Assembly: GCA_964586775.1 (NCBI GenBank)
Contig: CAZPJD010000061.1
Coordinates: forward strand, 2,183-66,182
Length of the DNA: 64,000 nucleotides
From: an uncultured bacterium
GTDB taxonomy: Bacteria > Lernaellota > Lernaellaia > JACKCT01
Reading direction: 5' to 3'
Shown here piece by piece: positions 1 through 64,000 of this stretch. Numbering within the stretch: position 1 is the first letter of the stretch; each line of letters starts with the position of its first letter. The position numbers and the translations under genes were made by a program. Below the pieces are notes generated by a model. That model saw only the letters and a list, made by a program, of their open reading frames with translations, was not told where the DNA came from and searched no databases.

Positions 1-2
1 GG

Positions 3-1082
3 ATCTGCGGTTTCACCGCAACCTCGACCGCGTTGTCTTACCGCGAGATGATCGCGAAAGCGGCCCGAATGGCCTATGAGGACGCCGGAATCGGACTCGA
101 TCTGATCGACGGCGCCGTGTCGGTGGAAGAGGATCTGATCTCCGGATACTCGATCGCCGACGAGTACGTGCCCGACCAGCTCGGCGTCGTGCGCAAGCCC
201 GTCTACACGATCCCCGGCGATTTCCTGCACGGCCTCGGCTCGGCCGTCATGCAGATCGAAACGGGCCAGTTCAACATCGTCGTCGTGCAGTCGTACAGCA
301 AGGCGTCGAACCTGTTGACCAAGGACGAGCTGCTCCGCTTCGCCTTCGATCCCGTCTGGAACCGCTTCGGCGTCAGCCCGCATTGGCTGGCGGGGGTCGA
401 GATGCGCAGCTTCCTCGCCGCTTCCGGCTACGAGGTCGACGACGTCGCCGAGGTGGTGGTGAAAAATCGCGCCAACGCCGTGCCGAATCCCATCGCGCCG
501 TGGGGAGCGATCCTCGAGGCGCGCGACGTGCTCGAATCGCGGCCCGTGGCGACCCCGATTACCGAGGGAATGATCGCCCGTCACGCCGACGGCGCGGTCG
601 TGGTGGTGCTCGGCACCGACGCCGCCGCCCGCGAATACGCCCGCAAGCCGGTCTTCATCTCGGGCACGGGCTGGGGTTCCGGCAACTCGATTCTGGAGCG
701 CCGCGAGCACGAGGAATCGATCGGCACGCGCATCGCCGCCGAGCACGCGTACAGCGAGGCCGGCATCGCCGATCCGGCGCGCGAGATCGACGCCTTTTTC
801 ATCTCCGACATCTACGCGCATCGCGAATTGATGCACGGGCTTGCTCTCGGGCTGACGGAGTCCGACTCCGTCATCATCAATCCCAACGGCGGGGCTCTCG
901 GCGGCGGCGACCTCTTCGAGGCCACCGGCGGCGCGCGGCTCTACGAAGCCGTGACGCAGATCCGGGGCGAGGCCGGCGCCTGCCAGGTGCCGATCAAGCG
1001 AGCCCTCGTCCACGGGTGGCGCGGCATCCCGACCGATTCGTGCGCGGTGGCGATCCTCGAAGCCGAAAGGAGGATGTCATGA
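3..1082 (+). CDS. Thiolase-like protein (SCP-x / lipid-transfer-protein type thiolase family), 5' partial. The reading frame is open to the window edge.
   Basis: The frame is open from nt 3 with no stop upstream of the first ATG at 33. The translation has thiolase-like Gly-rich segments (NPNGGALGGGD, GTGWGSGNS). The stop overlaps the next thiolase gene by 4 nt (ATGA). Confidence 0.7.
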   Translation: MCGFTATSTALSYREMIAKAARMAYEDAGIGLDLIDGAVSVEEDLISGYSIADEYVPDQLGVVRKPVYTIPGDFLHGLGSAVMQIETGQFNIVVVQSYSKASNLLTKDELLRFAFDPVWNRFGVSPHWLAGVEMRSFLAASGYEVDDVAEVVVKNRANAVPNPIAPWGAILEARDVLESRPVATPITEGMIARHADGAVVVVLGTDAAAREYARKPVFISGTGWGSGNSILERREHEESIGTRIAAEHAYSEAGIADPAREIDAFFISDIYAHRELMHGLALGLTESDSVIINPNGGALGGGDLFEATGGARLYEAVTQIRGEAGACQVPIKRALVHGWRGIPTDSCAVAILEAERRMS

Positions 1083-3277
1083 GCCGCAAAGTGGGAGTGA
1101 TCGGCGCGGGAATGACGCGGTTCGTGCGTCGCGCGCAGGATTCGCCGGGCGAACTGGCCGCTCAGGCGGTGCAAATGGCCCTCGACGACGCGGGGATGAC
1201 GATCGACGACATCGACGCCGTGTGCCTCGGCACCGCACCGGACGCCTTCGACGGCGTTCACATGAAGGGCGAACACCTGATCGCCGGGTGTGGGGGCACG
1301 AACAAGCCGTATATGCGCCACTACGTCGGCGGCGGCACGGGCGTGATGAGCCCGATCCACGGATGGATGCACGTCGCGTCGGGCAAGTTCGACACCTGCC
1401 TCGTGGTCTGCGAAGAAAAGATGTCGCCGTGCAATCCGCACCCGGCCGGCGCGTTCCTGACGATCTTCGACCGCGTGACCGAGCAGCCGCTCGAGCTGAC
1501 GCTGATCCACATCTTCGCGCTCGAAATGGCGCGCTTCATGCACGCTTACGGTTACACCGAACGCGACATCGCCGCGATTTCGGTGAACAACAAGCGCAAC
1601 GCGCTCGACCACCCGGCGGCCCAGGTCGCCGAGGACCTGACCGTCGACGACGTCATGAACTCGAAGCTGCTGTCCTGGCCCGTAAAGCGCCTCGACATCA
1701 GCCCCACGTCGGACGCCGCGGTGGCGATCGTCATGACGACCGAACGCGTCGCCCGGGCGCGCAAAGCATCGCCCGTGTGGATCGAGGGCGTCGGTTACCG
1801 TCTCGACACGGCCTATTGGTGTACGCGCGATCTGGCATACCCCAACTACGTGGCGATGGCCGCGATGGACGCCTACAAGATGGCGGGGATCGTCGATCCG
1901 TATCGCGATATCGACATCTTCGAGCCCTACGATCCCTTCGACTACAAGGCCCTGCACCACATGAACGCGCTGCTGCTCGACAAGAGCGGGCGGCGGATGC
2001 GCGAGATTTTCGATTCCGGCGGCTTCACCCGCGACGGCTCCCACCCGCTTTGCCCCTCGGGCGGCGCGCTGGGCGTGGGCAACCCCATCGCGGCGACGGG
2101 TCTGATGAAGATCGCCGAGCTGTATTTCCAGCTATCGGGACAGGCGGGCAAGCGCCAGGTGAAAAAGACCGCCCATCGGGGCGTCGCGCAGGCGTGGGGC
2201 GACCTGATGCAGGTCGGCACGGTGGTCGTCATGGGCTCCGACGGCGCGACCCCGAATCAGCGCACGCTCTGGACCGGGATCGAACCGGGCGATCTGGGCG
2301 GGCACGGCCTGAAGTCGCTCGATGGCGTCACCACGGTTTCCGACGCGCCCGACCTGAGTTACTGGTGGGACAACGGCGAGGGCATCACGAACTACCTGGC
2401 GGGGCTCAAGGACGGCAAGATCCGCGGCTCTTACGATCGGCGCGGCAACCGCATGATGATCCCCGCGCGCACGTTCAGCGAGATCTACGACCTCGCCCCC
2501 GCGGGCGGCTACTTCGACCTGCCCGACACGGGCACGGTCATGACCTACACGCTCTCCCACGTGAACTGGGACTCCTCGCCCCTGCCGGACGGCCAGATCA
2601 ACATCTTCGCGGTCATCGCCATCGACACGGCTGGGCAGCACATGGGGCTTGTCCACCGTCTGAGCGATGTCGATCCCGCGGATGTGAAGATCGGCATGCG
2701 GGTGCGCGCCGTCTGGAAACCGGCCGAGCAGCGGATCGGCAACATTCTGGACATCGACTACTTCCGTCCCGCAGGCGCCGACGACGAGGCGGCGCAGTTC
2801 CCCAAGCCGGTCAAGCCTGTGGAATTCCACGCGAAATCGGCCGGCGCGAAGGAAGGCAAGATCCCGCTGACCTACAAGTACACGACCGGCGTGGCCGGCG
2901 GCGCGTTCGTCCAGTCGCTGATGCAGGGCAAGGTGCTCGCGACGTGGTCCGAGGCCAAGCAGCAGCTCCTGCTGCCGCCGACGACCTTCGACGAATATGA
3001 AATGGAATCGCTCGAACATGGCGACCGGGCCTGCGAACTCGACGGGGGGGAGGGGTATATCGAATCCTTCAGCGTCGTGTACGAGGATCGGAGCGGTCAC
3101 GAGCTTTCCGAGCCGAAAATCGTGGTTCATGTGGGCTTTCCTGGCGTTCAGGGGTCGATTTTCGGCATTTTGGACCGTACCGACGAAGGTTTCCCGGCCA
3201 TGGGACAGGAGGTCGAACTCGTCGTTCCCGACCAATGGACGGGGCCCGACGACGTTCGATTCCGCCTGAAGGGCTGA
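1079..3277 (+). CDS. Thiolase domain fused to two tandem DUF35 OB-fold domains.
   Basis: ATG at 1079 is preceded by AAAGGAGG. The N-terminal ~390 aa are thiolase-like (GVIGAGMTRF, CPSGGALGVGNP). The C-terminal ~340 aa contain two DUF35-like OB-fold repeats whose usual Zn-ribbon cysteines are absent. The 964-aa ORF-track extension upstream is an Arg-rich alternate-frame artefact. Confidence 0.75.
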   Translation: MSRKVGVIGAGMTRFVRRAQDSPGELAAQAVQMALDDAGMTIDDIDAVCLGTAPDAFDGVHMKGEHLIAGCGGTNKPYMRHYVGGGTGVMSPIHGWMHVASGKFDTCLVVCEEKMSPCNPHPAGAFLTIFDRVTEQPLELTLIHIFALEMARFMHAYGYTERDIAAISVNNKRNALDHPAAQVAEDLTVDDVMNSKLLSWPVKRLDISPTSDAAVAIVMTTERVARARKASPVWIEGVGYRLDTAYWCTRDLAYPNYVAMAAMDAYKMAGIVDPYRDIDIFEPYDPFDYKALHHMNALLLDKSGRRMREIFDSGGFTRDGSHPLCPSGGALGVGNPIAATGLMKIAELYFQLSGQAGKRQVKKTAHRGVAQAWGDLMQVGTVVVMGSDGATPNQRTLWTGIEPGDLGGHGLKSLDGVTTVSDAPDLSYWWDNGEGITNYLAGLKDGKIRGSYDRRGNRMMIPARTFSEIYDLAPAGGYFDLPDTGTVMTYTLSHVNWDSSPLPDGQINIFAVIAIDTAGQHMGLVHRLSDVDPADVKIGMRVRAVWKPAEQRIGNILDIDYFRPAGADDEAAQFPKPVKPVEFHAKSAGAKEGKIPLTYKYTTGVAGGAFVQSLMQGKVLATWSEAKQQLLLPPTTFDEYEMESLEHGDRACELDGGEGYIESFSVVYEDRSGHELSEPKIVVHVGFPGVQGSIFGILDRTDEGFPAMGQEVELVVPDQWTGPDDVRFRLKG

Positions 3278-3415
3278 AATTTCCGCACCCGGCGGGGTGA
3301 TGGGGAACATCGCCCCGTCGGGTGCTGTCTCGTTCTCATTCGGGCCCGAATGCGCGGGCTTGACGCGGCGCGCCGAGTCCCGCAAACTGGGGACGGTCAG
3401 GGCGGTGAGGACGAA

Positions 3416-3700
3416 ATGGATACATTCAGCGTTTGTCAGGTGAAGGGTTGCGGCGATACCGCCATCTCGCGCGGGTATTGTCGCCTTCACTATATTCAGT
3501 ATTGGCGTCAGATTCAGGTGCGCAAAAACGTCGGCGGCGAACGCCTGCGCAACCGCGTCAAGGAAGCCTTGATTCGCGACCACGTCGAGGGGACCTCGAA
3601 CCGACGCCTGCGCGAAGTCGCGCGCCTCGAGCGCCTCGATCGCGACACGATGGACACGATTCTGGGCGAACTGCGCGCCGAGCCCCGCGTCTATTTCTGA
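3416..3700 (+). CDS. Small hypothetical Cys/His zinc-ribbon protein.
   Basis: ATG at 3416 is preceded by GGTGAGGACGAA. The motif C-x4-C-x9-C-x2-H occurs in CQVKGCGDTAISRGYCRLHY, and the C-terminus is basic and helical. No family was recognised. Confidence 0.4.
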   Translation: MDTFSVCQVKGCGDTAISRGYCRLHYIQYWRQIQVRKNVGGERLRNRVKEALIRDHVEGTSNRRLREVARLERLDRDTMDTILGELRAEPRVYF

Positions 3701-3804
3701 TTTCCAAATCCTTTGCTAAGGTGCGTCCGCGAAACGGTCGAGCGCGGAGCGCGCGTGCGCGTGTCGCGTTCGCGGTCCATCGATCGCGCGGGGGGGAATC
3801 GCCG

Positions 3805-4137
3805 ATGTCCGATTGCATCTTTTGCCGCATCGCGAGCGGCGAGTTGCCGTCGAAAAAAGAATACGACGACGGGGAATTCATGGTCATCCACGACATCAAC
3901 CCGTCGGCGCCCGTTCATCTGCTCGTGATTCCTCACCGTCATATCGAGACGTTGATGGACATGTCGGCGGATGATCTGCCGCTCATTGCGCGGCTTCACG
4001 CGGTGATCCAAAAAATCGCGGGCGATCACGGCATCGCGAAGCCCGGGTTCCGCGTGCTCCACAACGTCAACGACTGGGGCGGTCAGAAAGTCTTCCACAT
4101 CCACTGGCACATCCTGGCCGGGAAAAAGTTCGCATGA
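3805..4137 (+). CDS. HIT-family (histidine triad) nucleotide hydrolase.
   Basis: The sequence MSDCIFCRIASGELPS...HIHWHIL carries the histidine-triad motif HxHxHxx. Its stop overlaps the next gene's start (ATGA). Confidence 0.85.
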   Translation: MSDCIFCRIASGELPSKKEYDDGEFMVIHDINPSAPVHLLVIPHRHIETLMDMSADDLPLIARLHAVIQKIAGDHGIAKPGFRVLHNVNDWGGQKVFHIHWHILAGKKFA

Positions 4138-5108
4138 CCCGGCGCGCGATTCGGTCGGTGTTCCTCGCGTTCGCATTGGCGTTCGTATCGGCGTTCGCGT
4201 TCGCGTCGTCCGGGTGGGCCGAGTGCGGCGCCACCGACGAGGACTGCCTGATCGACGCCCTCAAAAAGCCCGGCCCCGAGGCGCTGCGCGCCATCATGGC
4301 CCTCGGCGAGATCAAGTCGGTAAAGGCGATCGAACCCCTGATCGAGCAGTTCAAGAGCACCGACCAATACGTGGCCACGGCCGCGGCCCACGCGCTCACC
4401 AAGATCGGCGACGCGGCGGTGCCCGCGCTGGTGGACGCGACCACGAGTTCCAAGGCGTCGGTGCGCAAGTATGCGGGATGGGCGCTTGGCCGCATCGGCG
4501 GGGGTAACGCGGTGGCCGCGGTTTCGCGGCTCGCCAAGGACGAAGACCCCGAAATCCGCGCCCGTGCCGCGCAGTCTTTCGGACTGCTCAAGGACAAAGC
4601 CGCGCTCATCGACCTCGTCACGCTGCTGGAGGATCGGCATCGCTCGGTTCGGCTCGCGGCCGTTCGGGCGTTGTCGACGATGCCCGACCCAAAAGTCGCA
4701 AAACCCCTGATCGATCGTGGCCTGATGGACCTCGATCATCAGGTCTCGGCGGAAGCCGCGGGCGTGTTGCTGCAAATCGGCCCGCCGGCGATCGATCCGC
4801 TCATGGCGACGCTCGACGCCTCGCCCGATCACGTTCGCACGCGAGCGTGCCTGCTGCTTGGCGAGTTGGCGGCGAAGTCGAATGATCCGATGGTGAAAAA
4901 GCAGGTGAAAAAGCGTCTGCTGCTCGTGCTGAAAGACGAGTACGCGAAGCCGGAGATTCGTCAGGCGGCCTGCGCGGGATTGGTCCCCGTCGGCGACGCC
5001 GAGGTGCGCGCGGCGCTCGAAGCCGTTGTGGCGAAATACGCCGAAAAAACCGAGGCCGCGCCGCTGGTTCAGTCGGCGAAGTCCGCCCTCGAAAAAATTC
5101 CCAACTGA
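4134..5108 (+). CDS. Secreted HEAT-repeat (PBS-lyase HEAT-like) protein.
   Basis: An N-terminal hydrophobic signal-like segment (FLAFALAFVSAFAFASSGWA) is followed by repeated ~30-aa units containing AAxALgxIGd/pAVpALv motifs typical of HEAT_2/PBS repeats. Confidence 0.65.
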   Translation: MTRRAIRSVFLAFALAFVSAFAFASSGWAECGATDEDCLIDALKKPGPEALRAIMALGEIKSVKAIEPLIEQFKSTDQYVATAAAHALTKIGDAAVPALVDATTSSKASVRKYAGWALGRIGGGNAVAAVSRLAKDEDPEIRARAAQSFGLLKDKAALIDLVTLLEDRHRSVRLAAVRALSTMPDPKVAKPLIDRGLMDLDHQVSAEAAGVLLQIGPPAIDPLMATLDASPDHVRTRACLLLGELAAKSNDPMVKKQVKKRLLLVLKDEYAKPEIRQAACAGLVPVGDAEVRAALEAVVAKYAEKTEAAPLVQSAKSALEKIPN

Positions 5109-5174
5109 CGGACCCGATCGCTTTCGCGTCCCACCCCACGGTTGTGATATGATCGCGCCGAACGGGGGGCGATC

Positions 5175-6572
5175 ATGATTTTTGGCCCGGTCGTTGCGGG
5201 GCAGTTTTACACCGACAAGCCCGACAAACTTCGCGCCGAGATCGATCGCTATTTGCGCGAGGCACGCTCGCCCGAGTCGCCGGGCGAGGTCTTCGGCCTC
5301 GTCAGCCCGCACGCCGGTTACACGTATTCGGGACCCTGCGCCGCGCACGGGTTCAAGGCGGTTGCCGGAAAAACCTACGACACGGTCGTCGTGATCGGGC
5401 TCTCGCATCGCGTTCCGGGCACCATGAGCGTTCTGGATGTGGACGCTTACCGAACGCCGCTCGGCGAGGTGAGGATCGACCGCGAGAGTTCGCGACGCCT
5501 GATCGACGCGCTGCCCTTTGCCACCGACGACCCGTCGCTCTTTTCGTTCGAGCACTCGATCGAGGTTCAACTCCCGTTCTTGCAGCGCGTGCTCCCGCCG
5601 TTTCGCGCCGTGCTGATCTCGATGCGCTCCACGTCGGGCAAGGTCGTCACGAGCCTCGCCGCCGCGCTGGACAACATCTTCGCCGAACGCAAAGTGCTCT
5701 TTGTCGCCAGCTCGGATCTCAGCCATTTTCATGGCTACGACGAAGCGGCGCGCATGGACCGCGAAACGCTCGCCATGGTCGAGGCCATGGATCTGCGCCG
5801 CCTGGAGCAGGAGTGCGAATCCGGCGCGCACGAGATGTGCGGCATCGGGCCCGTGCTCGCGCTGCTGCATTTGTATCAACGTCGGGGCGGGCGCGAGGCG
5901 ACGACACTTTGCTACATGAACTCCGGCGACACATCGGGCGATCGCGGGCGCGTGGTGGGGTACGGGTCCGTCGCCCTCCGGGTGCCCGACGTCCGTGAGC
6001 CGAAAGACGACGACGAATTGTCCGACGATGACCGCTCGGCGCTTCTTGCGCTCGCGCGTGCCACGCTCGAACGACGGATCGCGCACGCCCCGTCCGAGAG
6101 ACCGCTGCCCGACGTGATCCCTGAGCGACTGTCCCGCCCCGGCGCGGCGTTCGTGACGCTGCACAAAAACGGCGAGCTCCGCGGATGCATCGGGCGGATT
6201 CAACCGACGGGGTCTGTGTGGGAGTGCGTGCGGGATATGGCCGTCGCGGCGGCCACCGAGGACCCGCGATTCGATGCCGTGCGTCCGGACGAAGTCGACG
6301 ATCTGCGCATTGAGATCTCGGTGCTCACGACGCCGCGCGACGTGGACGGACCCTCCGACATCGTGCCCGGCCGCGATGGCCTGATCGTCGAGAAGGGATT
6401 CTATCGTGGCCTGCTGCTGCCGCAGGTCGCCGAGCGCTACGGCTGGAGCGCCGAGGAGTTTTTGGACAACACCTGCCTGAAGGCCGGGATGTCGAAGAAC
6501 GAGTGGCGGCGGGGCGGTGTGCGAATCCAGACATTTCGGGCCGTCGTTTTCGGCGAACACCCGGTGAGCTGA
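5175..6572 (+). CDS. Fusion of a MEMO1-family protein (AmmeMemoRadiSam system protein B) with an AMMECR1 domain (protein A).
   Basis: The N-terminal half has MEMO signatures PHAGYTYSG, EHSIEVQLPFLQ and SSDLSHF. The C-terminal half has the AMMECR1 signature AAFVTLHKNGELRGCIG in a single ORF. Confidence 0.8.
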   Translation: MIFGPVVAGQFYTDKPDKLRAEIDRYLREARSPESPGEVFGLVSPHAGYTYSGPCAAHGFKAVAGKTYDTVVVIGLSHRVPGTMSVLDVDAYRTPLGEVRIDRESSRRLIDALPFATDDPSLFSFEHSIEVQLPFLQRVLPPFRAVLISMRSTSGKVVTSLAAALDNIFAERKVLFVASSDLSHFHGYDEAARMDRETLAMVEAMDLRRLEQECESGAHEMCGIGPVLALLHLYQRRGGREATTLCYMNSGDTSGDRGRVVGYGSVALRVPDVREPKDDDELSDDDRSALLALARATLERRIAHAPSERPLPDVIPERLSRPGAAFVTLHKNGELRGCIGRIQPTGSVWECVRDMAVAAATEDPRFDAVRPDEVDDLRIEISVLTTPRDVDGPSDIVPGRDGLIVEKGFYRGLLLPQVAERYGWSAEEFLDNTCLKAGMSKNEWRRGGVRIQTFRAVVFGEHPVS

Positions 6573-6651
6573 CGCCTCTTTCGCCCGGTTGCCGGGCTGC
6601 GTATGATGCCGCCCGTTTTGCGGTCGCGACCAAGAGGAAGCTTCGAGGACG

Positions 6652-8025
6652 GTGTTGGACAGGGAACCGAAGAAAATTCATGTGCGCACGTTCGGATGTC
6701 AGATGAACGACTACGACTCCGAGCGCATGTACCGCCTGATGGAGCGGGAAGGGTGGGTCCGCACATCCGCGGCGGACGACGCCGACCTGATCGTCATCAA
6801 TACGTGCTCCGTTCGCGAGAAGGCTGACCACAAGGCCGTCAGCGAGGTAGGACTGCTACGTCGCCACAAAGAGCGGCGGCCGGGCACGCTACTCGCGCTC
6901 TCAGGCTGCACGGCGCAGGTGTCGGGCGCGCAGATCATGAAACGCATGCCCGAGCTCGATCTCGTCATCGGAACGCACGCCATCGACAAGCTGCCTGACC
7001 TGGTCCGCGAGGCCGCCGCGAAGCGAGTCATCAACATCGAGTGGGATTACGAAGGCCTCGTCGATTTCGACGCCATCGCGCCCCGAGCGGCGAGCGGCGA
7101 AATCTCTTGGAAGGGTACGCGGGCGTCGGGATTCGTGGCCATCATGCGCGGGTGCGACAAGCACTGCGCGTTTTGCATCGTGCCGCAGACGCGCGGTCGC
7201 GAAATCTCGCGTCCGACGGACGACATTGTCGCCGAGGTGCGTTCGCTGGTGGACGCCGGTGTGCGTGACATCACGCTGCTGGGCCAGATCGTGAACCGGT
7301 ACGGGCGGGGGATCGAGGGCCAGCGGCCGACCTTCCACCGACTCGTCCGCGCCCTGACGCCGATCGAGGGGCTCGCGCGCCTGCGTTTCACGTCGAGCCA
7401 TCCGACCTACGTCACGCCGGAGTTGATCCGGTGTTTCGCCGAGGAACCGAAACTCGCGCCGCATGTCCATCTGCCCGTGCAGTCGGGGTCGGACGCGGTG
7501 CTGCGGCACATGAAGCGCGGACACAAGATCGACACCTATCTGGAAAAGGTGCGCGAACTGCGCCGGGTGCGTCCGGAGATGTCGATCACGACCGATCTGA
7601 TCGTGGGCTACCCCGAGGAGACGCGCGAGGACTTTGAGGCGACGCTCGATCTGATTCGTGACGTCGAGTTCGATCATCTGTTCGCGTTCAAGTATTCCAC
7701 GCGGCCCAATACGCCCGCGGCGACGCAGGAAGATCGTGTGCCCGAGGACGAAAAGGCCGCGCGACTGGCGCGCGTGCACGAGGTGTCGCAGCCGATCATC
7801 CTGCGGCGGAATCGTGCGCTGGAAGGCCGTGTTGTGGATGTGATCGTCGAGGGATCGTCGCGAAACGGAACGGATGTCTTCGGGCGATCGGGATGCAACC
7901 GCATCGTCCATTTCCCCGATCGCGGATTCGGCATCGGAGAAACCGTCGCCGTTCGAATCGAAACCGGCCTGCCCAACGCGCTGCGCGGACGAGCCGTGGA
8001 AGCAGAGCGGGCCGCGACCGGTTGA
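6652..8025 (+). CDS. miaB: tRNA-i6A37 methylthiotransferase MiaB family (radical SAM MTTase with TRAM domain).
   Basis: The N-terminal UPF0004/MTTase motif HVRTFGCQMNDYDS is followed by the radical SAM motif CDKHCAFC and a C-terminal TRAM-like domain. The start is GTG, preceded by GAGGA. Confidence 0.8.
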   Translation: MLDREPKKIHVRTFGCQMNDYDSERMYRLMEREGWVRTSAADDADLIVINTCSVREKADHKAVSEVGLLRRHKERRPGTLLALSGCTAQVSGAQIMKRMPELDLVIGTHAIDKLPDLVREAAAKRVINIEWDYEGLVDFDAIAPRAASGEISWKGTRASGFVAIMRGCDKHCAFCIVPQTRGREISRPTDDIVAEVRSLVDAGVRDITLLGQIVNRYGRGIEGQRPTFHRLVRALTPIEGLARLRFTSSHPTYVTPELIRCFAEEPKLAPHVHLPVQSGSDAVLRHMKRGHKIDTYLEKVRELRRVRPEMSITTDLIVGYPEETREDFEATLDLIRDVEFDHLFAFKYSTRPNTPAATQEDRVPEDEKAARLARVHEVSQPIILRRNRALEGRVVDVIVEGSSRNGTDVFGRSGCNRIVHFPDRGFGIGETVAVRIETGLPNALRGRAVEAERAATG

Positions 8026-8051
8026 CGGTTGGTGGTCGCGAGAGAGTCGTC

Positions 8052-8555
8052 ATGCTGATCGAGATGAAAATCGCGAGCTTGGGCATCGACCCGGCGCAGA
8101 ACATGCCGGTGGTGATCCTCAAGGATGTCGCCACGGGCGAGATGGTCCTGCCGATCTGGATCGGCGTGCTCGAAGCGACGGCGATCGCGCTGAAGCTCGA
8201 ATCGGTCGAGGTCGCTCGTCCGCTCTCGCACGACCTGATGATGACAATTCTGGAGTCCTTCGGCGCGCGGGTCGATCGCGTCGTCGTCAGCGATCTGCAC
8301 GACAACACTTATTTTGCGCGGATCGTAGTGGTCGCGCCGGATCGCGAATTCGAACTCGACGCGAGGCCCAGCGACGCGATGGCGATCGCGCTGCGCGCCG
8401 GGGCCAGAATCTTTGCCCACTCGAAGGTTCTCGAGAAGTCGGACAGCGATGAAGAGCGCCCCGCGCCCGCGGCCATCGACCCCGCGGATCGCGAGAAGTG
8501 GCTGGAGATCCTCGAAAACATGGACCCCGAGGACTTCGGCAAGTACAAGACCTGA
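8052..8555 (+). CDS. Bifunctional nuclease (BFN/DUF151) domain protein.
   Basis: The MLIEMKIASLGIDP...LPIWIGVLEA pattern is typical of the BFN domain. ATG at 8052 lies 26 nt after miaB. Confidence 0.65.
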   Translation: MLIEMKIASLGIDPAQNMPVVILKDVATGEMVLPIWIGVLEATAIALKLESVEVARPLSHDLMMTILESFGARVDRVVVSDLHDNTYFARIVVVAPDREFELDARPSDAMAIALRAGARIFAHSKVLEKSDSDEERPAPAAIDPADREKWLEILENMDPEDFGKYKT

Positions 8556-8638
8556 CGCGCTCGTGACGGTTGCGCGACGATCGTCGCCGCCCCGCGCCGC
8601 CCTTGTACGTCCAAACCCTTTGTGCTAAAGAGCGCGCG

Positions 8639-8676
8639 CCCCAGGGCCGAAAGGCTGTGGGGTTTGTTCCATTTTG
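8639..8676 (+). terminator. Rho-independent terminator candidate.
   Basis: CCCCAGGGCC-GAAA-GGCTGTGGGG forms a hairpin with one mismatch, followed by TTTGTTCCATTTTG. Confidence 0.45.
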
Positions 8677-8705
8677 TCGCCGATCGAGCGGATTCGGAGA
8701 GGACA

Positions 8706-10784
8706 ATGAGTTTGACGACGAGACGAAATATCGGGATCGCGGCCCACATCGACGCGGGCAAGACGACGGTCACCGAGCGAATTCTGTTCTACACGGGCGT
8801 CACGCGCGCACTGGGCGAGGTCCACGACGGCACGGCCACGATGGACTTCATGAAGCAGGAACAGGAGCGCGGTATCACGATCGCGTCGGCGGCGATTTCG
8901 ACCAAGTGGGACGGGCATGAGATCAACATCATCGACACGCCGGGGCACGTCGACTTCACGATCGAGGTCGAGCGCTCGATGCGCGTGCTCGACGGCATCT
9001 GCGCGGTGTTCTGCGCGGTCGGCGGCGTCGAACCCCAGAGCGAAACCGTGTGGGGACAGGCCGACCGCTACCACGTGCCGCGCATCGCGTTCATCAACAA
9101 GATGGACCGCGCCGGCGCGGACTTCTTCGACGTCGTGGGCCAGATGAACGAAAGGCTCGACGCCAACGCCGTTGCCTACCAGGTGCCGATCGGCGCGGAG
9201 GAAAACTTCGCGGGAACGGTGGACCTCGTTACCGGCAAGGCGTGGATCTTCCGCGATCTGGAAGGCGAAGTGGGCGAGGTGCCGGAGGATCTGAAGGCCC
9301 TCGTCGCGGAGAAGCGGGCCGTGCTGCTCGAAAAACTCGCCGAGTATGACGACGAGATCGCCGAACTCTACCTCGACGAAAAAGAGATTCCGGTCGAGCT
9401 CATCAACCGCATCACCCGCCGGTGCGTGCTGCGTTCGCAGGTCACGCCCGTCTTCTGCGGAGCGGCGTATCAGAACAAGGGCGTGCAAAAGCTGCTCGAC
9501 GCGGTGTGCGCGTATCTGCCGTCGCCGCTCGATCCGCCGGCCGTGACCGGCGTCGACATCGACGACCCCGAAAAGACGCACACGCGCCACCCTACCTCGA
9601 CGGACCCCTTCTGCGCGCTCGCGTTCAAGATCATCCACGATCCCTACGTCGGCCAGCAGACCTTCGTGCGCACCTATTCGGGCGTGCTCAAGGCCGGGCA
9701 GACGTTACTCAATGCGACGAACGGGACCAAGGAGCGCGTCGCGCGCATCATGCGCATCCACGCCAAGGACCGGCAGGAAATCCCCGAGGTCGGCCCCGGC
9801 GACATCGTCGCCCTCATTGGTATGAAGGACACGCACACCGGTCATACGCTCTGCGATACGGTTTCGCCGCTGCTGCTGGAAACCGTGACGATTCCCGAGA
9901 CCGTCATCAGTGTGAAGGTTTCGACCGAGACGCCGAAGGAACTCGAGAAGCTCCACCAGTCGCTGCGCAAGATGTCGCTCGAAGACCCGTCGTTCCGCGT
10001 GCGCGTCATGGAACGCACGAGCGAGACGGTCATTTCGGGCATGGGCGAGCTGCACCTGGAGATCATCGTCGACCGCCTGAAGACCGACTTCAAGGTGAAT
10101 GCGATCGTCGGCGCGCCGTCGGTCGAGTATCGCGAGACGATCACGACGGAATGCGAACACGCCTACAAGCACGTGAAGCAATCTGGAGGAAAGGGCCAAT
10201 TCGCGCACACGGTGATGCGCGTCGAGCCGAACCCCGGCGGCGGCTTCGAGTTCGTGAACCATATCGTGGGCGGTGTGATTCCCTCGGAATTCATCCCCGC
10301 GTGCAAGACCGGCGTGATGGACGCGATCAACAACGGCATCATGGCGGATTACCCCGTCGTGGACGTGCGCGTCGTACTGACCTTTGGCAGTTTCCACGCG
10401 GTGGACAGCTCCGAAATGGCGTTCCGCACCTGCGCGTCGATCTGCTTCAAAGAAGCCTTCATGAAGGCGCGGCCGACGCTGATGGAACCCGTCATGTCGG
10501 TCGAGATCGCGACGCCCGACGACTACATCGGCGATGTCGTGGGCGACCTGAACCGGCGGCGCGGCAAGGTCCACAACATGCGCCGTTTCCGCAAGGGCGC
10601 GCAGAAGATCTCGGCCGAGGTGCCATTGATGGAGATGTTCGGCTATGCCACGACCCTGCGTTCGGTGTCGTCGGGCCGCGCCAACTACTCGATGGAGCTC
10701 GACCGCTACGACGCGCTGCCCGCGCACATGCAGACGAAGGTGCTCGAAGAGGCGCACAAGCGCATGAAGGCCGAAGGCCGCTGA
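8706..10784 (+). CDS. fusA: Elongation factor G paralog (EF-G2-like), standalone and outside a str operon.
   Basis: The G-domain motifs [17 protein letters not shown] and NKMD are present. The protein is 692 aa, with ATG at 8706 preceded by GGAGAGGA. Confidence 0.85.
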
Positions 10785-10800
10785 TCAGTGCAGATTCGAC

Positions 10801-10835
10801 GAAACGCCGGTTCTTCGGGGCCGGCGTTTTTTATT
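10801..10835. terminator. Bidirectional rho-independent terminator with an 11-bp stem and a UUCG tetraloop.
   Basis: AACGCCGGTTC-TTCG-GGGCCGGCGTT is flanked by an A-tract (GACGAAA) and a T-tract (TTTTTTATT). It serves the convergent fusA and the minus-strand secreted-protein gene. Confidence 0.6.
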
Positions 10836-11916
10836 GCGCGTGCAGCGCACGCCGCCAGTGCAGCATGTTGTCGAGAAACAGGAAATTGCACCCGGTGCAA
10901 ACGTAGCCCGCCTTGCCGATACCCTCGGTCCAGTGGTGCTCCAGCAAGCCCTCGCCCAGCAAATCGCGCTTCATCCAGCCCAGACTGTCGAGGACCGCGT
11001 CTCGATGGACCATCTCGTCGGTGAGTTCGAACAGCGCGATCAGCCCGCGCTGCGCCATCAGGTTCTTCGAAAAGTGTTTGACGTTGTCGCCGGGCTCGTT
11101 CCAGAACGCGCCGCGGTCGCCGTCGTGCAGCTCCGTCATCATCGCGTCGAAGAGATCCCGTGCTCGCTGTTCCATCATCGCGTCATCGGCGAGCCGCGCG
11201 TACTGAGCCGTCGCCGCCAGCATCACGCCGTTCGACATCAGATAGCCGTCGTCGAATAGCCCCGTGCCCGCGTCGTACTGCTCCGCAAAGGCCCAGTCGA
11301 TCAGGTCCTTCGCCCAGTCGAGAGCCTGCTGCCGCTCATCGGCCCGCTTGTACCGGGCGACCTCGTTGTCGATGTGCGCCATGAAACCCACGATGGTGGA
11401 GGCGGGCCAGTATTCGTCGGCCATGGCCTCGGCCACGGGGATCGCGATCAGGTTCACCAACGGCGGCAGCAGCCGCGCATAGGTGTCGAACGCGGGATCG
11501 ACGTTGTAACGATAACCCCACCACAGGGCGAGCGCGCCCATCGCCGCCTGTTGAAGCGCGTCGACATCGCCTCCAAACCCGGCATCGAGAAGCGCGAGTT
11601 CCCAGCGGCAGGTCTGCTCGCCCATCGCCACCAGATCCTCGTCGCCGCTCTCATAACCCCAGGCGAGCAGGGCCTCCGGCGCGAAAGTCGTGGCGTCGTC
11701 CATCAGGTCTTCGTCCCAATTGCCTTCGGGGTTCCAGTACCCCGTGACGAGCGTGTCGAGAACGAGGTTGAAGAGTTCCCAATAAGGGACATCGGGACCT
11801 GCGGGCAGGGCCCCGTACTTCGCCTGCGCGTGGGGCGTCGCGTCGGAAACGGCGGCGAATCCCGTGAGTGTCGCAAGAACCAGAGCCACAACAGTCGCAA
11901 CCACGCCCGCGCGCAT
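10831..11916 (-). CDS. Secreted hypothetical protein, possibly an (alpha/alpha)6 six-hairpin-like fold.
   Basis: ATG at 11916 is preceded by GGAGGT. A signal peptide (MRAGVVATVVALVLATLTGFAAV) is followed by a W/Y/D-rich helical protein. The N-terminal 233 aa of the ORF-track entry is an Arg/His-rich artefact. Confidence 0.5.
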   Translation of the reverse strand: MRAGVVATVVALVLATLTGFAAVSDATPHAQAKYGALPAGPDVPYWELFNLVLDTLVTGYWNPEGNWDEDLMDDATTFAPEALLAWGYESGDEDLVAMGEQTCRWELALLDAGFGGDVDALQQAAMGALALWWGYRYNVDPAFDTYARLLPPLVNLIAIPVAEAMADEYWPASTIVGFMAHIDNEVARYKRADERQQALDWAKDLIDWAFAEQYDAGTGLFDDGYLMSNGVMLAATAQYARLADDAMMEQRARDLFDAMMTELHDGDRGAFWNEPGDNVKHFSKNLMAQRGLIALFELTDEMVHRDAVLDSLGWMKRDLLGEGLLEHHWTEGIGKAGYVCTGCNFLFLDNMLHWRRALHAQ

Positions 11917-11975
11917 CACGCACCTCCGATGACTTTGGCGCATGATACCACGTTTCGGGCGGATGTAAGGAGACT

Positions 11976-12908
11976 TCACACGAACGTGTGCCAGCCGTGC
12001 GCGTCGGGCAGATCGCCCTGGATGTAGGCGAAAAAGCGCTCCTGCACCGCTTTCGTGATCGGCCCGCGCTTGCCCGAGCCGACGGGAATCTTGTCGACGC
12101 TCGCGATGGGCGTGACCTCGGCGGCGGTGCCGGTGAAAAACACCTCGTCGGCGATGTAGACCATCTCGCGCGGGATCATGCCCTCGACGACCTCGTAACC
12201 GAGTTCCTTGAGAATCGTGATGACGCTGTCGCGCGTGATGCCCGGCAGCACCGAGTTGCCCAGCGGCGGCGTGATGACGCGCCCCTGACGCACGACGAAG
12301 ATGTTCTCGCCGGAGCCCTCGCTGACGTAGCCGTTGGTGTCGAGCGCGATGCCCTCGGCGTATCCGTTCAGCACCGCTTCCATCTTGATGAGCTGGCTGT
12401 TCGCGTAGTTCGCGCCGCACTTGGCCATCGCGGGCATCGTGTTGGGCGCGAAGCGGTTCCAGGTCGCGAACATCACGTTCACGCCTTTTTCCAACGCGTC
12501 GGGCCCCAGGTACGCGCCCCATTCCCAAGCGCAGATGAAGGTCTCGACGGAATTCTGAAGCCCGTTCACGCCGAACGGCCCCGTGCCGCGAAACACGATG
12601 GGGCGCAGGTAACACGACTTGAATCCGTTGACCCGCACGGTTTCGAGCATCGCGTTCTTCAGATCGTCATACGCGTAGGGAATCGCGATGCGATACATCT
12701 TCGCCGAGTCGTAGAGTCGCCGGACGTGTTCGTCGAGCCGAAAGACCGACGAGCCCTTTTTCGTCTCGTAGCAGCGGATGCCCTCGAACACGCTCGATCC
12801 ATAGTGCAGGGCGTGCGACATGACGTGGATGGTCGAGTCCTTCCAGTCGATGAACCCGCCGTTTTTCCAGACCTTGGTGCTGCCGGGAATGTCCGAAAAT
12901 GCCGTCAT
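11976..12908 (-). CDS. ilvE: Branched-chain amino acid aminotransferase.
   Basis: Full-length similarity to class IV aminotransferases, including YGSSVFEGIRCY, the catalytic-Lys region and GTAAEVTPI. Confidence 0.9.
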   Translation of the reverse strand: MTAFSDIPGSTKVWKNGGFIDWKDSTIHVMSHALHYGSSVFEGIRCYETKKGSSVFRLDEHVRRLYDSAKMYRIAIPYAYDDLKNAMLETVRVNGFKSCYLRPIVFRGTGPFGVNGLQNSVETFICAWEWGAYLGPDALEKGVNVMFATWNRFAPNTMPAMAKCGANYANSQLIKMEAVLNGYAEGIALDTNGYVSEGSGENIFVVRQGRVITPPLGNSVLPGITRDSVITILKELGYEVVEGMIPREMVYIADEVFFTGTAAEVTPIASVDKIPVGSGKRGPITKAVQERFFAYIQGDLPDAHGWHTFV

Positions 12909-13100
12909 GAACCCCTCCGAAACGCATGGCGCAAATCAATAAGCGGCGTGCGCGACGCGAAAAAGAACTTAGGGGAATCAAACGACAAAATCAAGAAAAA
13001 CCGCTGCGCGAATCGCGCGCGAACCCTATGAAAGCGCGCCCCGACATGCGACAAGATCGCGCGCACCCGCGCGGTCGCGGGCGCATCCACGGGTTCAGCC

Positions 13101-13997
13101 ATGCAGGACGCACTGGTCCAGATCCGCGACGACATCTTTTTGATCGTCGGTCCGTTTCGCGGAAAATTCCCCGACGCTTTCAGCTTTCTCATCACCTCCG
13201 ATCCCGTCACCGTCGTCGATACGGGGTTCTCTCCCGACATCGCAGAGTGGATCCGCGACAAATTCCATCCCGCGCGCATCGTCAACACGCACTCCCACAT
13301 CGACCACTGTCGGCAAAACGTCGTCTTTGCCGGGTGCGAGATCTGGGTGCCCGAGATGACCGCGGAGACCTTTGGCGTCGTCGACCTGCTCGCGCCCAGA
13401 TTCTGCGACGAACCCGAGGTCTCCGATGCCTGGTCGCACGCGATCCGTCACGATCTGATGTACCTCGAGGCGCGCCCCGCATTTACACACACGTTCGGCG
13501 ATGGTCACCTCTTCGACGGCGGGCGCGTGCGTCTGCGGGCCATTCACGCACCGGGTCACTTGGAAGATCACTTCGTCTTCTTCGAGGAAAACTCGGGGCT
13601 CGCGCTCACGGTGGATATCGATCTGACGAAATTCGGGCCGTGGTACGGCAACCCCGAGTCCGACGTGCTCCGATTCCGCGCATCGGTCGAGGCCGTGCGC
13701 GCGCTGCGTCCTCGCGTCGTGGCGTCGGCGCATCGCATGCCGATCGTGGAAGGGGCCGACGCGGAACTGGCGGCCTATGCGCGGCGCTTCGACGACAACG
13801 GCGAAATGGTCCTGTCGCTTTTGACGAAGCCCGCCACGATGGCCGAACTCATCGAAATCAAGCCGTTCTATCGCACGCACCCGCACCGCCGCACGCTGCT
13901 TCGCTACTTCGAAAAACAGATGATCGGCAAACACCTGCGGATTCTGATCGAAGACGGTCGCGTGACCCTGCGCGATGGAGTTTTCGCGCGCGCCTAG
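13101..13997 (+). CDS. MBL-fold metallo-hydrolase.
   Basis: The THSHIDHC (HxHxDH) motif is present. The gene is divergent from ilvE across a 192-nt intergenic region. Confidence 0.8.
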   Translation: MQDALVQIRDDIFLIVGPFRGKFPDAFSFLITSDPVTVVDTGFSPDIAEWIRDKFHPARIVNTHSHIDHCRQNVVFAGCEIWVPEMTAETFGVVDLLAPRFCDEPEVSDAWSHAIRHDLMYLEARPAFTHTFGDGHLFDGGRVRLRAIHAPGHLEDHFVFFEENSGLALTVDIDLTKFGPWYGNPESDVLRFRASVEAVRALRPRVVASAHRMPIVEGADAELAAYARRFDDNGEMVLSLLTKPATMAELIEIKPFYRTHPHRRTLLRYFEKQMIGKHLRILIEDGRVTLRDGVFARA

Positions 13998-15178
13998 TCG
14001 TCGCGATCGGCGCGGTGCCACGTCTTGGGCGGGCGCAGCCGCGCCAAGACGGCGAGTGCGACCTTCCACACGATAAACATCGGCGCAAGCGCGAGGCCCC
14101 GGATCACCGCCGAACGGGGGCGCGTCTTGACGACACCGACCAGCGTCGCCGCCGCCAGCATCGCGAGGCCAATACACGACGCCAGCCAAACCCAGGGCAG
14201 CACGAAGTGGCAGGCGCCGAGCGCGAGCACGACGAGCGCTGCGGCGTTGATGGCGTAGCCCGGCAGCACCACGTCCATGGTGAGTTCCCACAGCGGCCAT
14301 GAATGTTCGCGAATGGCCTTGCGTCGCGCGTAGCGACCGAGGGTTCTCGCCACCTGCGCCTGCCCGCCGCTCCAGCGCTTGCGCTGCCCGGCTGCCTTGG
14401 CAAATGAAGAAGCCTTCTCGGAACGCACCGCGACGGAATCGACGAAGCGTGGAAACACGCCGAGCACGGCAAGGCGCAGTGTCTGCTCGAAATCTTCTGC
14501 GACGGAAAAACTCATCCATCCGAAATTTCGCAGCGTGCTCCCCGCGAGGCACCAGCCGTTCATCAACGGGGCGGGGAGCCCCAGTCGCGCGCGCCCCGCG
14601 TAGGTGCCCGCGTTTTTCATCGTGTTGGTCAACGTCGAGAGCGCGGCCAAAGACGAGCGTCCCGGATCGCGCGCGCCGTTGTAGCCTTGCACGGCGGGCG
14701 CACCGTCCTGAATCGCCGCGTCGAGCACCGCGAGATAACCCGCGTCCACGACCGAATCGGCATCGAGGCACACCAGCGCGTCGTCGTCGGCCCACGTTCG
14801 AGCACAAATGAACCAATCGAGAGCAAAGCCTTTGCCGCGCTTGCGCAAGGCGCGTCGCTCGACGACCTTCACCCCGGCTCGCCGGGCGACATCGGCGGTC
14901 GCATCGTCGCAGTTGTCGGCGAGCACGACGATCTCGAACAGATGCGGGGGGTAGTCGAGCGCGCGGGCGGATTCGATGGTGCGCCCGACGCCCGCTTCCT
15001 CGTTGTGCGCGGGAATCAGGACGAAAAACCGAGTACGCGCCTCAGGGAGTTTGAGTTGGGGACGGTGCGCGACGAGGGCGACGAGCGAGAATGCCGCGTG
15101 ACGCAGGGCCGCCGCCGCGAAATAGACCGCCAGCACGAAGGCCAGAAACTCAAGGAGGCGAAGGACAATCCCGATCAC
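13994..15178 (-). CDS. Glycosyltransferase family 2, membrane-integrated.
   Basis: The GT-A signatures VLIPAHNEE, DxD (CLDADS) and the QxxRW-like motif QRKRWSGGQ are present. Multiple TM helices occur at both ends. The start is GTG, overlapping the upstream GT4 stop (GTGA). Confidence 0.8.
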   Translation of the reverse strand: MIGIVLRLLEFLAFVLAVYFAAAALRHAAFSLVALVAHRPQLKLPEARTRFFVLIPAHNEEAGVGRTIESARALDYPPHLFEIVVLADNCDDATADVARRAGVKVVERRALRKRGKGFALDWFICARTWADDDALVCLDADSVVDAGYLAVLDAAIQDGAPAVQGYNGARDPGRSSLAALSTLTNTMKNAGTYAGRARLGLPAPLMNGWCLAGSTLRNFGWMSFSVAEDFEQTLRLAVLGVFPRFVDSVAVRSEKASSFAKAAGQRKRWSGGQAQVARTLGRYARRKAIREHSWPLWELTMDVVLPGYAINAAALVVLALGACHFVLPWVWLASCIGLAMLAAATLVGVVKTRPRSAVIRGLALAPMFIVWKVALAVLARLRPPKTWHRADRDD

Positions 15179-16284
15179 GACGCCACCTCGCGGTAGATCG
15201 TCGCGACCCGCTCGGCCATTGCGTCGGCGGTGTAATCGCGCACGAACCGATCTCGCAGCGCGGCGCCGATCGTTGCGCGCTTCGACGCTTCGCGAACGAG
15301 TGGAATCAACCGCTCCGCCAGCATATCGACGTCGGGCGGCGCGAGCAGATCGTCAAGGCCGGAAAGGATTTCGGGGATGCCGCCGACGTGCGAGCAGACG
15401 GCGGGAATGCCCGCGCGCATGGCGGCAAGCAATGCCTGCGGCACCCCTTCGGAGTCGGAGGGCATCAGCAGAATGTCGAATGCGTCGATCACGTCGTCGA
15501 TGTCCACCCGAAAGCCGAGAAAGCGAACGCGATCGTCGATGCCCAGGTCGTGCACACGAGCGACGCACTGGGCGCGCAGTGGTCCGTCGCCCGCCATGGC
15601 GAATCGCGCCGACGCCGCGCGCTCACAGACTCTTTCAGCAACTTCAATGAAACGCAGCGGCGCTTTCACGGGATCGAAGCGCCCGACGAATCCAACGACG
15701 ACATGATCGTCCGCGAAGCCCCACTCGTCGCGAAGCCGCATTCGCGTCGCGTCATCCTTCACGCGCTCGGCGAGGCCGTTCGCCACGACGCGCAATCGCG
15801 AATCGTTCACGCCCGAAGAACGAAGCTCTTGGGCGAGCGGCTTCGAGACCGCGATCACGCGATCGGCGTGGCGCGCCGCGTGGCGATCGAGCGCCATATA
15901 CGCGCCCATCTTGAGCCCATTCCAACCGGCGAACGGTTCGCGGTGGCCGTGAATGGTGATGACGTGCGGCTTTCCCGCCAGGCGCGCCGCGCGCGATGCG
16001 TGAATATTCGCGAGATAGCCGTGAGAGTGGACGACATCGACTTCGCGAGCGAGGTCGGCAATCTCGCGGATCGGTGCGGTGTCGAACTTCGAGCGACGAT
16101 GAAGGATGCGGCATTCGACGCCCAGGGCACGCAGTTCGCGCGCGAGTTGTCCGCCAAAAAACAGCGCCGCGTGCACGCTCACATCGCCGCGAAACGCGTT
16201 CGCCAGCGCCAGGACGTGCGTCTCGATCCCGGCGAACGCCGCGCCCTCGGCAACCTGCAATACGCGAAGCGGCCGTGCCGACAT
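15175..16284 (-). CDS. Glycosyltransferase family 4 (GT-B).
   Basis: The C-terminal EX7E-type region is present (SDSEGVPQALLAAMRAGIPAV; GFVGRFDPVKAP). Confidence 0.8.
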   Translation of the reverse strand: MSARPLRVLQVAEGAAFAGIETHVLALANAFRGDVSVHAALFFGGQLARELRALGVECRILHRRSKFDTAPIREIADLAREVDVVHSHGYLANIHASRAARLAGKPHVITIHGHREPFAGWNGLKMGAYMALDRHAARHADRVIAVSKPLAQELRSSGVNDSRLRVVANGLAERVKDDATRMRLRDEWGFADDHVVVGFVGRFDPVKAPLRFIEVAERVCERAASARFAMAGDGPLRAQCVARVHDLGIDDRVRFLGFRVDIDDVIDAFDILLMPSDSEGVPQALLAAMRAGIPAVCSHVGGIPEILSGLDDLLAPPDVDMLAERLIPLVREASKRATIGAALRDRFVRDYTADAMAERVATIYREVAS

Positions 16285-16286
16285 GC

Positions 16287-17081
16287 TCAGTGTTTCTTAG
16301 CTCGCAGGGTCATGACGCCGTTTGCGAGGATCTGCGGAAAATCCGGCGCGGAGACCGCCGCGGTTTGCGCCATCACCTCGCTGTCGAAGCTCGTCATACG
16401 CTCCATCGACGTGGACCAGTCGATCATTCGCTTGGCCAGCCCAAGGGCGCGCGCGGGCCGCGCAACGAGTCGTTCGACCAGCGCGGCGGTGTGCGCTTCG
16501 AGTTCCGCTCGGGAGCAGACCTCGTTGACGATGCGAAGCGCGAGCGAGGTCTGCGCGTCCACGGCGTCGCCCAGCAAAATCAGTTCCTTCGCGACCGCGG
16601 GTCCGACCATGCGCGTGAGGCGCGTCGTGCCGCCGCAATCGGGAATCAGGCCGAGGTAGATTTCGGGAAGGCCGAAGCGCAAATCGTCGGCGGCGATGCG
16701 AAAATCGCACGCGAGCACGATCTCCATCGCAAGGCCCAGCGCATGACTGTGTAGAACGGCGATCACCGGTTTTTCGAGCGTTTCGATGCGGTTGATGACC
16801 TGCTGGATGCGCCGGGCTAGCTCGCGCAAGTGCAGGCCGCGCTCGGTCTCGTCCACGCCACCAAGCCCCGCTACGGCGGTGATGTCGATCCCCGCCGAAA
16901 AGCACGCCCCCTCGCCGGCGAGCGTGACGACACGCACGTCGGAGCGCAGCGCGAGGTCGTCGAGATGCCGACCGAGCTCGAGAACCACGTCCACGTTGAT
17001 GGCATTGCGCTTCTCGGGACGGTTGATGACGAGGCGCGCGACGGCGCCGTCCACAACGCATTTGACCGCTTCGGTGCTCAT
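16287..17081 (-). CDS. Enoyl-CoA hydratase/isomerase (crotonase) family protein.
   Basis: The crotonase-fold motifs AVRVVTLAGEGACFSAGIDI and ACDFRIAADD are present. Confidence 0.8.
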   Translation of the reverse strand: MSTEAVKCVVDGAVARLVINRPEKRNAINVDVVLELGRHLDDLALRSDVRVVTLAGEGACFSAGIDITAVAGLGGVDETERGLHLRELARRIQQVINRIETLEKPVIAVLHSHALGLAMEIVLACDFRIAADDLRFGLPEIYLGLIPDCGGTTRLTRMVGPAVAKELILLGDAVDAQTSLALRIVNEVCSRAELEAHTAALVERLVARPARALGLAKRMIDWSTSMERMTSFDSEVMAQTAAVSAPDFPQILANGVMTLRAKKH

Positions 17082-17123
17082 GAAATTCCCCCGAATGGAG
17101 CCCGGCGGCGGGCTGGGCGCATG

Positions 17124-19331
17124 CTAGGAGGATTCGAGGGTCGGAACAAGCGAGCCCGACATCGCGCGACGCAACCGCTCGGCGAGCAGGCCGTAGCGGC
17201 GGCTCACATCATCGTTGCGAATCGCGAGTTCGAGCGCTCGGCGGCTGCCGACGATGACGACCAGGCGGCGTGCGCGCGTCACGGCGGTGTAGAGCAGGTT
17301 GCGCTGGAGTAAAATGAAGTGCTGCGTCGATAGGGCGACGATCACCGCGGGATACTCGGAGCCCTGCGACTTGTGGATGCTCGTGGCGTAGGCGAGGGCG
17401 AGGTCGTCGAACTGCGCGCCCTCGACCTTGACGGTCACGCCGTCGAAATCGACGTTCAAAAACCGCCCCGTCGCATCGATGTAGTTCACGCGTCCCAGAT
17501 CGCCGTTGAAGACGCCGCGATCGTAGTCGTTGGCGGTTTGCAATACACGGTCGCGCACACGAAAGATCCGCTCGCCGCGCCGCAGCTCGGCCCCCGACGG
17601 GTTGAGCGCGAGTTGCAGGCACTCGTTGAGCCGACGCACCCCGATGTCGCCCTTGTGCATCGGCGTCAGCACCTGAATGTCGGCCAGCGGATCGAGGCCG
17701 TAACGCTTCGGCAAACGCTTTGTCACGAGATCGACGATGGTGTTCTGCGCGCCCTCGGGGTTGTCGCGCTGGATGAAAAAGAAATCCGCTTCGGCGTCGT
17801 CGGTCAGCACCGGTTCCTGACCGCGGCGAATGCGATGCGCGTTGGTGACGATCAGGCTCCGCTCCGCCTGCCGGAAGATCTCGGTGAGCCGCGCGACGGG
17901 AATCTCGCCGCATTCGATCAGATCGCGCAGCACCGACCCCGGTCCCACCGACGGCAACTGATCGACGTCGCCAACGAGAATCAGGTGCGTGTGCGCCGCG
18001 GCCGACATGGCGATCGTCGCCATCATCTGCACGTCGATCATCCCCGCCTCGTCCACCACCAGCACGTCAGGGTCGAGTCGCGCCGCCGAAAAGCGCGCCG
18101 TCACGCCGGGGCGTATTTCGAGCAGCCGATGCAGAGTCTTCGCCTCGCGCCCGCACGCCTCGGAAAGGCGCTTGGCCGCGCGGCCCGTGGGCGCGGCGAG
18201 CACCACGCGGCCCTTGAGCGCCTCCGTGATCTCCACGATCGCGCGGATGATCGTGGTCTTTCCCGTGCCCGGCCCGCCCGTGATGACGGCGACCTTGTCC
18301 TTGAGCGCGTTTCCGACCGCGGTGGACTGCGTCGGCGAGAGCTCGATGCCCTTTTTTGTCGCGAGCCACGCAATCGCCTTGGCCGCGTCGAACTCGCGAA
18401 GGCGCGTCGGGCCGGATCGGATCCCGCGCAATCCGCGCGCAACGGCGGTTTCGGCGTCGTGCAGTTCCTTCAAGAACACCGTCGGCTCTTCGGACGGGTC
18501 CACCGCATCGGCGACGACAAGCCCGCGCTCGGTGAGCTTTTCGAGCGCCTCCTCGGCCCGGTGGGCATCGATGCCGAGTTGATCGGCACACGCGCGGCAG
18601 AGCCCGCCGCGCACGTATCCCGTGTGACCTTCGCCCGCCATCTCCGACAGAATGTGCACGAGCCCCGCTTGTGCGCGGTCGACCGAGTCGTGCTCGATTC
18701 CCAGCGCTTGGGCGATTTTGTCCGCTGTGGCGAAACCGATGCCTTTGACGTCGAGGGCGAGCTCGTAGGGATTCGCCTTGAGCCGCCGGATTGCGTCCTG
18801 GCCGTAATGTTTGACGATTTTCCCGGCGAGCGACCGCGGCACGCCCACGCTCTGCAAGAAGACCACCAGCTCGCGCCAGTTCCTCTTGGCGGTCCACACC
18901 GACGCGAGCGACGCGCCGCGCTTCGCGCCGATGCCCTCGACCTCCATCAGCCGCGCGGGATCTTTGTCGAGAATCGCGAGCGATTCCGGTCCGAAGTGGC
19001 GCACGATGCGCTCGGCCATCACCTTGCCGATTCCCGGTACGACACCCGACGCCAGATAACGCGCGATGCCCGCGGGCGTGCTCGGCAGGATCGGCTGGTA
19101 CGAACGCACCCGAAAACGCATTCCGTGGCGCGTCTCCTCGCGCCCACCGACAACCTCGAGTTCCTCGTCGACGTGAACGTCGAACAGATCGCCCGCGATG
19201 ATTTCCTCGCGGCCATCGACGAGCGCGAGGCGGCAGATCGCGAAGCCCGACTCCTCGTTGGCGAAGACAATGCGCGTGACGCGGCCGCGAAGCGACTGCT
19301 CGCCGCCTCCAATCAGCGAAGTCTGCGTCAT
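17124..19331 (-). CDS. recD2: RecD2-type SF1B ATP-dependent DNA helicase.
   Basis: The ATG at 19331 is confirmed by reverse complement. The protein has Walker A (ITGGPGTGKTT) and LVGDVDQLPSVGPG, plus an HhH region and a C-terminal SH3-like domain. The ORF-track N-terminal extension was discarded. Confidence 0.85.
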   Translation of the reverse strand: MTQTSLIGGGEQSLRGRVTRIVFANEESGFAICRLALVDGREEIIAGDLFDVHVDEELEVVGGREETRHGMRFRVRSYQPILPSTPAGIARYLASGVVPGIGKVMAERIVRHFGPESLAILDKDPARLMEVEGIGAKRGASLASVWTAKRNWRELVVFLQSVGVPRSLAGKIVKHYGQDAIRRLKANPYELALDVKGIGFATADKIAQALGIEHDSVDRAQAGLVHILSEMAGEGHTGYVRGGLCRACADQLGIDAHRAEEALEKLTERGLVVADAVDPSEEPTVFLKELHDAETAVARGLRGIRSGPTRLREFDAAKAIAWLATKKGIELSPTQSTAVGNALKDKVAVITGGPGTGKTTIIRAIVEITEALKGRVVLAAPTGRAAKRLSEACGREAKTLHRLLEIRPGVTARFSAARLDPDVLVVDEAGMIDVQMMATIAMSAAAHTHLILVGDVDQLPSVGPGSVLRDLIECGEIPVARLTEIFRQAERSLIVTNAHRIRRGQEPVLTDDAEADFFFIQRDNPEGAQNTIVDLVTKRLPKRYGLDPLADIQVLTPMHKGDIGVRRLNECLQLALNPSGAELRRGERIFRVRDRVLQTANDYDRGVFNGDLGRVNYIDATGRFLNVDFDGVTVKVEGAQFDDLALAYATSIHKSQGSEYPAVIVALSTQHFILLQRNLLYTAVTRARRLVVIVGSRRALELAIRNDDVSRRYGLLAERLRRAMSGSLVPTLESS

Positions 19332-20143
19332 GCGCCGCCGTCTTCCCGGGCCGACCGTTCGCGCAAGGCTCGGCGCGACTCGATAAACCTCGCCGCGTTT
19401 TCGCGAACGCCCTCGCCAAGCGATCGGTCGTCCTGAATCTCGATCAGATCGGAGAGCAGCAGATGCGGCAACAGGTTGTTCGCCAGGTTTTCCGGCGTGT
19501 AGGGATTTCGCGCGAGCGCCAGCTTGACGGTGTAACGCGTGATCCACCGGGCGGAACGGTAGATGGTCTCCAAAATGGCGATCGAAGACGGTCGCCTCGC
19601 CGCCAGACGCACCACGTCCATTTCGGTCGTTCGCGTGTTTTGCAGATACGCCTCGATGACCTGGGGATTCGCGTCATACATGATCTTCGCGCGCGTCTCG
19701 CGATCGGTGTCGCGCGCCTTCGAGACGCGTCGCCCCACGGTTTGGCCGGCCAAACCGTAGATCAGGAAGTCTTCATCCGGGCGGGCCGAGGTGCGCGCCG
19801 GGCGACCCTTGGAAAAGAGGGCGACCACCTCCCGAACACCCAGCCGGGTCGCGCAATGAAAGATGCGGCTGCGTCGGTAGGCGTCGAGCCGCTCGGCCAG
19901 AGTGCGAGGATTGGCGAGCACGCTCCAGGTGTCGAGCGCACCGTGGTCGGCCTCGCGCGCCCGGCGATGGATGAGCGTGACCGCGCGCACGACGTTGTCG
20001 TCCGTGAGGGCGAGGAGCTTCTCACCCACGAACGCCGCGCGCAGCTCCGGGTCCGACACGCGCCCGATATACGCCAGAATATTCTCGACGCATTCGATCG
20101 CGCTGGTGTCGCCCACCGGCCACAGGGGACCCAGATCGTTCAC
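19328..20143 (-). CDS. Hypothetical alpha-helical protein, translationally coupled to recD2.
   Basis: 271 aa with no recognised motif. The stop/start overlap with recD2 is ATGA. Confidence 0.5.
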   Translation of the reverse strand: MNDLGPLWPVGDTSAIECVENILAYIGRVSDPELRAAFVGEKLLALTDDNVVRAVTLIHRRAREADHGALDTWSVLANPRTLAERLDAYRRSRIFHCATRLGVREVVALFSKGRPARTSARPDEDFLIYGLAGQTVGRRVSKARDTDRETRAKIMYDANPQVIEAYLQNTRTTEMDVVRLAARRPSSIAILETIYRSARWITRYTVKLALARNPYTPENLANNLLPHLLLSDLIEIQDDRSLGEGVRENAARFIESRRALRERSAREDGGA

Positions 20144-20274
20144 ATGGTCTCCGGACGACGAAGAATCGATGGGGCGATTCTATGTGATCCGGGGCGCGGA
20201 ACAAAGTGGGCGAGCGGGAAGGGGAGGATGCGGAGCCGAAAGTCAGCTTGACCACGCGCGGAGGCGGAAGGTCG

Positions 20275-20490
20275 TCAGGACTGATCGGCGGTCAGCATGT
20301 TCTGGCGCTCGGCGAAGGAGCGCAGGTCGTCGTACAGAATCTTTGTGACGCCGTGACCGCGCGTGTTGAACGCCTTGAGCTCGCTGTTGCGAATCCATCT
20401 GCGAATCGTCTCGGTCGAGACCATGCAGAATTCGGACGCTTCCTTCACCGTCAAAAACCGGGGATTCGTGGAAAGGCCGTTTCCAGACAT
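20275..20490 (-). CDS. Small excisionase/MerR-type helix-turn-helix DNA-binding protein.
   Basis: LTVKEASEFCMVSTETIRRWIRNSELKAF is typical of HTH_17 excisionase-family domains. ATG at 20490. Confidence 0.55.
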   Translation of the reverse strand: MSGNGLSTNPRFLTVKEASEFCMVSTETIRRWIRNSELKAFNTRGHGVTKILYDDLRSFAERQNMLTADQS

Positions 20491-20673
20491 GTCAAAGCCT
20501 CGTTCGTTGCCTCGTTGGTCTCTCGGACGATCCGAGGGAGATCGCCGCCGACTTATCCCATTCATCGGCGCGCCCGTATCGCGCCTGAAGCATATTCAGG
20601 CCGCCCACCTCGATATCCATTTCCGACCGATTTCGCTTGACACGGGCCGCGCGTTGACCGCAAATCGGGTGCG

Positions 20674-21516
20674 TTGCGCGGGGGGATTGACGTGGAACAG
20701 ACGGGATTTTTCACTCAGGCCGAACCCAAACTCTTCTACCGCTTCGAGCACGATTCCAACGACCGAGCCGCGCTGATCATCGCCCATGGCCTCGGCGAGC
20801 ACTCGGGGCGTTATCGCAACCTCATCGACGCGGTCCGTCCTCGAAAAATTTCTACCTTCGCCGTGGATCACCGCGGATTCGGGCAGTCCGGCGGAGCGCG
20901 GGGGTGCGTCGAGCGGTTCGATCAATACGTGGACGGCGTTAAGACACTGGCCGACTTCGCCGCTTCGAAAATGGGCGGAAAGAAGCTCTTTCTGCTCGGT
21001 CACTCGATGGGCGGGCTCATTGCCATCCACTACGCGCTGCGTTTTCCCGACACGATTGCCGGAGTGATCCCGAGCAGCGCGGCGCTACAGGTGTCGGTGC
21101 CGATTCCGCCGGTCAAGGGCGCGCTCGGCAAGCTGATGTCGGGCATCGCGCCGGGTCTTACCCTCGACAACGAACTCGTGCCCGACCACCTGTGCAGGGA
21201 CCCCGAGGTTGTGCGCGATTACGTCAACGATCCGCTCGTACATCGGCGCATCAGCACGCGGCTGTTCACCGAGCTGATGGCGGGCATGGACGTCGCTCAC
21301 GCGCGGGCGACGCAGCTGCGCATGCCGCTCCTGATTTTTCACGGGACCGGCGACAAGATCACGCACCCCGACGGCTCGAAGCGCTTTTTCGACGCCGCGG
21401 GCTCGACGGACAAGACGCTGCATTTCTTCGACGGGTACTACCACGAGACGATGAACGATCCCGGTTTCGAGCAGGTCACGAAGACCGTGGCGGACTGGAT
21501 CGACGCGCGGATCTGA
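20674..21516 (+). CDS. Alpha/beta hydrolase (lysophospholipase / monoacylglycerol lipase-like).
   Basis: Contains HGLGEHSGRY and the nucleophile elbow GHSMGG. The start is TTG at 20674 or GTG at 20692. Confidence 0.8.
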   Translation: MRGGIDVEQTGFFTQAEPKLFYRFEHDSNDRAALIIAHGLGEHSGRYRNLIDAVRPRKISTFAVDHRGFGQSGGARGCVERFDQYVDGVKTLADFAASKMGGKKLFLLGHSMGGLIAIHYALRFPDTIAGVIPSSAALQVSVPIPPVKGALGKLMSGIAPGLTLDNELVPDHLCRDPEVVRDYVNDPLVHRRISTRLFTELMAGMDVAHARATQLRMPLLIFHGTGDKITHPDGSKRFFDAAGSTDKTLHFFDGYYHETMNDPGFEQVTKTVADWIDARI

Positions 21517-21548
21517 AGGGAAAACCCGCGGGATTTTTCGGCCTACCG

Positions 21549-21582
21549 TTCGTTGACACGCAAAGTCCCGTTTCGTTGACAC
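21549..21582. repeat. Direct repeat TTCGTTGACAC x2 with 12-nt spacing, upstream of the yfgM-like/bamB genes.
   Basis: Exact 11-bp repeats at 21549-21559 and 21572-21582, each containing a TTGACA -35-like hexamer. Confidence 0.5.
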
Positions 21583-21651
21583 TCGTGGGCCCCGTGGCCT
21601 AACATTCGCCGCCGAATTTCATCCCGGATGCGCGGGGCAGGAGCATATCTC

Positions 21652-22407
21652 GTGGCCAAGAAGATCAAGATCACGCGCAAGCAGATCAAGCAGGACGACG
21701 AGTTCCTTCACGTCGTGAAGGAGTCGCTCGGCCGACTCGTCGAATACCGCACTTACATCGTGGTCGGCGTGGGCGTCGTGGTCGGAGGGTTGCTCGTGGC
21801 GGGCATCGTGACGCTCATCGTTTCGGCCACCAGTGTCAGCGCGCATCGCGAGTTGGCGGGGGCGGAAGCCGTTTTCAACGCGCCCGTCGTCGATCAGGAA
21901 ATCATCGACAAGAATCCCCGCATCCATGAGATGTTCCCCGCGGTCTTCACGAACGACCACGACCGCTACGCCGAATCGGCGAAGAAGTTCGAGGCAATCC
22001 GCGAGGACCTGGGTGGCAAGCGCGAGGGTTCGCTGGCCGATTACTACATCGCCGTCTCGAAAATGAATCTCGGCGAGTACGACGCGGCGCGCGCGGCCTT
22101 CGACAAAGTCGTCGCCGCGACCGTGCCGACCGATCCGCTGTGGGGACTCGCGGCGAGCGGCGCGGGGCTCGCGGCCGAAGCGTCGGGCCAGTCCGACGCG
22201 GCGATCGAATCGTTCACGAAGATCGTCGGGGCGAATCCCGGCGCGGCGTTCGTGCAGACCGCGCACAAAAACCTCGCCCGCGTGTACGAGGCCAAGGGCG
22301 ACCGGGACAACGCGGCCAAGAGTCTTTCCGCCTATCTCGCCGCCGCCGGTGAGGCGATGGACAAGGCCGAGGTCGAACAGCGCATCACCGCGCTTCAGGG
22401 AAAGTGA
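21652..22407 (+). CDS. YfgM-like membrane-anchored TPR protein (ancillary SecYEG translocon subunit family).
   Basis: A basic N-terminus is followed by a single TM helix (IVVGVGVVVGGLLVAGIVTLIV) and an alanine-rich TPR-like periplasmic domain. It lies immediately upstream of bamB, as in E. coli yfgM-bamB. GTG at 21652 after AGGAG is preferred over ATG at 21628. Confidence 0.6.
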   Translation: MAKKIKITRKQIKQDDEFLHVVKESLGRLVEYRTYIVVGVGVVVGGLLVAGIVTLIVSATSVSAHRELAGAEAVFNAPVVDQEIIDKNPRIHEMFPAVFTNDHDRYAESAKKFEAIREDLGGKREGSLADYYIAVSKMNLGEYDAARAAFDKVVAATVPTDPLWGLAASGAGLAAEASGQSDAAIESFTKIVGANPGAAFVQTAHKNLARVYEAKGDRDNAAKSLSAYLAAAGEAMDKAEVEQRITALQGK

Positions 22408-22411
22408 CCGG

Positions 22412-23629
22412 GTGATTCGTCGCCATCGCGCGCGGGCCGTCGCGTTCGCGCTCATCCTTCTCGCCGGTTGCGCATCGGCCCGGCCCGTGCCGACGCCGCT
22501 TCCCGACTCGTCGCTGGCCGCACTCGCCGACACGCCGCTGCCGCTGCGTGTCGACTGGATCTCGCCCGTCGGCGTCCGTGCGCTCGAGACGCCTTCATTC
22601 CATCCGCTCGAGTACGCGCAGCCCCTCGTGGACGGCGACCGGATCTTTGTCGGCGTGACGACCGGCGCGTGTTACGCGCTCGCGGCGCGAAACGGCGTGC
22701 CCGTTTGGACGTTTCAAGCCTTCGGACCCGTCGAGGGGCAGCCGGTGGCCGCGGGAGATGTCGTCGCGTTCGGCGACTCGGACGGCATGGTCTACGGCCT
22801 CGATCGCGCCACGGGATTCGCCAAGTGGACCTTCCAACTCGGCGGCGAGGTGATGGGCGGCGGCGCTTACGACGGTCAGGCCGTCTATGTGGCGACGTCC
22901 TACAACCGTGTTTACGCCATCGACGCCGCAACCGGAAAATGGAAGTGGATGTATCAGCGCGATCTCGCCGCCAGTTTCAGCGTGCGCGGCGTCGCAACGC
23001 CGGTGCTGTTGAACGGCGTGCTCTACGCCGGATTCTCCGACGGCTACATCGCCGCGATTGACGTGAAGACCGGCAAGGAGATCTGGAAGAACCTGCTGAA
23101 GATCGACGAGCGTCTGGCGGACGTGGACGCTTCGCCGCTTGTTGAGAATGACGCCCTCTACGTCGCGGCATACGACGGCGCGCTCTATAAACTCGGGCTC
23201 GCGTCCGGCGAGGTCATCTGGAAGTCGGATCGCGTCGGCGGCGTGTCGCGGCCCGCGTCGGTGGGCGACTACCTGATCGTCGCCTCGTCACGCGGCTTTG
23301 TGCACGCGATCTCCAAGGCCGACGGCACGCAGATGTGGGAAACCGATATCCGCCACGAGGACAAGGCGGGCTCGGTCGCGCGAGCGCCGAGAATCCGCAT
23401 CAAAGTCCCGACCGCGCCGACCATCTTCGGCGACGTGATCCTGACGACCTCGAACGAGGGATTCCTGTACGCGATCGACCCGCGCATAGGCTCGATCCGC
23501 TGGCGGTTCCATCCCGGCCTCGGCGCGTCGTCCGGGTTTGCCCGCGACGCGAATCGGATCTATTTTCTCGCCAACGGCGGCAACCTCTACGCGATGTCCA
23601 AAGGCTCCCCCGAATCGGTCGGCCCCTGA
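22412..23629 (+). CDS. bamB: Outer membrane protein assembly factor BamB (PQQ-like beta-propeller lipoprotein).
   Basis: The lipobox LLAGC is followed by repeated PQQ-type propeller motifs (VYALDAATGK.W, YGLDRATGFAKW). GTG start at 22412. Confidence 0.8.
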   Translation: MIRRHRARAVAFALILLAGCASARPVPTPLPDSSLAALADTPLPLRVDWISPVGVRALETPSFHPLEYAQPLVDGDRIFVGVTTGACYALAARNGVPVWTFQAFGPVEGQPVAAGDVVAFGDSDGMVYGLDRATGFAKWTFQLGGEVMGGGAYDGQAVYVATSYNRVYAIDAATGKWKWMYQRDLAASFSVRGVATPVLLNGVLYAGFSDGYIAAIDVKTGKEIWKNLLKIDERLADVDASPLVENDALYVAAYDGALYKLGLASGEVIWKSDRVGGVSRPASVGDYLIVASSRGFVHAISKADGTQMWETDIRHEDKAGSVARAPRIRIKVPTAPTIFGDVILTTSNEGFLYAIDPRIGSIRWRFHPGLGASSGFARDANRIYFLANGGNLYAMSKGSPESVGP

Positions 23630-23653
23630 CGACGCGCGGTGCCGTCACGTCAC

Positions 23654-23727
23654 GCCCTCGTAGCTCAGTCGGATAGAGCATCGGATTCCTAATCCGGGGG
23701 TCGCAGGTTCAAATCCTGCCGGGGGCA
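23654..23727 (+). tRNA. tRNA-Arg (anticodon CCT).
   Basis: The cloverleaf folds by hand: acceptor GCCCTCG/CGGGGGC, D-arm GCTC..GAGC, anticodon loop TTCCTAA, T-arm GCAGG-TTCAAAT-CCTGC, discriminator A. CCA is not encoded. Confidence 0.85.
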
Positions 23728-23774
23728 TCTGCGTAACTCTCCGTCGGCGTCCCTTGCGGGCGAAGGGGATTTTC

Positions 23775-24530
23775 ATGCGACTGCGCGTTCTCGGCTGCTA
23801 CGGGCGTTTGACGCCGACGCATCGCTCGACGGGGTTCCTGCTGAACGACGACGCCCTGCTCGACGCGGGCACGGTCAACTCGGTGCTCGACGTGGCCGCG
23901 ATGGAGCGGCTGCGCGTCCTCTTTCTCACCCACGCCCACGTCGATCACGTGAAGGAATTGCCGTTTTTGCTGATGGAGCGGGCAAATAAGGGTCTGCCCA
24001 GCCTGATTTTAGCCGCGATCCCCGAGGTGATCGACGTCGTTCGTCGCCACCTGCTGAACGGCGCGTTGTGGCCGGATTTTACGGTCATCGGCGATCCGCC
24101 GGCGCTCGTTTATCACGAATTGCCGATCGCCAAGCCGACGAAGGTCGCCGGCTACAAGGTGACGGCGGTGCCGGTGCATCACACGGTTCCGTGCACGGGG
24201 TTTCATCTGCAAAAGGGCGGCGTGGGGTTCGTTTACACCGGGGACACGGCGACGACCGACGCGATCTGGCGAGTCGTGAAGACGCACGACGACGTGAAGA
24301 CGGTTCTGGTCGAAACCACGTTTCACAACGCGGGCGAGGCCGCCGCGCGCGCGACCGGGCACTACTGCCCGCGCACGCTCGCCGAGGATGTCGCCAAGGC
24401 GGATCGCGAAATTCGGCTCCTCATCACGCATATGCGCCCGGAACTTTGCGACGTCATCGCGACGGAATTGGCCGAAGCGGGTCTCGATGCGCGGCTTGTC
24501 GAGCAAGACCACGCATACGAACTGGGCTGA
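23775..24530 (+). CDS. MBL-fold hydrolase, class II cyclic-nucleotide phosphodiesterase-like.
   Basis: The LTHAHVDHV motif is present, with ATG at 23775. Confidence 0.7.
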   Translation: MRLRVLGCYGRLTPTHRSTGFLLNDDALLDAGTVNSVLDVAAMERLRVLFLTHAHVDHVKELPFLLMERANKGLPSLILAAIPEVIDVVRRHLLNGALWPDFTVIGDPPALVYHELPIAKPTKVAGYKVTAVPVHHTVPCTGFHLQKGGVGFVYTGDTATTDAIWRVVKTHDDVKTVLVETTFHNAGEAAARATGHYCPRTLAEDVAKADREIRLLITHMRPELCDVIATELAEAGLDARLVEQDHAYELG

Positions 24531-24662
24531 GGGCTGGGGTAGGGGCATCGCCATCGCGCCCGAAATTTCGCGCCGCGCCCTACGTTTCCGATTGCCGCGC
24601 TCGCGGGATTTTTCTACAATCGAAGGGTTGCGACATCGCCGGATTGCTTATGGAGGTCCCGA

Positions 24663-24857
24663 ATGGGCTTTTTTCAGCTGGACGAAGTGATCGAAGCGTT
24701 CCGAAACGGGAAACTGGAAGAATATTGCGACTCCATGTCGCAGAACGACCTCGTCCTACTCAAGCACGAAATCACCGGCTTTGCCGCCAAGCACGGCCAT
24801 GAACTCGAAATGGACGTCCTCTTGGAGCGTCTCGACGAGATGATGGCCGCCAAATGA
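24663..24857 (+). CDS. Small acidic hypothetical protein (64 aa).
   Basis: Preceded by GGAGG, with no recognisable domain. Confidence 0.35.
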   Translation: MGFFQLDEVIEAFRNGKLEEYCDSMSQNDLVLLKHEITGFAAKHGHELEMDVLLERLDEMMAAK

Positions 24858-24908
24858 CGGCGAATTGACGTCCGGCGGATAGCCGGGCCGCCCGGCGCAG
24901 TCGAATCC

Positions 24909-25829
24909 ATGACATCCTCAAATCCCGAAAAACGACCACGGGCGCTCACGGCGGGCGATGCGATCTCGCTGATCGCTCCAGCCGGGCCGTTTGACTCCGC
25001 GCGCTTCGTCGACGGCGTTCAGCGGCTGCGCGACTGGGGGTTTCGCCCGGTCTGGCGCGACGACCTCTTCGAGCGCGACGGGTATCTCGCGGGCAGCGAC
25101 GAGCGGCGCCTCGCGGAATTGCAGGACGCGCTCGACGGCGACGTACCGTGCGTGTGGTGCGTGCGCGGGGGATACGGGACGATCCGCCTGCTGGAACGGC
25201 TCGACCTGTCGCGATTCGCGGAGTTGCCGAAGCTTTTGATCGGCTTTTCGGACATCACGTTTCTGCAATGGGACCTGTGGCGACGAACGGGTATTCGCTT
25301 GATACACGGCCCGATGGTTGCGGGCGAGCAGTTCCAGCGCGCGGACGATGCGAACGACGCGTGGTACAGGCGGCTTTTGATGGACACATCGCCACCCGGG
25401 ATCGCACCGATCGGCGCGTTCGAGTGTGTCGCGGCGGGCAGGGCGACCGGGCGGCTCTTCCCCGGCAACCTGACGCTGATCGTGCACCTTCTCGCGGCAA
25501 GGCGCTGCCCCGACCTGGCGGGTGCGATTCTGGTCATCGAGGACATCGGCGAAGCGCTGTATCGCGTCGATCGCATGCTCGCGACGCTGCGCTTGTCGGG
25601 GGCGGTCGATCGCATCGCGGGGCTCGTTTTCGGCGATTTCGGCGGCGTTGACGCGGCAACGGTTCGGCGACTCGCCGAGGAGACCGCGCGAGCGCTTGGC
25701 GGTGTGCCGTGCGTCACCGGGGCGCAGTTCGGCCACGGCGAACGAAATACCGCGTTGCCGGTCGGCACGATGGCGACACTCGACGCGACAAACGGAACAC
25801 TCGATTTGCTGGAATCGCCGGTATGCTAA
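24909..25829 (+). CDS. ldcA: LD-carboxypeptidase (murein tetrapeptide carboxypeptidase, S66).
   Basis: Contains the nucleophile region GFSDIT and the ...LIHGP...E...H pattern typical of S66. Confidence 0.8.
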   Translation: MTSSNPEKRPRALTAGDAISLIAPAGPFDSARFVDGVQRLRDWGFRPVWRDDLFERDGYLAGSDERRLAELQDALDGDVPCVWCVRGGYGTIRLLERLDLSRFAELPKLLIGFSDITFLQWDLWRRTGIRLIHGPMVAGEQFQRADDANDAWYRRLLMDTSPPGIAPIGAFECVAAGRATGRLFPGNLTLIVHLLAARRCPDLAGAILVIEDIGEALYRVDRMLATLRLSGAVDRIAGLVFGDFGGVDAATVRRLAEETARALGGVPCVTGAQFGHGERNTALPVGTMATLDATNGTLDLLESPVC

Positions 25830-26893
25830 AAAAGGCCACACGCGCGCTGAACGAGGCGTTTCGCGACCGCGCGTTTCCCGGGGCGCAGCTCGGGATTCTG
25901 GCGGGCGACGAGACGCGCGTCGTCGTCGCCGGGAACCTGTCGTACGCGCCGAACTCGTTCACCGTCACCGAGGATACGATCTACGATCTCGCGAGCGTCA
26001 CGAAGATCGTCGCGACCACCGCCGTTGCCATGATCTTCGTTCAACAGGAACGATTCGAACTCGACGCCACGATCGGCGAATTCTTCGCGGGCATCGCGGA
26101 CGAACGATTGGCCAAGGCGACAATCCGCCAGCTCTTGTCCCATTCCGCGGGTCTTCCCGCGTGGCGTGCGTTTTACGAAGAGATTTCCGAAGAGGCCATC
26201 GGTTTTGGGTCGGCCAAACAGCGGATCTTCGAGTTGTTGCGCGACACCGCATGCGTTTATGAACCGGGCACGTCGGCGATCTACTCCGATCTCGACATGA
26301 TGTGGATCGGATTCCTGCTCGAAAAACTCGGCGGCGCGAGTCTCGACGTGCTCGCCGAGCGATTCGTCTTCGAGCCGCTGGGAATGACGATGTGCGCGTT
26401 TCGGCCGCTCGAAAAACTTCCGAATGCGTTTCCCGCGCCGACGCGCAAGTGCGCGTGGCGGCGTCGTGTGATGGTGGGCGAAGTCGACGATCAAAACACC
26501 TTCGCGGCGGGCGGCGTGCTGGCGCAGGCGGGGGTCTTCGCGAACGCCGAATCGCTGCTCGTCTTTGCGCGCGAATTGCTACGCGCGCTGGGCGGCGACG
26601 GCGAGGTCTTCGACGAGGACGTGATTCGCCTGTTTCTCGAACCGGCTTTTCCGAATGGCGAGCATTCGTTTCGCTTGGGATTCGACGGAAAATCTTTGCT
26701 CGGATCGCTTTTACCCGACGCGTTCGGGCCGAATACGTTCGGGCATTGGGGCTTCACGGGCACGGGCCTTTGGATCGATCCCGACGCGCGGCGCGCGGTG
26801 ACGTTGCTCGCCAATCGCGTGCATCCCGACATCGAGAACGATCGAATCCAGTTCTGGCGGCCGCGCATTTTCAAAGCCGCGATGGCCCAATGA
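25823..26893 (+). CDS. Beta-lactamase-family serine hydrolase (AmpC/class C-like esterase).
   Basis: Contains the SxxK motif (SVTK) and the YSN-equivalent YSD. It overlaps the ldcA stop by 7 nt. Confidence 0.8.
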   Translation: MLKKATRALNEAFRDRAFPGAQLGILAGDETRVVVAGNLSYAPNSFTVTEDTIYDLASVTKIVATTAVAMIFVQQERFELDATIGEFFAGIADERLAKATIRQLLSHSAGLPAWRAFYEEISEEAIGFGSAKQRIFELLRDTACVYEPGTSAIYSDLDMMWIGFLLEKLGGASLDVLAERFVFEPLGMTMCAFRPLEKLPNAFPAPTRKCAWRRRVMVGEVDDQNTFAAGGVLAQAGVFANAESLLVFARELLRALGGDGEVFDEDVIRLFLEPAFPNGEHSFRLGFDGKSLLGSLLPDAFGPNTFGHWGFTGTGLWIDPDARRAVTLLANRVHPDIENDRIQFWRPRIFKAAMAQ

Positions 26894-26900
26894 GCCGGCG

Positions 26901-28307
26901 ATGCACATCCATTTGATCGCCATTTGCGGAACCGGCATGGGCTCACTCGCGGGTATCCTGAAGGCCGCGGGGCACCTCGTCACGGGCAGCGACGCGAATG
27001 TCTATCCGCCCATGTCCACGTATTTGGCGGGGCAGGGGATTCCCATCTTCGAGGGATACGAACCCGCCCACCTGACGCCGCGCCCCGATCTGGTCGTGGT
27101 CGGCAACGCCATCCGGCGCGACAATCCCGAAGCCCGCGCGGCCATCGACGGCGGCATCGAGTACACCAGCTTCCCCGGCGCGCTGCGTCGCTTCTTTCTC
27201 GACGAACGCACCACCGTGGCCATCACCGGCACGCACGGGAAAACCACGACGACCGCCATCCTCGCGTGGATCTTCACGCAAGCCGGGCTCGATCCGTCAT
27301 TTCTCGTCGGCGGCGTCGCACAAAATTTGGGTTCGCCCGTGCGCCTGGGCGCGGGTCGCCACTTCATCGTCGAGGGCGACGAATACGACACGGCGTTCTT
27401 CGACAAGGTGCCGAAGTTCGTGCGCTACCGGCCCGACCACGCGATCCTCGCGAACATCGAATTCGACCACGCCGACATTTATCCCGACCTCGACGCCGTC
27501 AAGCGCGCGTTCGCCATGCTGGTGGACGGGATGCCACCCGAAGGGTCGCTCATCGCGGGGATCGATTGCCCGAATGTGCGCGAGCGAATCGAGCACGCGC
27601 GTTGCCGAGTCGTCACGTTCGCCATCGACCGCGAGGCCGACCATCGCGCGCAAAACCTACGCGAGGAATCGGACCGCGTCGTCTTCGACATCGCGACGAC
27701 CGAAGGAATCGTTCGTAATTTACGGATCGCGCTACCGGGAAGGCACAATGTGTTGAATGCTCTGGCGGCCTTCGCGATGGCACGCGAGCTCGGGCTCGAC
27801 GCCGACGCGATTCGAGCGGGGCTCGCGGGCTTCGAAGGCGTCAAAAGGCGGCAGGAGGTTCGCGGCGAGGAAGCGGGCGTGGTGGTCATCGACGATTTCG
27901 CACATCACCCGACGGCCGTGCGCGTGACGCTCGAGGCGCTGCGTGGGCGGTATGCGGGACGGCGCGTCGTGGTGCTTTTCGAGCCGCGCACGAACACCAG
28001 CCGCCGCGCGTATTTTCAGGAACTCTATGCGTCGGCGTTCGACGCCGCGAGGGCCGTGGTGATCGCGCCGGTGTTCGGGGCCCAATCGCTGCCGGAGTCG
28101 GAGCGATTCGACGCGGCCCGCCTCGCGCGCGATCTGTGCGCGCGTGGAATCGACGCGCACGAAACGGCGAGCTATGACGAAACGCTCGTGTCGGCGCTCG
28201 ATCGCCTCGAATCGGGCGACGTGGCCGTGTTGATGAGCAACGGCGGCTTCGGCGGCCTGCACGATCGGCTGCTCGAAGCGCTGCGCGCGAGGGGAGACGC
28301 ATCGTGA
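26901..28307 (+). CDS. mpl: UDP-N-acetylmuramate:L-alanyl-gamma-D-glutamyl-meso-DAP ligase (murein peptide ligase).
   Basis: Shows Mur-ligase architecture: N-terminal MHIHLIAICGTGMGSLA, the P-loop GTHGKTTTTA, and the middle and C-terminal Mur domains. Confidence 0.85.
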   Translation: MHIHLIAICGTGMGSLAGILKAAGHLVTGSDANVYPPMSTYLAGQGIPIFEGYEPAHLTPRPDLVVVGNAIRRDNPEARAAIDGGIEYTSFPGALRRFFLDERTTVAITGTHGKTTTTAILAWIFTQAGLDPSFLVGGVAQNLGSPVRLGAGRHFIVEGDEYDTAFFDKVPKFVRYRPDHAILANIEFDHADIYPDLDAVKRAFAMLVDGMPPEGSLIAGIDCPNVRERIEHARCRVVTFAIDREADHRAQNLREESDRVVFDIATTEGIVRNLRIALPGRHNVLNALAAFAMARELGLDADAIRAGLAGFEGVKRRQEVRGEEAGVVVIDDFAHHPTAVRVTLEALRGRYAGRRVVVLFEPRTNTSRRAYFQELYASAFDAARAVVIAPVFGAQSLPESERFDAARLARDLCARGIDAHETASYDETLVSALDRLESGDVAVLMSNGGFGGLHDRLLEALRARGDAS

Positions 28308-29278
28308 ATCTTCCCGCGCTGCGTCCATCGGAAACGTATCTGGTCGTCCCGGCGACCGACGACGGCATCGCATGCGCCATGGTACTGGGCCGACGCAGCC
28401 CGAAACCGGCGAAGATCTGGTGCGTCGCGCCGTTTTCGCTCGCGTCGTTCTTCGATTATCCAGCTTGGCAGCGCGTTCGCTCGGGCGCGCACTTGCACAT
28501 CGCGGGATTCAACGGCACCGGCGCGATCGCCGATGCGATCCGCCGCGCACCCGCCTCTCAAACCACTTGGTGGACGCATCACTTTTGGGATTCGGCGGGC
28601 GAGCGCGATGTCTCGTCCGCCAACGTCAAGCTCCGGCGAAGTTCCGAGTTTGGGTCCACGTGCTCGTGGTTGATTCACGATCTGGGCATCGGCGACGAGG
28701 AATCCCGTGAGATCGCCGAGATGATCGCGCATGGGCGCATGCCGGGTGATCGACTCCGGCCTCTGTTTTTCGCGTCCTTGGCGGTGCGGGCCGAACCACC
28801 GCAGCTCGACCGCGCGCTCGCGGGCTATCTTGACAGCGGCGACCCGCACGACCTCGACGACGAGTGGGTGGCGCGTGGCGAGGTCGTTTGGGAGTCGCTG
28901 CGAGAGTCGTACGAAAACGCGAATCGCTGGGGTTTCGCGGCGGCGCGGGAAGGGCGGGCGAGTGTGCTGCCGATTCCCCGGTCGATGGTGTCGCATTACC
29001 CCGTCTTGACGCACATCGCCTTCGAGCGGGGCGGCGACGACTGGATCGTGCTGCTCATCGACCGTGAGGAACACCTGATCCTTCGGCTCAACGCGCGTCT
29101 GCGCGCCGAACCGTTGCGGGCGGCGCGGCTGGTGGACGAGGCGCTCGGTGGGCAATCGACAAGGCTCTTCGACCGCCTCACGCTGCTGGTCGATACAACG
29201 CGACTGGGCAACATCGGCACGGTGGAGGCGCTCGCAAAGGGGGCGCATCTTCTGGACTTCGCCGCGTCGGACTGTTAG
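28304..29278 (+). CDS. Hypothetical protein coupled to mpl.
   Basis: 324 aa with no confident family; possibly a degenerate DHH-like phosphoesterase fold. ATGA overlap with mpl. Confidence 0.45.
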   Translation: MNLPALRPSETYLVVPATDDGIACAMVLGRRSPKPAKIWCVAPFSLASFFDYPAWQRVRSGAHLHIAGFNGTGAIADAIRRAPASQTTWWTHHFWDSAGERDVSSANVKLRRSSEFGSTCSWLIHDLGIGDEESREIAEMIAHGRMPGDRLRPLFFASLAVRAEPPQLDRALAGYLDSGDPHDLDDEWVARGEVVWESLRESYENANRWGFAAAREGRASVLPIPRSMVSHYPVLTHIAFERGGDDWIVLLIDREEHLILRLNARLRAEPLRAARLVDEALGGQSTRLFDRLTLLVDTTRLGNIGTVEALAKGAHLLDFAASDC

Positions 29279-29377
29279 ACACGCCGCTGGCGTGGAATCC
29301 ATTCGGGGATATTGTATGATTCGCGGGTCGATATCCGACGGCCTACGGGTCGGAACGGCACTCATCGCGGACGAGAG

Positions 29378-30385
<1,008 letters not shown>

Positions 30386-30404
30386 TTTCCGGACGCGCCG
30401 TTTC

Positions 30405-31259
30405 ATGAAAAAAGCCGCCGTCATCGTCCTCGTTGCCGTCGCCGTGCTGGCGCTGCTGGCCATCGCCAATCGTGAGCGCGATTTTTCCGAAGACGAGATG
30501 CGAAACATCGTCGCGCAGAGCGGCGCACTGCTTCATCTTGCGCAGGCCGACCCCGTCGATTTCGCGACTTTTACTGCGACCTACGAAAGCGGCCCGCGCG
30601 CCATCGCCAAATGGGTCGATGCCAAGCTCGACATTGAAATGGACGACAAGATCACCACCGCGCTCGACGCCGCCGAAACTGGCGCGTATCCACGAATCAA
30701 CGCGCAAATCGCGGCGCTGACCGTGACGCGCGTGCTTCGCGAGTACTTCAACATTCAGGCGAAACTCGAACCCGGTGACGACGTTGCGATGCGCCAGCGA
30801 TGGGCCGTGGCGGGGATGCTCGCGGCGCTCGACGGCGCCGCGGCCCAGGGCATCGCCGACGCGGACGTCTATGCCACGCTGCGCGACTTTGCCGCCGCGA
30901 ATTCTGTCCACACGACGCCCGCCGCCGTCGACTCGGCGATCAAGACGGCGGTTGCCGCCGCGTGGATCATCGAGGTAAAGGGCATCGACCGCGAACGCGA
31001 ACGAAATCTGCCCGCGGCGCTGATTCACGCCGTACGCGCGCTGCAATTCATGCACATTCTTTACGAGGACTACTCGCCGACGCATCGCGAAGACGCGGTT
31101 TACATTTACGGCGAGCTGCAAAAAGACCCGCGCGAGATGGATCTGGCAGAACTGCGCACGCGGATGGGCAGGGTGCTGAACACGGTCGCGCCGTCGATTC
31201 CAGGTACAGCGCTGGACACGCCGCCCGGCGATGAAAACGATGCGCAGGCCGGGACTTAG
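30405..31259 (+). CDS. Hypothetical exported/membrane-anchored protein.
   Basis: An N-terminal hydrophobic segment (AAVIVLVAVAVLALLAIA) is followed by an Ala/Asp-rich helical domain. Confidence 0.45.
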   Translation: MKKAAVIVLVAVAVLALLAIANRERDFSEDEMRNIVAQSGALLHLAQADPVDFATFTATYESGPRAIAKWVDAKLDIEMDDKITTALDAAETGAYPRINAQIAALTVTRVLREYFNIQAKLEPGDDVAMRQRWAVAGMLAALDGAAAQGIADADVYATLRDFAAANSVHTTPAAVDSAIKTAVAAAWIIEVKGIDRERERNLPAALIHAVRALQFMHILYEDYSPTHREDAVYIYGELQKDPREMDLAELRTRMGRVLNTVAPSIPGTALDTPPGDENDAQAGT

Positions 31260-31965
31260 CGTTCCGCTGGCTTGCCTGTTGCTCGTCGCGGCGACGGGAG
31301 TTTTAGCCGACGATTCGCTTCGCACGGGACCGATCGGCGAAGACACCGACGCGGCGCACTGGGTCATCCTCGACCCGTCGGCCTTCGACTTTCGCGTCGT
31401 CTACACGAACCCGCCAAGAAGCGTCCAGGAACAGCACCGAATCGCGAAACCCGTGCTGACCGTCAATGGCGGTTACTGGACGGCGGAATACAAGCCGACC
31501 GATCTGCTCGTTTCGGGAGGCAAGACGATCGCCGCGTACAACCGGCTGGCTTCGTTCAAGGGACTTTTTGAAGTGCGTAGCAGCCGAGCCGCCGTTCGTG
31601 ACCTCGCGAAACGCCCTTGGAGCGCGTCGGAGTCGTTCGAGCACGCCGTGCGTTGCGGACCGGTCGTGGTCCGAAACGGCGCGCCCGTGTCATCGAAGTC
31701 GGTCACGCGCCACCGGCGGACCGTGATCGGCGAGACACGCGACGGCCGGATCTTCCTCGTCGTATCGGGCCGCCAGATCTGGACGTACGACGATTCGGCC
31801 GCGATTTGCCTGCGCGAACCGATTAACGCGGTCTTCGCGTTTCAACTCGACGGGGGCGGATCGACGGGGATGGCGCTCGACGACGCCGACGAGCATTTCG
31901 TCGTGGGGTCCGTGCCGGTCGGCTCGCATATTCAGGCGTTTCGTAAATCCACGGTCAGGCCGTAA
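31231..31965 (+). CDS. Secreted phosphodiester glycosidase family protein (NAGPA-like).
   Basis: Signal peptide, then VNGGYW...RTVIGETRDGRIFLVVSG...FQLDGGGST, typical of the DUF2233/phosphodiester glycosidase family. Confidence 0.6.
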   Translation: MKTMRRPGLSVPLACLLLVAATGVLADDSLRTGPIGEDTDAAHWVILDPSAFDFRVVYTNPPRSVQEQHRIAKPVLTVNGGYWTAEYKPTDLLVSGGKTIAAYNRLASFKGLFEVRSSRAAVRDLAKRPWSASESFEHAVRCGPVVVRNGAPVSSKSVTRHRRTVIGETRDGRIFLVVSGRQIWTYDDSAAICLREPINAVFAFQLDGGGSTGMALDDADEHFVVGSVPVGSHIQAFRKSTVRP

Positions 31966-32046
31966 TTTGACATAATATAGATTATGACCACTACAGGTCG
32001 GATGGCAACCAACGGATTGCCCGGCCCCATCGGTGATTGTGGGCTG

Positions 32047-32562
32047 CTAAAAGTGTATCAGGCTGTGGATCGGAACGCCCGCGAGTTTGTCGCGGCCCTT
32101 CAGGAAATCGAGCTCGATCACGAACGCGCACTCCTCGATCACGCCGCCCATGTCGCGCACGAGTCCCGCAACCGCACCCACGGTTCCGCCGGTCGCGAGA
32201 AGATCGTCCACGATCACGACGCGCTGACCGGGGCTCACGGCGTCCTCGTGGATCTCCAGCGTGTCGGTGCCGTATTCCAGCTCGTAGCTCGCCGAGCGCG
32301 TCTTGTACGGCAGCTTTTTCGGCTTGCGCACCGGAACGAACCCCACACCCAACTCGTAGGCCAGCGGTGCACCGAAGATGAACCCGCGCGCCTCGATCGC
32401 CACGATGCGGTCGATCCCCCGGTCTCGATACCGATCGGCCAGCGCGTTCACCGTGCGTCGAAACGCGTCGGCGTCGGCGAGCAGCGTTGTGATGTCCTTG
32501 AACAGGATCCCGGGTTTCGGAAAATTGGGAATGTCGCGGATGCGTTCGGCGAGTTCCTGCAT
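32047..32562 (-). CDS. apt: Adenine phosphoribosyltransferase.
   Basis: Contains the PRTase motif VVIVDDLLATGGT and an N-terminus of IRDIPNFPKPGILFKDIT. ATG at 32562 is preceded by AGGAG. Confidence 0.9.
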   Translation of the reverse strand: MQELAERIRDIPNFPKPGILFKDITTLLADADAFRRTVNALADRYRDRGIDRIVAIEARGFIFGAPLAYELGVGFVPVRKPKKLPYKTRSASYELEYGTDTLEIHEDAVSPGQRVVIVDDLLATGGTVGAVAGLVRDMGGVIEECAFVIELDFLKGRDKLAGVPIHSLIHF

Positions 32563-32582
32563 GGTCGGGTCTCCTGATGGGA

Positions 32583-33383
32583 TCACTTCGGCAGCAACGT
32601 GAGCGGATCGATGGTCGCGAGCTTGTGGCGGATCTCGAAATGCAGGTGCGGAACCGTGGCGCGGCCAGTGTCGCCGACCTCGGCAATGACCTGCCCCTGC
32701 TTCACTTTGTCGCCTTTTTTCACCAGGTTCACGCGGTTGTGGGCGTAGACCGTCATGTATTCGCCCGAATGCTGAATCGCGATCATGTTGCCGAAGCCCG
32801 CGAGCGGCGTTCCGCTGACGATGACCTCGCCGTCCGCCGCGGCCACGATTTTCGTTCCCGCCGCGGCCGAGATGTCGAGTCCCTCGTTCAGGCGTCCGTC
32901 GGGCCCCTTGCCGAATTTGCGCAGCACATCGCCCTTGGTCGGCCAGATGAACTGCCCCGGTCCATCACTGCTCTTCAACGGAGCGACGACGGCAGGCGTG
33001 GGCTGCGTCGGCGCGACTTTTGTCGTCTTCGGCCGGTCGGAGGTCTGGTCGCGGTCGGCGCGGTCGTTCGGCCGATCGGCCGACTTGGCCTGTTTCTCGG
33101 TGGCCGCGAATTTGTACGACTTGTCGCGAGGGATCTTGATCTTCTGACCCTCGTAGATGCGATCGGCGTCCTGGATGCCCGGGTTCGCCTCGAGAACGTC
33201 GTTGACGGTCAGCCCGTACTCGCGCGAGAGCGAATACAGCGTGTCGCCCTTCTCGGCCGTCACGTAATAACCGCACCCGCTCGCCAGCGCCGCCACCGCG
33301 ACGAAGCAAACCGCGATCGAAAAAATCCCGCGCGAATTTGGAGACTTGCGTTCGATTTCGACGATATGGGCCGTGCGCGTCAT
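32583..33383 (-). CDS. nlpD: LysM-M23 peptidoglycan endopeptidase-like lipoprotein.
   Basis: Lipobox LASGC, a LysM domain (YVTAEKGDTLYSLSREYGLTVNDVLEANPG), a Pro/Thr-rich linker and an M23 domain (HLHFEI). It lies downstream of pcm as in E. coli. Confidence 0.85.
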   Translation of the reverse strand: MTRTAHIVEIERKSPNSRGIFSIAVCFVAVAALASGCGYYVTAEKGDTLYSLSREYGLTVNDVLEANPGIQDADRIYEGQKIKIPRDKSYKFAATEKQAKSADRPNDRADRDQTSDRPKTTKVAPTQPTPAVVAPLKSSDGPGQFIWPTKGDVLRKFGKGPDGRLNEGLDISAAAGTKIVAAADGEVIVSGTPLAGFGNMIAIQHSGEYMTVYAHNRVNLVKKGDKVKQGQVIAEVGDTGRATVPHLHFEIRHKLATIDPLTLLPK

Positions 33384-33480
33384 CTCGTCCGATCCGATTT
33401 CAGATCCCGTATGATCGCGAATCATAACGAAGGGTCGTGCGTGTCACAACGGTCACGCACCGCGCGTGCGAACTTTTCGG

Positions 33481-34131
33481 TCACGACTCCCAGCCGTAAC
33501 GGCCGATCAGCTTCACGAAACGGCACGAACCCAGTTTTTTCTCATCGTAACCGGTCTTCGTACGAGTGATTCGATAGAGAAACTGGCGGTCTTCCGGCCC
33601 GAGTGGGATCACAAGGCGTCCGCCCATCGCGAGTTGCCGCAGCAAATTGTCCGGCACACCCGGCGCGCCCGCGGCCACGAGAATCGCGTCGTACGGGGCT
33701 TCTTCGGCCCAGCCGTGCGTTCCGTCGGCGATGCGCACGAGCGCGTTGTGAATGTCGAGCGAGAACAGCAGTTTTTCCGCGCGACGCCCCAACCGACCGA
33801 GGCGCTCCATCGAGAAAACACGGTCCGCGAGCGCGGCCAGGACCGCTGTCTGGTATCCGCTGCCGGTACCGATCTCCAGCACCTTCTCCTTGCCACCGAG
33901 CTGGAGTGACTGCGTCATCAGGGCGACCATGTATGGCTGGCTGATCGTCTGCCCTTCGCGGATCGGAAGCGCGGAATCGTCGTACGCGTGTTCCTGCGAA
34001 TCGGCGTCGACGAAAAGGTGTCGCGGCAGTCGTTCCATGACGGCCAGAACGTGCTCGTCGGTAATTCCCCGCGCACGCAACTGCGTGCGAACCATCGCCC
34101 GACGTTTGCGTTCGAAGGGATCGCCGGTCAC
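33481..34131 (-). CDS. pcm: Protein-L-isoaspartate O-methyltransferase.
   Basis: Contains the SAM motif VLEIGTGSGYQTAVLA and a C-terminal LGxxGRxV region. The preferred start is GTG at 34131, overlapping the surE stop (GTGA); an alternative is ATG at 34095. Confidence 0.75.
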   Translation of the reverse strand: MTGDPFERKRRAMVRTQLRARGITDEHVLAVMERLPRHLFVDADSQEHAYDDSALPIREGQTISQPYMVALMTQSLQLGGKEKVLEIGTGSGYQTAVLAALADRVFSMERLGRLGRRAEKLLFSLDIHNALVRIADGTHGWAEEAPYDAILVAAGAPGVPDNLLRQLAMGGRLVIPLGPEDRQFLYRITRTKTGYDEKKLGSCRFVKLIGRYGWES

Positions 34132-34877
34132 AGAAATACGCCCAGCGCGCGCAATCGATCGAACTGCGCGAGATCGGTTTGATCGATGCGGATGGGCGTG
34201 AGCGAGACGAAACCCGCATGGACGGCGTCGAGATCGGAGTCGGGGATCGACTCGAACCCGTGCTCCTGCCCGGCGATCCAATAATAATCGTTGCCGCGCG
34301 GATCGACCTTGCGCACCACTTCGTCGCCGTAAATGCGGTGGCCGAGGCGCGTGATGCGAAACGGCGGCGCCGGCGCGGGGCCGCCGGGCACGTTGACATT
34401 GAGCATGATGCCCTTGGGAAGCGGGTTTTCCAGCAGATGGCGAACGAGCCGCGCGGCGAACTCGGCCGCGGCGGAAAAATCGTGTTCATCGCCGCCCTGC
34501 TCGTTCGAGATGGCGAACGACGTGAAGCCCAGGATGGCGGCTTCGCGGGCGGCGGCGACGGTTCCCGAATACGTCACATCGTCACCGAGGTTGCCGCCGC
34601 GATTGATGCCCGAAACGACCACTCGCGGCGGATCGGCCTTGTAGATGCCGTTGAGCGCCAGGTGCACGCAGTCCGCCGGCGTGCCGTCGACGGCGTAGAC
34701 GTCGTCATCCAGCTTTTTCATCTGCAGCGGCAGATGGAGCGTGAGCGCGTGCGAGGCGGCGCTGCGTTCGCGATCGGGAGCGACCACACGGACGCGATCG
34801 ATTGACCTGAGGGCGTTTCGCAGGTCGACAAGGCCGGGCGCGAATACGCCATCGTCGTTGGAAATCAGAATGGACAA
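34128..34877 (-). CDS. surE: 5'/3'-nucleotidase SurE.
   Basis: From a TTG start the N-terminus reads MSILISNDDGV, the canonical SurE N-terminus, and GINRGGNLGDDVTYSGTVAAA follows. The ORF-track extension overlaps the tRNA-Pro and is rejected. Confidence 0.75.
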   Translation of the reverse strand: MSILISNDDGVFAPGLVDLRNALRSIDRVRVVAPDRERSAASHALTLHLPLQMKKLDDDVYAVDGTPADCVHLALNGIYKADPPRVVVSGINRGGNLGDDVTYSGTVAAAREAAILGFTSFAISNEQGGDEHDFSAAAEFAARLVRHLLENPLPKGIMLNVNVPGGPAPAPPFRITRLGHRIYGDEVVRKVDPRGNDYYWIAGQEHGFESIPDSDLDAVHAGFVSLTPIRIDQTDLAQFDRLRALGVFL

Positions 34878-34981
34878 CGCCGAAACACCTGAAATCGCAC
34901 ATGAAATCGGACCGGTCGTCCGATCGTCGCGACGGGGATCGGCACGAGTTTCGTCGCGCCGCGATCGCCAAGTTCGTGAGG

Positions 34982-35061
<80 letters not shown>

Positions 35062-35111
35062 ATTCGCCGGTAAAACGGCCTTAAAAAAGGCCGCCTCTTA
35101 TAGCGCGCCGG

Positions 35112-35480
35112 TCAGCCTTTTTCAACCAGTTCCTTGATCGAAAGGATCTCTTTGCGAAGTTGGACCAGGAACTCGTGCGACTTTTCGTCCTGAAAGTTCA
35201 AAGGGAGCTGGTCCTCGGCGCGGGTGCGGAATTTTTCGTGCATGACCTTCTTCGCACCGGCGATCGTGAACTTTTCCTCGTAGAGCAGGCGCTTGATCTC
35301 GAAGATCAGTTCGACTTCCTTGCGCTTGTAAAGCCGCTGATTCTTGGGCGTTTTCGTGGGTTTGACGATGTCGAATTCGGTTTCCCAATAGCGCAGGACG
35401 TAGGGCTTGATGCCCGTCAGGTCGCTGACTTCGCCGATTCGGAAATAGAGCTTGTCGGGAATCCGGACCGATTCGCTCAC
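35112..35480 (-). CDS. MerR-family transcriptional regulator.
   Basis: The N-terminal HTH ([25 protein letters not shown]) is followed by a coiled-coil. GTG start after GAGGGGGG. Confidence 0.75.
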
Positions 35481-35508
35481 CGAAGGCCCCCCTCAGGCCC
35501 GCGGCGCG

Positions 35509-35823
35509 TCACGCGTTCGGGATGTCGGCGACGTCGACGACGTCCTGGATATCCTTGAGCGCGTTGCGCAGCACCTGGCTTGGCTTGAATGTCAGCACCT
35601 TGCGCGCCGAGATCGTGATCTCTTCGTTGGTCTGCGGGTTTCGCCCGATTCGCGATCGTTTTTCGCGAACGACGAAGTTGCCGAAGCCGGAGATCTTGAT
35701 TTTCTCGCCCTTCTCGAGCGTGTCCTTGATGATCTCAAAGACCAGCTCGACGATCCGCGCGGACTCTTTCTTCGAGAAGCCGACCTTCTCGTAGATCGTG
35801 TTGACAAGGTCCGCCTTGGTCAT
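35509..35823 (-). CDS. ihfA: Integration host factor alpha subunit.
   Basis: The HU/IHF fold sequence MTKADLVNTIYEKVGFSKKES...GFGNFVVREKRSRIGRNPQTNEEI is present. ATG is preceded by GGAGGT. It sits downstream of pheT as in E. coli. Confidence 0.85.
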   Translation of the reverse strand: MTKADLVNTIYEKVGFSKKESARIVELVFEIIKDTLEKGEKIKISGFGNFVVREKRSRIGRNPQTNEEITISARKVLTFKPSQVLRNALKDIQDVVDVADIPNA

Positions 35824-35940
35824 CGGACACACCTCCCCCCGAAGATGGATTTCGGCACGCTACCAGAAAACTTGAGCCTCGGCAAGGGAAATCCGTCGAT
35901 TTTTTATGACGTTCGCGCGGATAGTTCAAGGGATTCTTGA

Positions 35941-36009
35941 GCCTTGGGCGGCTGCAAGGTAAATCTAGAATATACTTATTATTCAGCTACTTGGATGCAA
36001 ATAGTTAAA
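35941..36009. promoter_or_regulatory. AT-rich palindromic island in the pheT-ihfA spacer.
   Basis: About 70 nt of near-30% GC in a ~67% GC genome, containing the perfect palindromes AAACTAGTTT and TCTAGA. It may be an ihfA promoter, a UP element or an IHF site. Confidence 0.35.
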
Positions 36010-38406
36010 CTAGTTTCTTAGGGTTGCCCCGAAGCGGCTCGTGAGCACCGACAGGCATGCCTCGAACAGCCGGTTCGTGTCCTCGGCCGTCAGCGTTCGC
36101 GAAATCGACTGGATTTCCACTGAGAACGCAACCGATTTCTCGTTAGCCGCCACGCCCTGCCCCGTGTAGACGTCAAAGACCGTCACACGCGCGATATTCT
36201 CGGGATCGACCGCGCGAAGGGCCTCGACCATGGGGCCGACGGGCGTTTGTCGATCGACCGTCACGGCGATGTCGCGACCGGTCTTCGGGAAGCGCGACCA
36301 CGGTTTGAAATAGGGCTTCGGCAGCGCGTCGTCCGCGAGCGCCGACAGGTCGATCTCGAATCCGAACGCCGGTGCGTCCACGTCGAACGACGCCAGGACT
36401 TCCGCGTCGAATCGGCCGAGGCGACCGACGCGGCGCGCCCCGATGCGAATCCACGCCGCCGCGCCGAGCGTCAACGCGGGGTCGTCGTCAGCGGCCTCGA
36501 ACTCGGCCAGGGTGGACAAGCCGAGCTGCTCGAGAAGCACCTCGACCGCGCCCTTGACGTCGAAAAAGTCCACGTTCTCGCGGATCTGCGCCCAGCCCTG
36601 CGGATCGCGCGCGCCGCTGACGAGCCCCGCGACGAACAACGATTCGAGGGGGAATTTTTCACCGGCGACCGGGCGGAACACCCGCCGCGTTTCGAAAATC
36701 GCGACATTTTGTTCCTGCCGCGCGAGGTTGAACGCGAGCGCCCGAAAAAGATTGGGGAGCAGCGTGTCGCGCAGCACCGACATCTCGCTCGTCAGCGGAT
36801 TCCGGATCGTCACGTAATTTCCGGGCTCGCGGCGCACCTTGTCCAGATTCGCGGCGCTCGTCATCGAGAGGCCAATGACCTCGTTGTAGCCGAGCCCGAC
36901 GAGGGTCTCGCGGCAGCGCTGCTGGATGCGATCGATCTTTGCGCTCGGTTTCGCGGCGGCGTTGGTGGCCGGCATCGTGTAGGGGATGTTTCCGAACCCG
37001 TGCAGACGGCCAACCTCTTCGATCAGATCAATTTCGCGCGCCAGATCGACTCGAAAGGCCGGAATATGGGCGTCGAACGAATCCGCATCGACGGCCTGCG
37101 ACGAAATCTCGATGGAATCGAGCAGTTCACGCACACGGTCCTGCGTGAGTTCGGTGCCGAGAATCCAGTTCACGCGCGAGGCGCGCGCGCGCACGTTCCG
37201 CATCTCCCACCTGACGGGATATTTGTCGATCATGCCGGGAACGACGCGCCCCTGCCCCAGCTCGGCCATCAGCGACGCCGCCCGCGCAAGGCCCCAGGGC
37301 ACGCCGTCGATGTCGACGCCGCGCTCAAAACGGTAGCTCGAATCGGTGGACAGACCGAGGCGCTGCGACGTCTTGCGGACCGCGACCGGCTGGAAGAACG
37401 CGGACTCGATGAAGACCGCGGTCGTCGAATCCGAGACGAGGGAGTTCGCGCCGCCCATCACGCCGGCGAGCGCAACGGGTTTTTCGGCGTCGCAAATCAG
37501 TAGATCCGTCGCGACGAGCTTTCGCTCGACATCGTCGAGCGTCACCATCGTCTCGCCCTCGCGGGCGGCGCGCACCACGATGGTCGATCCAGCGAGAAAC
37601 CGAGGATCGAATGCGTGTAGCGGCTGGCCGCACTCGTGGAGCACGTAGTTGGTGATGTCCACGAGGTTGTTGATGGCGCGGATGCCAACGGCCTCAAGAC
37701 GCAGTTGCATCCACAGCGGCGATGGTGCGATGCAAAGGCCCTCGACCCACGAACCCGTGTACCGCGGGCACAGATCCGGCGCGTCGATGCGCACCGACAT
37801 TTTCGAGGCCACGTCCCCGCCGACGCTCTGCATGGCCACGTCGGGCCGACGCAGCGCCACGCCGAGCGCCGCGGCGATCTCGCGCGCGAAGCCGATGGTC
37901 GAAAGCAGATCGGGCCGGTTCGCGGTGATGTCCACCTCGATCACGGTATCTCGAACGGGGACGGCGTCTTCGAGCGCGACGCCGATGGCCGTGCTTTCGG
38001 GCAATATCCAGATCCCCGCGTGGTCTTCGGAAATCCCCAGCTCGCGCTTGCTGACCAGCATTCCCGCGCTGCGCACGCCGCGGACGTCTTTTTCGCCGAC
38101 CGCGCCGATCCCGGGAAGCGTCGAGCCCGGCCTTGCCCACGCGGCGACGATTCCCGCGCGCACGTTGGGCGCACCGCAGAGCACACGATGCGACGACGCG
38201 CCGTCGAAGACGTCGCAGACGGTCAGGTGATCCGAACCCGCCAGAGGTTCGACCGAGCGCACGAGCGCCGTCAGCACGCCGGAAAAATCAAACCCGATCC
38301 TCGCGACCGATTCGACTTCCATGCCGCGCAGGTTGCAGATCTCGGCCACACGCTCGGCCGAGGGCGCGTTAACGTAATCGAGCAGCCAATTGTGACTGAT
38401 CTTCAT
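36010..38406 (-). CDS. pheT: Phenylalanine--tRNA ligase beta subunit.
   Basis: 798 aa with an N-terminal tRNA-binding domain, B3/4 and B5 domains, and a C-terminal FDX-ACB domain. Confidence 0.9.
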   Translation of the reverse strand: MKISHNWLLDYVNAPSAERVAEICNLRGMEVESVARIGFDFSGVLTALVRSVEPLAGSDHLTVCDVFDGASSHRVLCGAPNVRAGIVAAWARPGSTLPGIGAVGEKDVRGVRSAGMLVSKRELGISEDHAGIWILPESTAIGVALEDAVPVRDTVIEVDITANRPDLLSTIGFAREIAAALGVALRRPDVAMQSVGGDVASKMSVRIDAPDLCPRYTGSWVEGLCIAPSPLWMQLRLEAVGIRAINNLVDITNYVLHECGQPLHAFDPRFLAGSTIVVRAAREGETMVTLDDVERKLVATDLLICDAEKPVALAGVMGGANSLVSDSTTAVFIESAFFQPVAVRKTSQRLGLSTDSSYRFERGVDIDGVPWGLARAASLMAELGQGRVVPGMIDKYPVRWEMRNVRARASRVNWILGTELTQDRVRELLDSIEISSQAVDADSFDAHIPAFRVDLAREIDLIEEVGRLHGFGNIPYTMPATNAAAKPSAKIDRIQQRCRETLVGLGYNEVIGLSMTSAANLDKVRREPGNYVTIRNPLTSEMSVLRDTLLPNLFRALAFNLARQEQNVAIFETRRVFRPVAGEKFPLESLFVAGLVSGARDPQGWAQIRENVDFFDVKGAVEVLLEQLGLSTLAEFEAADDDPALTLGAAAWIRIGARRVGRLGRFDAEVLASFDVDAPAFGFEIDLSALADDALPKPYFKPWSRFPKTGRDIAVTVDRQTPVGPMVEALRAVDPENIARVTVFDVYTGQGVAANEKSVAFSVEIQSISRTLTAEDTNRLFEACLSVLTSRFGATLRN

Positions 38407-38418
38407 GACGACCCACCA

Positions 38419-39456
38419 TCAAAACTGAGTGCTGAAACGCAGATCGCCTTCGAAAAAGTGCCGGATCTCGTCGACGCCGAATTTGAACATGGCGAGACGC
38501 TCGACGCCCATGCCGAACGCAAGGCCCGTCCACTCCTCCGGGTCGTAACCGACATTCGCGAACACGTTGGGGTCCACGAGGCCACTGCCCAGGATCTCTT
38601 TCCATCCCGAGCCCTTACAGACGCGGCATGATCCCTGGGGCCCCTGCCCCGTTCCGTTGCAGATGATGCACGTGACGTCCATCTCCGCCGACGGTTCGGT
38701 GAAGGGGAAAAAGCTCGGCCGAAAGCGCGTCTTGAAGTTCTTGCCGAAGAACCGATGAACGAACTCGTCGAGAATGCCGAACAGGTCGCCCATCGTGACG
38801 CGACGGTCCACGAGCAGACCCTCGACCTGCGAGAACATCGGCGAATGCGATGCGTCGAGGGTGTCCGATCGATAGACCCATCCGGGGCATATCATGCGGA
38901 TCGGCGGACGCGACGAGGTCATCACGCGAATCTGTACCGGGCTGGTGTGCGTGCGCAGCAGAAGATCGTCGCCGACGAAGAGCGTCTGCTGCATGTCCCG
39001 CGCCGGGTGATCGGGCGGAAAATTCAGCGCCGTGAAGTTGTGGTAGTCGTCCTCGACCTCGGGCCCGTCCTCGACGGAAAAGCCCATGCCGCGAAAGATG
39101 CCCACCACCTCGTCGTAGACCTGCGTGAGCGGCGAAAGGTGCCCGCGCGGACGCCGCCGCCCGGGCAGCGTGATGTCCACGCGCGCCGCCTCGAGGGCAC
39201 GGCGCTTTTCGGCGTCGCGAAACACCGCGAGGCGCGCGTCGAGGCGCTCCTCGATCCGCGCGCGAGCGTCGTTGATCGCCGCGCCGAACTTTGGGCGATC
39301 CTCGGGCGCTACGTCGCGCACACCCTTTTGCAGGGCGGTCAGTTCGCCCTTTTTGCCCAAATATTGCACGCGCAGCGCGTCGAGCGCGGCCAGATCGCCG
39401 GCCGACTCGATCGCGCCGAGCGCGGAATCCACCAGTTTGTCGATTTCGCCTGCCAC
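38419..39456 (-). CDS. pheS: Phenylalanine--tRNA ligase alpha subunit.
   Basis: Class II aaRS motifs are present (FPFTEPSAEMDV, GMGVERLAMFK). It contains a CxxC-x9-CxxC Zn-ribbon insertion, as in Bacillus-type PheS. GTG start after AGGAG. Confidence 0.9.
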   Translation of the reverse strand: MAGEIDKLVDSALGAIESAGDLAALDALRVQYLGKKGELTALQKGVRDVAPEDRPKFGAAINDARARIEERLDARLAVFRDAEKRRALEAARVDITLPGRRRPRGHLSPLTQVYDEVVGIFRGMGFSVEDGPEVEDDYHNFTALNFPPDHPARDMQQTLFVGDDLLLRTHTSPVQIRVMTSSRPPIRMICPGWVYRSDTLDASHSPMFSQVEGLLVDRRVTMGDLFGILDEFVHRFFGKNFKTRFRPSFFPFTEPSAEMDVTCIICNGTGQGPQGSCRVCKGSGWKEILGSGLVDPNVFANVGYDPEEWTGLAFGMGVERLAMFKFGVDEIRHFFEGDLRFSTQF

Positions 39457-39471
39457 GGGAGCGCTCCTGGG

Positions 39472-39825
39472 CTAGAGGGCGCGCTTCGCCGCCTCGGCGA
39501 TCTCCGAAAACGCCTTTTTGTCCGACACCGCCAGCTCCGCGAGAATCTTGCGGTCGAGCTCCATTCCGGCGTTCTTCAGACCGTGGATCAGGCGCGAATA
39601 GGTCAAGCCGTTCTCCTGGGCCGCCGCGTTGATGCGGATGATCCAGAGGCGACGGAACTCGCGCTTTTTGACCTTGCGGTCACGATACTGAAACTTGAGA
39701 GCCCGACGGACGGTCTCCTTCGCGACGCTGTAATGTTTCGACCGGGCCTCGCGATAGCCCTTGGCCATCTTGAGGACTTTTTTGTGCCGGGCGTGGGACT
39801 TCGTACCGCCTTTTGCGCGGGGCAT
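39472..39825 (-). CDS. rplT: 50S ribosomal protein L20.
   Basis: The sequence [24 protein letters not shown] is near-identical to the L20 consensus. Confidence 0.95.
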
Positions 39826-39847
39826 GGGAGGACTCCTTTCTTACGGT

Positions 39848-40039
39848 TCAGCCGAGCAGATTTCGAATACGCGCCGAGTCCGCCTTCGCGAGCGTCGTCA
39901 CGCCCCGGATTTGTCGCTTTCGTTTCGCCGTCTTCTTCGTCAGGATGTGACGGGCGTTGCTGGCCTTGTGCAGCACCTTGCCCGTCGCGCTGAGCTTGAA
40001 GCGCTTCTTCGTCGCCTTGTGGGTCTTGGCCTTCGGCAT
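39848..40039 (-). CDS. rpmI: 50S ribosomal protein L35.
   Basis: MPKAKTHKATKKRFKLSATGKV matches L35. The ATG at 40039 is verified by reverse complement. Confidence 0.9.
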   Translation of the reverse strand: MPKAKTHKATKKRFKLSATGKVLHKASNARHILTKKTAKRKRQIRGVTTLAKADSARIRNLLG

Positions 40040-40118
40040 TTCGTGCTCCGTTTCGTTCACGCAACCGCCCCGCGAGCCCTTCATCGGGTCCGCAACGCCG
40101 TCGCGCCGTGTTTCGCGT

Positions 40119-40634
40119 CTAGTTCTTCTTCGCCTTGGGCGAGAGCACCATGTGCATCGTCCGCCCTTCCATTCGCGCCGAGCTCTCGAGCTGCCCGGCG
40201 TCCTCCGTGTCCCGGATGATTCGATCCAGGTGCGCCTGGCCCAGATTGGCGTGGACGATCTCGCGACCACGGAACATCACGGTCACTTTGACCTTGTGTC
40301 CCTTGCCCAGGAACTCCCGAACGTGCTTGAGCTTCGTCTGATAATCGTGCTCGCCGGTCTTGGGACGGAGTTTGATCTCCTTGAGCGTCACGGTCGTCTG
40401 GCCCTTGCGTCCCTCGTGCTGCCGCTTTTCCTGCTGATACTTGTATTTCCCGTAGTCCATGATGCGGCAAACGGGGGGCCGCGCCTCGGGCGCCACTTCG
40501 ACGAGGTCGAGCCCCTGATCCTGCGAGGCGCGAAGCGCCTGCGGCAGGGACATGATCCCGAGCTGCTCGCCGTCCTGCCCGATCACGCGGATCTGACTGG
40601 CCGTGATCCGATCGTTGATATTCGGCTTTTTAAT
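40119..40634 (-). CDS. infC: Translation initiation factor IF-3, with a non-canonical AUU start codon.
   Basis: Upstream of the ORF-track GTG the frame reads ATT AAA AAG CCG AAT ATC AAC GAT CGG (I-K-K-P-N-I-N-D-R...). This matches the IF3 N-terminus and is preceded by AGGGAGG 6 nt upstream. IF3 genes classically initiate at AUU. Confidence 0.75.
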   Translation of the reverse strand: MKKPNINDRITASQIRVIGQDGEQLGIMSLPQALRASQDQGLDLVEVAPEARPPVCRIMDYGKYKYQQEKRQHEGRKGQTTVTLKEIKLRPKTGEHDYQTKLKHVREFLGKGHKVKVTVMFRGREIVHANLGQAHLDRIIRDTEDAGQLESSARMEGRTMHMVLSPKAKKN

Positions 40635-40651
40635 GACCGCCTCCCTGGAAT

Positions 40652-42577
40652 TCAGTTGATCGTCTTCTCGCTGACCTCGCGACGCACGCGGGCCAAGAAT
40701 TCATCGACCGTGATCGCGCCCAGATTCTCGCCGCCGCGCGTGCGCGGGGCGACCAAACCCGCCTCGGCCTCTTTCTCGCCGATGACAAGCATGTAGGGCA
40801 CCTTCTGCTGCTGCCACTCGCGGATCTTGTAGCCGATCTTCTCGTTGCGGAAGTCCTCTTCGACGCGCACATCCGCATCGCGCAAGGTCTGCGCCACGGT
40901 CTTCGCGTAGTCGATGGCCTTGTCGCTGATCGTTAGCACGACGGCTTGCACCGGCGCGATCCACGTCGGGAACGCCCCCGCGTACTGCTCGGTGAGCACG
41001 CCGATAAAGCGCTCCATCGAGCCCAAAATGACGCGGTGGATCATGACGGGCTGGTGCGGCTTGTTGTCGCTGCCGACGTAGGTGAGCTCGAAGCGCTCGG
41101 GGAGCGTGAAATCGCACTGCACCGTGGCGCACTGCCAGTAGCGACCGAGGCAATCGCGCAGCTTGACGTCGATCTTCGGGCCATAGAACGCGCCATCGCC
41201 CTCGTTGATCTCGTAGGGCAAGCCGAGCCCGTCCAGCGCCGACTTGAGCGCGTTCGTTGCGAGTTCCCAGATCTCGTCGCTGCCCATCGAATTTTCGGGC
41301 CGCGTCGAGATTTCGAGTTTGTAGTCGAACCCGAAGACCTTCATCGCATCTTGTACGAAACGCACGACGCCCTGCACCTCGTCGTTGAGCTGTTCGGGCA
41401 TGCAGATGATGTGCGCGTCGTCCTGCGTGAAGCACCGCACGCGGAACAGGCCGTTGAGCACGCCGGACTTCTCGTGGCGATGCACAACGCCGAGCTCGAA
41501 ATAGCGCTTGGGCAGGTCGCGGAACGAGCGCAGCTTCGTCTTGTAAATCAGCATGTGCGCGAGGCAGTTCATCGGCTTGATGCCGAATTCCTGGTCGTCG
41601 ATCTTCGTGAAGTACATGTTGTCGCGGTAGTGGTCGAAGTGCCCCGAACGCACCCATAGGTCTTTTTTGAGGATCTGCGGACCCATCACGATCTCGTAGC
41701 CGCGCCGGAAGTGCTCGCGCTTCTCCCAATCCTCGATCAGCGTGCGCAGGCGCATGCCCTTGGGGTGATAGATGACGAAGCCCGGCCCCGCCTCTTCGTT
41801 GAACGAGAAAAGGTCCAGCGTCTTGCCGAGCACGCGATGGTCGCGCTTTTTCGCCTCTTCGATGAGATGCAGGTACTCGTCGAGGGCCTGCTGCGTCGGG
41901 AAAGCCGTGCCGTAGATGCGCTGGAGCATCTTATTCTTTTCGTCGCCGCGCCAATACGCGCCGGCGACCGACAGCAGCTTGACGGCCTTGATCGGCTTGG
42001 TGTCCGACAGATGCGGCCCGCGGCACAGATCGACCCAGTCGCCGTGGTAATAGAGCGAGAGCGGCACGTCGCCCAGATCGCGGATGATCTCGACCTTGTA
42101 CGTCTCGCCCATCTTCTCGAACATCGCGATCGCCTCGGACGCGGCGACCTCGACCCGGCGAAACGGAATATTCTTCGCGATCACGGCGCGCATCTCGTTT
42201 TCGATGGCGATCAGATCGTCCTCGGTAAACGGGTGCGCGGAATCGAAATCGTAGTAGAACCCGTTTTCGATGGCGGGTCCGATGGTGACCTGCGTGCCGG
42301 GGAAGAGCTTTTGCACGACCTCGGCCATGATGTGGCTGGTCGAGTGACGCAGCACCTCGAGTCCGTCCTTCGTATCCGCGCCGAAAAACTCCACGTCGCC
42401 GCCTTCGGTGAGGGGCGTGTGCAGATCGCGAATTTCGCCGCGAATCTCGCCGCCCACGCGGGCCGCGATGATGGACGAGGGCTTGTTCGGGCCGAGTTCG
42501 CGCAGCAGATCGCGCAGCGTCGAGCCCTGCGGCAAGACGTACGACGCACCCGCGTACGCGAGGGTGATGTCCGACAT
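40652..42577 (-). CDS. thrS: Threonine--tRNA ligase.
   Basis: Has a TGS domain N-terminus, a class II catalytic core and an anticodon-binding domain. ATG is preceded by GGAGAA. Confidence 0.9.
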
Positions 42578-42763
42578 CCGTTCTCCAAAGGACCGCCGAT
42601 GGCGGCGATCCGCAACAGTTCGACCGACGAAGGTCGATTAACGTTCGCGCACGCTCGACCGACTGAAATCCCGCAAGAACGGGTGGCAAGGGACGCCTGG
42701 CCGACGGCGAGGAAAGCCGCGCGGACGCGTCGGGAGCGATCCGAAGACCGCCATTTCAGAAGG

Positions 42764-42840
42764 TGGTAGGCACGGACGGGGTCGAACCGCCGACCTCTAC
42801 CGTGTCAAGGTAGCGCTCTAGCCAACTGAGCTACGTGCCT
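42764..42840 (-). tRNA. tRNA-Val (anticodon GAC), with CCA encoded.
   Basis: Folds on the minus strand: AGGCACG-TA-GCTC-AGTTGGCTA-GAGC-G-CTACC-TTGACAC-GGTAG-AGGTC-GGCGG-TTCGACC-CCGTC-CGTGCCT-A-CCA. Confidence 0.85.
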
Positions 42841-42935
42841 ACACTTTTGCGTTTTGGACGCGCGAATTGTCAAAAGACCGTATCAGGGGCGCTTCTGTAG
42901 CAAAATCCCCATGCGGCGTCAATCTTTACGCGGGT

Positions 42936-43724
42936 TTAGCGGTATTTCGCCGGGTGCTTTTCCAAAAAAGCGGCCAGTCCCTCGCGGCCCTCGGGCCCAT
43001 TCGCCGCATCGGCGAGCCCCAGGCGCTCGCGTTCCATCTGCTCCTCGATGCCGGACGAAAACGACTGGTTGAAGAGACGTTTCGTGCGTCCGATCGCTCC
43101 GACGGGCATCCGCGCGGCGCGTTCTGCGAGGTCCAATGCCACATCGATGACCGCGTCGTCCTCGGCAATTCGGTGGACGAGCCCCAGGCGAAGGGCCTCG
43201 TCGGCGCCGATCCGTTCGTCGAGGATCGCGATCTCCAGCGCCTTCGCCACACCGACCAGGCGCGGCAGCGTGAAGGTGCCCGCGCCGTCGATGCAAAGCC
43301 CATTCGACGTATACGCCTGCTGCAGGAACGCGGACTGCGCCATGACGCGCAGGTCGCAGGCGAGCGCGAGCGAGAATCCGCCGCCCGCCGCCGGGCCGTT
43401 GATCGCGGCGATCACCGCTTTGTCCATCGTGCGGATCTCCTGCACGCACTGATGAAAGATCGCGGCGACCTGATAAAAGCCCTCGCCGGGGCGCTCGGGG
43501 TTCATCGCCACCACCGCGCGCAGGTTGCCACCCGCGCAGAACGCCCTGCCCTCACCGGTCAATACCACGGCGCGCACAGTCGGATCCCTCCCAATGGCGC
43601 GCAGGATGTTTTTCATCTCGGTTATGGTCGCCTCGTCGAAGGCGTTGAATACGCGCGGCTGTCGAAAGGACACAATGGCCACATCGCCACGCCGCTCGCA
43701 GCTCGCCCGGACTTCTTCACTCAT
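42936..43724 (-). CDS. Enoyl-CoA hydratase/isomerase family protein.
   Basis: Crotonase motifs VRAVVLTGEGRAFCAGGNL and ACDLRVMAQSA are present. Confidence 0.8.
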   Translation of the reverse strand: MSEEVRASCERRGDVAIVSFRQPRVFNAFDEATITEMKNILRAIGRDPTVRAVVLTGEGRAFCAGGNLRAVVAMNPERPGEGFYQVAAIFHQCVQEIRTMDKAVIAAINGPAAGGGFSLALACDLRVMAQSAFLQQAYTSNGLCIDGAGTFTLPRLVGVAKALEIAILDERIGADEALRLGLVHRIAEDDAVIDVALDLAERAARMPVGAIGRTKRLFNQSFSSGIEEQMERERLGLADAANGPEGREGLAAFLEKHPAKYR

Positions 43725-43745
43725 ACCGCCGCCCTTTCCGATCGT

Positions 43746-45299
43746 TTACGGGGTTTGTCGTGCTTGAAAAAAAGAAAACTCGCCCTTCGGGGTTTTCAGG
43801 GCAATGACGTCGTAATCGGCCATTTCGGGCCGATCGACGTAGTACGGCGACGGAAAGATCGACGCGAGCGCCTTTTCGCGCGGCCACGCGCGCGGCATGG
43901 GCACCGGCGGATAGGGCAGGATGAATCGGACCTTTCGCTCGAGCGCGACCTCGGGCGCGACGACGCCGAACGAGGTGAATCGCGCCGGGTCTGCCGCGCG
44001 TCCGCGACGGGCGATCTCGACACTGTTGAGGCCCCAGGTGTCGAGTACGCGGCAGTTCGTGAAATACGCAAACGTCCCCGCCACATCCGTCGCAAGTTCA
44101 TCGCTGTCGCGGCACAAAGGCTCGAAAGCGCGGGCCATGTCGATATATCCTGCGACGAGTTCGGCGTTGAAATGGGCCTTTTTCACTTGCGCGTCCGCGT
44201 CCGATCCGATCGGCAGAATCCACTGAACGCTTACGACGCACGCCAACGCGCAAAGGACGATCGCGACGCGAAAAATCGCGGTCGTCTTCGCCCACCACAG
44301 CGAAAATCCCGCGGCCGCCATTGCGAACACCAGCGGCAGCGCGGGGGCGACGAATCGAAAGCCCATCATGGCGTCGCCGCCGACGGCCACGCTCTTTGCG
44401 AGAAACAGCCCGGCGAGGGCGCCGACGAAGACAACGGCGAGCGTGCGACGAAAGTAGAGAAGCGCCGCGCAACCGACCGCGAGGTACTTCAAGCCGAGCG
44501 CGCTATCCGCGCCGCGCAGGTACTTCACGCCTTCGGCAAGGCGCATCGAAAAGGGATACGCGGCGCTCATTTTCGCGACCACCGTGTTTGGCGTCCACGT
44601 GCCGTAGGTCGCGAACGAGGCGTCGACATACACACCGTAGATCGCGAGCGACGCGAGCATCGCCACAGCCGCGCGTCGGTCGCGTCGCCGCCAACCGTCC
44701 CAAGCCACGTAGGCGAGTCCCAGCGCGAACGGAAACATGCCATCGAAGCGCGTGATCGCCGTGAGCGCCAGCACGACGAGCCCGCCGAGCGCGTCGATCC
44801 GCCCGTCGTCGTTCGGCAGCAGACGCCACGCCGCAAACGTCACCAGCGCCGTTTCGAGCATCGTTTCGAGGCCGGAGTTGACGTGCAGCGCGAACATCGT
44901 CGCGAGGGCGGGCATAACGACGCACACCCCCTGACCGACGCGCCCCGCGCCCAGTCGGCGGGCGGCCAGCGGCGTCGTGATGAACAGACTGACGAGCGCG
45001 AAAAACGACACCACCTTCATCGCGACGAGTAGCCGATCCGCACCGATCACCGCATACATCGCGGCGCTGACCATCATCCACAGCGGATTGGAATAGCCGA
45101 TCACGGTTTCGTCGGGGCGATAGAGCGCCCTGCCCGTCTCGACCCAGTGCCGCGCGTAGGCGAACGTGATAAACGCGTCGTCCTGGGCATAAACCCAGAA
45201 CGAACGCACCTGAAACGCGGCAATCGCCGTCGCGACGATCACCAGCGCGGCGAATACCGGCCTCGCGAGCGATTCACGAGCTTCCGGCTCACTCGTCAT
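43746..45299 (-). CDS. Polytopic membrane protein, GT-C-like glycosyltransferase candidate.
   Basis: About 12 predicted TM helices with a first extracytoplasmic loop bearing YAQDDAFITFAYARHW (an acidic DD motif as in GT-C enzymes), plus a ~150-aa C-terminal soluble domain. ATG at 45299 overlaps the upstream lipoprotein stop. Confidence 0.5.
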   Translation of the reverse strand: MTSEPEARESLARPVFAALVIVATAIAAFQVRSFWVYAQDDAFITFAYARHWVETGRALYRPDETVIGYSNPLWMMVSAAMYAVIGADRLLVAMKVVSFFALVSLFITTPLAARRLGAGRVGQGVCVVMPALATMFALHVNSGLETMLETALVTFAAWRLLPNDDGRIDALGGLVVLALTAITRFDGMFPFALGLAYVAWDGWRRRDRRAAVAMLASLAIYGVYVDASFATYGTWTPNTVVAKMSAAYPFSMRLAEGVKYLRGADSALGLKYLAVGCAALLYFRRTLAVVFVGALAGLFLAKSVAVGGDAMMGFRFVAPALPLVFAMAAAGFSLWWAKTTAIFRVAIVLCALACVVSVQWILPIGSDADAQVKKAHFNAELVAGYIDMARAFEPLCRDSDELATDVAGTFAYFTNCRVLDTWGLNSVEIARRGRAADPARFTSFGVVAPEVALERKVRFILPYPPVPMPRAWPREKALASIFPSPYYVDRPEMADYDVIALKTPKGEFSFFQARQTP

Positions 45300-47757
45300 A
45301 GTACTCGAGCGTCGGTTGCCCCTGCACCAGCCGGATGAACCGCTCGATCGGCGGATCGTTCCACGTCTCTTCCGAACCACCCGGCCAATCGACGGTCACC
45401 GAATCGATCTCATCGATCGAGCCGAGCCCGAACTCCACCGGCAGCGACGGACCCGCGCTCGCGTGGCCGCGCCCGCACTGGACCTCGCGGATCTGCGTGA
45501 GCGATCCCGCGACGAGCGTCACCCGCGCGCCGCACGCGCTGGTGTTGGTGCCGACGCCGTCGCCCTCCAGGCGGAACGTCGCCCAGTTGTTGTCCTGGCC
45601 GATCTCGTTTCGCCACAGGTGCACCTGCACGCCGTCGGACCGGCGCGTGACGAGCAGGTCGAGGTCGCCGTCCATGTCGGCGTCGCCCCACGCGTGATTC
45701 GTGCAATCGTGCATGAAGACGCCCGACTCGTAGGTCACGTCCTCGAAGCTGCCGTCCTCCAACTGCCGGAAGAGGCGGCCATAGTGGCCGGTGTAGAGAT
45801 CGGAGACAAACAGGTCGAGGCGGCCATCGTTGTCGAAGTCGGCGAAGCTGCCGTCGATCTCGCCCTCGTCGCGCGCAATGCCGGCCGACGTCGTGATGTC
45901 GGTGAAGGCGAAGTCCGGCGCGCCCGCGTTCAGGTGCAGCACGCTTCCGCCGGTCACGCCCTCGTAGCGCGGGTGCTGAATATTCGATTGATACGCATCG
46001 AGGTCGCCGTCGTTGTCGATGTCGCCGAAGTCGATGCCGAACGACGTTCCGCTCTTGCCGTCGCCGCCTCGCGCGAAGCCTTTGTCCATCGCGACCTCGA
46101 CGAACGTGCCGTCGCCCTGGTTCTCGAACAGGAAATTCGGCGAACCGCCGTAGTTGGCCACGCCGATGTCGGCCCAACCGTCGTTGTTGAAATCACCGAA
46201 CGACGCCCCGTAGGACGGCCTGGCATACGGGTTGATCCCCGAGCCGTCGGAGACGTCCTCGAATGTTCCGTCGCCGTTTCCGTGGAAGAGAATGTCCGGA
46301 TATGACAGCGCGTTGGGGTACTCGACCTCCCAGTTGCCCGCGTAGAGATCGACGATGCCGTCCTTGTCGTAGTCCGCCGCCGTGATCGCCACATGACTGG
46401 GACGACGCGTCACGGCCTCACTATAAAGCGTGACGTCGAAAAGCACGTCCACGCCGTTGTCGGGCACCTCGGTGAACGATCCCAACCCGTCCCCCAGCAG
46501 GATCGTGGAGTAGTAGTCGAGCACGTCGTCCTGCGGCGTGTTGACGCCCAGATAGGCGTCGAGATTGCCGTCGTTGTCGAAGTCCGCCAGCAGCGCCACG
46601 CCCGCGCCCCAGCCGTTGAGCCCGGATGCGTCCGTGATATCGGTGAAGGTGCCTTCGTCGTTCAGGAAAACCGAAAACCCGTTCTGGTCGTACCCGCCGG
46701 TCGAGACGACCACGTCGTCCCATCCGTCGTTGTTGATGTCGGCCCACACCGTGCGTTGTCGGTGCAGATCGGGACCGAGATCGACATCTTCGGTGGCGTC
46801 GGAGAACCACTTGTCCTCCTGCCGGCAGAAATAGTTGCCGTGGGCGCGGACCATGTAGTTGTGCTGCGGGTTGCCGTGCGTCCACGGGGAGTTCTGAATC
46901 GCCCAGTCCTGATCCCAAAAAGCGCTGCGGTAGTCGTTTGTCAGGTCGTCCTGGCCCAGGTAGGGATACTTCTGGAGGTGTTCATAGACGATCCAGAACG
47001 GCTCGTCGGGTTCGCGGATGAAGTCCCACTGCGGCATCGGCAGCTCCGACCATTCTGCGTCGGCCGGGATCGCGGCGCGGAAGGGATCCGCCAGATCGCC
47101 ATCGACCACGAACACCGAGCCCAGCAGGTCGGGCACGATGCGCACGTTGACGTCGCCGCAGTCGTTGTAGAAATAGAACTCCAGGCTCTTCAAATGGAAG
47201 GGATGCTCCGGCGTGAACCGGACGCCTTCCATCGATCCATCGTCCCAGCCCGTGCTGCCGGTCGTCTGGGTGTCGCTCGAATATTGGAGCGTGACTTCCT
47301 CGAAAGCCTCAGGGTCGGCCGCGTCGGGGCAACGGGCGGCGTAGAGTTCCGCGTCCGTCATCTCCGGCGTTTCGGGTTCCACGTCCACGAGCGTCGGCTC
47401 GTCCGCGCACTCGTAGGTCGTGTCGTCATCCGCGTCATCATCCACGTCGTCATCCGTGTCGTCGTCGGAACCGAGTCCCAAGCAGGAGGCGACCTCATCG
47501 CATGATGAGGCACTCTCGACGCAGGCGATCACTCCGGCGTCCGCCGACGCCACATACGCTTCACAATCGGCGACCGACGAAATTCCCAGTTCGCCGCCGA
47601 ATCCGCATTCGGCGACCCGCGCGCAGAAGGCATCTGCGGAACCGCCGCCGTCATCGTCATCGTCGTCGTCCCCGCCGGCGCAGGCCGAAAGGATCGTCGC
47701 CAGGGAGATCAGAAGAACCGCCATCCATCGCCGGGAACGCCATTTCAACATGGTCAT
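45289..47757 (-). CDS. FG-GAP repeat / ASPIC-UnbV (CRTAC1-family) lipoprotein with a Cys-rich N-terminal module and poly-Asp tracts.
   Basis: Lipobox LSAC, followed by D7 and DDDTDDDVDDDADDD tracts and six Cys in 55 aa. The body has repeated FG-GAP-like DxDxDGxxD motifs (DFDNDGNLD, DFNNDGWAD, DFDNDGRLD, DADMDGDLD). The C-terminal UnbV_ASPIC-like segment reads NNWATFRLEG...CGARVTL...GRGHASAG. ATG at 47757 is preceded by GAGG. Confidence 0.75.
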   Translation of the reverse strand: MTMLKWRSRRWMAVLLISLATILSACAGGDDDDDDDGGGSADAFCARVAECGFGGELGISSVADCEAYVASADAGVIACVESASSCDEVASCLGLGSDDDTDDDVDDDADDDTTYECADEPTLVDVEPETPEMTDAELYAARCPDAADPEAFEEVTLQYSSDTQTTGSTGWDDGSMEGVRFTPEHPFHLKSLEFYFYNDCGDVNVRIVPDLLGSVFVVDGDLADPFRAAIPADAEWSELPMPQWDFIREPDEPFWIVYEHLQKYPYLGQDDLTNDYRSAFWDQDWAIQNSPWTHGNPQHNYMVRAHGNYFCRQEDKWFSDATEDVDLGPDLHRQRTVWADINNDGWDDVVVSTGGYDQNGFSVFLNDEGTFTDITDASGLNGWGAGVALLADFDNDGNLDAYLGVNTPQDDVLDYYSTILLGDGLGSFTEVPDNGVDVLFDVTLYSEAVTRRPSHVAITAADYDKDGIVDLYAGNWEVEYPNALSYPDILFHGNGDGTFEDVSDGSGINPYARPSYGASFGDFNNDGWADIGVANYGGSPNFLFENQGDGTFVEVAMDKGFARGGDGKSGTSFGIDFGDIDNDGDLDAYQSNIQHPRYEGVTGGSVLHLNAGAPDFAFTDITTSAGIARDEGEIDGSFADFDNDGRLDLFVSDLYTGHYGRLFRQLEDGSFEDVTYESGVFMHDCTNHAWGDADMDGDLDLLVTRRSDGVQVHLWRNEIGQDNNWATFRLEGDGVGTNTSACGARVTLVAGSLTQIREVQCGRGHASAGPSLPVEFGLGSIDEIDSVTVDWPGGSEETWNDPPIERFIRLVQGQPTLEYYDE

Positions 47758-47912
47758 CAACCTCGAAAACTCGCCCCATTCGGGCGACCGAAGAATAGCG
47801 CCGCGGGCGCGATGCCGCAACGCGGGACGCCCGCCGCGATCGCGTGGTCGAGACCGACGGGATTCAGCCCGATCTTCGGCCCCGATCGGCGATTCCCGCG
47901 CGCGAAACGACG

Positions 47913-47941
47913 TTGACGCAACCACGCGGACTCCCTAATAT
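47913..47941 (+). promoter_or_regulatory. Sigma70-like promoter (TTGACG-N17-TAATAT) facing the HEAT/glycan operon.
   Basis: Read directly: -35 TTGACG at 47913-47918, a 17-nt spacer, and -10 TAATAT at 47936-47941. Confidence 0.45.
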
Positions 47942-48001
47942 TTTTCGGCTTTATCCTCGCGGCGGGCCTTGTCCCGCGATGACACGGGAAATGCGGCATC
48001 C

Positions 48002-50530
48002 ATGATGAAGTTTGCGGACAATGCGGATCTGCTGAACGCGCTATGCGAATTCATTCAGGCATTCGGCGGGACGCTGATCAACATTAAACGGTATCCCGAG
48101 GGCTCGACCATCGTGACGATGGCCCTCGATCGGTGCCGCCAGAACTCCGACCTGATCTTCGGGCAGGTCGAATCGTTCACCCTTACCGAGAGCGAGCGGC
48201 GCATTCTCGTCGACAACGAGCCGCTCGGCGAGAAAATCCAGGACCGGGCGTACATGCGCACCTTCGTCGATTCGATGATCGCGCGCGGTATCCGGTCGAT
48301 CACGTTTCGACGTGAGATGACGCCCGCGGAGCTTCTCGCGTTCCTCAAAGTCATGGGCGAAAAGCCCGAGGAACTGCGCCGGCGCGGGCCGCTCGACCTG
48401 CAGCTCAGCAGCGCCGACGTGGCGAATATCGTGATCGACGAAAAGGTTTTCGTCGCGCTCATCAAGGGTCAAACGGTCGCCGACATCGCCGATCTCGAAA
48501 AGCTCGAGGCGCTCGGCAAGGGCCAGCTCGACCCCTCGCAGGTCAAGGACGGGTTGTTTCTCAGCTATCTTCTGTCGAAAATCCCGGTTCAGTCGCTCAA
48601 CGTCTCCGAGGAGCGTATTGAGCAGCTCAAGGAAAAGATCGGTTACGCCAACGCGAAGAACTCCGACGACCTCGATTTCGCGCACATCGGATCGGCCATC
48701 GCGCAGTCGCTGGAGGAGTGGACCGGCGCCGACAAGGTTCCCGACGCGGGCACGCCGGAAGCGGACTCCAAGGACTCCCGACGCGCCCAGCGATACGCCG
48801 ACGAACAGGTCGATAAAATCGTTTCGAGTTTCGAGGAGATCAGCAATTCGATCCTGAATTTCAAACAGCCCGCGGTTCGCGCGAAGCTGCTCAACGACTT
48901 CTTACGTGTGGTGCTCGGTTTCAAAGAGATGACGCTCGCGAAGGTTCTGTCGTCTCGCCTCGCCGCGTCCGAGGACCTCGATCTCAAGGCGCAGATTCTT
49001 CAGAACCTGTCGCAGAAAAAGCGATCCGCGGTCATCGATCACCTGCTCCAGCGTTATCAACGCGTGTTCGACGGGCTTCGCGGCGAGGATTTTGCCGTCG
49101 ACCCCGACGAGGTGACCGAGAGCGAGGACGCGCTGAAAAAGATCTTTGTCCTCGCCAAGCGCACCGATCGCGCCGATCTCGCCGAAAAGGCCCAGCGGGC
49201 GATCGGCCTCGCGCGCGTTATCACCAAGGAGACCGCGAGCCCCGGCGGCATTCTCATTCTCAAAATGAAGCGGCTATTCAGCCGTCCGGCCGCCTTTCTC
49301 ACGCAGGACGACTTTCTCGACGATTTCGGCGAGTTCGCGAAGATCCTGTGCGAGACGAATCGCGTCGATCTCGTACGCAAAGTCCTCGAGCGCGTCGCGG
49401 CGAATTTCGCATCCGAAGAGCAGGACGCGCGGCTCGCCACGGTGCAGGCCTTCGTGCGCATCAATCAGGATCTGCTGGACCTGCGTCGCACCGATCTGGC
49501 GGGCGATGTCTACCTGCTGCTCGCCAAACAGATGAAGGTCGAAAAGGAAATGGTGGTGTTCGCGAGGATTCTCGCGTCGATCGTCGCCGATTTTCAAAAG
49601 GTGATGGCCGAAGGCGATTACGCCCTTGCGCACAACATCCTGCGTCTGCTCGGGCGGTCTCGCGACGAAGCCGAGGGTGTCGCCGCGCGCCAAATCTTTG
49701 AGCAGGCACTGGCCAAGCTGACCGCGGCAAATCTTTTGACCGACGCGATGTTCGACGCGATGGAGTCCGAGGACGAGCGCGAAAGCGAGACGGCGATCCG
49801 GCTGCTCATGAGCTTCCCCGCCGCCGACGTCATCCAGCGCGTGTTGACGCGACTCGCGGCCAGCGAAGATCGCCGCGTGCGCAAAAAGTGCCTCTCGTTC
49901 GTCACGCGTTACGGAGACAAGGCCCGCGATATCGTGACGACGCGTATTCGACCCGAGCACCCGTGGTATTTCAATCGTAACCTCATCACGCTTCTCGGCG
50001 ACGTCGGCGACGAAACCTCCGTCGCGGCGATCACGCCGTTCCTTCGTCACGAGGACGATCGGTTGCGCAAGGCCGCGATTGGCACGCTCACGCGCATCGG
50101 CGGACCGGAGGTCGGCCGCGTGCTGGCCGAGGCGTTCGACGATCAACCCATCGAGGTGCAGTCGGCGCTCGTCGGGCTATTCGGCAAGGAAAAAACCACT
50201 CACGCGGTGCCCCGATTCGTCGCGCGTCTTCGCGAAAAGACCTTTGCCGATACCAACGAGAGTCTGGCGATCGGTATGATCCACGCGCTCGGGGAGATCG
50301 GCGATCGTTCCGCCGTCGAAACGCTTCAGGGCTTTCTCAAGCGCGGTGGCCTGATGGGCATGTTCGCCAAGCAGAACGATTCCATCGTGGCCGCGTGCAT
50401 CGGCGCACTCGGCCGGCTGGGCGATGCGTCGATCAAGGATCAGCTCCGAAAATTCGTACACCACTCCAATCCCGACGTGGCCAAGGCCGCGCAACAGTCG
50501 ATTCGTCTGCTCGAGGATCAGGCGGGATAA
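48002..50530 (+). CDS. Large cytoplasmic HEAT-repeat protein (~840 aa) at the head of the glycan operon.
   Basis: No signal peptide. The C-terminal third has PBS/HEAT-like repeats (IRLLMSFPAADVIQRVLTRLAASEDRRVRKKCL, AAITPFLRHEDDRLRKAAIGTLTRIGGPEV). ATG at 48002 is preferred over TTG at 47969. Confidence 0.55.
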   Translation: MMKFADNADLLNALCEFIQAFGGTLINIKRYPEGSTIVTMALDRCRQNSDLIFGQVESFTLTESERRILVDNEPLGEKIQDRAYMRTFVDSMIARGIRSITFRREMTPAELLAFLKVMGEKPEELRRRGPLDLQLSSADVANIVIDEKVFVALIKGQTVADIADLEKLEALGKGQLDPSQVKDGLFLSYLLSKIPVQSLNVSEERIEQLKEKIGYANAKNSDDLDFAHIGSAIAQSLEEWTGADKVPDAGTPEADSKDSRRAQRYADEQVDKIVSSFEEISNSILNFKQPAVRAKLLNDFLRVVLGFKEMTLAKVLSSRLAASEDLDLKAQILQNLSQKKRSAVIDHLLQRYQRVFDGLRGEDFAVDPDEVTESEDALKKIFVLAKRTDRADLAEKAQRAIGLARVITKETASPGGILILKMKRLFSRPAAFLTQDDFLDDFGEFAKILCETNRVDLVRKVLERVAANFASEEQDARLATVQAFVRINQDLLDLRRTDLAGDVYLLLAKQMKVEKEMVVFARILASIVADFQKVMAEGDYALAHNILRLLGRSRDEAEGVAARQIFEQALAKLTAANLLTDAMFDAMESEDERESETAIRLLMSFPAADVIQRVLTRLAASEDRRVRKKCLSFVTRYGDKARDIVTTRIRPEHPWYFNRNLITLLGDVGDETSVAAITPFLRHEDDRLRKAAIGTLTRIGGPEVGRVLAEAFDDQPIEVQSALVGLFGKEKTTHAVPRFVARLREKTFADTNESLAIGMIHALGEIGDRSAVETLQGFLKRGGLMGMFAKQNDSIVAACIGALGRLGDASIKDQLRKFVHHSNPDVAKAAQQSIRLLEDQAG

Positions 50531-50535
50531 CCGTC

Positions 50536-51423
50536 ATGACGTTGTCCCTGGTCATCGCGTGTCGCGACGGCGGCGCGACGCTCGACGCGTGTTTGCGATC
50601 GGTCGCCGCGTCCACGACGCACCCGCTCGAAGTGATCGTCGCCGATGACGGGAGCGTGGATGACTCGGCCCGCATCGCTGAGAACGCGGGCGCGCGGGTG
50701 CTGCGTCTCGCGCGACGGGGCCGCGCGGCGGCTTTGAATTCCGGAATCGACGCCGCGACGGGTGACGTGATCATGTTCACCGACGCCGATTGCGTAGTAC
50801 CCGTCGGGTGGGCCGAGCGGCTCGAATCGTATCTCGCATCGGGATTCGACGGCGTGGGCGGCAACCTGCTGCCGTCCGCGTGGACCGCCGTCGAGATCGC
50901 GAAGATCCTGCGTTACCTGCACGAGTTCGAGGGCGACTTCGAGCTGACCGGCGACTACACGCGCTGGTGCCTGAACGGCAACAACATGGCGATCAAAAAG
51001 GCGGCGCTCGACGCCGTCGGCGGATTCGACGAGGGCTATCTGCACGGCGCCGATGCCGATCTGACGCGCCGCCTGCTGCGTGCCGGCTACCGTCTTCTGC
51101 GCACGCGGGATGTCACCACGACGCACCTCAAGATCGACAACCTCGCGAGCTTTCGGCGGACTTTTTACCTGCGTGGATCGGCCGTGCGTTTTTCGATGAC
51201 CGACCGCGCATTGGGCGTGCGGGACCTGCTTTCGATGCTGGTTTCACCGCTGCGGCGCGCTCTTGCCGACTATACCCGCGTCGCCGCGATGAAACGCATG
51301 TTTCCCGCGATCGAATGGAACGCCCTGCTCGCCGCGCCGATCGCGCACGCGCTGGCCGACTGGAGCGCCGCGCGCGGGCAGCGCGACTTTCATCGCCGCT
51401 TCCGCGCCGAGGGCATGCGATGA
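50536..51423 (+). CDS. Glycosyltransferase family 2.
   Basis: GT-A motifs LSLVIACRDGG, DDGSVDDS and DADCVV are present. It starts 6 nt after the HEAT gene. Confidence 0.8.
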   Translation: MTLSLVIACRDGGATLDACLRSVAASTTHPLEVIVADDGSVDDSARIAENAGARVLRLARRGRAAALNSGIDAATGDVIMFTDADCVVPVGWAERLESYLASGFDGVGGNLLPSAWTAVEIAKILRYLHEFEGDFELTGDYTRWCLNGNNMAIKKAALDAVGGFDEGYLHGADADLTRRLLRAGYRLLRTRDVTTTHLKIDNLASFRRTFYLRGSAVRFSMTDRALGVRDLLSMLVSPLRRALADYTRVAAMKRMFPAIEWNALLAAPIAHALADWSAARGQRDFHRRFRAEGMR

Positions 51424-52865
51424 GCCTCGGGCGACGCGCGGTGCGTCAGACGCTCTGGGTCGCCGGGGGAACCTACCTCAAGACCGGCGTCAACTTCCTC
51501 GCGAACATTCTTCTCATGCGTCTCATCGCGCCGGATCAGTTCGGCATCCTCGCGATGGCGATGTTCTTTCTGACGCTCGGGCGCAAGCTCGTGGGATTCG
51601 GGTTCAATCACGCGCTCGTCCATCAACAGGAGGACCTGGATCGCCACGTCCCCACGCATCTGTGGCTTAACGTCGGGCTCGGCGGTGTGGTCGCCGCGGC
51701 GGCCGTGATTGCGCGGCCCATCGTCGCCGCCAGTTACGACGCGGCCACCGCGAACGCGCTTCTGGCGCTGGCGATCTTTGGCCTGCTCGAAAACATCGGG
51801 CACACGCCGCGTTTGTTGCTCGAAAAGGAGCTGAGGTTCGATCGTCTGATTCGTCTCGACCTCGTCAACACGGTGCTCTCGAACCTCGTGGGCATCGTCT
51901 GCGCGCTCGCGGGCTGGGGGTGGACGGCGCTCGCGGCCAAGCAGATCGCGGCTTGGGCAATTCAGACCGCCGGTACTTGGCGATTACATCCGACGCTACC
52001 CGGTTGGCGACCGTGCCTGCGGTCGGCCAGGTGGTACTGGGGGTTCGGTCTGCCGATGTGGTCGGCGGGGATCGCGACGTTCATCTCGCTTCAATTCGAC
52101 GACTTTCTTGTCGGCAGTTTTTCGGGAAACGAGGCGCTCGGCTTCTACGGCCGCGCATACGCCCTCGCCAGCTTCCCCACGGTGATGGTCACGCACATCG
52201 TCGGACGCGTGGCGTTTCCGCTCTACGCGAGCGTTCAGAATGACCGCGAAGCGCTCTCGAACGCGTTCGCGCGGGTGGTGCGCGTCATCATCACACTCAC
52301 CGCTCCGGGTGTGTTGTGGCTCGCCATCTGCGCGCCGGAGCTGGTTTCGCTCGTCTTCGGGCCGAACTGGACGGGGATGATCGTCATCCTCCAACTCCTC
52401 GTGGTCTACGCGTTTCTGCGCCCCGTCTACGACAACTGCGGAGAGCTCTTCACGGCGGTCGGCCAGCCCAAAATCGCCAGCCGCATATTGATTGCGCAGG
52501 CCGTGGCCGTGCTGATCGCGTGCCCGCCCATGACGTGGGCCTTCGGCGCCAAGGGCGCGGCGATCGCGGTGGGGGTGTCTCTCGCGGTCGGCGTCGTCCG
52601 CGCATACCAGATCGTTCCAAGGTATGTTAACTTTTCCGCGACCCGGGCATTCGGTCCCGCGACCGTCGCGGCCATGGTGGGCGTCGCGGTCGCGCTGTTC
52701 GCGGCGCGTATTCTCGGCGACGCCGGCCCGGTGGCGGTCCTCGCGATGAAGACCGTCGTGTTCGTGATCGCCGACATCCTGGTTTTGTTCGCAATGGAGG
52801 GACGTCAACTGCGCGAAGACTGGCGCGAGTTTCGGGCCGCGATGACCGGCGGAGAATCGCCTTGA
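51420..52865 (+). CDS. wzx: Wzx-type oligosaccharide flippase (MOP superfamily).
   Basis: About 12-14 TM helices with a polysaccharide-biosynthesis-protein N-terminal pattern. ATGA overlap with the GT2 stop. Confidence 0.75.
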   Translation: MSLGRRAVRQTLWVAGGTYLKTGVNFLANILLMRLIAPDQFGILAMAMFFLTLGRKLVGFGFNHALVHQQEDLDRHVPTHLWLNVGLGGVVAAAAVIARPIVAASYDAATANALLALAIFGLLENIGHTPRLLLEKELRFDRLIRLDLVNTVLSNLVGIVCALAGWGWTALAAKQIAAWAIQTAGTWRLHPTLPGWRPCLRSARWYWGFGLPMWSAGIATFISLQFDDFLVGSFSGNEALGFYGRAYALASFPTVMVTHIVGRVAFPLYASVQNDREALSNAFARVVRVIITLTAPGVLWLAICAPELVSLVFGPNWTGMIVILQLLVVYAFLRPVYDNCGELFTAVGQPKIASRILIAQAVAVLIACPPMTWAFGAKGAAIAVGVSLAVGVVRAYQIVPRYVNFSATRAFGPATVAAMVGVAVALFAARILGDAGPVAVLAMKTVVFVIADILVLFAMEGRQLREDWREFRAAMTGGESP

Positions 52866-53443
52866 GAGTGCTTGACGTCGGGTGCGGGCCGAACAAGGAG
52901 CCGGGGGCGTTCGGGGTCGATCACGAGCCCTTTGCGGGCGTCGATCTGGTGCACAATCTCGACGCGCGGCCGTGGCCGATCGCGGATTCCAGCTTCGATC
53001 GCGTGAACGCGAGCCATATCGTCGAGCATGTGGACGATCTGATCGGCTTTTTCCGCGAACTGCACCGCGTCTGCGCTCCCGGCGCCGAAATCCGCATCGT
53101 GACGCCTCACTTCACCAATCGCTGCGCCTATCTCGATCCCACGCACCGCCGGTACCTGTCGGTGCGCTTCGTCGATTTTTTCGCCGATGTTCCGCCATGG
53201 TATCCCGCGAACCGGTTTGCCGTCGCCCGCAGTTATCTCGGCGAGCACCACCACAGTTACCGGCCGCTGCTCCCGGGAATGTTCGATCTGTGCGAGGTCC
53301 GCATGACCTTTGCCCGGGTATTCCGTTGGCTCGGCGTGGAGTGGCTCGCGAATCGCAAGCCGGATTTCTACGAGTTCTTTCTGGCGTATCTCGCCCCCGC
53401 CCGGGATATCATCGCGACGCTGCGCGTGCGGAAGGAGTCGTGA
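52862..53443 (+). CDS. Small class I SAM-dependent methyltransferase.
   Basis: Motif I is VLDVGCGPN. TTG start overlapping the wzx stop (TTGA). Confidence 0.7.
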   Translation: MRVLDVGCGPNKEPGAFGVDHEPFAGVDLVHNLDARPWPIADSSFDRVNASHIVEHVDDLIGFFRELHRVCAPGAEIRIVTPHFTNRCAYLDPTHRRYLSVRFVDFFADVPPWYPANRFAVARSYLGEHHHSYRPLLPGMFDLCEVRMTFARVFRWLGVEWLANRKPDFYEFFLAYLAPARDIIATLRVRKES

Positions 53444-53444
53444 C

Positions 53445-54479
53445 TTGAGCGAGCGCCGCGTCACCAAGGGCAAAGTGAAGGTGTTTTCCAACACCACGGA
53501 GCCCGGCGTGGTCGGTCAGATCAAACGCATCGCCGACTGGCGGCATCGCGAGCCCATCGAGCTTGCTGGGACGGTCGCGCGAAAGGTGTGGCGACGCGGC
53601 GACAGGTTCCGGATGCTGCCGTTCCCGCAGGCGGTGCACATCGAGATCACGAACCGCTGCAATCTGAAGTGCGTGATGTGTCCTCATCCCACGATGTCAC
53701 GCACGCAGGGTCAGATGAGCGAAGAACTGTTCCGCAAGATCGTCGACGAGATTTCCGGGCACCGGCTGCTGCTCGAAAACGTCGCGATCATGGGCCTCGG
53801 CGAGCCGATGCTGCACACCGACTTCGAACGGCTGGTGACGATCGCCGCCGAGGCCGGCGTGCCGAATCTTTACGTCAGCACCAACGGCACCGCGCTCACC
53901 GAAAAGCGCGCGCAGCGGCTGGTGGAGGATGGCGCATTGGGCCGCCTCATCATCAGCCTCGACGGCGCGACGAAGGAGACGTACGAGGCGGTGCGTATCG
54001 GCGGCAAGTTCGACCTCGTCATGGAAAACACCGTGCGCGTCCTGCGCATCAAGCGCGCGATGGGGCGGCGCAAGCCCGTTGTGACGCTGCAAATCCTGAC
54101 CATGCCGCAAACGCGCCACGAAATCGACGACTTTGTGAACCGGTGGGAGCCGGAACTCGGCGAAGGGGATGAGATTCTCATCAAGGAGGTCGACACCTTC
54201 GGCGGCCTCGTCGACGACCTACGTCTCGATGCCGAACGGGAACCCGTTCAGCGCATCCCCTGCCGCATGCTGTGGAAGGACATGTCGATCGCGTGGGATG
54301 GTCAGGTGACCGTCTGCTGCAAAGACGTGTACTACCAACTCACCGCGGGCAACGCGAATACGCAGTCGCTCGCCGAAATCTGGAACGCGCCCAAGTGGAA
54401 TGCGTATCGCCGTCTTCACATGACCGGCGAATGGGATCGCATCCATCCCTGCGACATCTGCCGCGAATGGTACGTGTGA
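53445..54479 (+). CDS. Radical SAM enzyme with a C-terminal SPASM/twitch-like Cys cluster.
   Basis: The CxxxCxxC motif CNLKCVMC is preceded by a ~65-aa N-terminal extension. The C-terminus reads CRMLW...VTVCCKD...HPCDICREW. TTG start after AAGGAG. Confidence 0.8.
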   Translation: MSERRVTKGKVKVFSNTTEPGVVGQIKRIADWRHREPIELAGTVARKVWRRGDRFRMLPFPQAVHIEITNRCNLKCVMCPHPTMSRTQGQMSEELFRKIVDEISGHRLLLENVAIMGLGEPMLHTDFERLVTIAAEAGVPNLYVSTNGTALTEKRAQRLVEDGALGRLIISLDGATKETYEAVRIGGKFDLVMENTVRVLRIKRAMGRRKPVVTLQILTMPQTRHEIDDFVNRWEPELGEGDEILIKEVDTFGGLVDDLRLDAEREPVQRIPCRMLWKDMSIAWDGQVTVCCKDVYYQLTAGNANTQSLAEIWNAPKWNAYRRLHMTGEWDRIHPCDICREWYV

Positions 54480-55684
54480 GCGCCCAATTCGGCCATATCG
54501 TCTTCGTCACCGACGCGTTCTGGCCCGAAGTCGGCGGCGTCGAGCGCGTGAGTCTCGAACTCGCCCGCGCGTTCGTGCGTCGCGGTTTGCGGTTGACGGT
54601 CATCGCCCGCCGCGCGAGCGGGCGTCCGGATGACGAAGAGATCGACGGAATTCGAATCGTGCGTTTCGCTCCGGCAACAAGCCCGACGCCATGGGTGTGG
54701 GCGACCGGCGCCATTTCGGCGGCGAGGCGATTCCTCGACGTCGCGCGGCGCGATCGTCCGGATCTCGTGCACATGCATCTCGCGATGTCGGCGCAGGGGC
54801 CGCTGTCGGTTCTGCGACCGCGCGGGATTCCGCTCATCGCGTCCTTCTATGGTCGGTGGGATCGGGAGTTCGAAGCGGAGATCGACGACGTGCCAACGCC
54901 GCCGTGGCGGATGATCTATCACGACGCGCAGATGGCGGCGCAACGGGCAATGCAGCGACGACTGCTGACGCGCGCCGATCGCGTGGTCGCGCTCTCCGAA
55001 TTCAGCCGCCGGCAAGCCATTTCGCTCGCCCCCGGCATCGGCCACAAGCTTCGCAGGATTCCCGGCGGAATCGATCCTTTGTGTTTTTCGCTCACCGATA
55101 TGGCCCGTGGCGTTGCGCGGCCGACGACCATCGTGACGGTGCGCAGGCTCGTTCGCCGGATGGGGGTCGATCTCCTGATCGCCGCCCTGCCCGCCATCTC
55201 GCGGGAGTGTCCTGATGTGCGCCTTGTGATCGGCGGGCGTGGTCCACTGGAGGGCACGCTCCGCGAATTTGCGCGCGAGACCGGCGTCGCCGACCGAGTC
55301 GAGTTTCGCGGTTTCGTGACCGACGACGATCTACCCGCGCTCTACCGCGAGGCGGATCTTTTCGTCGTGCCCACGCGTGCGCAGGAAAACTTCGGCCTGC
55401 CCGTTCTGGAGGCCGCCGCGTGCGGCGTCGATGTCCTCGCGACGCGCGTCGGGTCTCTGCCCGAGGTCGTCGCGCTCGCGGGCGGCGAAAACGCGTGCGT
55501 CGAACCCGCCGCCGACGCCATCGCCGCGGGGGCGATTCGCGCTCTACAGCGTTCGCGCGATGATGCGTCGATCGAGCGGCGACTTCGCGAGTCGGAGCGC
55601 GTCCGTCGCGATCTGTCGTGGGACGCCGTCGCCGATTGCCACCTCGATCTGTACCGGGAGGCGCGATCGTGCGCGTGGCGGTGA
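54467..55684 (+). CDS. Glycosyltransferase family 4.
   Basis: GT-B with the EX7E region FGLPVLEAAACGVDVLATRVGSLPEVV. The start is ATG at 54467 or GTG at 54476; both overlap the radical-SAM gene end. Confidence 0.75.
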   Translation: MVRVSAQFGHIVFVTDAFWPEVGGVERVSLELARAFVRRGLRLTVIARRASGRPDDEEIDGIRIVRFAPATSPTPWVWATGAISAARRFLDVARRDRPDLVHMHLAMSAQGPLSVLRPRGIPLIASFYGRWDREFEAEIDDVPTPPWRMIYHDAQMAAQRAMQRRLLTRADRVVALSEFSRRQAISLAPGIGHKLRRIPGGIDPLCFSLTDMARGVARPTTIVTVRRLVRRMGVDLLIAALPAISRECPDVRLVIGGRGPLEGTLREFARETGVADRVEFRGFVTDDDLPALYREADLFVVPTRAQENFGLPVLEAAACGVDVLATRVGSLPEVVALAGGENACVEPAADAIAAGAIRALQRSRDDASIERRLRESERVRRDLSWDAVADCHLDLYREARSCAWR

Positions 55685-56787
55685 TCGGCCACACCTACGT
55701 GGTGGACGCGAATCGCGGCAAATGGCGCGCGCTCGCGCCGCGTTGCGAGGCGCTGCGCCTTTTCGCGCCGTCGGTCTGGCCGGAACGGGACTTTTGGACG
55801 CGCGAATGCGAACCGGCCGGGGACCTCGACGTGGTTGCGCTGCCGGCCCGGGACGCCGGGCACGCACGTCGTTGGCGATTTTCGTTCGTTAAACTGCGAG
55901 GAGAACTCTTGGCGTTTCGTCCCGACGTCTTGCACGTCGAGGCCGAGGCGGGCTCGGCGATCGCGCTGGAGGCGGCTTGGCTCTGCCGGTCCGCTCTTTT
56001 TACGCAGTTCGTGTGGGAGAATATCCCCATCGATTCCCCGTGGCGTCGAGCGCTCGCGAAATGGAACTACGCGAGAATCGATCATCTGTTTGGCGGTTCC
56101 AACGGCGCGCTGTCAGCCGCCCGTGCGGACGGATATTGCGGTGCGGCGACCGTCGTGCCGCAGGTGGGCGTCGACGTCGCCTCCGTGGATCGCACGAACG
56201 CCACCCGCGTCTTCAACGACGATCGTTTCGTCGTCGGCTTCGTCGGGCGGATGGACGCCAAGAAGGGCGTCCATGTACTGCTTGACGCGATAAGAATACT
56301 GGACGGCCAGCGCATCGGATTGGTGTTCGTCGGCGACGGGCCAGAACGCGGTATCCTTCGCGAGCGCGCGTCACGGGATGAATTGTCGGGCCAAGTGCGG
56401 TTCGTCGATCCCGTCCCGCACGATACTGTCGCGTCGTACATCAAGGGCTTCGACCTTCTCGTGTTGCCGAGTGTTTCGACGCCCGGTTGGCGCGAGCAAT
56501 TCGGGCACGTGTTGATCGAGGCGATGGCGTGCGGCGTGCCGGTGATTGGCTCGCGATGCGGAGCGATCCCCGAGGTGATCGGCGACGCGGGCGTGGTGGT
56601 GGACGAAAACGATGCGACGGCATTGGCGCGGGAAATCGCGCGTTTGATCGGCGACGCGGATGGGCGTAACAAATACGTGCTGGCAGGGCGACGTCGCGTG
56701 GAGAGCCTGTACACGGACGAAGCGGTTGCCGACGCCCTGCGTTGCGTGTGGACTTCGCTCGCGAAAGAGTCAAAACGGGATCGGTGA
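55669..56787 (+). CDS. Glycosyltransferase family 4.
   Basis: GTG is preceded by GGGAGG. Contains the EX7E-type region FGHVLIEAMACGVPVIGSRCGAIPEVI. Overlaps the upstream gene by 16 nt. Confidence 0.75.
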   Translation: MRVAVIGHTYVVDANRGKWRALAPRCEALRLFAPSVWPERDFWTRECEPAGDLDVVALPARDAGHARRWRFSFVKLRGELLAFRPDVLHVEAEAGSAIALEAAWLCRSALFTQFVWENIPIDSPWRRALAKWNYARIDHLFGGSNGALSAARADGYCGAATVVPQVGVDVASVDRTNATRVFNDDRFVVGFVGRMDAKKGVHVLLDAIRILDGQRIGLVFVGDGPERGILRERASRDELSGQVRFVDPVPHDTVASYIKGFDLLVLPSVSTPGWREQFGHVLIEAMACGVPVIGSRCGAIPEVIGDAGVVVDENDATALAREIARLIGDADGRNKYVLAGRRRVESLYTDEAVADALRCVWTSLAKESKRDR

Positions 56788-56796
56788 GTCGGCACC

Positions 56797-58281
56797 ATGA
56801 CCGAAACCACTCTCGATTCGCTGATTCGCAAGATCCAGACGCACCGCAACGCGCGCGATGTGGCCGCGGGTTTTGCGGCGTTGCTCGTGTGCTGGGCGGT
56901 GGGTCAGTCGGTGGCGCAACAGGATCTCGCCCTTCCGATCGGGCTGGCCGGCGCCGCCATCTTTGTCCTCGTCTTTTTTCGCCGCGCGTCTCTCCTGCTC
57001 CTCGCGCCGGCGGCGATGTGCGTTCCGAATATGGGCCTCGATATCCCTGGGCCGTGGGCGATCTCCATCGAAGACGCGTTCGTGATGCTGTGCTTCGCGG
57101 CGCTCGTCGCGCGCGGGATCGTCCTCGGTCGTCCGGTTTTTCCACGCGGCCTTCCGGGCATGCGCCCCATGTTCGCCTTTTGGGGCATCGCGATGCTCTC
57201 GCTCGTCAAGACGGCGACGATCTCGCGATCGAGCCTGATGCTCGTGATGAAGGACCTGATGCGCCTTTCGCTGCTCATGCTCTTCTTCGCCGTCATGGTC
57301 GATGCGATCCGCACCAAGGCGCATCTGCGAACGATCACACGCGTGCTGATCGCGCTCGCCGTGCCCATGGCTGCGGTCTCCTGGTACATCTACCTGACGA
57401 GGAGCGACTTTTTCTACACGATCCTGACGATGAAGCCCGCGTACATCTACTACAAGGGCAACATCCTGCGCATGATCTCGATCGCGGGATCGACCAGCTT
57501 CACGGGGCTTTACTACGCCGTCATCCTCGCGCTCGCGCTGAATCATCTGCCGTTCTTCCGCAACACCACCACCCGCGCCTGGGGCTACGCCATCGCCGGC
57601 CTGCTCCTCTCGTGCCTCGCGATGACCTTCAATCGCGGCACGTGGGTCGGCGTGCTCTTCGGGTATTTCCTGCTCTCGCTGGTCGGGCAACTCAATTGGC
57701 GTCGCGTGGTGGTGGCCGCGATGCTGCTCGGCGGCCTCGCGCTCATCACGAGCGCGCATTTCTTCCACCAGCTCGAGGTCGAGAACAAGCTCAACGTGCT
57801 GGTCGAGGTTTCCCGATCCTCGGGCACGACGCGCCTCGTGCGCTGGATGTCGTCGATCAACGTCATCCTCGATCAGCCGCTGCTCGGCGTCGGCTACAAC
57901 AACTACGCCTACGTTTACGGTCTGTATTCCATCGAGGAAGGCATCACGCGTCTCTACGGGTCGCCGCACAACATGTACGTCGATATCGTCACCGGCACGG
58001 GCCTCGTAGGTTTTACGGTGTTCGCGACGTGGATGTACCGGCTGTGGCGAATCCACGTCGAAAACCTGCGTGGAACGATCGACCCCGAGATGAAAATGCT
58101 CGCGGTCGGCCTTTTCCTCGCGTTCGGCATCTTTCTTGGAGCATCGGGATTCGACTCGTTCTTTTTCAAACCGCATCACACCTCGTTCATCCTGATGCTC
58201 CTCTGGGCGATGAGCACGGCTTTGTGGCGGCTAAATCGCGACGAAGACCGCAACCAAGCACGCGGCGAGGCGAAGTCGTGA
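56797..58281 (+). CDS. O-antigen ligase/polymerase family membrane protein (Wzy_C/WaaL-type).
   Basis: About 11-12 TM helices with a large periplasmic loop near the C-terminal third (the RLYGSPHNMYVDIVTGTG region, typical of Wzy_C). Confidence 0.7.
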   Translation: MTETTLDSLIRKIQTHRNARDVAAGFAALLVCWAVGQSVAQQDLALPIGLAGAAIFVLVFFRRASLLLLAPAAMCVPNMGLDIPGPWAISIEDAFVMLCFAALVARGIVLGRPVFPRGLPGMRPMFAFWGIAMLSLVKTATISRSSLMLVMKDLMRLSLLMLFFAVMVDAIRTKAHLRTITRVLIALAVPMAAVSWYIYLTRSDFFYTILTMKPAYIYYKGNILRMISIAGSTSFTGLYYAVILALALNHLPFFRNTTTRAWGYAIAGLLLSCLAMTFNRGTWVGVLFGYFLLSLVGQLNWRRVVVAAMLLGGLALITSAHFFHQLEVENKLNVLVEVSRSSGTTRLVRWMSSINVILDQPLLGVGYNNYAYVYGLYSIEEGITRLYGSPHNMYVDIVTGTGLVGFTVFATWMYRLWRIHVENLRGTIDPEMKMLAVGLFLAFGIFLGASGFDSFFFKPHHTSFILMLLWAMSTALWRLNRDEDRNQARGEAKS

Positions 58282-59282
58282 ACTCGGCGAGCCGGGAGAA
58301 CCGGTCGATTCTCGTTCACAAACCCGATCACTTGGGCGACGTGCTTTGTGCGGCGCCCGCGATCCGGCGTCTGCGCGACGCATTTCCCAACGCGCGTGTC
58401 GTCGCGTCCGCCATGTCCGGCCCGGGGCGGTTTCTGGTGGAGATGCGGCTCGCCGACGAGATTCTGGAACTGCCCGGTCCCGATTGGTGGAAGCGGCGCG
58501 GAGCGGCGGGATTTGTCGCGTCGTGCCGTCGCGTTCGTTTCGATCTGGCCGTGAATTTCCGGCATGATGCGCGCGACATTACTTCGATGGCGCTCATCGG
58601 TGCAAAGGAAGTTTGCACGTACACGCACCGACGATTCGGTTCGCGGCATTCCTTCGCGGCAGCGCCGCCTTCCGGCGACCGGGCGGAACTCCTGAACCAC
58701 CTCGCGCTCGTGCGTGCGTTAGGGATCGCGACCGATTTCGTTCCGGGCGAATTCCGAGACCGGCTCGCGCCTACCGACGTCGCGCGATTTCGACGCGACG
58801 GACGGTGGATTGCGTTCCATCCTTTCTCGCGCACGCGGGCCAAGGCGTGGCCGATCGAGCACGCGCACTCGTTTGTGCGGATGGCGATCGATCGCGGCCT
58901 TGGCGTTCGATTGATCGGCGCGCGCGAGCACGAGGGCGAATCGGAGCGGATCGGATGCGACTCCCCGTTGTGCGAGAACCTCGTTGGGCGGACCGATGTG
59001 CGCGAATTGCTTTGCTGCATCGCGGCTGCCGACGCGCTCGTTTGCGCGGACTCAGGGCCGGGTCACATTGCTCCGCTGGTCGGCACGCCGGTCGTCTCGA
59101 TCGCCAGCGGAACCAACGAGCACGCGCGCTGGGCCCCTTACGGTGCGGTCGTGCTGTCGAAACCCGTCTCATGCGCCCCATGCCATCTCGAAACGTGCCC
59201 TGTGCCCGGCCACCCGTGCATGAACGATCTCACGCCAGCCGCCGCGATGTCCGCGTTGACGCAATTGCCGGGTTTCGCATGA
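58278..59282 (+). CDS. Glycosyltransferase family 9 (heptosyltransferase-like).
   Basis: ILVHKPDHLGDVL...GPGHIAPLVGTPVVSI is the GT9 pattern. GTG start overlapping the upstream stop. The 846-aa ORF-track entry is an alternate-frame artefact. Confidence 0.75.
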   Translation: MNSASRENRSILVHKPDHLGDVLCAAPAIRRLRDAFPNARVVASAMSGPGRFLVEMRLADEILELPGPDWWKRRGAAGFVASCRRVRFDLAVNFRHDARDITSMALIGAKEVCTYTHRRFGSRHSFAAAPPSGDRAELLNHLALVRALGIATDFVPGEFRDRLAPTDVARFRRDGRWIAFHPFSRTRAKAWPIEHAHSFVRMAIDRGLGVRLIGAREHEGESERIGCDSPLCENLVGRTDVRELLCCIAAADALVCADSGPGHIAPLVGTPVVSIASGTNEHARWAPYGAVVLSKPVSCAPCHLETCPVPGHPCMNDLTPAAAMSALTQLPGFA

Positions 59283-60406
59283 CCATGCGCATCCTGCTCG
59301 ATGCCACGTGCGTGAACGACGATGCGCTCACCGGCGCGGCGCGATACGTCATCGCGCTCGTCCGCGCGCTAAGGGTCGAGCGCGGAATCGATCTTCACGT
59401 CTTCACTTTTTCGCGGCGCGCTTTTGCCGAATTTCCGGACCACGTGCGCGTATCCCGACTCGATCTCCCGCGCGTTTTGGGCCCGGTTGCGCGGGAGGCT
59501 TCACGGCGAAGATTCGTCTCGCGCGCCGCGCATAGCGGCGTCGATCTCGTCCACTACACGCTCGATCCCGCGCCGCCGATAGACGGCGTGCGATCCGTGT
59601 TGACGCTGTTCGACATGGCGCGTCGTGCGCCGAGCTTTCGCGCCGCAACGGGCGCATCGCTTCGCGCGCTCATGCGCACGCACCTGCGCTATGGCCTCGC
59701 CAAGCGAATGGACCTGCTCATCGCGACCACGCCCCATGCGGCGCGTGAAATCGCTTCGGACCTGCCATATCCGGCAGCGAAGATTCGCGTGTCGCCGATT
59801 GCGACGGATCCCGCGTTCACGCCGGGCGTTCCTGACGCGTCTGCGTTGTCCCGTCACGGGCTCGTCGCGGGCGAATACGTGCTTTTTGTCGGGCAGCTCG
59901 GGCGGCAAAAAAATGAAGACGGCTTGTTGGCCGCGTTTCGATCGGCGAAAGAGCGCAATTTGGTACCGGCGACAATGCGACTGGCACTCGCTGGTGACGA
60001 TTCGCAGGCCGCCGCGGGTACGCGGGCGGCCATTCGCAACGCGGCGAGCGTAAGCATGCTCGGCACCGTGAGCGACGACGATCTCGTTCACCTTTACCGT
60101 GGCGCGGTGTGCCTCGCACTACCGAGTTTCGTCGAGGGCTACGGGCTCCCGGTGCAGGAGGCGATGGCGTGCGGAACTCCCGCGCTCGTCTCGCGCGGGA
60201 CGTGCCTTGTCGATGTCGCGGGCGCTGGCGGCATCGCCGTCGATCCGAATAACCTCGACGGGATGCGTGACACCATCGCGAATCTCGTGAACGACCGCAA
60301 TCTGTACGAGCGGCTGTCGCGCGGGGGAATCGAGCAGTCGTCTTCGCGGACCGACGCCGAAATGGCGCGCGCACATCTGGAGGCGTACCGTGACGCACTC
60401 CGGTAG
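59279..60406 (+). CDS. Glycosyltransferase family 4.
   Basis: Contains YGLPVQEAMACGTPALVSRGTCLVDV. ATGA overlap with the upstream stop. Confidence 0.75.
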   Translation: MTMRILLDATCVNDDALTGAARYVIALVRALRVERGIDLHVFTFSRRAFAEFPDHVRVSRLDLPRVLGPVAREASRRRFVSRAAHSGVDLVHYTLDPAPPIDGVRSVLTLFDMARRAPSFRAATGASLRALMRTHLRYGLAKRMDLLIATTPHAAREIASDLPYPAAKIRVSPIATDPAFTPGVPDASALSRHGLVAGEYVLFVGQLGRQKNEDGLLAAFRSAKERNLVPATMRLALAGDDSQAAAGTRAAIRNAASVSMLGTVSDDDLVHLYRGAVCLALPSFVEGYGLPVQEAMACGTPALVSRGTCLVDVAGAGGIAVDPNNLDGMRDTIANLVNDRNLYERLSRGGIEQSSSRTDAEMARAHLEAYRDALR

Positions 60407-61451
60407 ATCCCCGCGCACGCTGGTCGTCAGTTTGCAGGGAATCGGCAACAACCTGCTCGCGTTGCCGCTCGCGTCCGCGCTGGCGCGTCGCGACGAAAGC
60501 TCCGTCTGCATGCTGGTGCGTTCGCCGCGCGTGCGCGAACTCCTGCGCATTCGGTCGGATATCGACGACGTGATCGCGCTCGACGACGAGCGAATTCGCG
60601 GTGTCGCGGGGACGGTTCGACTGCTGCGCGAACTGCGCGCGCGACGGTTCACGCGGGCCGTGCTGGCCCACCCCGCCGGTTCGCGCGCCGCCGCCCTCGT
60701 GGCCGCGGCGCGTATCGACGAGCGCGTCGCGATCGTGAGCCCGCGCATGTCGCGTGGAGCGCGTTTCCTCACGCATGGTCGGACGTACGTTCAGGGGATG
60801 CACGATCTGGAACACAACCAGTGGCTCGCCGAGATGTGCGACGCGCACATCGACCTCGCTCGCGACTGGCCGCCGCTGCGTCCTGAGCAGGGAGATGTCG
60901 AGGGCGCACGCACCTGGCTTTCCGCTCTCGGTTTCGACCCCGCCGCCCGGTACGTGGGATTTCACTCGGGCTGCGACGGCGATTTCGCCGAGAAGCGCTG
61001 GCCCGAATCGTCGTTCGCGGCGCTCGCGCGCGGGTTGCATGAAGATACGGGTCGAGCGGCCATCGTCTTCGACGGGCCGTCGGAGCTTGGTTCCGGCCGA
61101 CGCATCGCCCACCTCGCCGCATCGCCCGTCGTCGCCATGGACGGCTGGGGCGGCTTGGCGCAGGCCCTCGGGATGCTTTCTGTCTGCGACGTGTTCGTCT
61201 CCAACGATTCGGGGCTCATGAATCTCGCCGCGGCGGCCGGGGTGCCGTGCGTCGCCATCTTTGGTCCGAGCGAGGTCGCGCGAACGAGGCCCTTGGGTGG
61301 GCGTCACCGCGTGATCCACGCCAATCGCGCGTGCGTGCCCTGCTACCACCTCGGCCCGTGGAGCGGATGCATTCATCCGGCTCGCCCGTGTCTCGAAGAC
61401 GTGAGTGTCGATGTGGTGCTGCGCGCCGTGCTGGAACTGCTGCCGTCATGA
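60390..61451 (+). CDS. Glycosyltransferase family 9 (heptosyltransferase-like), second copy.
   Basis: Contains LVVSLQGIGNNLL...VSNDSGLMNLAAAAGVPCVAIFGPS. GTG is preceded by GGAGG. Confidence 0.7.
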   Translation: MTHSGRSPRTLVVSLQGIGNNLLALPLASALARRDESSVCMLVRSPRVRELLRIRSDIDDVIALDDERIRGVAGTVRLLRELRARRFTRAVLAHPAGSRAAALVAAARIDERVAIVSPRMSRGARFLTHGRTYVQGMHDLEHNQWLAEMCDAHIDLARDWPPLRPEQGDVEGARTWLSALGFDPAARYVGFHSGCDGDFAEKRWPESSFAALARGLHEDTGRAAIVFDGPSELGSGRRIAHLAASPVVAMDGWGGLAQALGMLSVCDVFVSNDSGLMNLAAAAGVPCVAIFGPSEVARTRPLGGRHRVIHANRACVPCYHLGPWSGCIHPARPCLEDVSVDVVLRAVLELLPS

Positions 61452-63298
61452 AGATTCTCTACATCGACCAGTACTACTCGAATCGACGCGGCAACTCCGG
61501 CACACGCAGCCACGAGTTCGCCCGGCGTTGGGTGCGCGATGGGCACGACGTGACGATCGTCACCACCGCGAGCGCGTATTCGCACCTCGCCGGACAGCGG
61601 CGATGGCTGCGCCGAAGCGTCGACGAGGGCATCACGGTTTGGAGCCTTCGCATCCCCTACGCGCAATCCATGGGCTACGCGCGGCGAGTCTGGTCGTTCG
61701 CGACGTTCATGGTCATGTCCACGCTGATCGGACTTCTCGTCCCGAAGCCCGACGTGGTCTTTGCCAGCAGCACGCCCCTCACCGTGGGTGTGACGGGAGC
61801 GATCGTCGCTTGGCTTCGCACGCGACCGTTCGTCTTCGAGGTTCGCGACTTGTGGCCGCGAGCGCCCATCGAGCTCGGCGCGATCCGCAACCGGTATCTC
61901 ATCCCGGCGCTCGAAGCGGTCGAGCGGTGGATCTATCGGCGGGCGGACGCCATCAACGCGCTCTCGCCGGGCATGGCGACGGGAATCATCGCCACCGGCG
62001 TCGAACCCGAGCGGGTCTCGGTCGTCTCCAATGCGTGCGACTTCGACCTGAATGCCGCGCCGCGGACGCCCCGCCCGGAAGCGAATCACCGCGTCGTCTA
62101 CGCGGGCGCGCTCGGTCCCGCCAACGACTTGGGCGATCTCATCCGCGTCGCGGGCGAGTTGCACCGACGCGGGCGGGCGGACATCGAGATCGTCATCGCG
62201 GGCGAGGGGTCGCAGGAGCCGTTGATCCGCGATCTGGTGCGACACGGTGAACTCGCCAACGTGCGTTTCGCGGGTTCGCTGCCCCGCCGCGAGGTGGGCG
62301 AGCTTCTCGCGACCGCCGACATTGCGGTCACGTGTTTTGCCCCGCTGCCCGTGCTCGCGACGAACAGCCCCAACAAGTTTTTCGATTATCTCGCGTGCGG
62401 CATTCCGCAAATCACCAACTCGCCCGGATGGCTTCGGGAGTTGCTCGAAGAGTCCGGCGCGGGCGCGTTCTGGCCGTGGGGCGACGCAGCCGCCGGCGCG
62501 GATCTCATCGAATCGCTTATCGACGACGCGCCTTGGCGCAATGTTATGTCGAAATCCGCCGCGAAGCTCGCTCAGCGTTTCGAGCGGGGCGCGCTCGCGA
62601 AGGAACTGCTGAATGTCCTGACAGGCGCAACAAAATCCCCGGTACGCGGATTATCGGTCGCATGGCAGGGCATCTTCGACCGCACTTGCGCCCTCGCGGG
62701 ACTCGCCCTGCTCTCACCCCTGCTGCTGGGTATCGCATGGATGATCCGTCGCGATGACGGCGGTCCGGTGTTCTATCGCCCGACGCGCATCGGCCTCGGC
62801 GGACAACCGTTTCGCATGTGGAAGTTCCGGACGATGACGCCCAACGCGGAAAGCTTGGGTCTCGGCCTGAATGTCGGCGAGAGCGACCCGCGCATCACGC
62901 GTGTCGGCGAGTGGCTGAGGAAGTGGTCGCTCGACGAACTCCCGCAGCTCATCAACGTCGTGACCGGCGAAATGCGTCTCGTGGGTCCCCGACCCGCCCT
63001 GCCCGGCCATGCCGAGCGTTACACGACCGAGCAGAAAGAGCGCCTGCGAGTGCGCCCGGGCCTGACCGGTTGGGCGCAGGTGAATGGACGCAACGCGCTT
63101 TCGTGGTCGCGGAAGTTGGAGTTCGACGTGTGGTACGCGCGGCATCGAAGCTTCTGGCTCGACCTGTGGATCCTGATTCGCACGGTCGGCGTGGTGGCCC
63201 GGCGCGAGGGCTTATACGAAACCGACGCGGGACTGGCGGACGATTTCAACCGGTTCGAGCCGCGCGTTCACGACGCCGCCCCGCCCGGTGGCGACTAG
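61448..63298 (+). CDS. Fusion of a GT4 glycosyltransferase with a PglC-like monotopic phosphoglycosyl transferase (Bac_transf).
   Basis: The N-terminal ~400 aa are GT4 (MKILYIDQYY...). The C-terminal ~200 aa have a reentrant hydrophobic helix (CALAGLALLSPLLLGIAWMI) and PGT motifs (GGPVFYRPTRIG, FRMWKFRTM, DELPQLINVVTGEMRLVGPRP). Confidence 0.8.
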   Translation: MKILYIDQYYSNRRGNSGTRSHEFARRWVRDGHDVTIVTTASAYSHLAGQRRWLRRSVDEGITVWSLRIPYAQSMGYARRVWSFATFMVMSTLIGLLVPKPDVVFASSTPLTVGVTGAIVAWLRTRPFVFEVRDLWPRAPIELGAIRNRYLIPALEAVERWIYRRADAINALSPGMATGIIATGVEPERVSVVSNACDFDLNAAPRTPRPEANHRVVYAGALGPANDLGDLIRVAGELHRRGRADIEIVIAGEGSQEPLIRDLVRHGELANVRFAGSLPRREVGELLATADIAVTCFAPLPVLATNSPNKFFDYLACGIPQITNSPGWLRELLEESGAGAFWPWGDAAAGADLIESLIDDAPWRNVMSKSAAKLAQRFERGALAKELLNVLTGATKSPVRGLSVAWQGIFDRTCALAGLALLSPLLLGIAWMIRRDDGGPVFYRPTRIGLGGQPFRMWKFRTMTPNAESLGLGLNVGESDPRITRVGEWLRKWSLDELPQLINVVTGEMRLVGPRPALPGHAERYTTEQKERLRVRPGLTGWAQVNGRNALSWSRKLEFDVWYARHRSFWLDLWILIRTVGVVARREGLYETDAGLADDFNRFEPRVHDAAPPGGD

Positions 63299-63368
63299 TA
63301 GGCGAAAAGCGCTTGTCGTTGGCGCGCCGCGCTGATAACCTGCCCAAGACTTCCGAACGAGGCTCCTC

Positions 63369-64000
63369 ATGTCTACCGGCGTTTTTCGCGCGCTTTCCCT
63401 CGCGGCGATCCTGTTCGCGTTTTTCCTCGTCACGGGTTGCGCCTCCGAGCGCGGCGGTGAATCCGACGGTGTGACCGCCAATGCGCTGAGCGCGTCCGAG
63501 ACGGCGGACGACCGGGCCGACGACCCGCAGGCCGAACCGGGTTCCGATCTGCCCGCGGGCGCCGAGGTGGACGGCAAGATCATCATCCCCAACGGTCGGT
63601 TCATTTCGCCGCAGGGCAACCAAATCACCGGGCCGCGCTTCGTCATCAACATGCGGATCTCGCCCGACGGCGCGTACATCTACATGGTCTCGCTCGCCGA
63701 CCGCCTCATCGCCGTCTTCGATACGCAGACCCTCGATTTCACGCAGCAGATCCAGCTCGGCTCGGTGTTCAACGGCCTCGCCCTCAACGCGGCGGGCACC
63801 AAGCTTTGGGTTTCGGGTGCGACCGAAAACGTCGTGTACGAATTCGACATTTCGGGCGGCGTATTGACGCTCAATCGCGAGATCTCGCGCTGGGGCAACC
63901 CGACGGGCCTCGCGCTCTCGCCCGACGAATCGACGCTCTACGTCGCGACGTCCTACGGCAACAAGCTCTTTGCGATCGACCTCGCCACCGGCCTCACCAC
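63369..64000 (+). CDS. Lipoprotein with YVTN-type beta-propeller repeats, 3' partial.
   Basis: ATG at 63369 is preceded by GAGG. The lipobox LVTGC is followed by repeated propeller blades (PDGAYIYMVS, GTKLWVSGA, PDESTLYVATS). The frame is open to the window end. Confidence 0.55.
   Translation, partial: MSTGVFRALSLAAILFAFFLVTGCASERGGESDGVTANALSASETADDRADDPQAEPGSDLPAGAEVDGKIIIPNGRFISPQGNQITGPRFVINMRISPDGAYIYMVSLADRLIAVFDTQTLDFTQQIQLGSVFNGLALNAAGTKLWVSGATENVVYEFDISGGVLTLNREISRWGNPTGLALSPDESTLYVATSYGNKLFAIDLATGLT

Follow-up and report, generated by a model that had tools for sequence, protein, structure and literature searches.

A 517-aa polytopic membrane protein encoded in the window (the whole 64-kb stretch of DNA that was analysed, ~60 genes) is, by profile comparison and structure prediction, a GT-C glycosyltransferase and a distant relative of mycobacterial AftB. 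Its sequence and model make it most likely that the enzyme works in the periplasm, with a polyprenyl-phosphate sugar as donor. Its gene lies between those for a CRTAC1-family propeller lipoprotein and a crotonase, with which it is probably co-transcribed (Table 1). An earlier reading made from the sequence alone (the sequence-only reading) had proposed that these genes form an envelope module. We consider it likely that the enzyme is instead a stand-alone AftB-like periplasmic GT-C, with the propeller and the crotonase as local neighbours and not conserved partners.

Layout of the three-gene locus

All three minus-strand ORFs were confirmed at their coordinates, and the codon-position GC pattern of each is that of a real gene (GC3 0.79-0.83). 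The overlap between the propeller and GT-C genes is exact, since the GT-C ATG sits within the final codons of the propeller gene (...tATGACGAGTGA), and the crotonase starts 21 nt past the stop codon of the membrane protein gene; the 11-nt and 21-nt spacings of the sequence-only reading are both exact in the sequence. On one side, a tRNA-Val(GAC) gene separates the three-gene unit from the same-strand thrS-infC-rplT-pheST genes. On the other side is a divergent intergenic region, in which promoter-like matches were found on the plus strand only and were weak.

Table 1. Features of the three-gene locus and its surroundings
Feature	Position	Strand	Basis or remark
tRNA-Val(GAC)	42764..42840	-	ARAGORN
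Crotonase-superfamily protein	42936..43724	-	262 aa
AftB-like GT-C (GT-C_A) glycosyltransferase (predicted)	43746..45299	-	517 aa
DD motif D40-D41	45177..45182	-	D41 aligns with AftB nucleophile D62
Overlap of propeller stop and GT-C start, 11 nt, ATGACGAGTGA	45289..45299	-	Sequence
CRTAC1-family propeller lipoprotein	45289..47757	-	822 aa, ATG at 47757
UnbV_ASPIC domain, residues 741-807	45337..45537	-	Pfam PF07593, E=1.9e-15
Propeller signal peptide and lipobox, residues 1-26	47680..47757	-	Read from sequence
Divergent intergenic region, ~210 bp, propeller gene versus plus-strand polysaccharide cluster	47758..47968	.	Sequence
Divergent Wzx/Wzy-type polysaccharide cluster	47969..63298	+	Pfam, NCBIfam, ORF reading

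The membrane protein resembles AftB in sequence and predicted fold

Searches of the membrane protein against Pfam and NCBIfam returned no match. A profile built from its homologues (A1) had a sole significant match among PDB sequences, mycobacterial AftB (9dlf_C, E=3.2e-25), which we take to belong to CAZy family GT89. Positions 12-437 of the profile align with AftB residues 38-563, and the homology between the two proteins reaches the start of the C-terminal domain, at 18 % identity over 395 aligned columns (hmmalign).

The AlphaFold (AF2) model of the protein (pLDDT 92, pTM 0.91) has about 11 TM helices in a domain of residues 1 to ~360, with TM1 at residues 5-33 and the next helix at 40-55, followed by a soluble alpha/beta C-terminal domain (366-517). 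The polytopic architecture of the sequence-only reading therefore stands, with about 11 TM helices in the model in place of its ~12, and the model also bears out its C-terminal soluble domain and its acidic DD loop (D40-D41, directly after TM1). As in GT-C_A enzymes, a polytopic domain with the conserved N-terminal TM module is present, and the first extracytoplasmic loop carries juxtamembrane helices. AftB ranked first in a Foldseek search with the model (E=4e-8, TMq 0.62), ahead of ArnT, STT3/OST and PglB. All 17 matches with E<=0.001 were GT-C enzymes (AftB, ArnT, STT3/OST, PglB, AglB, ALG9, ALG12 and AftA), and the top 36 were without exception GT-C enzymes or related lipid-linked transferases. 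Transporters turned up solely above E=0.3, at probabilities below 0.15. The GT-C assignment made from sequence is thus upheld by an AftB-only profile match and by 17/17 significant fold matches, among which was no transporter, the family assignment against which it had been set. The families suggested for placing the protein (GT39/83/87 and DUF2029-like) were the wrong ones, AftB being the only specific relative. That the protein could be a transporter or permease, as its polytopic nature alone would allow, has next to no chance of being right: the idea is effectively refuted by the 36 top GT-C or related fold matches, the AftB profile match (E=3e-25) and the conserved active site.

AftB is the mycobacterial terminal beta-(1->2)-arabinofuranosyltransferase (PDB 9dlf, 9dlh), which takes decaprenyl-phospho-D-arabinofuranose as donor and, as a retaining enzyme, makes a beta-(1->2) Araf linkage (PMC12041299). 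The window protein shares with AftB the GT-C_A fold, ~11 TM helices, a periplasmic C-terminal domain, the DD motif and six active-site residues. In contrast, its chain is shorter (517 aa against 669 aa in AftB), with a much smaller cap domain, and the long insertions of AftB are absent. Given the 18 % identity and the much smaller C-terminal domain, its donor and stereochemistry may differ from those of AftB, which to our knowledge is the sole retaining GT-C structurally characterised so far. Like the window protein, ArnT, GtrC, PglB and STT3 have seven TM helices as their N-terminal module, and their catalytic acidic residue follows TM1 (Foldseek matches at E=1e-6 to 1e-4), but these enzymes gave no profile-level match in the comparison with PDB sequences and their conserved motifs differ.

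The AftB active-site residues are retained

In the hmmalign alignment, AftB D61, D62, T91, E172, R221, T274 and R372 correspond to D40, D41, S70, E145, R184, T239 and R315 of the window protein. D62 is the catalytic nucleophile of AftB, R221 and R372 clamp the donor phosphate together with T91, and E172 (C5-OH) and T274 (C2) contact the sugar (PMC12041299). All six catalytic or donor-binding residues are kept in the window protein, as D41, S70 (for AftB T91), E145, R184, T239 and R315. We counted conservation in 21 family sequences: E145, R184 and R315 are invariant in A1, and D41 and T239 are at least 90 % conserved. D41 is present in 20/21 sequences, the remaining one being truncated with a gap there, T239 likewise occurs in 20/21, and the S70 position is Ser or Thr in 20/21.

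The model places D40-D41 at the beginning of helix 40-55, the first juxtamembrane helix, at whose tip GT-C_A enzymes have an essential Asp (PMC12041299). A feature stated to be distinctive of AftB is that TM3 and TM10 each consist of a short helix and a beta-strand, which together form an intramembrane sheet (PMC12041299). The equivalent segments here, GLET (143-145) and GGDAMMGF (306-314), are helix breaks in the model, and its DSSP string contains no strands at these places.

The propeller lipoprotein and the crotonase

The N-terminus of the propeller protein (MTMLKWRSRRWMAVLLISLATILSAC) has a positively charged n-region and a hydrophobic h-region followed by LSAC at residues 23-26 (Cys26, as read from sequence), which matches the lipobox pattern [LVI][ASTVI][GAS]C. 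The lipoprotein call of the sequence-only reading thus holds, with a length of 822 aa, since its 823 included the stop codon. Downstream of the signal peptide lie a small Cys-rich helical module flanked by poly-Asp linkers (residues ~40-92), a beta-sandwich-like module (~120-320) and, at ~335-807, an FG-GAP propeller with seven motifs and then the UnbV_ASPIC domain. Residues 27-38 and 97-113 are predicted to be disordered acidic linkers (AlphaFold model and sequence). Above Pfam gathering cut-offs, the protein matched FG-GAP_3 (6 stretches, E=7e-35), FG-GAP and UnbV_ASPIC (E=2e-15), and it contains seven DxDxDG-type motifs. The best Foldseek match of its AF2 model (pLDDT 87) was murine CRTAC1 (9etn_A, E=5e-28, TM 0.73, target-normalised); the fold match and the Pfam domains agree with the CRTAC1-family assignment made from sequence. 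Further structural neighbours include the GlcNAc lectins PVL and AAL2, the rhamnogalacturonan lyase YesW and the teichuronic-acid-binding UmbA4.

Both the window protein and murine CRTAC1 consist of an FG-GAP calcium-motif propeller followed by UnbV_ASPIC. At 21 % identity, however, the window protein has a bacterial lipoprotein anchor and an additional N-terminal region of ~300 aa (the Cys-rich helical module and the beta-sandwich). This region is shared over its full length only with P0024-P0026, and partly (77-79 % coverage) with a few homologues at 29-34 % identity. Bacterial CRTAC1/UnbV propellers gain no function assignment from this locus.

The third gene encodes a full-length ECH_1 domain (Pfam, E=6e-52, 177 bits, residues 12-261), so that the enoyl-CoA hydratase call from sequence holds at the level of the crotonase superfamily. 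The best PDB matches were 2ej5 (4e-45) and PaaG (4fzw_C, 1e-38), and the nearest NCBIfam models were of PaaG and alternative oxepin-CoA hydrolase types. Since all NCBIfam equivalog scores fell below cut-offs, we give the presumably cytoplasmic crotonase no specific reaction.

The three-gene arrangement is confined to close relatives

An 11-nt overlap followed by a 21-nt gap is typical of co-translated, functionally linked genes, which speaks against dismissing a module outright. In agreement, the three genes are found together in all three independent assemblies of a clade with 75-78 % identity, and there may be a lineage-specific functional link within it. However, synteny in these relatives spans the whole sequenced region; since the flanking genes are also syntenic, conservation of the three genes in the clade carries no independent weight.

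Outside the clade the arrangement was not found. Neither a propeller nor a crotonase gene adjoined any of four GT-C homologues at 37-46 % identity (0/4). Among 80 distant GT-C loci (tblastn), a propeller relative lay within 10 kb in three and adjacent in none, and a crotonase was present in none. We found no recurrent neighbour of the AftB-like family beside these 80 members; in neither set did FG-GAP, UnbV or ECH rank among the 25 commonest Pfam families (257 neighbour proteins), and no single family accounted for more than five proteins. Conversely, none of five propeller-homologue loci contained a match to the A1 HMM, which did detect the positive controls L087 and L090. In the MAG GCA_019912885.1, homologues of the propeller and the GT-C are on different contigs with unrelated neighbours.

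Because the pairing occurs only in very close relatives, we regard it as an ordinary lineage-specific arrangement and not a conserved envelope module; the close spacing is a matter of local gene order and not evidence of a functional module. The conserved module with a propeller carrier or receptor, as earlier proposed, does not survive these counts (adjacency in 0/4, 0/80 and 0/5 outside the 75-78 % clade), and conservation of the gene pair, the test set for it beforehand, failed. An overlap of genes is a poor guide to function when its conservation is limited to close relatives.

Possible donor, acceptor and alternative explanations

On the periplasmic face, the GT-C would transfer a single sugar from its polyprenyl-monophosphate carrier to a glycan or glycoconjugate of the envelope, plausibly by an AftB-type retaining double displacement. 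Since both sugar-contact residues (E145 and T239) are kept, our leading guess for the sugar is a pentofuranose of the Araf or Ribf type. In contrast to mycobacteria, genes for the decaprenyl-phospho-arabinose pathway are missing from the window: we found no UbiA-type phosphoribosyltransferase, phosphatase or DprE1/DprE2-type epimerase, and no clear GtrB- or ArnC-type synthase, among its genes. Similarly, the commonest families beside the 80 family members included no UbiA-type phosphoribosyltransferase or phosphatase, no DprE1/DprE2-type epimerase, no clear GtrB- or ArnC-type synthase and no MATE flippase. The source names of the close relatives point to a Deltaproteobacteria-type MAG as host, in which the AftB acceptors arabinogalactan and LAM presumably cannot be the acceptor. 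The nearest candidate source of an acceptor glycan is the divergent Wzx/Wzy cluster, which encodes, in order, a HEAT-repeat protein, GT2, a Wzx-like flippase, a methyltransferase, a radical SAM/SPASM protein, GT4, GT4, Wzy_C, GT4, GT9 and a GT4-Bac_transf fusion.

It is possible, although we would not bet on it, that the GT-C decorates the polysaccharide of this cluster in the periplasm, akin to side-branch addition by GtrC or GT136, with the propeller and the crotonase as bystanders; this would refine the preferred explanation, not exclude it. The cluster, with its Wzx, Wzy_C, GT2, GT9, four GT4 genes and initiating Bac_transf, starts 210 bp upstream, the same juxtaposition recurs in L087, and post-polymerisation glycosylation outside the cytoplasm has precedent among GT-C enzymes (PMC11127046, PMC11194591). 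Against it, the juxtaposition is found only in the closely related clade, and the neighbours of the 80 family members show no consistent association with polysaccharide clusters. The cluster GT2 is generic and not recognisable as a polyprenyl-phosphate sugar synthase, and no donor flippase of the MATE, GtrA or SMR type was identified. In the three-component system for extracytoplasmic pentofuranose addition, a PPPRS (UbiA-like protein and phosphatase) and a MATE flippase act with a GT136 GT-C, whose closest sequence relative is ArnT (Kelly et al. 2024, PMC11127046). The window enzyme is predicted to resemble GT136 in that it would decorate a completed periplasmic glycan from a polyprenyl-phosphate sugar, and its gene adjoins a Wzx/Wzy cluster. 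However, its nearest solved relative is AftB and not ArnT, and of the three components the window has the GT-C only, with neither PPPRS nor MATE flippase; the flippase close by, Polysacc_synt_3 (Wzx type), belongs to the separate polysaccharide operon on the opposite strand.

We consider it improbable that the propeller acts as a partner dedicated to the GT-C, such as a lectin-like receptor by which the acceptor glycan is presented or captured, within a functional envelope operon. The 11-nt overlap, the periplasmic orientation of both products, the carbohydrate-binding or carbohydrate-active FG-GAP propellers among the structural neighbours, the retention of the three genes in the 75-78 % clade and the adjoining polysaccharide cluster would all fit such a partnership, but the absence of adjacency in independent lineages, the unlinked homologues in GCA_019912885.1 and the equally syntenic flanks of the clade argue against it. 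We give still less credence to a protein O-glycosyltransferase (PMT/TMTC-like or TfpW-like) acting on the adjoining lipoprotein, with its long acidic, Ser/Thr-containing linkers. Eukaryotic TMTC O-mannosyltransferases have the same layout, a GT-C with C-terminal TPR arrays, as many members of the AftB-like family (P0010, P0147, P0185 and P0193), one family member has a weak PMT_2 match, the lipoprotein linkers are disordered, and TfpW is a GT-C that arabinosylates pilin. The window protein, however, has no TPR domain, its only specific relative in sequence and structure, AftB, acts on glycans, its pairing with the lipoprotein is not conserved, and there is no glycosylation sequon evidence. We thus favour the stand-alone AftB-like enzyme.

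The AftB-like family is large and widespread

The locus itself matters little, as its arrangement is lineage-specific and its parts come from known superfamilies. On profile and model evidence, however, a 'hypothetical' protein that matches neither Pfam nor NCBIfam is now assignable as an AftB-like GT-C whose active site is intact, and the call extends to a very large family whose stand-alone genes occur in many phyla. At E<=1e-3 this family comprises 50,329 representatives (clusters at 50 % identity), with ~20,000 at E<=1e-30; the members tested in Pfam matched no model. We confirmed relatives in 444 stretches, taken from species-representative genomes of many phyla, and the clade spans Myxococcota, Chloroflexota, Planctomycetota, Acidobacteriota, Ignavibacteria, Verrucomicrobiota and the candidate phyla radiation (CPR).

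This clade lies outside the Actinobacteria and keeps the complete set of AftB donor-binding residues and nucleophile. Its members could conceivably be retaining polyprenyl-phospho-pentofuranose (beta-Araf type) transferases, which we hold to be rather unlikely. If so, the decoration of envelope glycans with beta-linked furanosides would be widespread among Gram-negative phyla, in which Kelly et al. (2024) found no such examples (PMC11127046). A narrower form of this reading would make the translationally coupled CRTAC1-type lipoprotein a subunit newly recruited in this lineage to bind the acceptor. Two distant homologues bear the JGI name 'arabinofuranosyltransferase'.

Organisation of the three-gene unit

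Three ORFs occupy 42936-47757, all on the minus strand and in the same orientation, with a GC3 of 0.79-0.83 and codon-position GC as in real genes (the window is ~64 % GC). The ATG of the GT-C gene falls within the final codons of the propeller gene (tATGACGAGTGA), giving an overlap of exactly 11 nt, and the crotonase gene starts 21 nt past the GT-C stop codon. Reading of the ORFs thus bore out the gene positions, overlap and gap proposed from the sequence alone, with a propeller of 822 rather than 823 aa. A promoter/terminator scan of 42500-48100 gave no signal delimiting a transcription unit. Downstream, beyond tRNA-Val(GAC), lie housekeeping genes (thrS, infC, rplT, pheS, pheT, and genes for an HU-type protein, a MerR regulator and surE), and, apart from the polysaccharide cluster upstream, the rest of the window holds ordinary chromosomal genes.

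Features of the three-gene unit, the divergent polysaccharide cluster and other loci in the window
Feature	Coordinates	Strand	Remarks
Fused Memo-AMMECR1 protein	5148-6572	+	
MiaB-like UPF0004/radical-SAM/TRAM enzyme	6607-8025	+	follows the Memo-AMMECR1 gene
EpsU-like GT2	13994-15352	-	
GT4	15175-16296	-	
Second crotonase	16287-17123	-	29 % identical to the crotonase of the unit
tRNA-Arg(CCT)	23654-23727	+	
tRNA-Pro(GGG)	34987-35061	-	overlaps annotated start region of surE ORF
tRNA-Val(GAC)	42764-42840	-	between crotonase and thrS, downstream of the unit
Crotonase	42936-43724	-	262 aa; full-length ECH_1 (Pfam)
GT-C membrane protein	43746-45299	-	517 aa
Propeller lipoprotein	45289-47757	-	822 aa
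N-terminal extension of propeller	46798-47640	-	no Pfam match
HEAT-repeat protein	47969-50530	+	853 aa; first gene of polysaccharide cluster
GT2	50533-51423	+	polysaccharide cluster
Wzx-like flippase	51423-52865	+	polysaccharide cluster
Methyltransferase		+	polysaccharide cluster; between Wzx-like flippase and radical SAM/SPASM genes
Radical SAM/SPASM	53307-54479	+	polysaccharide cluster; best NCBIfam match 'spiro-SPASM', under cut-off
Two GT4 genes		+	polysaccharide cluster; between radical SAM/SPASM and Wzy_C
Wzy_C	56797-58281	+	polysaccharide cluster
GT4	58613-60406	+	polysaccharide cluster
GT9		+	polysaccharide cluster; between GT4 and the GT4-Bac_transf fusion
GT4 fused to Bac_transf	61043-63298	+	polysaccharide cluster

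The membrane protein is a predicted GT-C glycosyltransferase related to AftB

The membrane protein is polytopic, as the sequence-only reading had it, although with ~11 rather than 12 TM helices. Neither Pfam nor NCBIfam gave a match for it at E<=0.1, but a profile of 21 homologues (A1) matched a single entry among all PDB sequences, chain 9dlf_C of the mycobacterial arabinosyltransferase AftB (E=3.2e-25), over profile positions 12-437, which comprise the TM domain and the beginning of the C-terminal domain. The 21 homologues themselves yielded just one weak PMT_2 and one weak GT87 match. A word-indexed search of 5.8 billion proteins returned 23 relatives: three with 75-79 % identity (two from MAGs named Deltaproteobacteria bacterium), five with 37-46 %, and the remainder, aligned locally, with 26-41 %; JGI calls two of this last group 'arabinofuranosyltransferase'. 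Within the A1 alignment, a DDAFITF(R)YA motif directly follows TM1, and E145, R184, P237, K243, G308 and R315 are invariant.

An AlphaFold model built with A1 (pLDDT 92, pTM 0.91) again pointed to AftB, which was the top Foldseek match in the PDB (E=4e-8, TMq 0.62), followed by ArnT, yeast and human STT3, PglB, ALG9, ALG12, AftA and AglB. A transporter identity, named in the sequence-only reading as the outcome that would overturn GT-C, was rejected, since no transporter matched better than E>0.3 and their match probabilities were negligible; the GT-C assignment therefore stands. We take the membrane protein to be a new, previously unannotated GT-C glycosyltransferase of the AftB-related clade.

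The AftB-type active site is retained

In AftB, a DD pair marks the tip of the first juxtamembrane helix; its second Asp, D62, is essential and the proposed nucleophile. The phosphate is bound by R221 and R372, both essential, and is also contacted by T91, while E172 and T274 touch the C5-OH and C2 positions of the arabinofuranose (PMC12041299). The A1 HMM served as the guide for aligning the window protein with a rebuilt AftB segment. The AftB residues D61/D62, T91, E172, R221, T274 and R372 correspond to D40/D41, S70, E145, R184, T239 and R315, and all mapped site residues are kept in the window GT-C; among the 21 family sequences, each is conserved in 20 or more. Since overall identity to AftB is 18 % over 395 columns, this conservation is selective. 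By analogy, the GT-C would bind a polyprenyl-monophosphate sugar donor as AftB does, D41 would carry out catalysis, and a retaining double displacement with a furanose-type sugar would be possible. The periplasmic cap is far smaller than in AftB, and the AftB-specific intramembrane beta-sheet does not show in the DSSP string of the model, which has only helix breaks at the equivalent GLET and GGDAMMGF segments.

In how it would work, the protein is like GT-Cs that act as decorating enzymes in the periplasm, such as GtrC, ArnT and GT136 (PMC11127046, PMC11194591); by descent, AftB is nearest. It should not be classed as an AftB orthologue because identity is low, no donor pathway was seen in the window, one AftB structural feature is unconfirmed in the model, and the host, to judge from the organism names of close relatives, cannot have arabinogalactan or LAM. 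Neither a UbiA-type phosphoribosyltransferase gene nor DprE1/DprE2-type genes occur in the 64-kb window. Considered as a candidate synthase of the polyprenyl-phosphate sugar donor (GtrB/ArnC/DPM1 type), the GT2 of the polysaccharide cluster showed only generic GT2 similarity, with ArnC and dolichyl-phosphate hexose transferase matches far below cut-offs. Nor does the protein fit a three-component pentofuranose system (synthase, MATE flippase and GT136), since synthase and MATE flippase are missing from the window. Searches of the literature on GT89, Myxococcus homologues of AftB, UnbV/ASPIC and bacterial CRTAC1 yielded no characterised non-actinobacterial member.

Propeller lipoprotein and crotonases

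The propeller begins with MTMLKWRSRRWMAVLLISLATILSAC, which carries the lipobox LSAC with Cys26. By Pfam, FG-GAP_3 occurs in six stretches, with UnbV_ASPIC as the C-terminal domain, and seven DxDxDG-type calcium motifs are spread across residues 340-697. Its proposed membership of the CRTAC1 family was upheld by the match of its AlphaFold model (pLDDT 87) to the murine CRTAC1 crystal structure (E=5e-28). Weaker structural neighbours include carbohydrate-binding or -active proteins, among them the fungal GlcNAc lectins PVL and AAL2, rhamnogalacturonan lyase YesW and the teichuronic-acid-binding UmbA4, which makes a carbohydrate-binding role plausible. The N-terminal region (~300 aa) comprises a six-Cys helical module (~40-92) between poly-Asp linkers and a confidently modelled beta-sandwich (~120-320); it is full-length only in the homologues P0024-P0026 and partly kept in a few others (77-79 % coverage). 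A word-index search with residues 100-340 alone (241 aa) gave no match, which we treat as a sensitivity limit of the index, not as absence, because the full-length orthologues P0024-P0026 exist.

The assignment of the third gene as a crotonase also proved correct. Its product is most similar to 2ej5 in the PDB (4e-45; PaaG, 1e-38), and its best NCBIfam match, under the cut-off, is 'oxepin-CoA hydrolase, alternative type'. It is an ordinary, presumably cytoplasmic superfamily member, and nothing ties it to glycosylation. Canonical enoyl-CoA hydratases have two catalytic glutamates, in GGGxE and PE motifs. By eye, both seem to be lacking here, with GGGFSLAL and QQAYTSNG instead, which fits the NCBIfam similarity to isomerase/hydrolase-type crotonases. 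The second crotonase gene directly precedes the GT4 (15175-16296) and EpsU-like GT2 genes; taken from stop to stop, the crotonase and GT4 ORFs overlap. A crotonase thus stands beside glycosyltransferase genes twice in the window, which may be chance or may hint at glycan substituents derived from acyl-CoA.

The gene trio is a lineage-specific arrangement

The sequence-only reading had proposed an envelope module in which the propeller is the carrier or receptor of the GT-C, with conservation of the gene pair as the measure. The order propeller, GT-C, crotonase is kept with the close homologues P0002 (78 %, locus L001) and P0003 (75 %, L087-L089). Likewise kept, though, are the downstream tRNA-synthetase and ribosomal genes in L001 and the upstream HEAT/GT2/rSAM cluster in L087; since synteny spans the whole region, retention of the trio there has no independent weight. 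Among the next-closest homologues, the upstream neighbour of P0005 (45 %, L090) is no propeller, P0008 (46 %, L002) is flanked by MacB/FtsX and DsbD genes, the neighbours of P0006 (41 %, L004) are unrelated to propeller or crotonase, and P0009 (37 %, L003) neighbours AIRS, GT2 and GT87 genes. A Pfam-less 823-aa protein near P0009 was rejected as a propeller, as BLASTP showed no relationship. On L003 (15775-17097, plus strand; GT2 genes 11858-15733), the AftB-like gene lies less than 4 kb from a GT87/MptA_B-family GT-C gene and three GT2 genes; two 'mycobacterial-type' GT-C families thus adjoin in a non-actinobacterial genome.

We extended the comparison to 80 distant loci, with flanks of up to ±10 kb as far as the contigs extend. 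With tblastn, a propeller relative was found in three, 5-7 kb away and never adjacent, and a crotonase relative in none. No BLAST cluster of the 418 neighbour ORFs occurred in more than five of the 80 loci, and no Pfam family in more than five neighbour proteins, either at ±1 (107 proteins) or at ±2/3 (150); FG-GAP, UnbV, ECH, UbiA, FAD_binding_4, MatE and GtrA were outside the 25 commonest neighbour families in both sets. In the reverse test, at loci of propeller homologues keeping part or all of the N-terminal region (P0025, 52 %; P0026, 56 %; P0036, P0042 and P0051, 30-34 %), the HMM detected an AftB-like protein within ±8 kb in none of five (controls: L087, 1e-196; L090, 2e-168). Pfam-less neighbours of propeller orthologues, of 565 aa (L086) and 515 aa (L085), were rejected as GT-Cs. 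MAG GCA_019912885.1 carries both P0009 and the propeller orthologue P0026, on separate contigs. Judged by conservation of the gene pair across these loci, the module is refuted as a conserved system. GT-C, CRTAC1-type lipoprotein and crotonase form a lineage-specific arrangement, within which the genes may be functionally linked, as an overlap of 11 nt points to translational coupling.

About 210 bp upstream of the propeller gene, a divergent Wzx/Wzy-type polysaccharide cluster begins (47969-63298). Its HEAT-repeat opener, and a radical SAM/SPASM protein and methyltransferase among glycosyltransferases, are an unusual make-up for an EPS/O-antigen locus; the HEAT-GT2-...-rSAM order is also present in L087.

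Size and spread of the AftB-like family

The most notable by-product of the analysis is how large the AftB-like family is and how widely it is spread over phyla, with the AftB-type active site intact. Exhaustive search with the A1 HMM gave 50,329 cluster representatives (clustering at 50 % identity) at E<=1e-3; with the threshold at E<=1e-30 there were 19,732, and lengths of 490-570 aa prevail among the top 150. In ten representatives, the GT-C part had no Pfam match in nine and a weak PMT_2 match in one. When one genome per species was scanned with a motif seed, relatives were confirmed on at least 444 stretches, from Myxococcota, Bdellovibrionota, Chloroflexota, Planctomycetota, Acidobacteriota, Ignavibacteria, Verrucomicrobiota, Gemmatimonadota, CPR lineages and others. 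Carriers include Sorangium sp. So ce315 (L040) and Acidobacteria bacterium Mor1 (L077), both with complete genomes, and the cultured Herpetosiphon giganteus DSM 589 (L031), with a draft genome. Many members carry C-terminal TPR arrays (P0010, P0147, P0185, P0193), and in P0145, P0146, P0218, P0229 and P0242 a Pfam-less region of 250-700 aa is fused at the N or C terminus.

Follow-up and report, generated by a model that had tools for sequence, protein, structure and literature searches.

The region from 48002 to 63298 of the 64-kb window (the whole stretch of DNA analysed here, 64,000 nucleotides long) is a genuine, compact operon devoted to the assembly of a lipid-linked surface glycan, and eleven of its twelve genes, g2-g12, form a cassette that is strictly collinear across no fewer than 19 distinct metagenomic lineages. 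The pathway type itself is well known; what is new here is an 11-gene cassette that stays fixed across a phylum. We read g2-g12 as an assembly line complete in itself that makes a single defined hetero-oligosaccharide, and this product would go onto lipid A(-core), the likeliest of the destinations weighed below and one to which we give slightly less than an even chance.

Third-codon-position GC frame analysis together with the ORF lists yields 12 consecutive plus-strand genes (Table 1) whose 11 junctions all fall within -17 to +9 nt. These junctions, along with the domain content of the genes, bear out the initial annotation where it described one co-oriented, tightly coupled glycan-assembly unit running without interruption behind the candidate promoter TTGACG-N17-TAATAT. 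Its further statement that most genes are joined by 4-nt overlaps holds with certainty for five of the 11 junctions, where ATGA, GTGA or TTGA overlaps are unambiguous (g2/g3, g3/g4, g8/g9, g9/g10 and g11/g12), and possibly for two more, g5/g6 and g6/g7, where start choice decides between 4 nt and 13 or 16 nt, respectively; g10 and g11 overlap by 17 nt, and gaps of 5, 1 and 9 nt separate g1/g2, g4/g5 and g7/g8. An identical public contig spanning g1-g7 carries an independent gene call that agrees with the lengths of g2-g5 and places g6 and g7 at the earlier starts (those of Table 1); the 295-aa call for g2 is present on public contig L007. For g1, the ATG at 48002 is a more likely start than the TTG at 47969.

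Table 1. Features of the operon, with positions in the window
Feature	Position	Strand	Characteristics
Candidate promoter TTGACG-N17-TAATAT	47913..47941	+	sigma-70-like; 60 nt 5' of g1 ATG
g1: cytoplasmic alpha-solenoid protein, 842 aa	48002..50530	+	N-terminal alpha/beta domain (~1-150), C-terminal HEAT repeats
g2: GT2 glycosyltransferase, 295 aa, soluble	50536..51423	+	Glycos_transf_2 92.7 bits; first cassette gene
g3: Wzx-type MOP flippase, 481 aa	51420..52865	+	Pfam Polysacc_synt_3 210 bits
g4: small class I SAM methyltransferase, 193 aa	52862..53443	+	Pfam Methyltransf_11/23
g5: radical SAM / SPASM enzyme, 344 aa	53445..54479	+	Pfam Radical_SAM + SPASM; C72-x3-C76-x2-C79
g6: GT4, 405 aa	54467..55684 (alternative start 54476)	+	Pfam Glycos_transf_1 + Glyco_transf_4
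g7: GT4, 372 aa	55669..56787 (alternative start 55681)	+	Pfam Glycos_transf_1 124 bits
g8: Wzy_C-family polytopic membrane protein, 494 aa	56797..58281	+	WaaL fold
g9: GT9, 334 aa	58278..59282	+	Pfam Glyco_transf_9 74 bits, C-terminal half
g10: GT4, 375 aa	59279..60406	+	Pfam Glycos_transf_1 86 bits
g11: GT9, 353 aa	60390..61451	+	Pfam Glyco_transf_9 84 bits; WaaF-like full length
g12: GT4-PGT bifunctional enzyme	61448..63298	+	Bac_transf 216 bits (residues 409-584) + GT4 domains

The promoter elements, read directly, are TTGACG at 47913-47918 and TAATAT at 47936-47941 with a 17-nt spacer, within a divergent gap of ~240 nt between an FG-GAP/ASPIC lipoprotein gene on the minus strand and g1. 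The candidate scores 9/12 in a consensus scan based on sigma-70, which may not be the rule in the host phylum, and over 19 kb the same scan returns five promoter-like sites where 2.0 +/- 1.2 would be expected, a modest excess, with none on the plus strand past 48237. Internal terminators splitting the cluster into unrelated units, a prospect raised by the initial annotation, were not convincingly found (the 22 hits, where 15.7 +/- 4.1 would be expected, are weak and all lie within genes), nor was there a hairpin terminator 3' of g12 or a break in GC across the region.

The lineages that carry the cassette (17 non-redundant ones plus L019 and L032) come from different samples and assemblers, span 44-70% GC and 33-94% amino-acid identity, and include Candidatus Lernaella stagnicola (phylum Lernaellota, GTDB FEN-1099); all of these organisms are uncultured. 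Gene order is identical in every locus long enough to display all of g2-g12, and per-gene median identities range from 38 to 56%, the methyltransferase g4 being the best conserved (median 56%). The flanks are not conserved among loci, and therefore the cassette, not its neighbourhood, is the selected unit; such rigid content and order fits a conserved glycoconjugate over a hypervariable O-antigen or capsule. It can hardly be credited that unrelated glycan genes came together here by chance or through an error of assembly: g1 does have a separate evolutionary history from the rest and the promoter is a consensus match, but the recurrence of the same order in so many lineages, the identical public contig, the overlapping start and stop codons and the uniform GC all speak against it, and for g2-g12 the conserved gene order effectively refutes it. 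Sister clades append genes for an aminotransferase (DegT), a FemAB-like acyltransferase and a methyltransferase, and one locus, L015, has a PglD-like acetyltransferase gene beside a stand-alone PGT gene, additions that together hint at an amino sugar.

The HEAT-repeat gene g1 is a clade-specific upstream neighbour and not a member of the conserved cassette, so that the twelve-gene unit originally proposed becomes one plus eleven. A HEAT gene precedes the cassette in 5 non-redundant loci, all of the window's clade, and is absent in the 7 other loci having sufficient upstream flank; homologues also occur without the cassette, and elsewhere the gene follows a lytic-transglycosylase gene and, in two lineages, faces a waaA/msbA/lpxB block. 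The g1 family is a rare one: among 1.84 billion representatives, 17 match at E<1e-30. No transmembrane segments were found in g1, Pfam HEAT_2 covers only its C-terminal part (~residues 650-840), and its AF2 model (pLDDT 81) best matches alphaRep, PP2A-A and beta-catenin in the PDB, whereas its N-terminal ~160 aa recur in proteins with cNMP_binding, PilZ and GGDEF domains. The protein is probably of scaffold or regulator type and no pathway enzyme, and its gene is probably transcribed together with the cassette in this window.

Pfam confirms every family assignment of the initial annotation, including the two GT9 enzymes and the GT4-PGT fusion. The GT2 protein g2 carries a D-x-D motif (DAD); the flippase g3 has ~10 hydrophobic segments in a simple hydropathy scan and scores 190 bits against the NCBIfam MOP flippase model, under its cutoff of 273; and g4 is full length, its motif I (VLDVGCG) lying at the extreme N-terminus. 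By domain content g12 is predicted to be the initiating enzyme, a WcaI-like N-terminal GT4 fused to a C-terminal monotopic PGT (Bac_transf): it has the PGT DE dyad, the motifs LDELPQL and KFRTM and, at 415-433, a hydrophobic helix, and it reaches 272 bits against NCBIfam EPS_sugtrans (cutoff 295.6). The radical-SAM enzyme g5 possesses the CX3CX2C and SPASM cysteines and matches the C-terminal half only of the NCBIfam spiro-SPASM model (146 bits, cutoff 250). Among solved structures, those closest to it in sequence are BtrN (54 bits) and the cytosylglucuronate decarboxylase BlsE (41 bits), and a 43%-identical homologue lies among GT9, methyltransferase, GT4 and Wzy_C genes on an unrelated 32%-GC groundwater contig; from these relatives and surroundings we infer that g5 acts on a sugar.

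For the polytopic membrane protein g8 three roles are conceivable: ligase, polymerase and O-oligosaccharyltransferase. The fold match cannot decide among them, as WaaL is the sole Wzy_C-family member among the solved-structure matches of g8; not even a profile search gives a sequence-level hit to solved WaaL, and among curated NCBIfam families IctB scores best, with 55 bits where the cutoff is 366. Many authentic Wzy polymerases have a Wzy_C domain, and if g8 were one of them the cassette would make the repeat unit of a polymer (an O-polysaccharide or an exo- or capsular polysaccharide, maybe with heptose), the genes for chain length, ligation and export lying elsewhere. A PGT, a Wzx, a single Wzy_C protein and several glycosyltransferases are indeed the textbook Wzx/Wzy layout, and in NCBIfam the glycosyltransferases and the PGT come closest to families of EPS type (HpsO, EpsE, EPS_sugtrans; HpsO is the top match of g7 at 196 bits, under its cutoff of 575). 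Yet no Wza, Wzc or Wzz was found among the scanned ORFs of the window or in the 5 cassette loci with precomputed Pfam calls, a repeat unit made by eight enzymes would be large, and the invariance of the cassette over so wide a GC range contrasts with O-antigen and capsule loci, which are typically variable; we consider a polymerase unlikely, at somewhat under one chance in four. As one glycan cluster kept throughout a phylum, the cassette resembles the O-glycosylation locus of Bacteroidota and the pgl locus of Campylobacter, and g8 might likewise be a PglL/TfpM-type oligosaccharyltransferase that passes the flipped oligosaccharide to periplasmic or surface proteins in a general O-glycosylation system. 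The PglD-like acetyltransferase beside a PglC-sized PGT in L015, the lack of polymer export genes and weak matches to an O-glycosylation flippase family, at 129 bits, and TfpM, at 27 bits, agree with this, but these two scores fall far short of their cutoffs (720 and 600, respectively), neither a target protein nor a sequon is apparent, and the fold matched by g8 is that of WaaL, which leaves general O-glycosylation improbable.

The initial annotation had taken GT9 enzymes as a sign of a lipid A-Kdo core. Both g9 and g11 are genuine GT9 proteins, matching PF01075 only (74 and 84 bits, cutoff 22) and no competing GT-B family, a point on which that reading had been made to depend; however, both score under the NCBIfam curated cutoffs for WaaC, WaaF and WaaQ (Hep I, 37-40 bits against 185; Hep II, 63 bits for g9 and 98 for g11 against 134.6). 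The Asp of the GD motif in WaaF and 3TOV is retained in g9 as D21 (HLGD), and g9 orthologs conserve KPDHLGD, AKxWP and DSG. In g11, aligned to 1PSW and 3TOV, it is replaced by Asn20, an Asn in 20/20 orthologs, so g11 may not work like WaaC or WaaF; its orthologs show SLQGIGN (17/20) and keep NDSG and EKRW (EKRY in three). From conserved nucleotide-sugar-binding residues, both enzymes probably use an ADP-activated donor and add heptose or a related sugar. The acceptor is another matter: in Helicobacter pylori, HP1283, which CAZy places in GT-9, serves as heptan transferase of a WecA/Wzk/WaaL O-antigen pathway (PMC6892558), and, by analogy with this action on a glycan built on Und-PP, GT9 membership is not a safe premise for a lipid A-Kdo acceptor.

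The surroundings of the cassette bear on the same question. The window contains a BamB gene and relatives have LptD, which indicate a diderm. A convergent lptD lies directly downstream of the cassette in 3 loci (L015, L016 and L018), equivalent to ~2 independent lineages only, L016 and L018 being related and from one sample, and a 90-aa marker gene establishes synteny between the locus and a region of relatives that holds waaA-msbA-lpxB-lpxI-lpxA. ADP-heptose genes, waaA and lpx genes are missing from the window, heptose-pathway and Kdo genes from the window and every cassette flank examined, and the remark that the cluster lacks nucleotide-sugar synthesis genes proved correct and extends to the scanned ORFs of the 64-kb window. 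The initial annotation had divided the work between two acceptors, the GT9s with or without some GT4s building a heptose core on lipid A-Kdo while the PGT, the other glycosyltransferases and Wzx make a single Und-linked unit that g8, as WaaL, ligates once to give a semi-rough, LOS-like product. The E. coli hldD-waaF-waaC-waaL operon has a layout similar to g8-g11, where the Wzy_C gene adjoins the GT9 genes; g11 can be aligned with WaaF from end to end, the fold of g8 is that of WaaL, the strict conservation suits a core oligosaccharide, and both lptD and the waaA block are consistent with the proposal. Against it stand the subthreshold Hep I, II and III scores, the Asn of g11, the action of GT9 enzymes on Und-PP-built O-antigen too, the missing heptose and Kdo genes and the lack of any sign of two separate acceptors, and we regard this division of labour as doubtful, about one chance in six.

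The single assembly line that we prefer is tied to LPS by modest support, namely the WaaL fold of g8, lptD 3' of the cassette in three loci and the absence of Wza, Wzc and Wzz from the ORFs and loci scanned. We infer its order of steps, sugars and final acceptor as follows. The monotopic PGT domain of g12 would transfer a sugar-1-phosphate to undecaprenyl phosphate at the cytoplasmic face and the fused GT4 domain would attach the next sugar; the GT4s g6, g7 and g10, the GT2 g2 and the GT9s g9 and g11 would then extend the chain to a unit of ~8 residues, with sugar modification by the methyltransferase g4 and the BtrN/BlsE-like g5. Wzx (g3) would flip the finished unit, g8 would complete the product in the periplasm, and its transfer onto lipid A(-core) would create a conserved short outer region of LPS for subsequent Lpt export.

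The cassette can be compared with several known systems. Like the Wzx/Wzy clusters (Salmonella rfb; E. coli colanic acid, with WcaJ, WcaI, WcaL and WzxC), it joins a Bac_transf PGT, a MOP Wzx, GT2 and GT4 enzymes and one Wzy_C protein in one operon; unlike them, it has neither Wzz, Wzc or Wza nearby nor nucleotide-sugar genes, it includes two GT9s and a radical-SAM/SPASM enzyme, its PGT is small, monotopic and GT4-fused, and its order is fixed across the phylum where theirs varies from strain to strain. With the enterobacterial waa operons (waaF, waaC, waaL) it shares GT9 genes adjoining a WaaL-fold gene, GT4 core-type transferases and conservation within the lineage, but its GT9s fall below the equivalog cutoffs, with Asn for the WaaF GD Asp in g11, and it carries its own PGT and Wzx and no hldD, hldE or gmhA. 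The H. pylori O-antigen pathway likewise has a GT9 acting on an Und-PP-built glycan, which WaaL there ligates a single time after flipping (PMC6892558), whereas its genes are scattered, a polytopic WecA initiates, the ABC-type Wzk flips and no radical-SAM enzyme takes part. As regards single enzymes, g5 shares the CX3CX2C core with BtrN and BlsE and itself has an auxiliary-cluster SPASM domain, though identity is low, the match is limited to the radical-SAM core and the SPASM domain of g5 is full, and g12 resembles the BiPGT class of the Imperiali group, in which a monoPGT core is fused to a glycosyltransferase domain (PMC11257628), except that in L015 its two domains are separate, unfused genes.

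The twelve consecutive plus-strand genes that the initial annotation read as one glycan-assembly operon, from 48002 to 63298 (g1 to g12; see the table), are borne out by third-codon-position GC frame analysis and ORF lists, and Pfam confirms every domain assigned to them. Distances at their junctions range from -17 to +9 nt, with 4-nt ATGA, GTGA or TTGA overlaps at five unambiguous junctions and possibly at two more, and Shine-Dalgarno-like GGAG/GAGG motifs lie 5' of several gene starts. Independent gene calls on an identical public contig (Logan SRR13076506, found via g3) give the same lengths for g2 to g5 and start g6 (54467) and g7 (55669) slightly earlier; an exact-sequence look-up of g8 gave no match. 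The TTGACG-N17-TAATAT site upstream of the run is present as first described when the sequence is read directly, and a consensus scan over 19 kb returned five promoter-like sites against 2.0 +/- 1.2 in shuffles, with none on the plus strand beyond 48237. GC content is about 65% in the window, without a compositional break across the region, and the 22 terminator-like matches (15.7 +/- 4.1 expected) are weak and all lie inside genes, a count barely above expectation that gives little ground for splitting the run into unrelated units. A terminator 3' of g12 was also considered and rejected, a stable hairpin being absent there (z = +1.56).

Positions and family assignments of the promoter-like site and the twelve genes of the run in the window
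Feature	Position	Strand	Assignment
promoter-like site	47913-47918 and 47936-47941	+	TTGACG, 17-nt spacer, TAATAT; direct reading and consensus scan
g1	48002-50530	+	HEAT_2, only C-terminal ~190 aa
g2	50536-51423	+	GT2
g3	51420-52865	+	Wzx, Polysacc_synt_3
g4	52862-53443	+	small class I methyltransferase
g5	53445-54479	+	Radical_SAM and SPASM
g6	54467-55684	+	GT4
g7	55669-56787	+	GT4
g8	56797-58281	+	Wzy_C
g9	58278-59282	+	Glyco_transf_9, 74 bits (cutoff 22, rival family none)
g10	59279-60406	+	GT4
g11	60390-61451	+	Glyco_transf_9, 84 bits (cutoff 22, rival family none)
g12	61448-63298	+	GT4 fused to Bac_transf

The unit that recurs across lineages comprises the eleven genes g2 to g12, hereafter the cassette. 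A scan of species-representative genomes with g8 yielded five MAG loci, four of which contain the full set of twelve genes, ordered as in the window (the contig of the fifth, L004, ends short of g1), and look-ups of distant g8 and g5 homologues together with one metagenome scan supplied further loci; all loci compared here carry numbers between L001 and L033. An extended bulk tblastn map, covering 17 non-redundant lineages together with L019 and L032, reveals that the order GT2, Wzx, methyltransferase, radical SAM/SPASM, GT4, GT4, Wzy_C, GT9, GT4, GT9, GT4(-PGT), the last element including the phosphoglycosyl transferase (PGT), is constant in every locus long enough to show it, at 33-94% identity and 44-70% locus GC. 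The flanks of these loci share no genes with those of the window. Median identity is 56% for g4, 50% for g5, g3 and g12, and lowest, at 38%, for g9. The carriers are MAGs titled 'Deltaproteobacteria bacterium' or 'Myxococcales bacterium', one title containing 'FEN-1099'; the cassette was confirmed in Candidatus Lernaella stagnicola and a g5 homologue is present in Candidatus Alcyoniella australis, both of the phylum Candidatus Lernaellota. In one locus (L002, JAOSJX010000028.1) the matches to g1, g3, g4, g5, g7, g10 and g12 are broken by frameshifts into two or three pieces, which suggests assembly indel errors or pseudogenes.

The HEAT-repeat gene g1, which had initially been counted as part of the operon, does not belong to this conserved unit: it lies 5' of the cassette only in the window's own clade (the window, L001, L002, L003 and L005/L020) and is absent upstream of it in L015-L018, L021, L024 and L032. 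Its family is rare: an indexed search returned seven full-length relatives, and an exhaustive one, at E<1e-30, 17 representatives. Distant relatives (L008, L011-L014) are preceded by a 90-aa gene and a lytic-transglycosylase (SLT) gene of about 720 aa, and in two lineages with such relatives a convergent waaA / PMT_2 / msbA / PAP2-lpxB / lpxI / lpxA block comes next and the cassette is absent. Residues 1 to about 160 form a domain without a Pfam model that recurs in HEAT proteins with cNMP-binding, PilZ or GGDEF/AAA domains; the AF2 model combines an alpha/beta head with a long solenoid, and a fold search returned generic HEAT/ARM solenoids only. Because of this clade-restricted placement, the rarity of the family, the relatives without a cassette, the partners of the N-terminal domain and the solenoid fold, we regard g1 as a neighbour of scaffold or regulator type, and one that is probably co-transcribed with the cassette in the window, since a 5-nt gap separates the two and there is no other promoter-like site. 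A basic 90-aa ORF without a Pfam match occurs in L015, L016, L018, L008, L011, L014 and L032 and marks one chromosomal neighbourhood, whether the SLT-HEAT pair or the glycan cassette comes next. A second HEAT-repeat protein of the window (324 aa; 4134-5108, plus strand) is encoded 5' of genes for a Memo/AMMECR1 fusion and a MiaB-like radical SAM protein.

As the initial annotation had noted, nucleotide-sugar synthesis genes are missing from the run; a scan of most of the larger ORFs of the window found no heptose, Kdo or nucleotide-sugar genes, only housekeeping genes, and the non-cassette ORFs scanned include thrS, pheT, EF-G, BamB, RecD2 and peptidoglycan recycling genes. A GT2 and GT4 pair beside an enoyl-CoA hydratase gene and RecD2 (13994-16284, minus strand) bears no relation to the cassette, matching g7 at only 30% identity across part of the protein. 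Upstream, a divergent gene (45289-47925, minus strand) encodes an FG-GAP / ASPIC-UnbV protein whose longest ORF overlaps the promoter-like site; its true start probably lies near 47760, because a predicted lipoprotein-type signal peptide starts about 55 codons into that ORF. Downstream, 70 nt past g12 and without an intervening terminator, lies a lipoprotein gene (63369-64000, plus strand; 'LVTGC' lipobox, lactonase/SGL-like beta-propeller repeats) that does not adjoin the cassette in other loci.

Taken together, the cassette very probably directs the assembly of an undecaprenyl diphosphate-linked oligosaccharide of about eight residues, initiated by a PGT, flipped by Wzx and bearing methyl and radical-SAM modifications. 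The initiating polyprenyl-phosphate PGT is the C-terminal domain of g12 (216 bits against Bac_transf in Pfam), a single ORF with GT4 domains at residues 18-373 and Bac_transf at 409-584, the motifs 'LDELPQL' and 'KFRTM', a 'DE' dyad and a hydrophobic helix at 415-433. The product of g3 is a MOP-family Wzx flippase (210 bits against Polysacc_synt_3 in Pfam), and the 'DAD' motif of g2 and the 'VLDVGCG' motif of g4 are intact; comparison of g4 with solved structures gave nothing informative, and none of g1 to g12 reaches the curated cutoff of an NCBIfam model. Additions to the cassette vary among lineages. In L015 separate genes encode the GT4 and PGT domains, and the locus additionally has PMT_2 and PglD-like acetyltransferase genes. 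In L005 (14718-16985) and L020 an ORF of 755 aa, whose methyltransferase domain is spermine-synthase-like, lies between g11 and g12. Nine loci (L004, L017, L021, L024-L028, L030) and L032 share a co-oriented 3' extension of a FemAB-like Acetyltransf_6 gene and a 242-aa methyltransferase gene, followed by a DegT aminotransferase wherever the flank reaches far enough; this gene content suggests an N-acylated amino sugar, and the window has none of the three.

Both g9 and g11 belong to CAZy family GT9, PF01075 being the sole family that either matches, and both conserve the donor-site Lys ('EKRW(P)' in g11, 'AKxWP' in g9) and Asp ('NDSG' in g11, 'DSG' in g9). They differ at the 'GD' Asp, whose position we take to be that of the catalytic Asp13 of WaaC: g9 keeps it (D21, 'HLGD') in all 21 of its orthologs, as 'KPDHLGD' or a close variant, whereas in g11, which can be aligned over nearly its full length to WaaF (1PSW) and a Veillonella GT9 structure (3TOV), Asn20 replaces the Asp of those two proteins in 20 of 20 orthologs ('SLQGIGN' or a close variant). 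A C-terminal four-Cys motif, CxxC...C...C, is present in both. Neither reaches an NCBIfam heptosyltransferase cutoff, g11 scoring 98.3 against 134.6 for Hep II (TIGR02195), 39.6 against 185.3 for Hep I (TIGR02193) and 52.5 against 170.2 for Hep III (TIGR02201), and g9 scoring 62.9, 37.4 and 42.6, respectively. These assignments bear on the model first proposed for the locus, in which the GT9 enzymes build a core on lipid A-Kdo and the remaining genes a single undecaprenyl-linked O-unit. Its family call holds, yet its premise that GT9 enzymes imply lipid A-Kdo core is insecure, since the H. pylori GT9 enzyme HP1283 builds a heptan within a WecA-initiated, WaaL-ligated O-antigen (PMC6892558) and lipid A-Kdo is thus not the sole acceptor type of the family; we consider such a division of labour quite improbable.

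The destination of the glycan is less firmly drawn. The AF2 model of g8, built from 35 sequences (pLDDT 80, pTM 0.84), matches the WaaL cryo-EM structure (Foldseek E 1.8e-6) far ahead of all others, and this predicted WaaL fold is accompanied by conserved periplasmic Arg and His residues, the invariant positions being R225, R280, R346, H391-N392 and D453. The link emerged by fold comparison only, single-sequence and profile searches against solved chains having given no usable match to WaaL, and the orthogroup is discrete, with bit scores dropping from 410 to 48 across an empty gap. The modelled fold places g8 in the Wzy_C family, and because WaaL is the sole member of that family among the solved-structure matches, the match would serve equally for a ligase, a polymerase or a protein O-oligosaccharyltransferase. 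We tentatively favour, at somewhat less than even confidence, transfer of the glycan onto lipid A(-core), where it would form a short and conserved outer region of the lipopolysaccharide. The reasons are that the cassette is invariant across the phylum, that the model of g8 shows the WaaL fold, that lptD adjoins the cassette in some loci (convergent and directly downstream in L015, L016 and L018), that relatives carry a lipid A block in synteny with the locus, and that chain-length and export genes are absent from the window ORFs and cassette loci scanned. A Wzy-polymerised polysaccharide, with which the fold of g8 is equally compatible, is rather unlikely: no Wzz, Wzc or Wza was found among the window ORFs scanned or in five cassette loci with precomputed Pfam calls, and such genes may lie elsewhere in the genome. 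Protein O-glycosylation would likewise accommodate the fold, and is very unlikely; g8 falls far below the curated cutoff of the O-oligosaccharyltransferase family PglL/TfpM (TfpM, 27 bits against 600). Against IctB, g8 scores 55 where the cutoff is 366. The idea that PMT_2 (ArnT-like) genes connect the cassette with lipid A was discarded, since the copies in L008 (by waaA), L015 (after the cassette) and L033 are not orthologous.

The radical SAM enzyme g5 carries the cluster C72-x3-C76-x2-C79 and the SPASM cysteines (Radical_SAM 72 bits, SPASM 52 bits in Pfam), which place it in the superfamily; it falls short of the spiro-SPASM model TIGR04321, reaching 145.6 bits where the cutoff is 250 and covering only positions 229-506, the C-terminal half, of a 510-position architecture. 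Its closest solved relatives, BtrN and the cytosylglucuronate decarboxylase BlsE, both act on carbohydrates. A 43%-identical homologue on a 32%-GC groundwater contig is flanked by GT4 and GT9 genes, and a methyltransferase, another GT4 and Wzy_C come next, at 23-31% identity to the window proteins. This recurring association with GT9, methyltransferase, GT4 and Wzy_C genes supports, at the level of gene neighbourhoods, a role for g5 as a putative sugar modifier tied to such glycans. The groundwater locus (L033, 1-18698, from metagenome ERZ909571, 32% GC) is itself a distinct glycan cluster, with two radical SAM/SPASM genes, one of them the 43%-identical homologue, three B12-binding radical SAM genes, Trm112p, an epimerase, methyltransferases, GT2, GT4, GT9, Wzy_C and two PMT_2 genes. 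The conserved 90-aa ORF was dismissed as a possible peptide substrate of g5, since this marker of the neighbourhood is missing both from the window and from the examined parts of L001-L005.

A bolder reading, to which we give little credence, is that the cassette makes the signature envelope glycan of Lernaellota, with a partly undescribed chemistry. Under one option g5 and a partner methyltransferase would generate a new modified sugar handled by the GT9 enzymes, an option supported by the recurrence of the radical SAM-GT9-methyltransferase-GT4-Wzy_C grouping in the unrelated groundwater organism; under another, the Asn-variant g11 would use a non-canonical mechanism or act as a non-catalytic partner.

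These findings provide a first testable picture of conserved surface glycan assembly in Lernaellota (GTDB FEN-1099), an uncultured candidate phylum. The fixed eleven-gene order of the cassette offers a handy genomic marker of the lineage and a compact target for heterologous expression, and the repeated occurrence of GT9 and Wzy_C genes beside a BtrN/BlsE-like radical SAM/SPASM gene points towards a sugar modification that has yet to be studied. Literature searches on Lernaellota lipopolysaccharide and on radical SAM/SPASM enzymes within O-antigen clusters found nothing relevant, and the paper describing Candidatus Lernaellota genomes mentions neither lipopolysaccharide nor O-antigen; as far as the literature found shows, the cassette, its phylum-wide conservation, the radical SAM/GT9 association and the Asn-variant GT9 are undescribed. 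The pathway type, with its PGT, glycosyltransferases, Wzx and WaaL/Wzy-type enzyme, is textbook, and our result follows this standard logic, refining annotation and overturning nothing. In the same vein, g12, with its GT4 domain fused to a monoPGT core, fits the definition that the Imperiali group gives of a bifunctional monoPGT (BiPGT), namely a monoPGT catalytic core joined to a second catalytic domain (PMC11257628).

Follow-up and report, generated by a model that had tools for sequence, protein, structure and literature searches.

What is a radical SAM enzyme doing in an operon for a surface glycan? The question is raised by a run of 11 genes, 50536-63298 on the + strand of the 64-kb stretch of DNA analysed here (the window), in which a methyltransferase gene and a radical SAM gene are embedded between those for a Wzx flippase and a GT4 glycosyltransferase. 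The operon opens with a GT2 glycosyltransferase (50536..51423; Pfam Glycos_transf_2, 92.7 bits, and synteny) and the Wzx-type flippase (51420..52865; Polysacc_synt_3, 210.5 bits), whose gene overlaps its neighbours at ATGA and TTGA. There follow a 193-aa class I SAM-dependent methyltransferase, termed MT (52862..53443, start TTG), and the 344-aa radical SAM enzyme, termed rSAM (53445..54479, start TTG); then the GT4 enzyme (54476..55684; Pfam), a second GT4 (55669..56787, its start uncertain, the ORF opening at 55618; Glycos_transf_1, 124 bits), a Wzy_C-domain membrane protein of the O-antigen polymerase/ligase/O-oligosaccharyltransferase family (56797..58281; Wzy_C, 66.7 bits), a GT9 glycosyltransferase of the heptosyltransferase family (58278..59282; Glyco_transf_9, 74 bits), a third GT4 (59279..60406; Pfam), a second GT9 (60390..61451; 84.2 bits) and, last, a fusion of GT4 with the initiating phosphoglycosyl transferase (PGT) domain Bac_transf (61448..63298; Bac_transf, 216.4 bits, plus GT4 domains). 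Bac_transf, Wzx, Wzy_C, four GT4, two GT9 and one GT2, all recognized by Pfam, constitute a Wzx/Wzy-type lipid-linked glycan pathway.

MT and rSAM are translationally coupled to their neighbours in this operon: the Wzx stop and MT start overlap in TTGA, the rSAM start follows the MT stop after a single base, and the rSAM stop and GT4 start overlap in GTGA. The first-pass annotation had described rSAM as translationally sandwiched between wzx/methyltransferase and GT4, and had placed here a 193-aa methyltransferase and a 344-aa radical SAM protein with the motif CNLKCVMC; both proteins are indeed present, each above its Pfam cut-offs. That they are products of real genes and not chance ORFs is indicated by their homologues (>100 for rSAM, 59 for MT), their conserved motifs and AF2 models of pLDDT 95 in each case. 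The TTG start of rSAM at 53445 is preceded by GGAAGGAG and is supported by the way homologues open, with MTERRVTKGK or MSERRTTKGR.

The sequence C72-N-L-K-C76-V-M-C79 (53658..53681), the site of the SAM-binding [4Fe-4S] cluster, and a PF04055 score of 72.3 bits against a cut-off of 29.5 place rSAM in the radical SAM superfamily. The CX3CX2C motif is kept wherever a residue exists at those columns (247-249 of 255 family members, the rest being gaps), and a GEP motif (G119-E120-P121) is also conserved among family members. The AF2 model shows six beta/alpha units and an N-terminal extension of about 60-64 aa (aa 1-64, 53445..53636) that is strongly basic, with 15 K/R to 6 D/E, and folds as one short strand and two helices. 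An inspection of this extension for a substrate-recognition domain, as the annotation had proposed, came back empty: its 64 residues gave no Pfam match even at E <= 10, and neither an RRE nor any other known domain. Only one 50 %-cluster representative covers the extension at full length; a shorter version, K-x-x-x-[FY]-S, occurs in glycan-embedded relatives 39-44 % identical to rSAM.

No curated family claims rSAM, its best-scoring NCBIfam models all falling below their cut-offs. The best of them, the uncharacterised subfamily TIGR04321 ("spiro-SPASM protein"), aligns over the whole radical SAM core and twitch domain, yet at 145.6 bits against a cut-off of 250 and only at profile positions 229-506 of 510; rSAM lacks the N-terminal cytidylyltransferase-like domain of roughly 228 aa, and membership was rejected. 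A 506-aa relative, P0058, matches this model end to end. A literature search found no paper naming TIGR04321. The protein belongs to an uncharacterised family that spans at least 586 species and falls into 1,126 clusters when grouped at 50 % identity.

The arrangement of cysteines defines the C-terminal part more closely. There are exactly eight in the protein, the three of the core motif and 273, 291, 292, 336 and 339, of which the last five lie in the pattern C273-X12-G286-X4-C291, followed by C292, D294, W313, R322 and C336-X2-C339 (twitch domain, 54261..54461). C273 and C291 are kept in all 255 family members, C336 and C339 in 254. A full SPASM domain, which houses two auxiliary clusters, has the seven-Cys motif CX9-15GX4C-gap-CX2CX5CX3C-gap-C (PMC6231123). 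The CX2CX5CX3C block is absent from rSAM, with only five C-terminal Cys in all, and a full SPASM was rejected; the tail is a twitch domain with one predicted auxiliary [4Fe-4S] cluster. That the Pfam SPASM HMM nevertheless scores 52.5 bits, above cut-off, is explained by its coverage of the first half, which is common to SPASM and twitch. Of the "SPASM/twitch-like" tail first proposed, then, the twitch stands, with four Cys in the register of BtrN, and the full SPASM falls. Cys292, which adjoins the ligand C291 without being a ligand itself, is kept in 231 of the 255 members; BtrN carries Phe there.

BtrN, the 2-deoxy-scyllo-inosamine dehydrogenase of butirosin synthesis (PDB 4M7T/4M7S), is the closest characterised relative of rSAM, and a type that the annotation had named. 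It ranks first in the PDB by sequence (phmmer, E 1.2e-13), by family profile (2.5e-35, 125 bits; the next, BlsE, scores 60 bits) and by fold (Foldseek E 4e-15; TM 0.73 on BtrN length), and the only PDB chain matched when the twitch domain is searched alone. Both proteins join a radical SAM core to a C-terminal twitch in which one Cys precedes the beta-hairpin, GX4C follows it and a further two Cys come behind helix alpha2', so that the four auxiliary-cluster Cys fall in the same register (C-X12-G-X4-C ... C-X2-C); E67, N147, D294, W313 and R322 align as well. A further likeness is that BtrN acts on a small polyol. The differences are nonetheless considerable. BtrN, at 250 aa, has no counterpart of the 64-aa basic extension; its barrel is abridged, and the six-unit core modelled for rSAM is larger; it serves antibiotic synthesis, with a free aminocyclitol as substrate, whereas rSAM sits in a Wzx/Wzy_C surface-glycan operon. 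An orthologue of BtrN (a DOIA dehydrogenase) was rejected on these grounds, on an identity of about 16-18 % in the Foldseek alignment, and on the lack of aminoglycoside genes beside rSAM, where GT2, GT4, GT9, Wzx and Wzy_C are found instead. An identity to BtrN of only about 18 %, with a differing core, also argues against reading rSAM as a sugar-tailoring enzyme.

Other solved relatives are more distant. BlsE (cytosylglucuronate decarboxylase) and DesII (TDP-sugar deaminase/dehydrogenase) are the second- and fifth-best distinct PDB profile matches (ranks 3-4 and 7-8; 60 and 58 bits), a lipid synthase and the peptide maturase SkfB scoring between them. Both act on nucleoside- or nucleotide-linked sugars, but only the radical SAM core aligns, the chemistry is different and both serve antibiotic pathways. 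The anSME, PqqE, MftC and sactisynthases belong to the same superfamily and share the first half of the auxiliary-cluster motif; SPASM maturases, however, have seven Cys for two clusters and mostly either carry an RRE or act on a protein, where rSAM has five C-terminal Cys and neither RRE nor precursor. An anaerobic sulfatase-maturing enzyme was rejected on the one-cluster twitch of rSAM, on the 54 bits of anSME against 125 for BtrN, and on the absence of a sulfatase from the operon.

The partner enzyme MT has motif I, VLDVGCG, at residues 3-9, the very N-terminus, as do its homologues; it scores 35.8 bits with Methyltransf_11 (cut-off 21.2), and its AF2 model has the generic class I fold: it is a class I SAM-dependent methyltransferase. 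C8, G9, D20, H56, R69, D92 and E171 are invariant among 59 homologues, and a module WLAN...YEF...PARD is conserved towards the C-terminus. All NCBIfam matches are far below cut-offs, and the glucose 4'-O-methyltransferases RebM and AtmM appear among many unrelated methyltransferases of similar score, as generic matches only.

Gene order and gene fusions support a link between the two proteins. Every Lernaellota (FEN-1099)-type relative examined keeps the order Wzx-MT-rSAM-GT4, as do, by tblastn, 8 clade contigs with rSAM 47-78 % identical; all six look-up loci share the genes from GT2 through Wzy_C, the five that extend far enough also the order through GT9-GT4-GT9-(GT4+PGT), and the GT4+Bac_transf fusion likewise ends the operon in L002-L006. 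For 12 MT/rSAM pairs the longest contigs are equal in size, which suggests a shared contig and hints at adjacency down to about 44 %. Three individually examined relatives of 36-44 % identity also lie in glycan clusters (glycan loci: L007, L008, L091 and L092), as does the rSAM clade itself. Natural fusions support a functional link to methyltransferases: P0318 joins rSAM to a class I methyltransferase homologous to the MT family (hhalign 97 %, E 3e-11) and directly follows GHMP kinase and NTP_transferase in a NeuB/DegT/SDR nucleotide-sugar cluster, P0327 joins an FkbM methyltransferase to rSAM, and P0257 and P0058 join CTP_transf_3 to rSAM. The further suggestion that rSAM replaces missing NAD-dependent enzymes is weak, and not generally supported, since relatives adjoin SDR epimerases and dehydratases, although the window, the only part of the genome seen, contains no SDR, UGDH or aminotransferase gene.

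From this domain anatomy, homology, operon membership, synteny and fusion evidence, we consider rSAM to be probably, though not securely, a twitch-domain enzyme that tailors a sugar of the operon's glycan in concert with methylation. SAM would be cleaved at the C72/C76/C79 cluster and the resulting 5'-deoxyadenosyl radical would take a hydrogen from a carbinol carbon, the presumed site of attack, of a sugar that is most likely nucleotide-activated but might already be carried on undecaprenyl diphosphate. The substrate radical would then be resolved beside the fully Cys-ligated auxiliary [4Fe-4S] cluster (C273/C291/C336/C339). The route we favour, with a confidence well short of even, is a redox-neutral inversion in which Cys292 would give a hydrogen back on the opposite face, as in an epimerase. 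MT, presumably acting after rSAM, would finally methylate the same residue or a neighbouring position.

This supposed role for Cys292 comes by analogy from three radical SAM sugar epimerases, HygY (hygromycin B), NeoN (neomycin) and AviX12 (avilamycin); all act in antibiotic pathways, rSAM in an envelope-glycan operon. PMC10991966 cites a paper on HygY whose title has a single Cys switching a twitch radical SAM enzyme between epimerase and dehydrogenase, and the same source cites Cys249 as the hydrogen donor of NeoN. A Cys next to an auxiliary-cluster ligand would fit the logic of HygY Cys183 and NeoN Cys249. Epimerisation has against it that the closest characterised homologue is a dehydrogenase; oxidation, that the operon encodes no enzyme for the further processing of a keto-sugar. 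Of the reactions originally offered (dehydrogenation, epimerisation or C-methylation), none is assignable from the sequence. Function in the SPASM/twitch subfamily is hard to predict in this way, as noted with the SkfB structure (PMC6231123).

The second route, rather doubtful in our estimation, is a two-electron oxidation of BtrN type: a sugar hydroxyl would become a ketone, the electron passing to the auxiliary cluster, and MT would use the activated position, by C-methylation alpha to the ketone or O-methylation of an enol or hydrate, to yield a branched or methylated keto-sugar. BtrN, by far the closest relative, oxidises an alcohol by two electrons and has an auxiliary cluster of low potential that is fully ligated (PMC9012708), and all four ligands are conserved in rSAM. 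Methyl-transfer enzymes (class I methyltransferase, FkbM, B12-binding radical SAM), moreover, recur in the family as partners or in fusions, a pattern most readily understood if methylation acts on the rSAM product. On the other hand, neither the operon nor the window holds an aminotransferase or ketoreductase, free keto-sugars are rare in mature glycans, and BtrN has no counterpart of the conserved Cys292. NDP-hexose C-methyltransferases are roughly 400 aa long, and we take MT, with its generic structural matches, to be unlike them. Other radical chemistry accounts for the remaining probability.

It is likewise somewhat improbable that the two enzymes act independently, MT O-methylating one sugar, such as a terminal cap, and rSAM working on another residue or step, with adjacency due to operon packing. 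The pair is not obligate: P0154, a full-length MT homologue (42 %), lies in a glycan cluster whose 16.6-kb locus shows no rSAM gene, the rSAM relatives of L091 and L007 have no adjacent member of the MT family, and outside the clade the constant neighbour of rSAM is GT4 or GT9 and not MT; in L091, as in all clade loci, GT4 comes after rSAM. Against independence stand the strict adjacency across the clade to 47 % rSAM identity, and as suggested to about 44 %, the two independent kinds of rSAM-methyltransferase fusion, and the tight translational coupling.

A substrate other than a sugar, be it a lipid (polyprenyl carrier or acyl chain), a cofactor or a protein, as in anSME-like enzyme maturation, is clearly unlikely. 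The basic extension could bind a membrane or phosphate head-group, the second-tier NCBIfam matches are the metalloenzyme maturases W_rSAM_matur (121 bits) and rSAM_Geo_metal (102 bits), the lipid-acting Tes/GDGT-MAS are among the weaker matches (NCBIfam; PDB phmmer), and many sulfatases have been reported for Ca. Lernaella (PMC9324843). The maturase matches, however, are confined to the generic core (residues about 60-235) and leave out the twitch domain; anSME scores far below BtrN and is a full SPASM enzyme; and the rSAM gene is fixed in a glycosyltransferase operon across the clade, with nucleotidyltransferase-like and methyltransferase fusion partners typical of sugar pathways. Many relatives of 31-39 % identity lie in B12-radical SAM arrays with uncharacterised products, and the 71 relatives (31-44 %) found by genome scan mostly lie beside B12-binding radical SAM genes, not glycosyltransferases, so the family may span more than one substrate class, a point against the sugar reading too.

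A RiPP maturase with an overlooked precursor gene, to which the SPASM match, the many peptide maturases among SPASM proteins and weak NCBIfam matches (MftC, PqqE, WgkB, StsB) might point, is scarcely credible and was rejected, since those matches are far below cut-offs and confined to the radical SAM core, the N-terminal 64 aa hold no RRE, junctions from GT2 start to PGT stop overlap or leave no gap above 9 nt, no small + strand ORF was found downstream, in keeping with the earlier remark that no precursor is encoded nearby, the usual peptidases and transporters of RiPP clusters are absent, and the tail is a one-cluster twitch.

We put forward tentatively that the locus could be a founding case of a primary cell-envelope glycan being tailored by radical SAM chemistry, with a twitch enzyme akin to BtrN and a methyltransferase producing a rare epimer, keto- or C-methyl sugar. 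If so, rSAM, with its own basic N-terminal module and putative catalytic Cys-Cys motif, and MT would make a sugar outside NAD-dependent chemistry, and the relatives of rSAM, which often stand in arrays with B12-dependent radical methylases or carry a fused methyltransferase or cytidylyltransferase-like domain, would point to a widespread and as yet unexplored chemistry of radical glycan modification in uncultured anaerobic bacteria and archaea. Ca. Lernaellota are mostly anaerobic (PMC9324843), which fits an oxygen-sensitive enzyme.

The 344-aa radical SAM enzyme (hereafter rSAM) and the neighbouring 193-aa class I methyltransferase (MT) are real genes despite the G+C content of the window, about 64 %, at which long spurious ORFs are plentiful. 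MT runs on the forward strand from a TTG at 52862 to a stop at 53443, its start backed by homologues opening M-x-x-LD-x-GCG; rSAM runs on the same strand from a TTG at 53445, preceded by GGAAGGAG, to a stop at 54479, and homologues opening MTERRVTKGK or MSERRTTKGR back that start. Both are translationally coupled to the flanking genes: the wzx stop and MT start overlap (TTGA), a single base lies between the stop of MT and the start of rSAM, and the rSAM stop overlaps the next GT4 start (GTGA). ORFs of 188-230 aa overlap the pair, one antisense (52805-53497, reverse strand) and two in alternative frames of the forward strand (52882-53448 and 53588-54172); with the Arg/Pro/Ala-rich translations expected in 64 % G+C DNA, they look spurious.

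Pfam places Radical_SAM at residues 66-232 of rSAM (72.3 bits) and SPASM at 273-339 (52.5 bits). There are exactly eight cysteines: C72, C76 and C79 in the motif CNLKCVMC, then C273, C291, C292, C336 and C339, giving the C-terminal tail the pattern C273-X12-G286-X4-C291 ... C336-X2-C339. The SPASM motif, CX9-15GX4C-gap-CX2CX5CX3C-gap-C, carries two clusters, and twitch is its truncated form with one (PMC6231123); comparison of the Cys pattern with these published definitions makes the tail a twitch rather than a full SPASM domain. Thus of the first-pass annotation's reading, a radical SAM enzyme with a SPASM/twitch-like tail, the radical SAM core and a four-Cys twitch stand, and full SPASM does not. 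C273 and C291 are kept in all of 255 aligned relatives, and C336 and C339 in 254; E67, the three cysteines of the radical SAM cluster, N147, R184, W313 and R322 are near-invariant across the same set, and 231 relatives have the extra cysteine, C292, 228 having D294. An AF2 model made from 113 sequences (pLDDT 95) has six beta/alpha units, a twitch composed of a beta-hairpin and helices and, at the N-terminus, one strand plus two helices. The first 64 residues are strongly basic (15 K/R against 6 D/E); this extension, where a substrate-recognition domain had been envisaged, contains no RRE and matches nothing in Pfam, even at E <= 10.

The closest solved relative is BtrN, the 2-deoxy-scyllo-inosamine dehydrogenase of the butirosin pathway. 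It is the best PDB match by phmmer (E 1.2e-13), by family profile (E 2.5e-35, 125 bits, followed by BlsE at 60 bits and DesII at 58) and by Foldseek on the AF2 model (E 4e-15, TM 0.73 on BtrN length), and it is the sole PDB chain found when the twitch domain alone is the query. All four ligand cysteines of its auxiliary cluster align with rSAM. At only about 18 % identity, and with BtrN having no N-terminal extension and a Phe in place of the C292 of the rSAM family, rSAM is not a BtrN orthologue but is predicted to act as a BtrN-type enzyme. [quoted passage not shown] None of the best 25 of 69 NCBIfam matches to rSAM reaches its cut-off; the top model, TIGR04321 'spiro-SPASM', scores 145.6 bits against a cut-off of 250, rSAM covering only profile positions 229-506. 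By these profile scores rSAM appears to fit no curated family.

The two genes belong to a tightly packed operon of 11 genes (50536-63298) in which no gap exceeds 9 nt, in the order GT2, Wzx, MT, rSAM, GT4, GT4, Wzy_C, GT9, GT4, GT9 and a GT4+Bac_transf fusion. The Wzy_C-family protein (56797-58281) and the two heptosyltransferase-family GT9 proteins (58278-59282 and 60390-61451), all on the forward strand, could form part of an LPS core/O-antigen ligase system or an O-linked protein glycosylation system, or the former could be a polymerase; the window, with the 20 further ORFs that were scanned, yielded no supply genes for LPS, Kdo or heptose. The initiating phosphoglycosyl transferase (PGT), Bac_transf fused to a complete GT4 (61448-63298, forward), closes the operon instead of opening it, as in every clade locus reaching that far. 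Directly upstream lies a gene for an 853-aa HEAT-repeat protein (47969-50530, forward), kept in the closest relatives (L001-L003) but not conserved in more distant clade members. A promoter-like site at 47913-47941, just before the HEAT gene, is the sole match upstream of the whole unit, the remaining four falling within the HEAT gene; divergent from the HEAT gene, and immediately upstream of it, is a gene for an 878-aa FG-GAP/ASPIC-UnbV repeat protein (45289-47925, reverse). Searches of the 64-kb window found no SDR epimerase/dehydratase, UDP-glucose dehydrogenase (UGDH), NeuB, aminotransferase or DegT, and no cytidylyltransferase, GHMP kinase or NTP-transferase of the sugar-supply type, so nucleotide-sugar supply genes presumably lie elsewhere. 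Elsewhere the window carries housekeeping genes (ThrRS, PheRS, EF-G, peptidoglycan recycling); a cell-wall turnover group at 24858-33443 comprises an LD-carboxypeptidase, a beta-lactamase-fold protein, a Mur ligase, an NAGPA phosphodiester glycosidase and a LysM-M23 peptidase.

The order from GT2 through Wzy_C is the same in all six clade loci looked up (L001-L006), which include Candidatus Lernaella stagnicola and the MAGs fen_1099 and HK-STAS-FEN-2 and whose rSAM proteins are 78, 63, 49, 47 and 48 % identical to that of the window; in the five loci long enough it extends to the GT4+PGT fusion. By tblastn, Wzx-MT-rSAM-GT4 is collinear across eight clade contigs, and 12 pairs of MT and rSAM homologues have longest contigs of matching length, suggesting that the two genes of each pair share a contig. 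Obligate pairing is argued against by one MT homologue (42 %), which belongs to a glycan cluster whose 16.6-kb locus, as far as shown, has no rSAM gene. MT itself has motif I at residues 3-9, an invariant D20 and a conserved C-terminal module (WLAN...YEF...PARD); it scores above cut-off with Pfam Methyltransf_11 and is modelled by AF2 as a class I fold (pLDDT 95), and profile and fold searches returned generic class I matches with no clue to substrate. MAGs of Candidatus Lernaellota (=FEN-1099) are reported to be most abundant in anoxic water, and aerobic respiration is absent from them or limited to a low-O2 oxidase (PMC9324843), a habitat that suits an oxygen-sensitive enzyme.

Fusion proteins bear on function. 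P0318, of 649 aa (L093:8001-9950), joins rSAM to a class I methyltransferase half that shares homology with the MT family of the window (hhalign 97 %, E 3e-11); its gene follows GHMP kinase and NTP_transferase genes in an archaeal nonulosonic-acid/nucleotide-sugar cluster with DegT, SDR, CTP_transf_3, NeuB, a PglD-like gene, Wzx, PMT_2 and GT2. P0327 fuses an FkbM methyltransferase to rSAM, and P0257 fuses CTP_transf_3 to it, an architecture shared by P0058 (L008:8001-9521), which matches TIGR04321 end to end, yet under the 250-bit cut-off. Further architectures in the family are rSAM with GNAT, rSAM with a B12-binding rSAM, and tandem twitch rSAMs; additional representatives with fusion or tandem architecture are P0250, P0296, P0190 and P0203. 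These fusions support a role for this type of rSAM in nucleotide-sugar or glycan metabolism, and a functional tie to methylation.

A SAM-cleaving cluster site with a four-Cys twitch site in BtrN register, a fixed place in a lipid-linked glycan operon, and coupling to MT through adjacency and fusion are the observed basis for a mechanism. rSAM would abstract hydrogen from a sugar carbinol carbon, whereupon either C292 would give a hydrogen back on the opposite face, resulting in epimerisation, or an electron would pass to the auxiliary cluster with formation of a ketone, the BtrN route. The models for the first route are HygY, described (as cited in PMC10991966) as a twitch epimerase turned into a dehydrogenase by mutation of one Cys, and NeoN, which makes use of its Cys249. 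We slightly favour epimerisation over dehydrogenation, because the cysteine conserved at position 292 is a Phe in BtrN and because the operon is without a ketone-processing enzyme. In anSME, Asp277, the residue directly after the equivalent ligand Cys276, is the proposed catalytic base, and by this equivalence position 292 of rSAM would lie at the substrate. The list of anSME cluster ligands agrees with PMC6231123. The BtrN-type dehydrogenase route is nearly as likely.

A substrate other than sugar, whether a lipid carrier or a protein undergoing maturation, is improbable: beyond the basic N-terminus of rSAM its sole basis is matches confined to the core, and the fusion partners are typical of sugar pathways. 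Such matches cover only the generic radical SAM core in the case of anSME and metalloenzyme maturases too, for which reason that reading was not put first. To the extent that sequence allows, a peptide maturase can be ruled out, as there is no RRE, the tail is a one-cluster twitch, and the overlooked precursor ORF considered earlier would have no room between genes so closely spaced.

To our knowledge, characterised sugar-modifying radical SAM enzymes come almost only from antibiotic pathways (BtrN, DesII, BlsE, HygY, NeoN, AviX12), where such chemistry is already known. We found no literature describing a radical SAM enzyme in a Wzx/Wzy-type envelope-glycan operon, nothing relevant pairing radical SAM/SPASM with O-antigen, Wzx/Wzy or O-antigen epimerisation, and no mention of spiro-SPASM. 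The candidate phylum Lernaellota/FEN-1099 has a BtrN-like enzyme as a fixed member of a conserved core envelope-glycan operon. If this enzyme does epimerise or oxidise a sugar, or aid its methylation, it would represent a new oxygen-independent path to rare surface-glycan sugars, explain the role of many proteins annotated 'radical SAM/SPASM protein' in polysaccharide loci, and give glyco-engineering a compact module of two genes.

No member of the large wider rSAM family has been characterised. Searched exhaustively with phmmer, 1.84 billion representatives gave 1,126 clusters at E <= 1e-30, and the N-terminal extension is covered by a single representative among them; a species-genome scan found at least 586 carriers, nearly all MAGs, in Chloroflexota, Acidobacteriota, Planctomycetota, Myxococcota and several archaeal groups. 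Those relatives that are 36-44 % identical (L091, L092, L007, L008) are embedded in glycan clusters, arranged in L091 as GT4-GT4-rSAM-GT4-SDR-GT9-GT4-PGT ... Poly_export and in L092 as GT4-rSAM-GT9-MT-GT4-Wzy_C with three B12-rSAMs upstream. That rSAM stands in for missing NAD-dependent enzymes, as had been suggested, finds no general support, since relatives co-occur with SDR enzymes. The L092 cluster (604-10002) contains, besides its GT4, GT9 and Wzy_C genes and the three B12-rSAMs, a second rSAM/SPASM, an SDR, a methyltransferase and Trm112, and the B12-rSAMs within it hint at radical C-methylation of glycans.

As tblastn with the GT, Wzx and MT proteins of the window was too insensitive for distant loci, it was replaced by bulk Pfam scans. 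Among 226 flanking ORFs of 71 relatives (31-44 %, genome scan), counted approximately with a crude greedy ORF caller, B12-binding rSAMs were commonest (57), followed by GT2 (14), class I methyltransferases (about a dozen), GT1-family proteins (11) and NeuB (3). Since B12-binding rSAMs outnumber the other flanking families, the family outside the clade is not uniformly glycan-linked, and its recurrent partners there are, by predicted function, methyl-transfer enzymes. Most Anaerolineae, Caldilineales and Aminicenantes loci among the distant set (L014-L090) have B12-binding rSAM flanks. In seven of the 71 distant loci, also among L014-L090, rSAM adjoins an RrnaAD/KsgA-type rRNA adenine dimethylase, an unexpected housekeeping neighbour.
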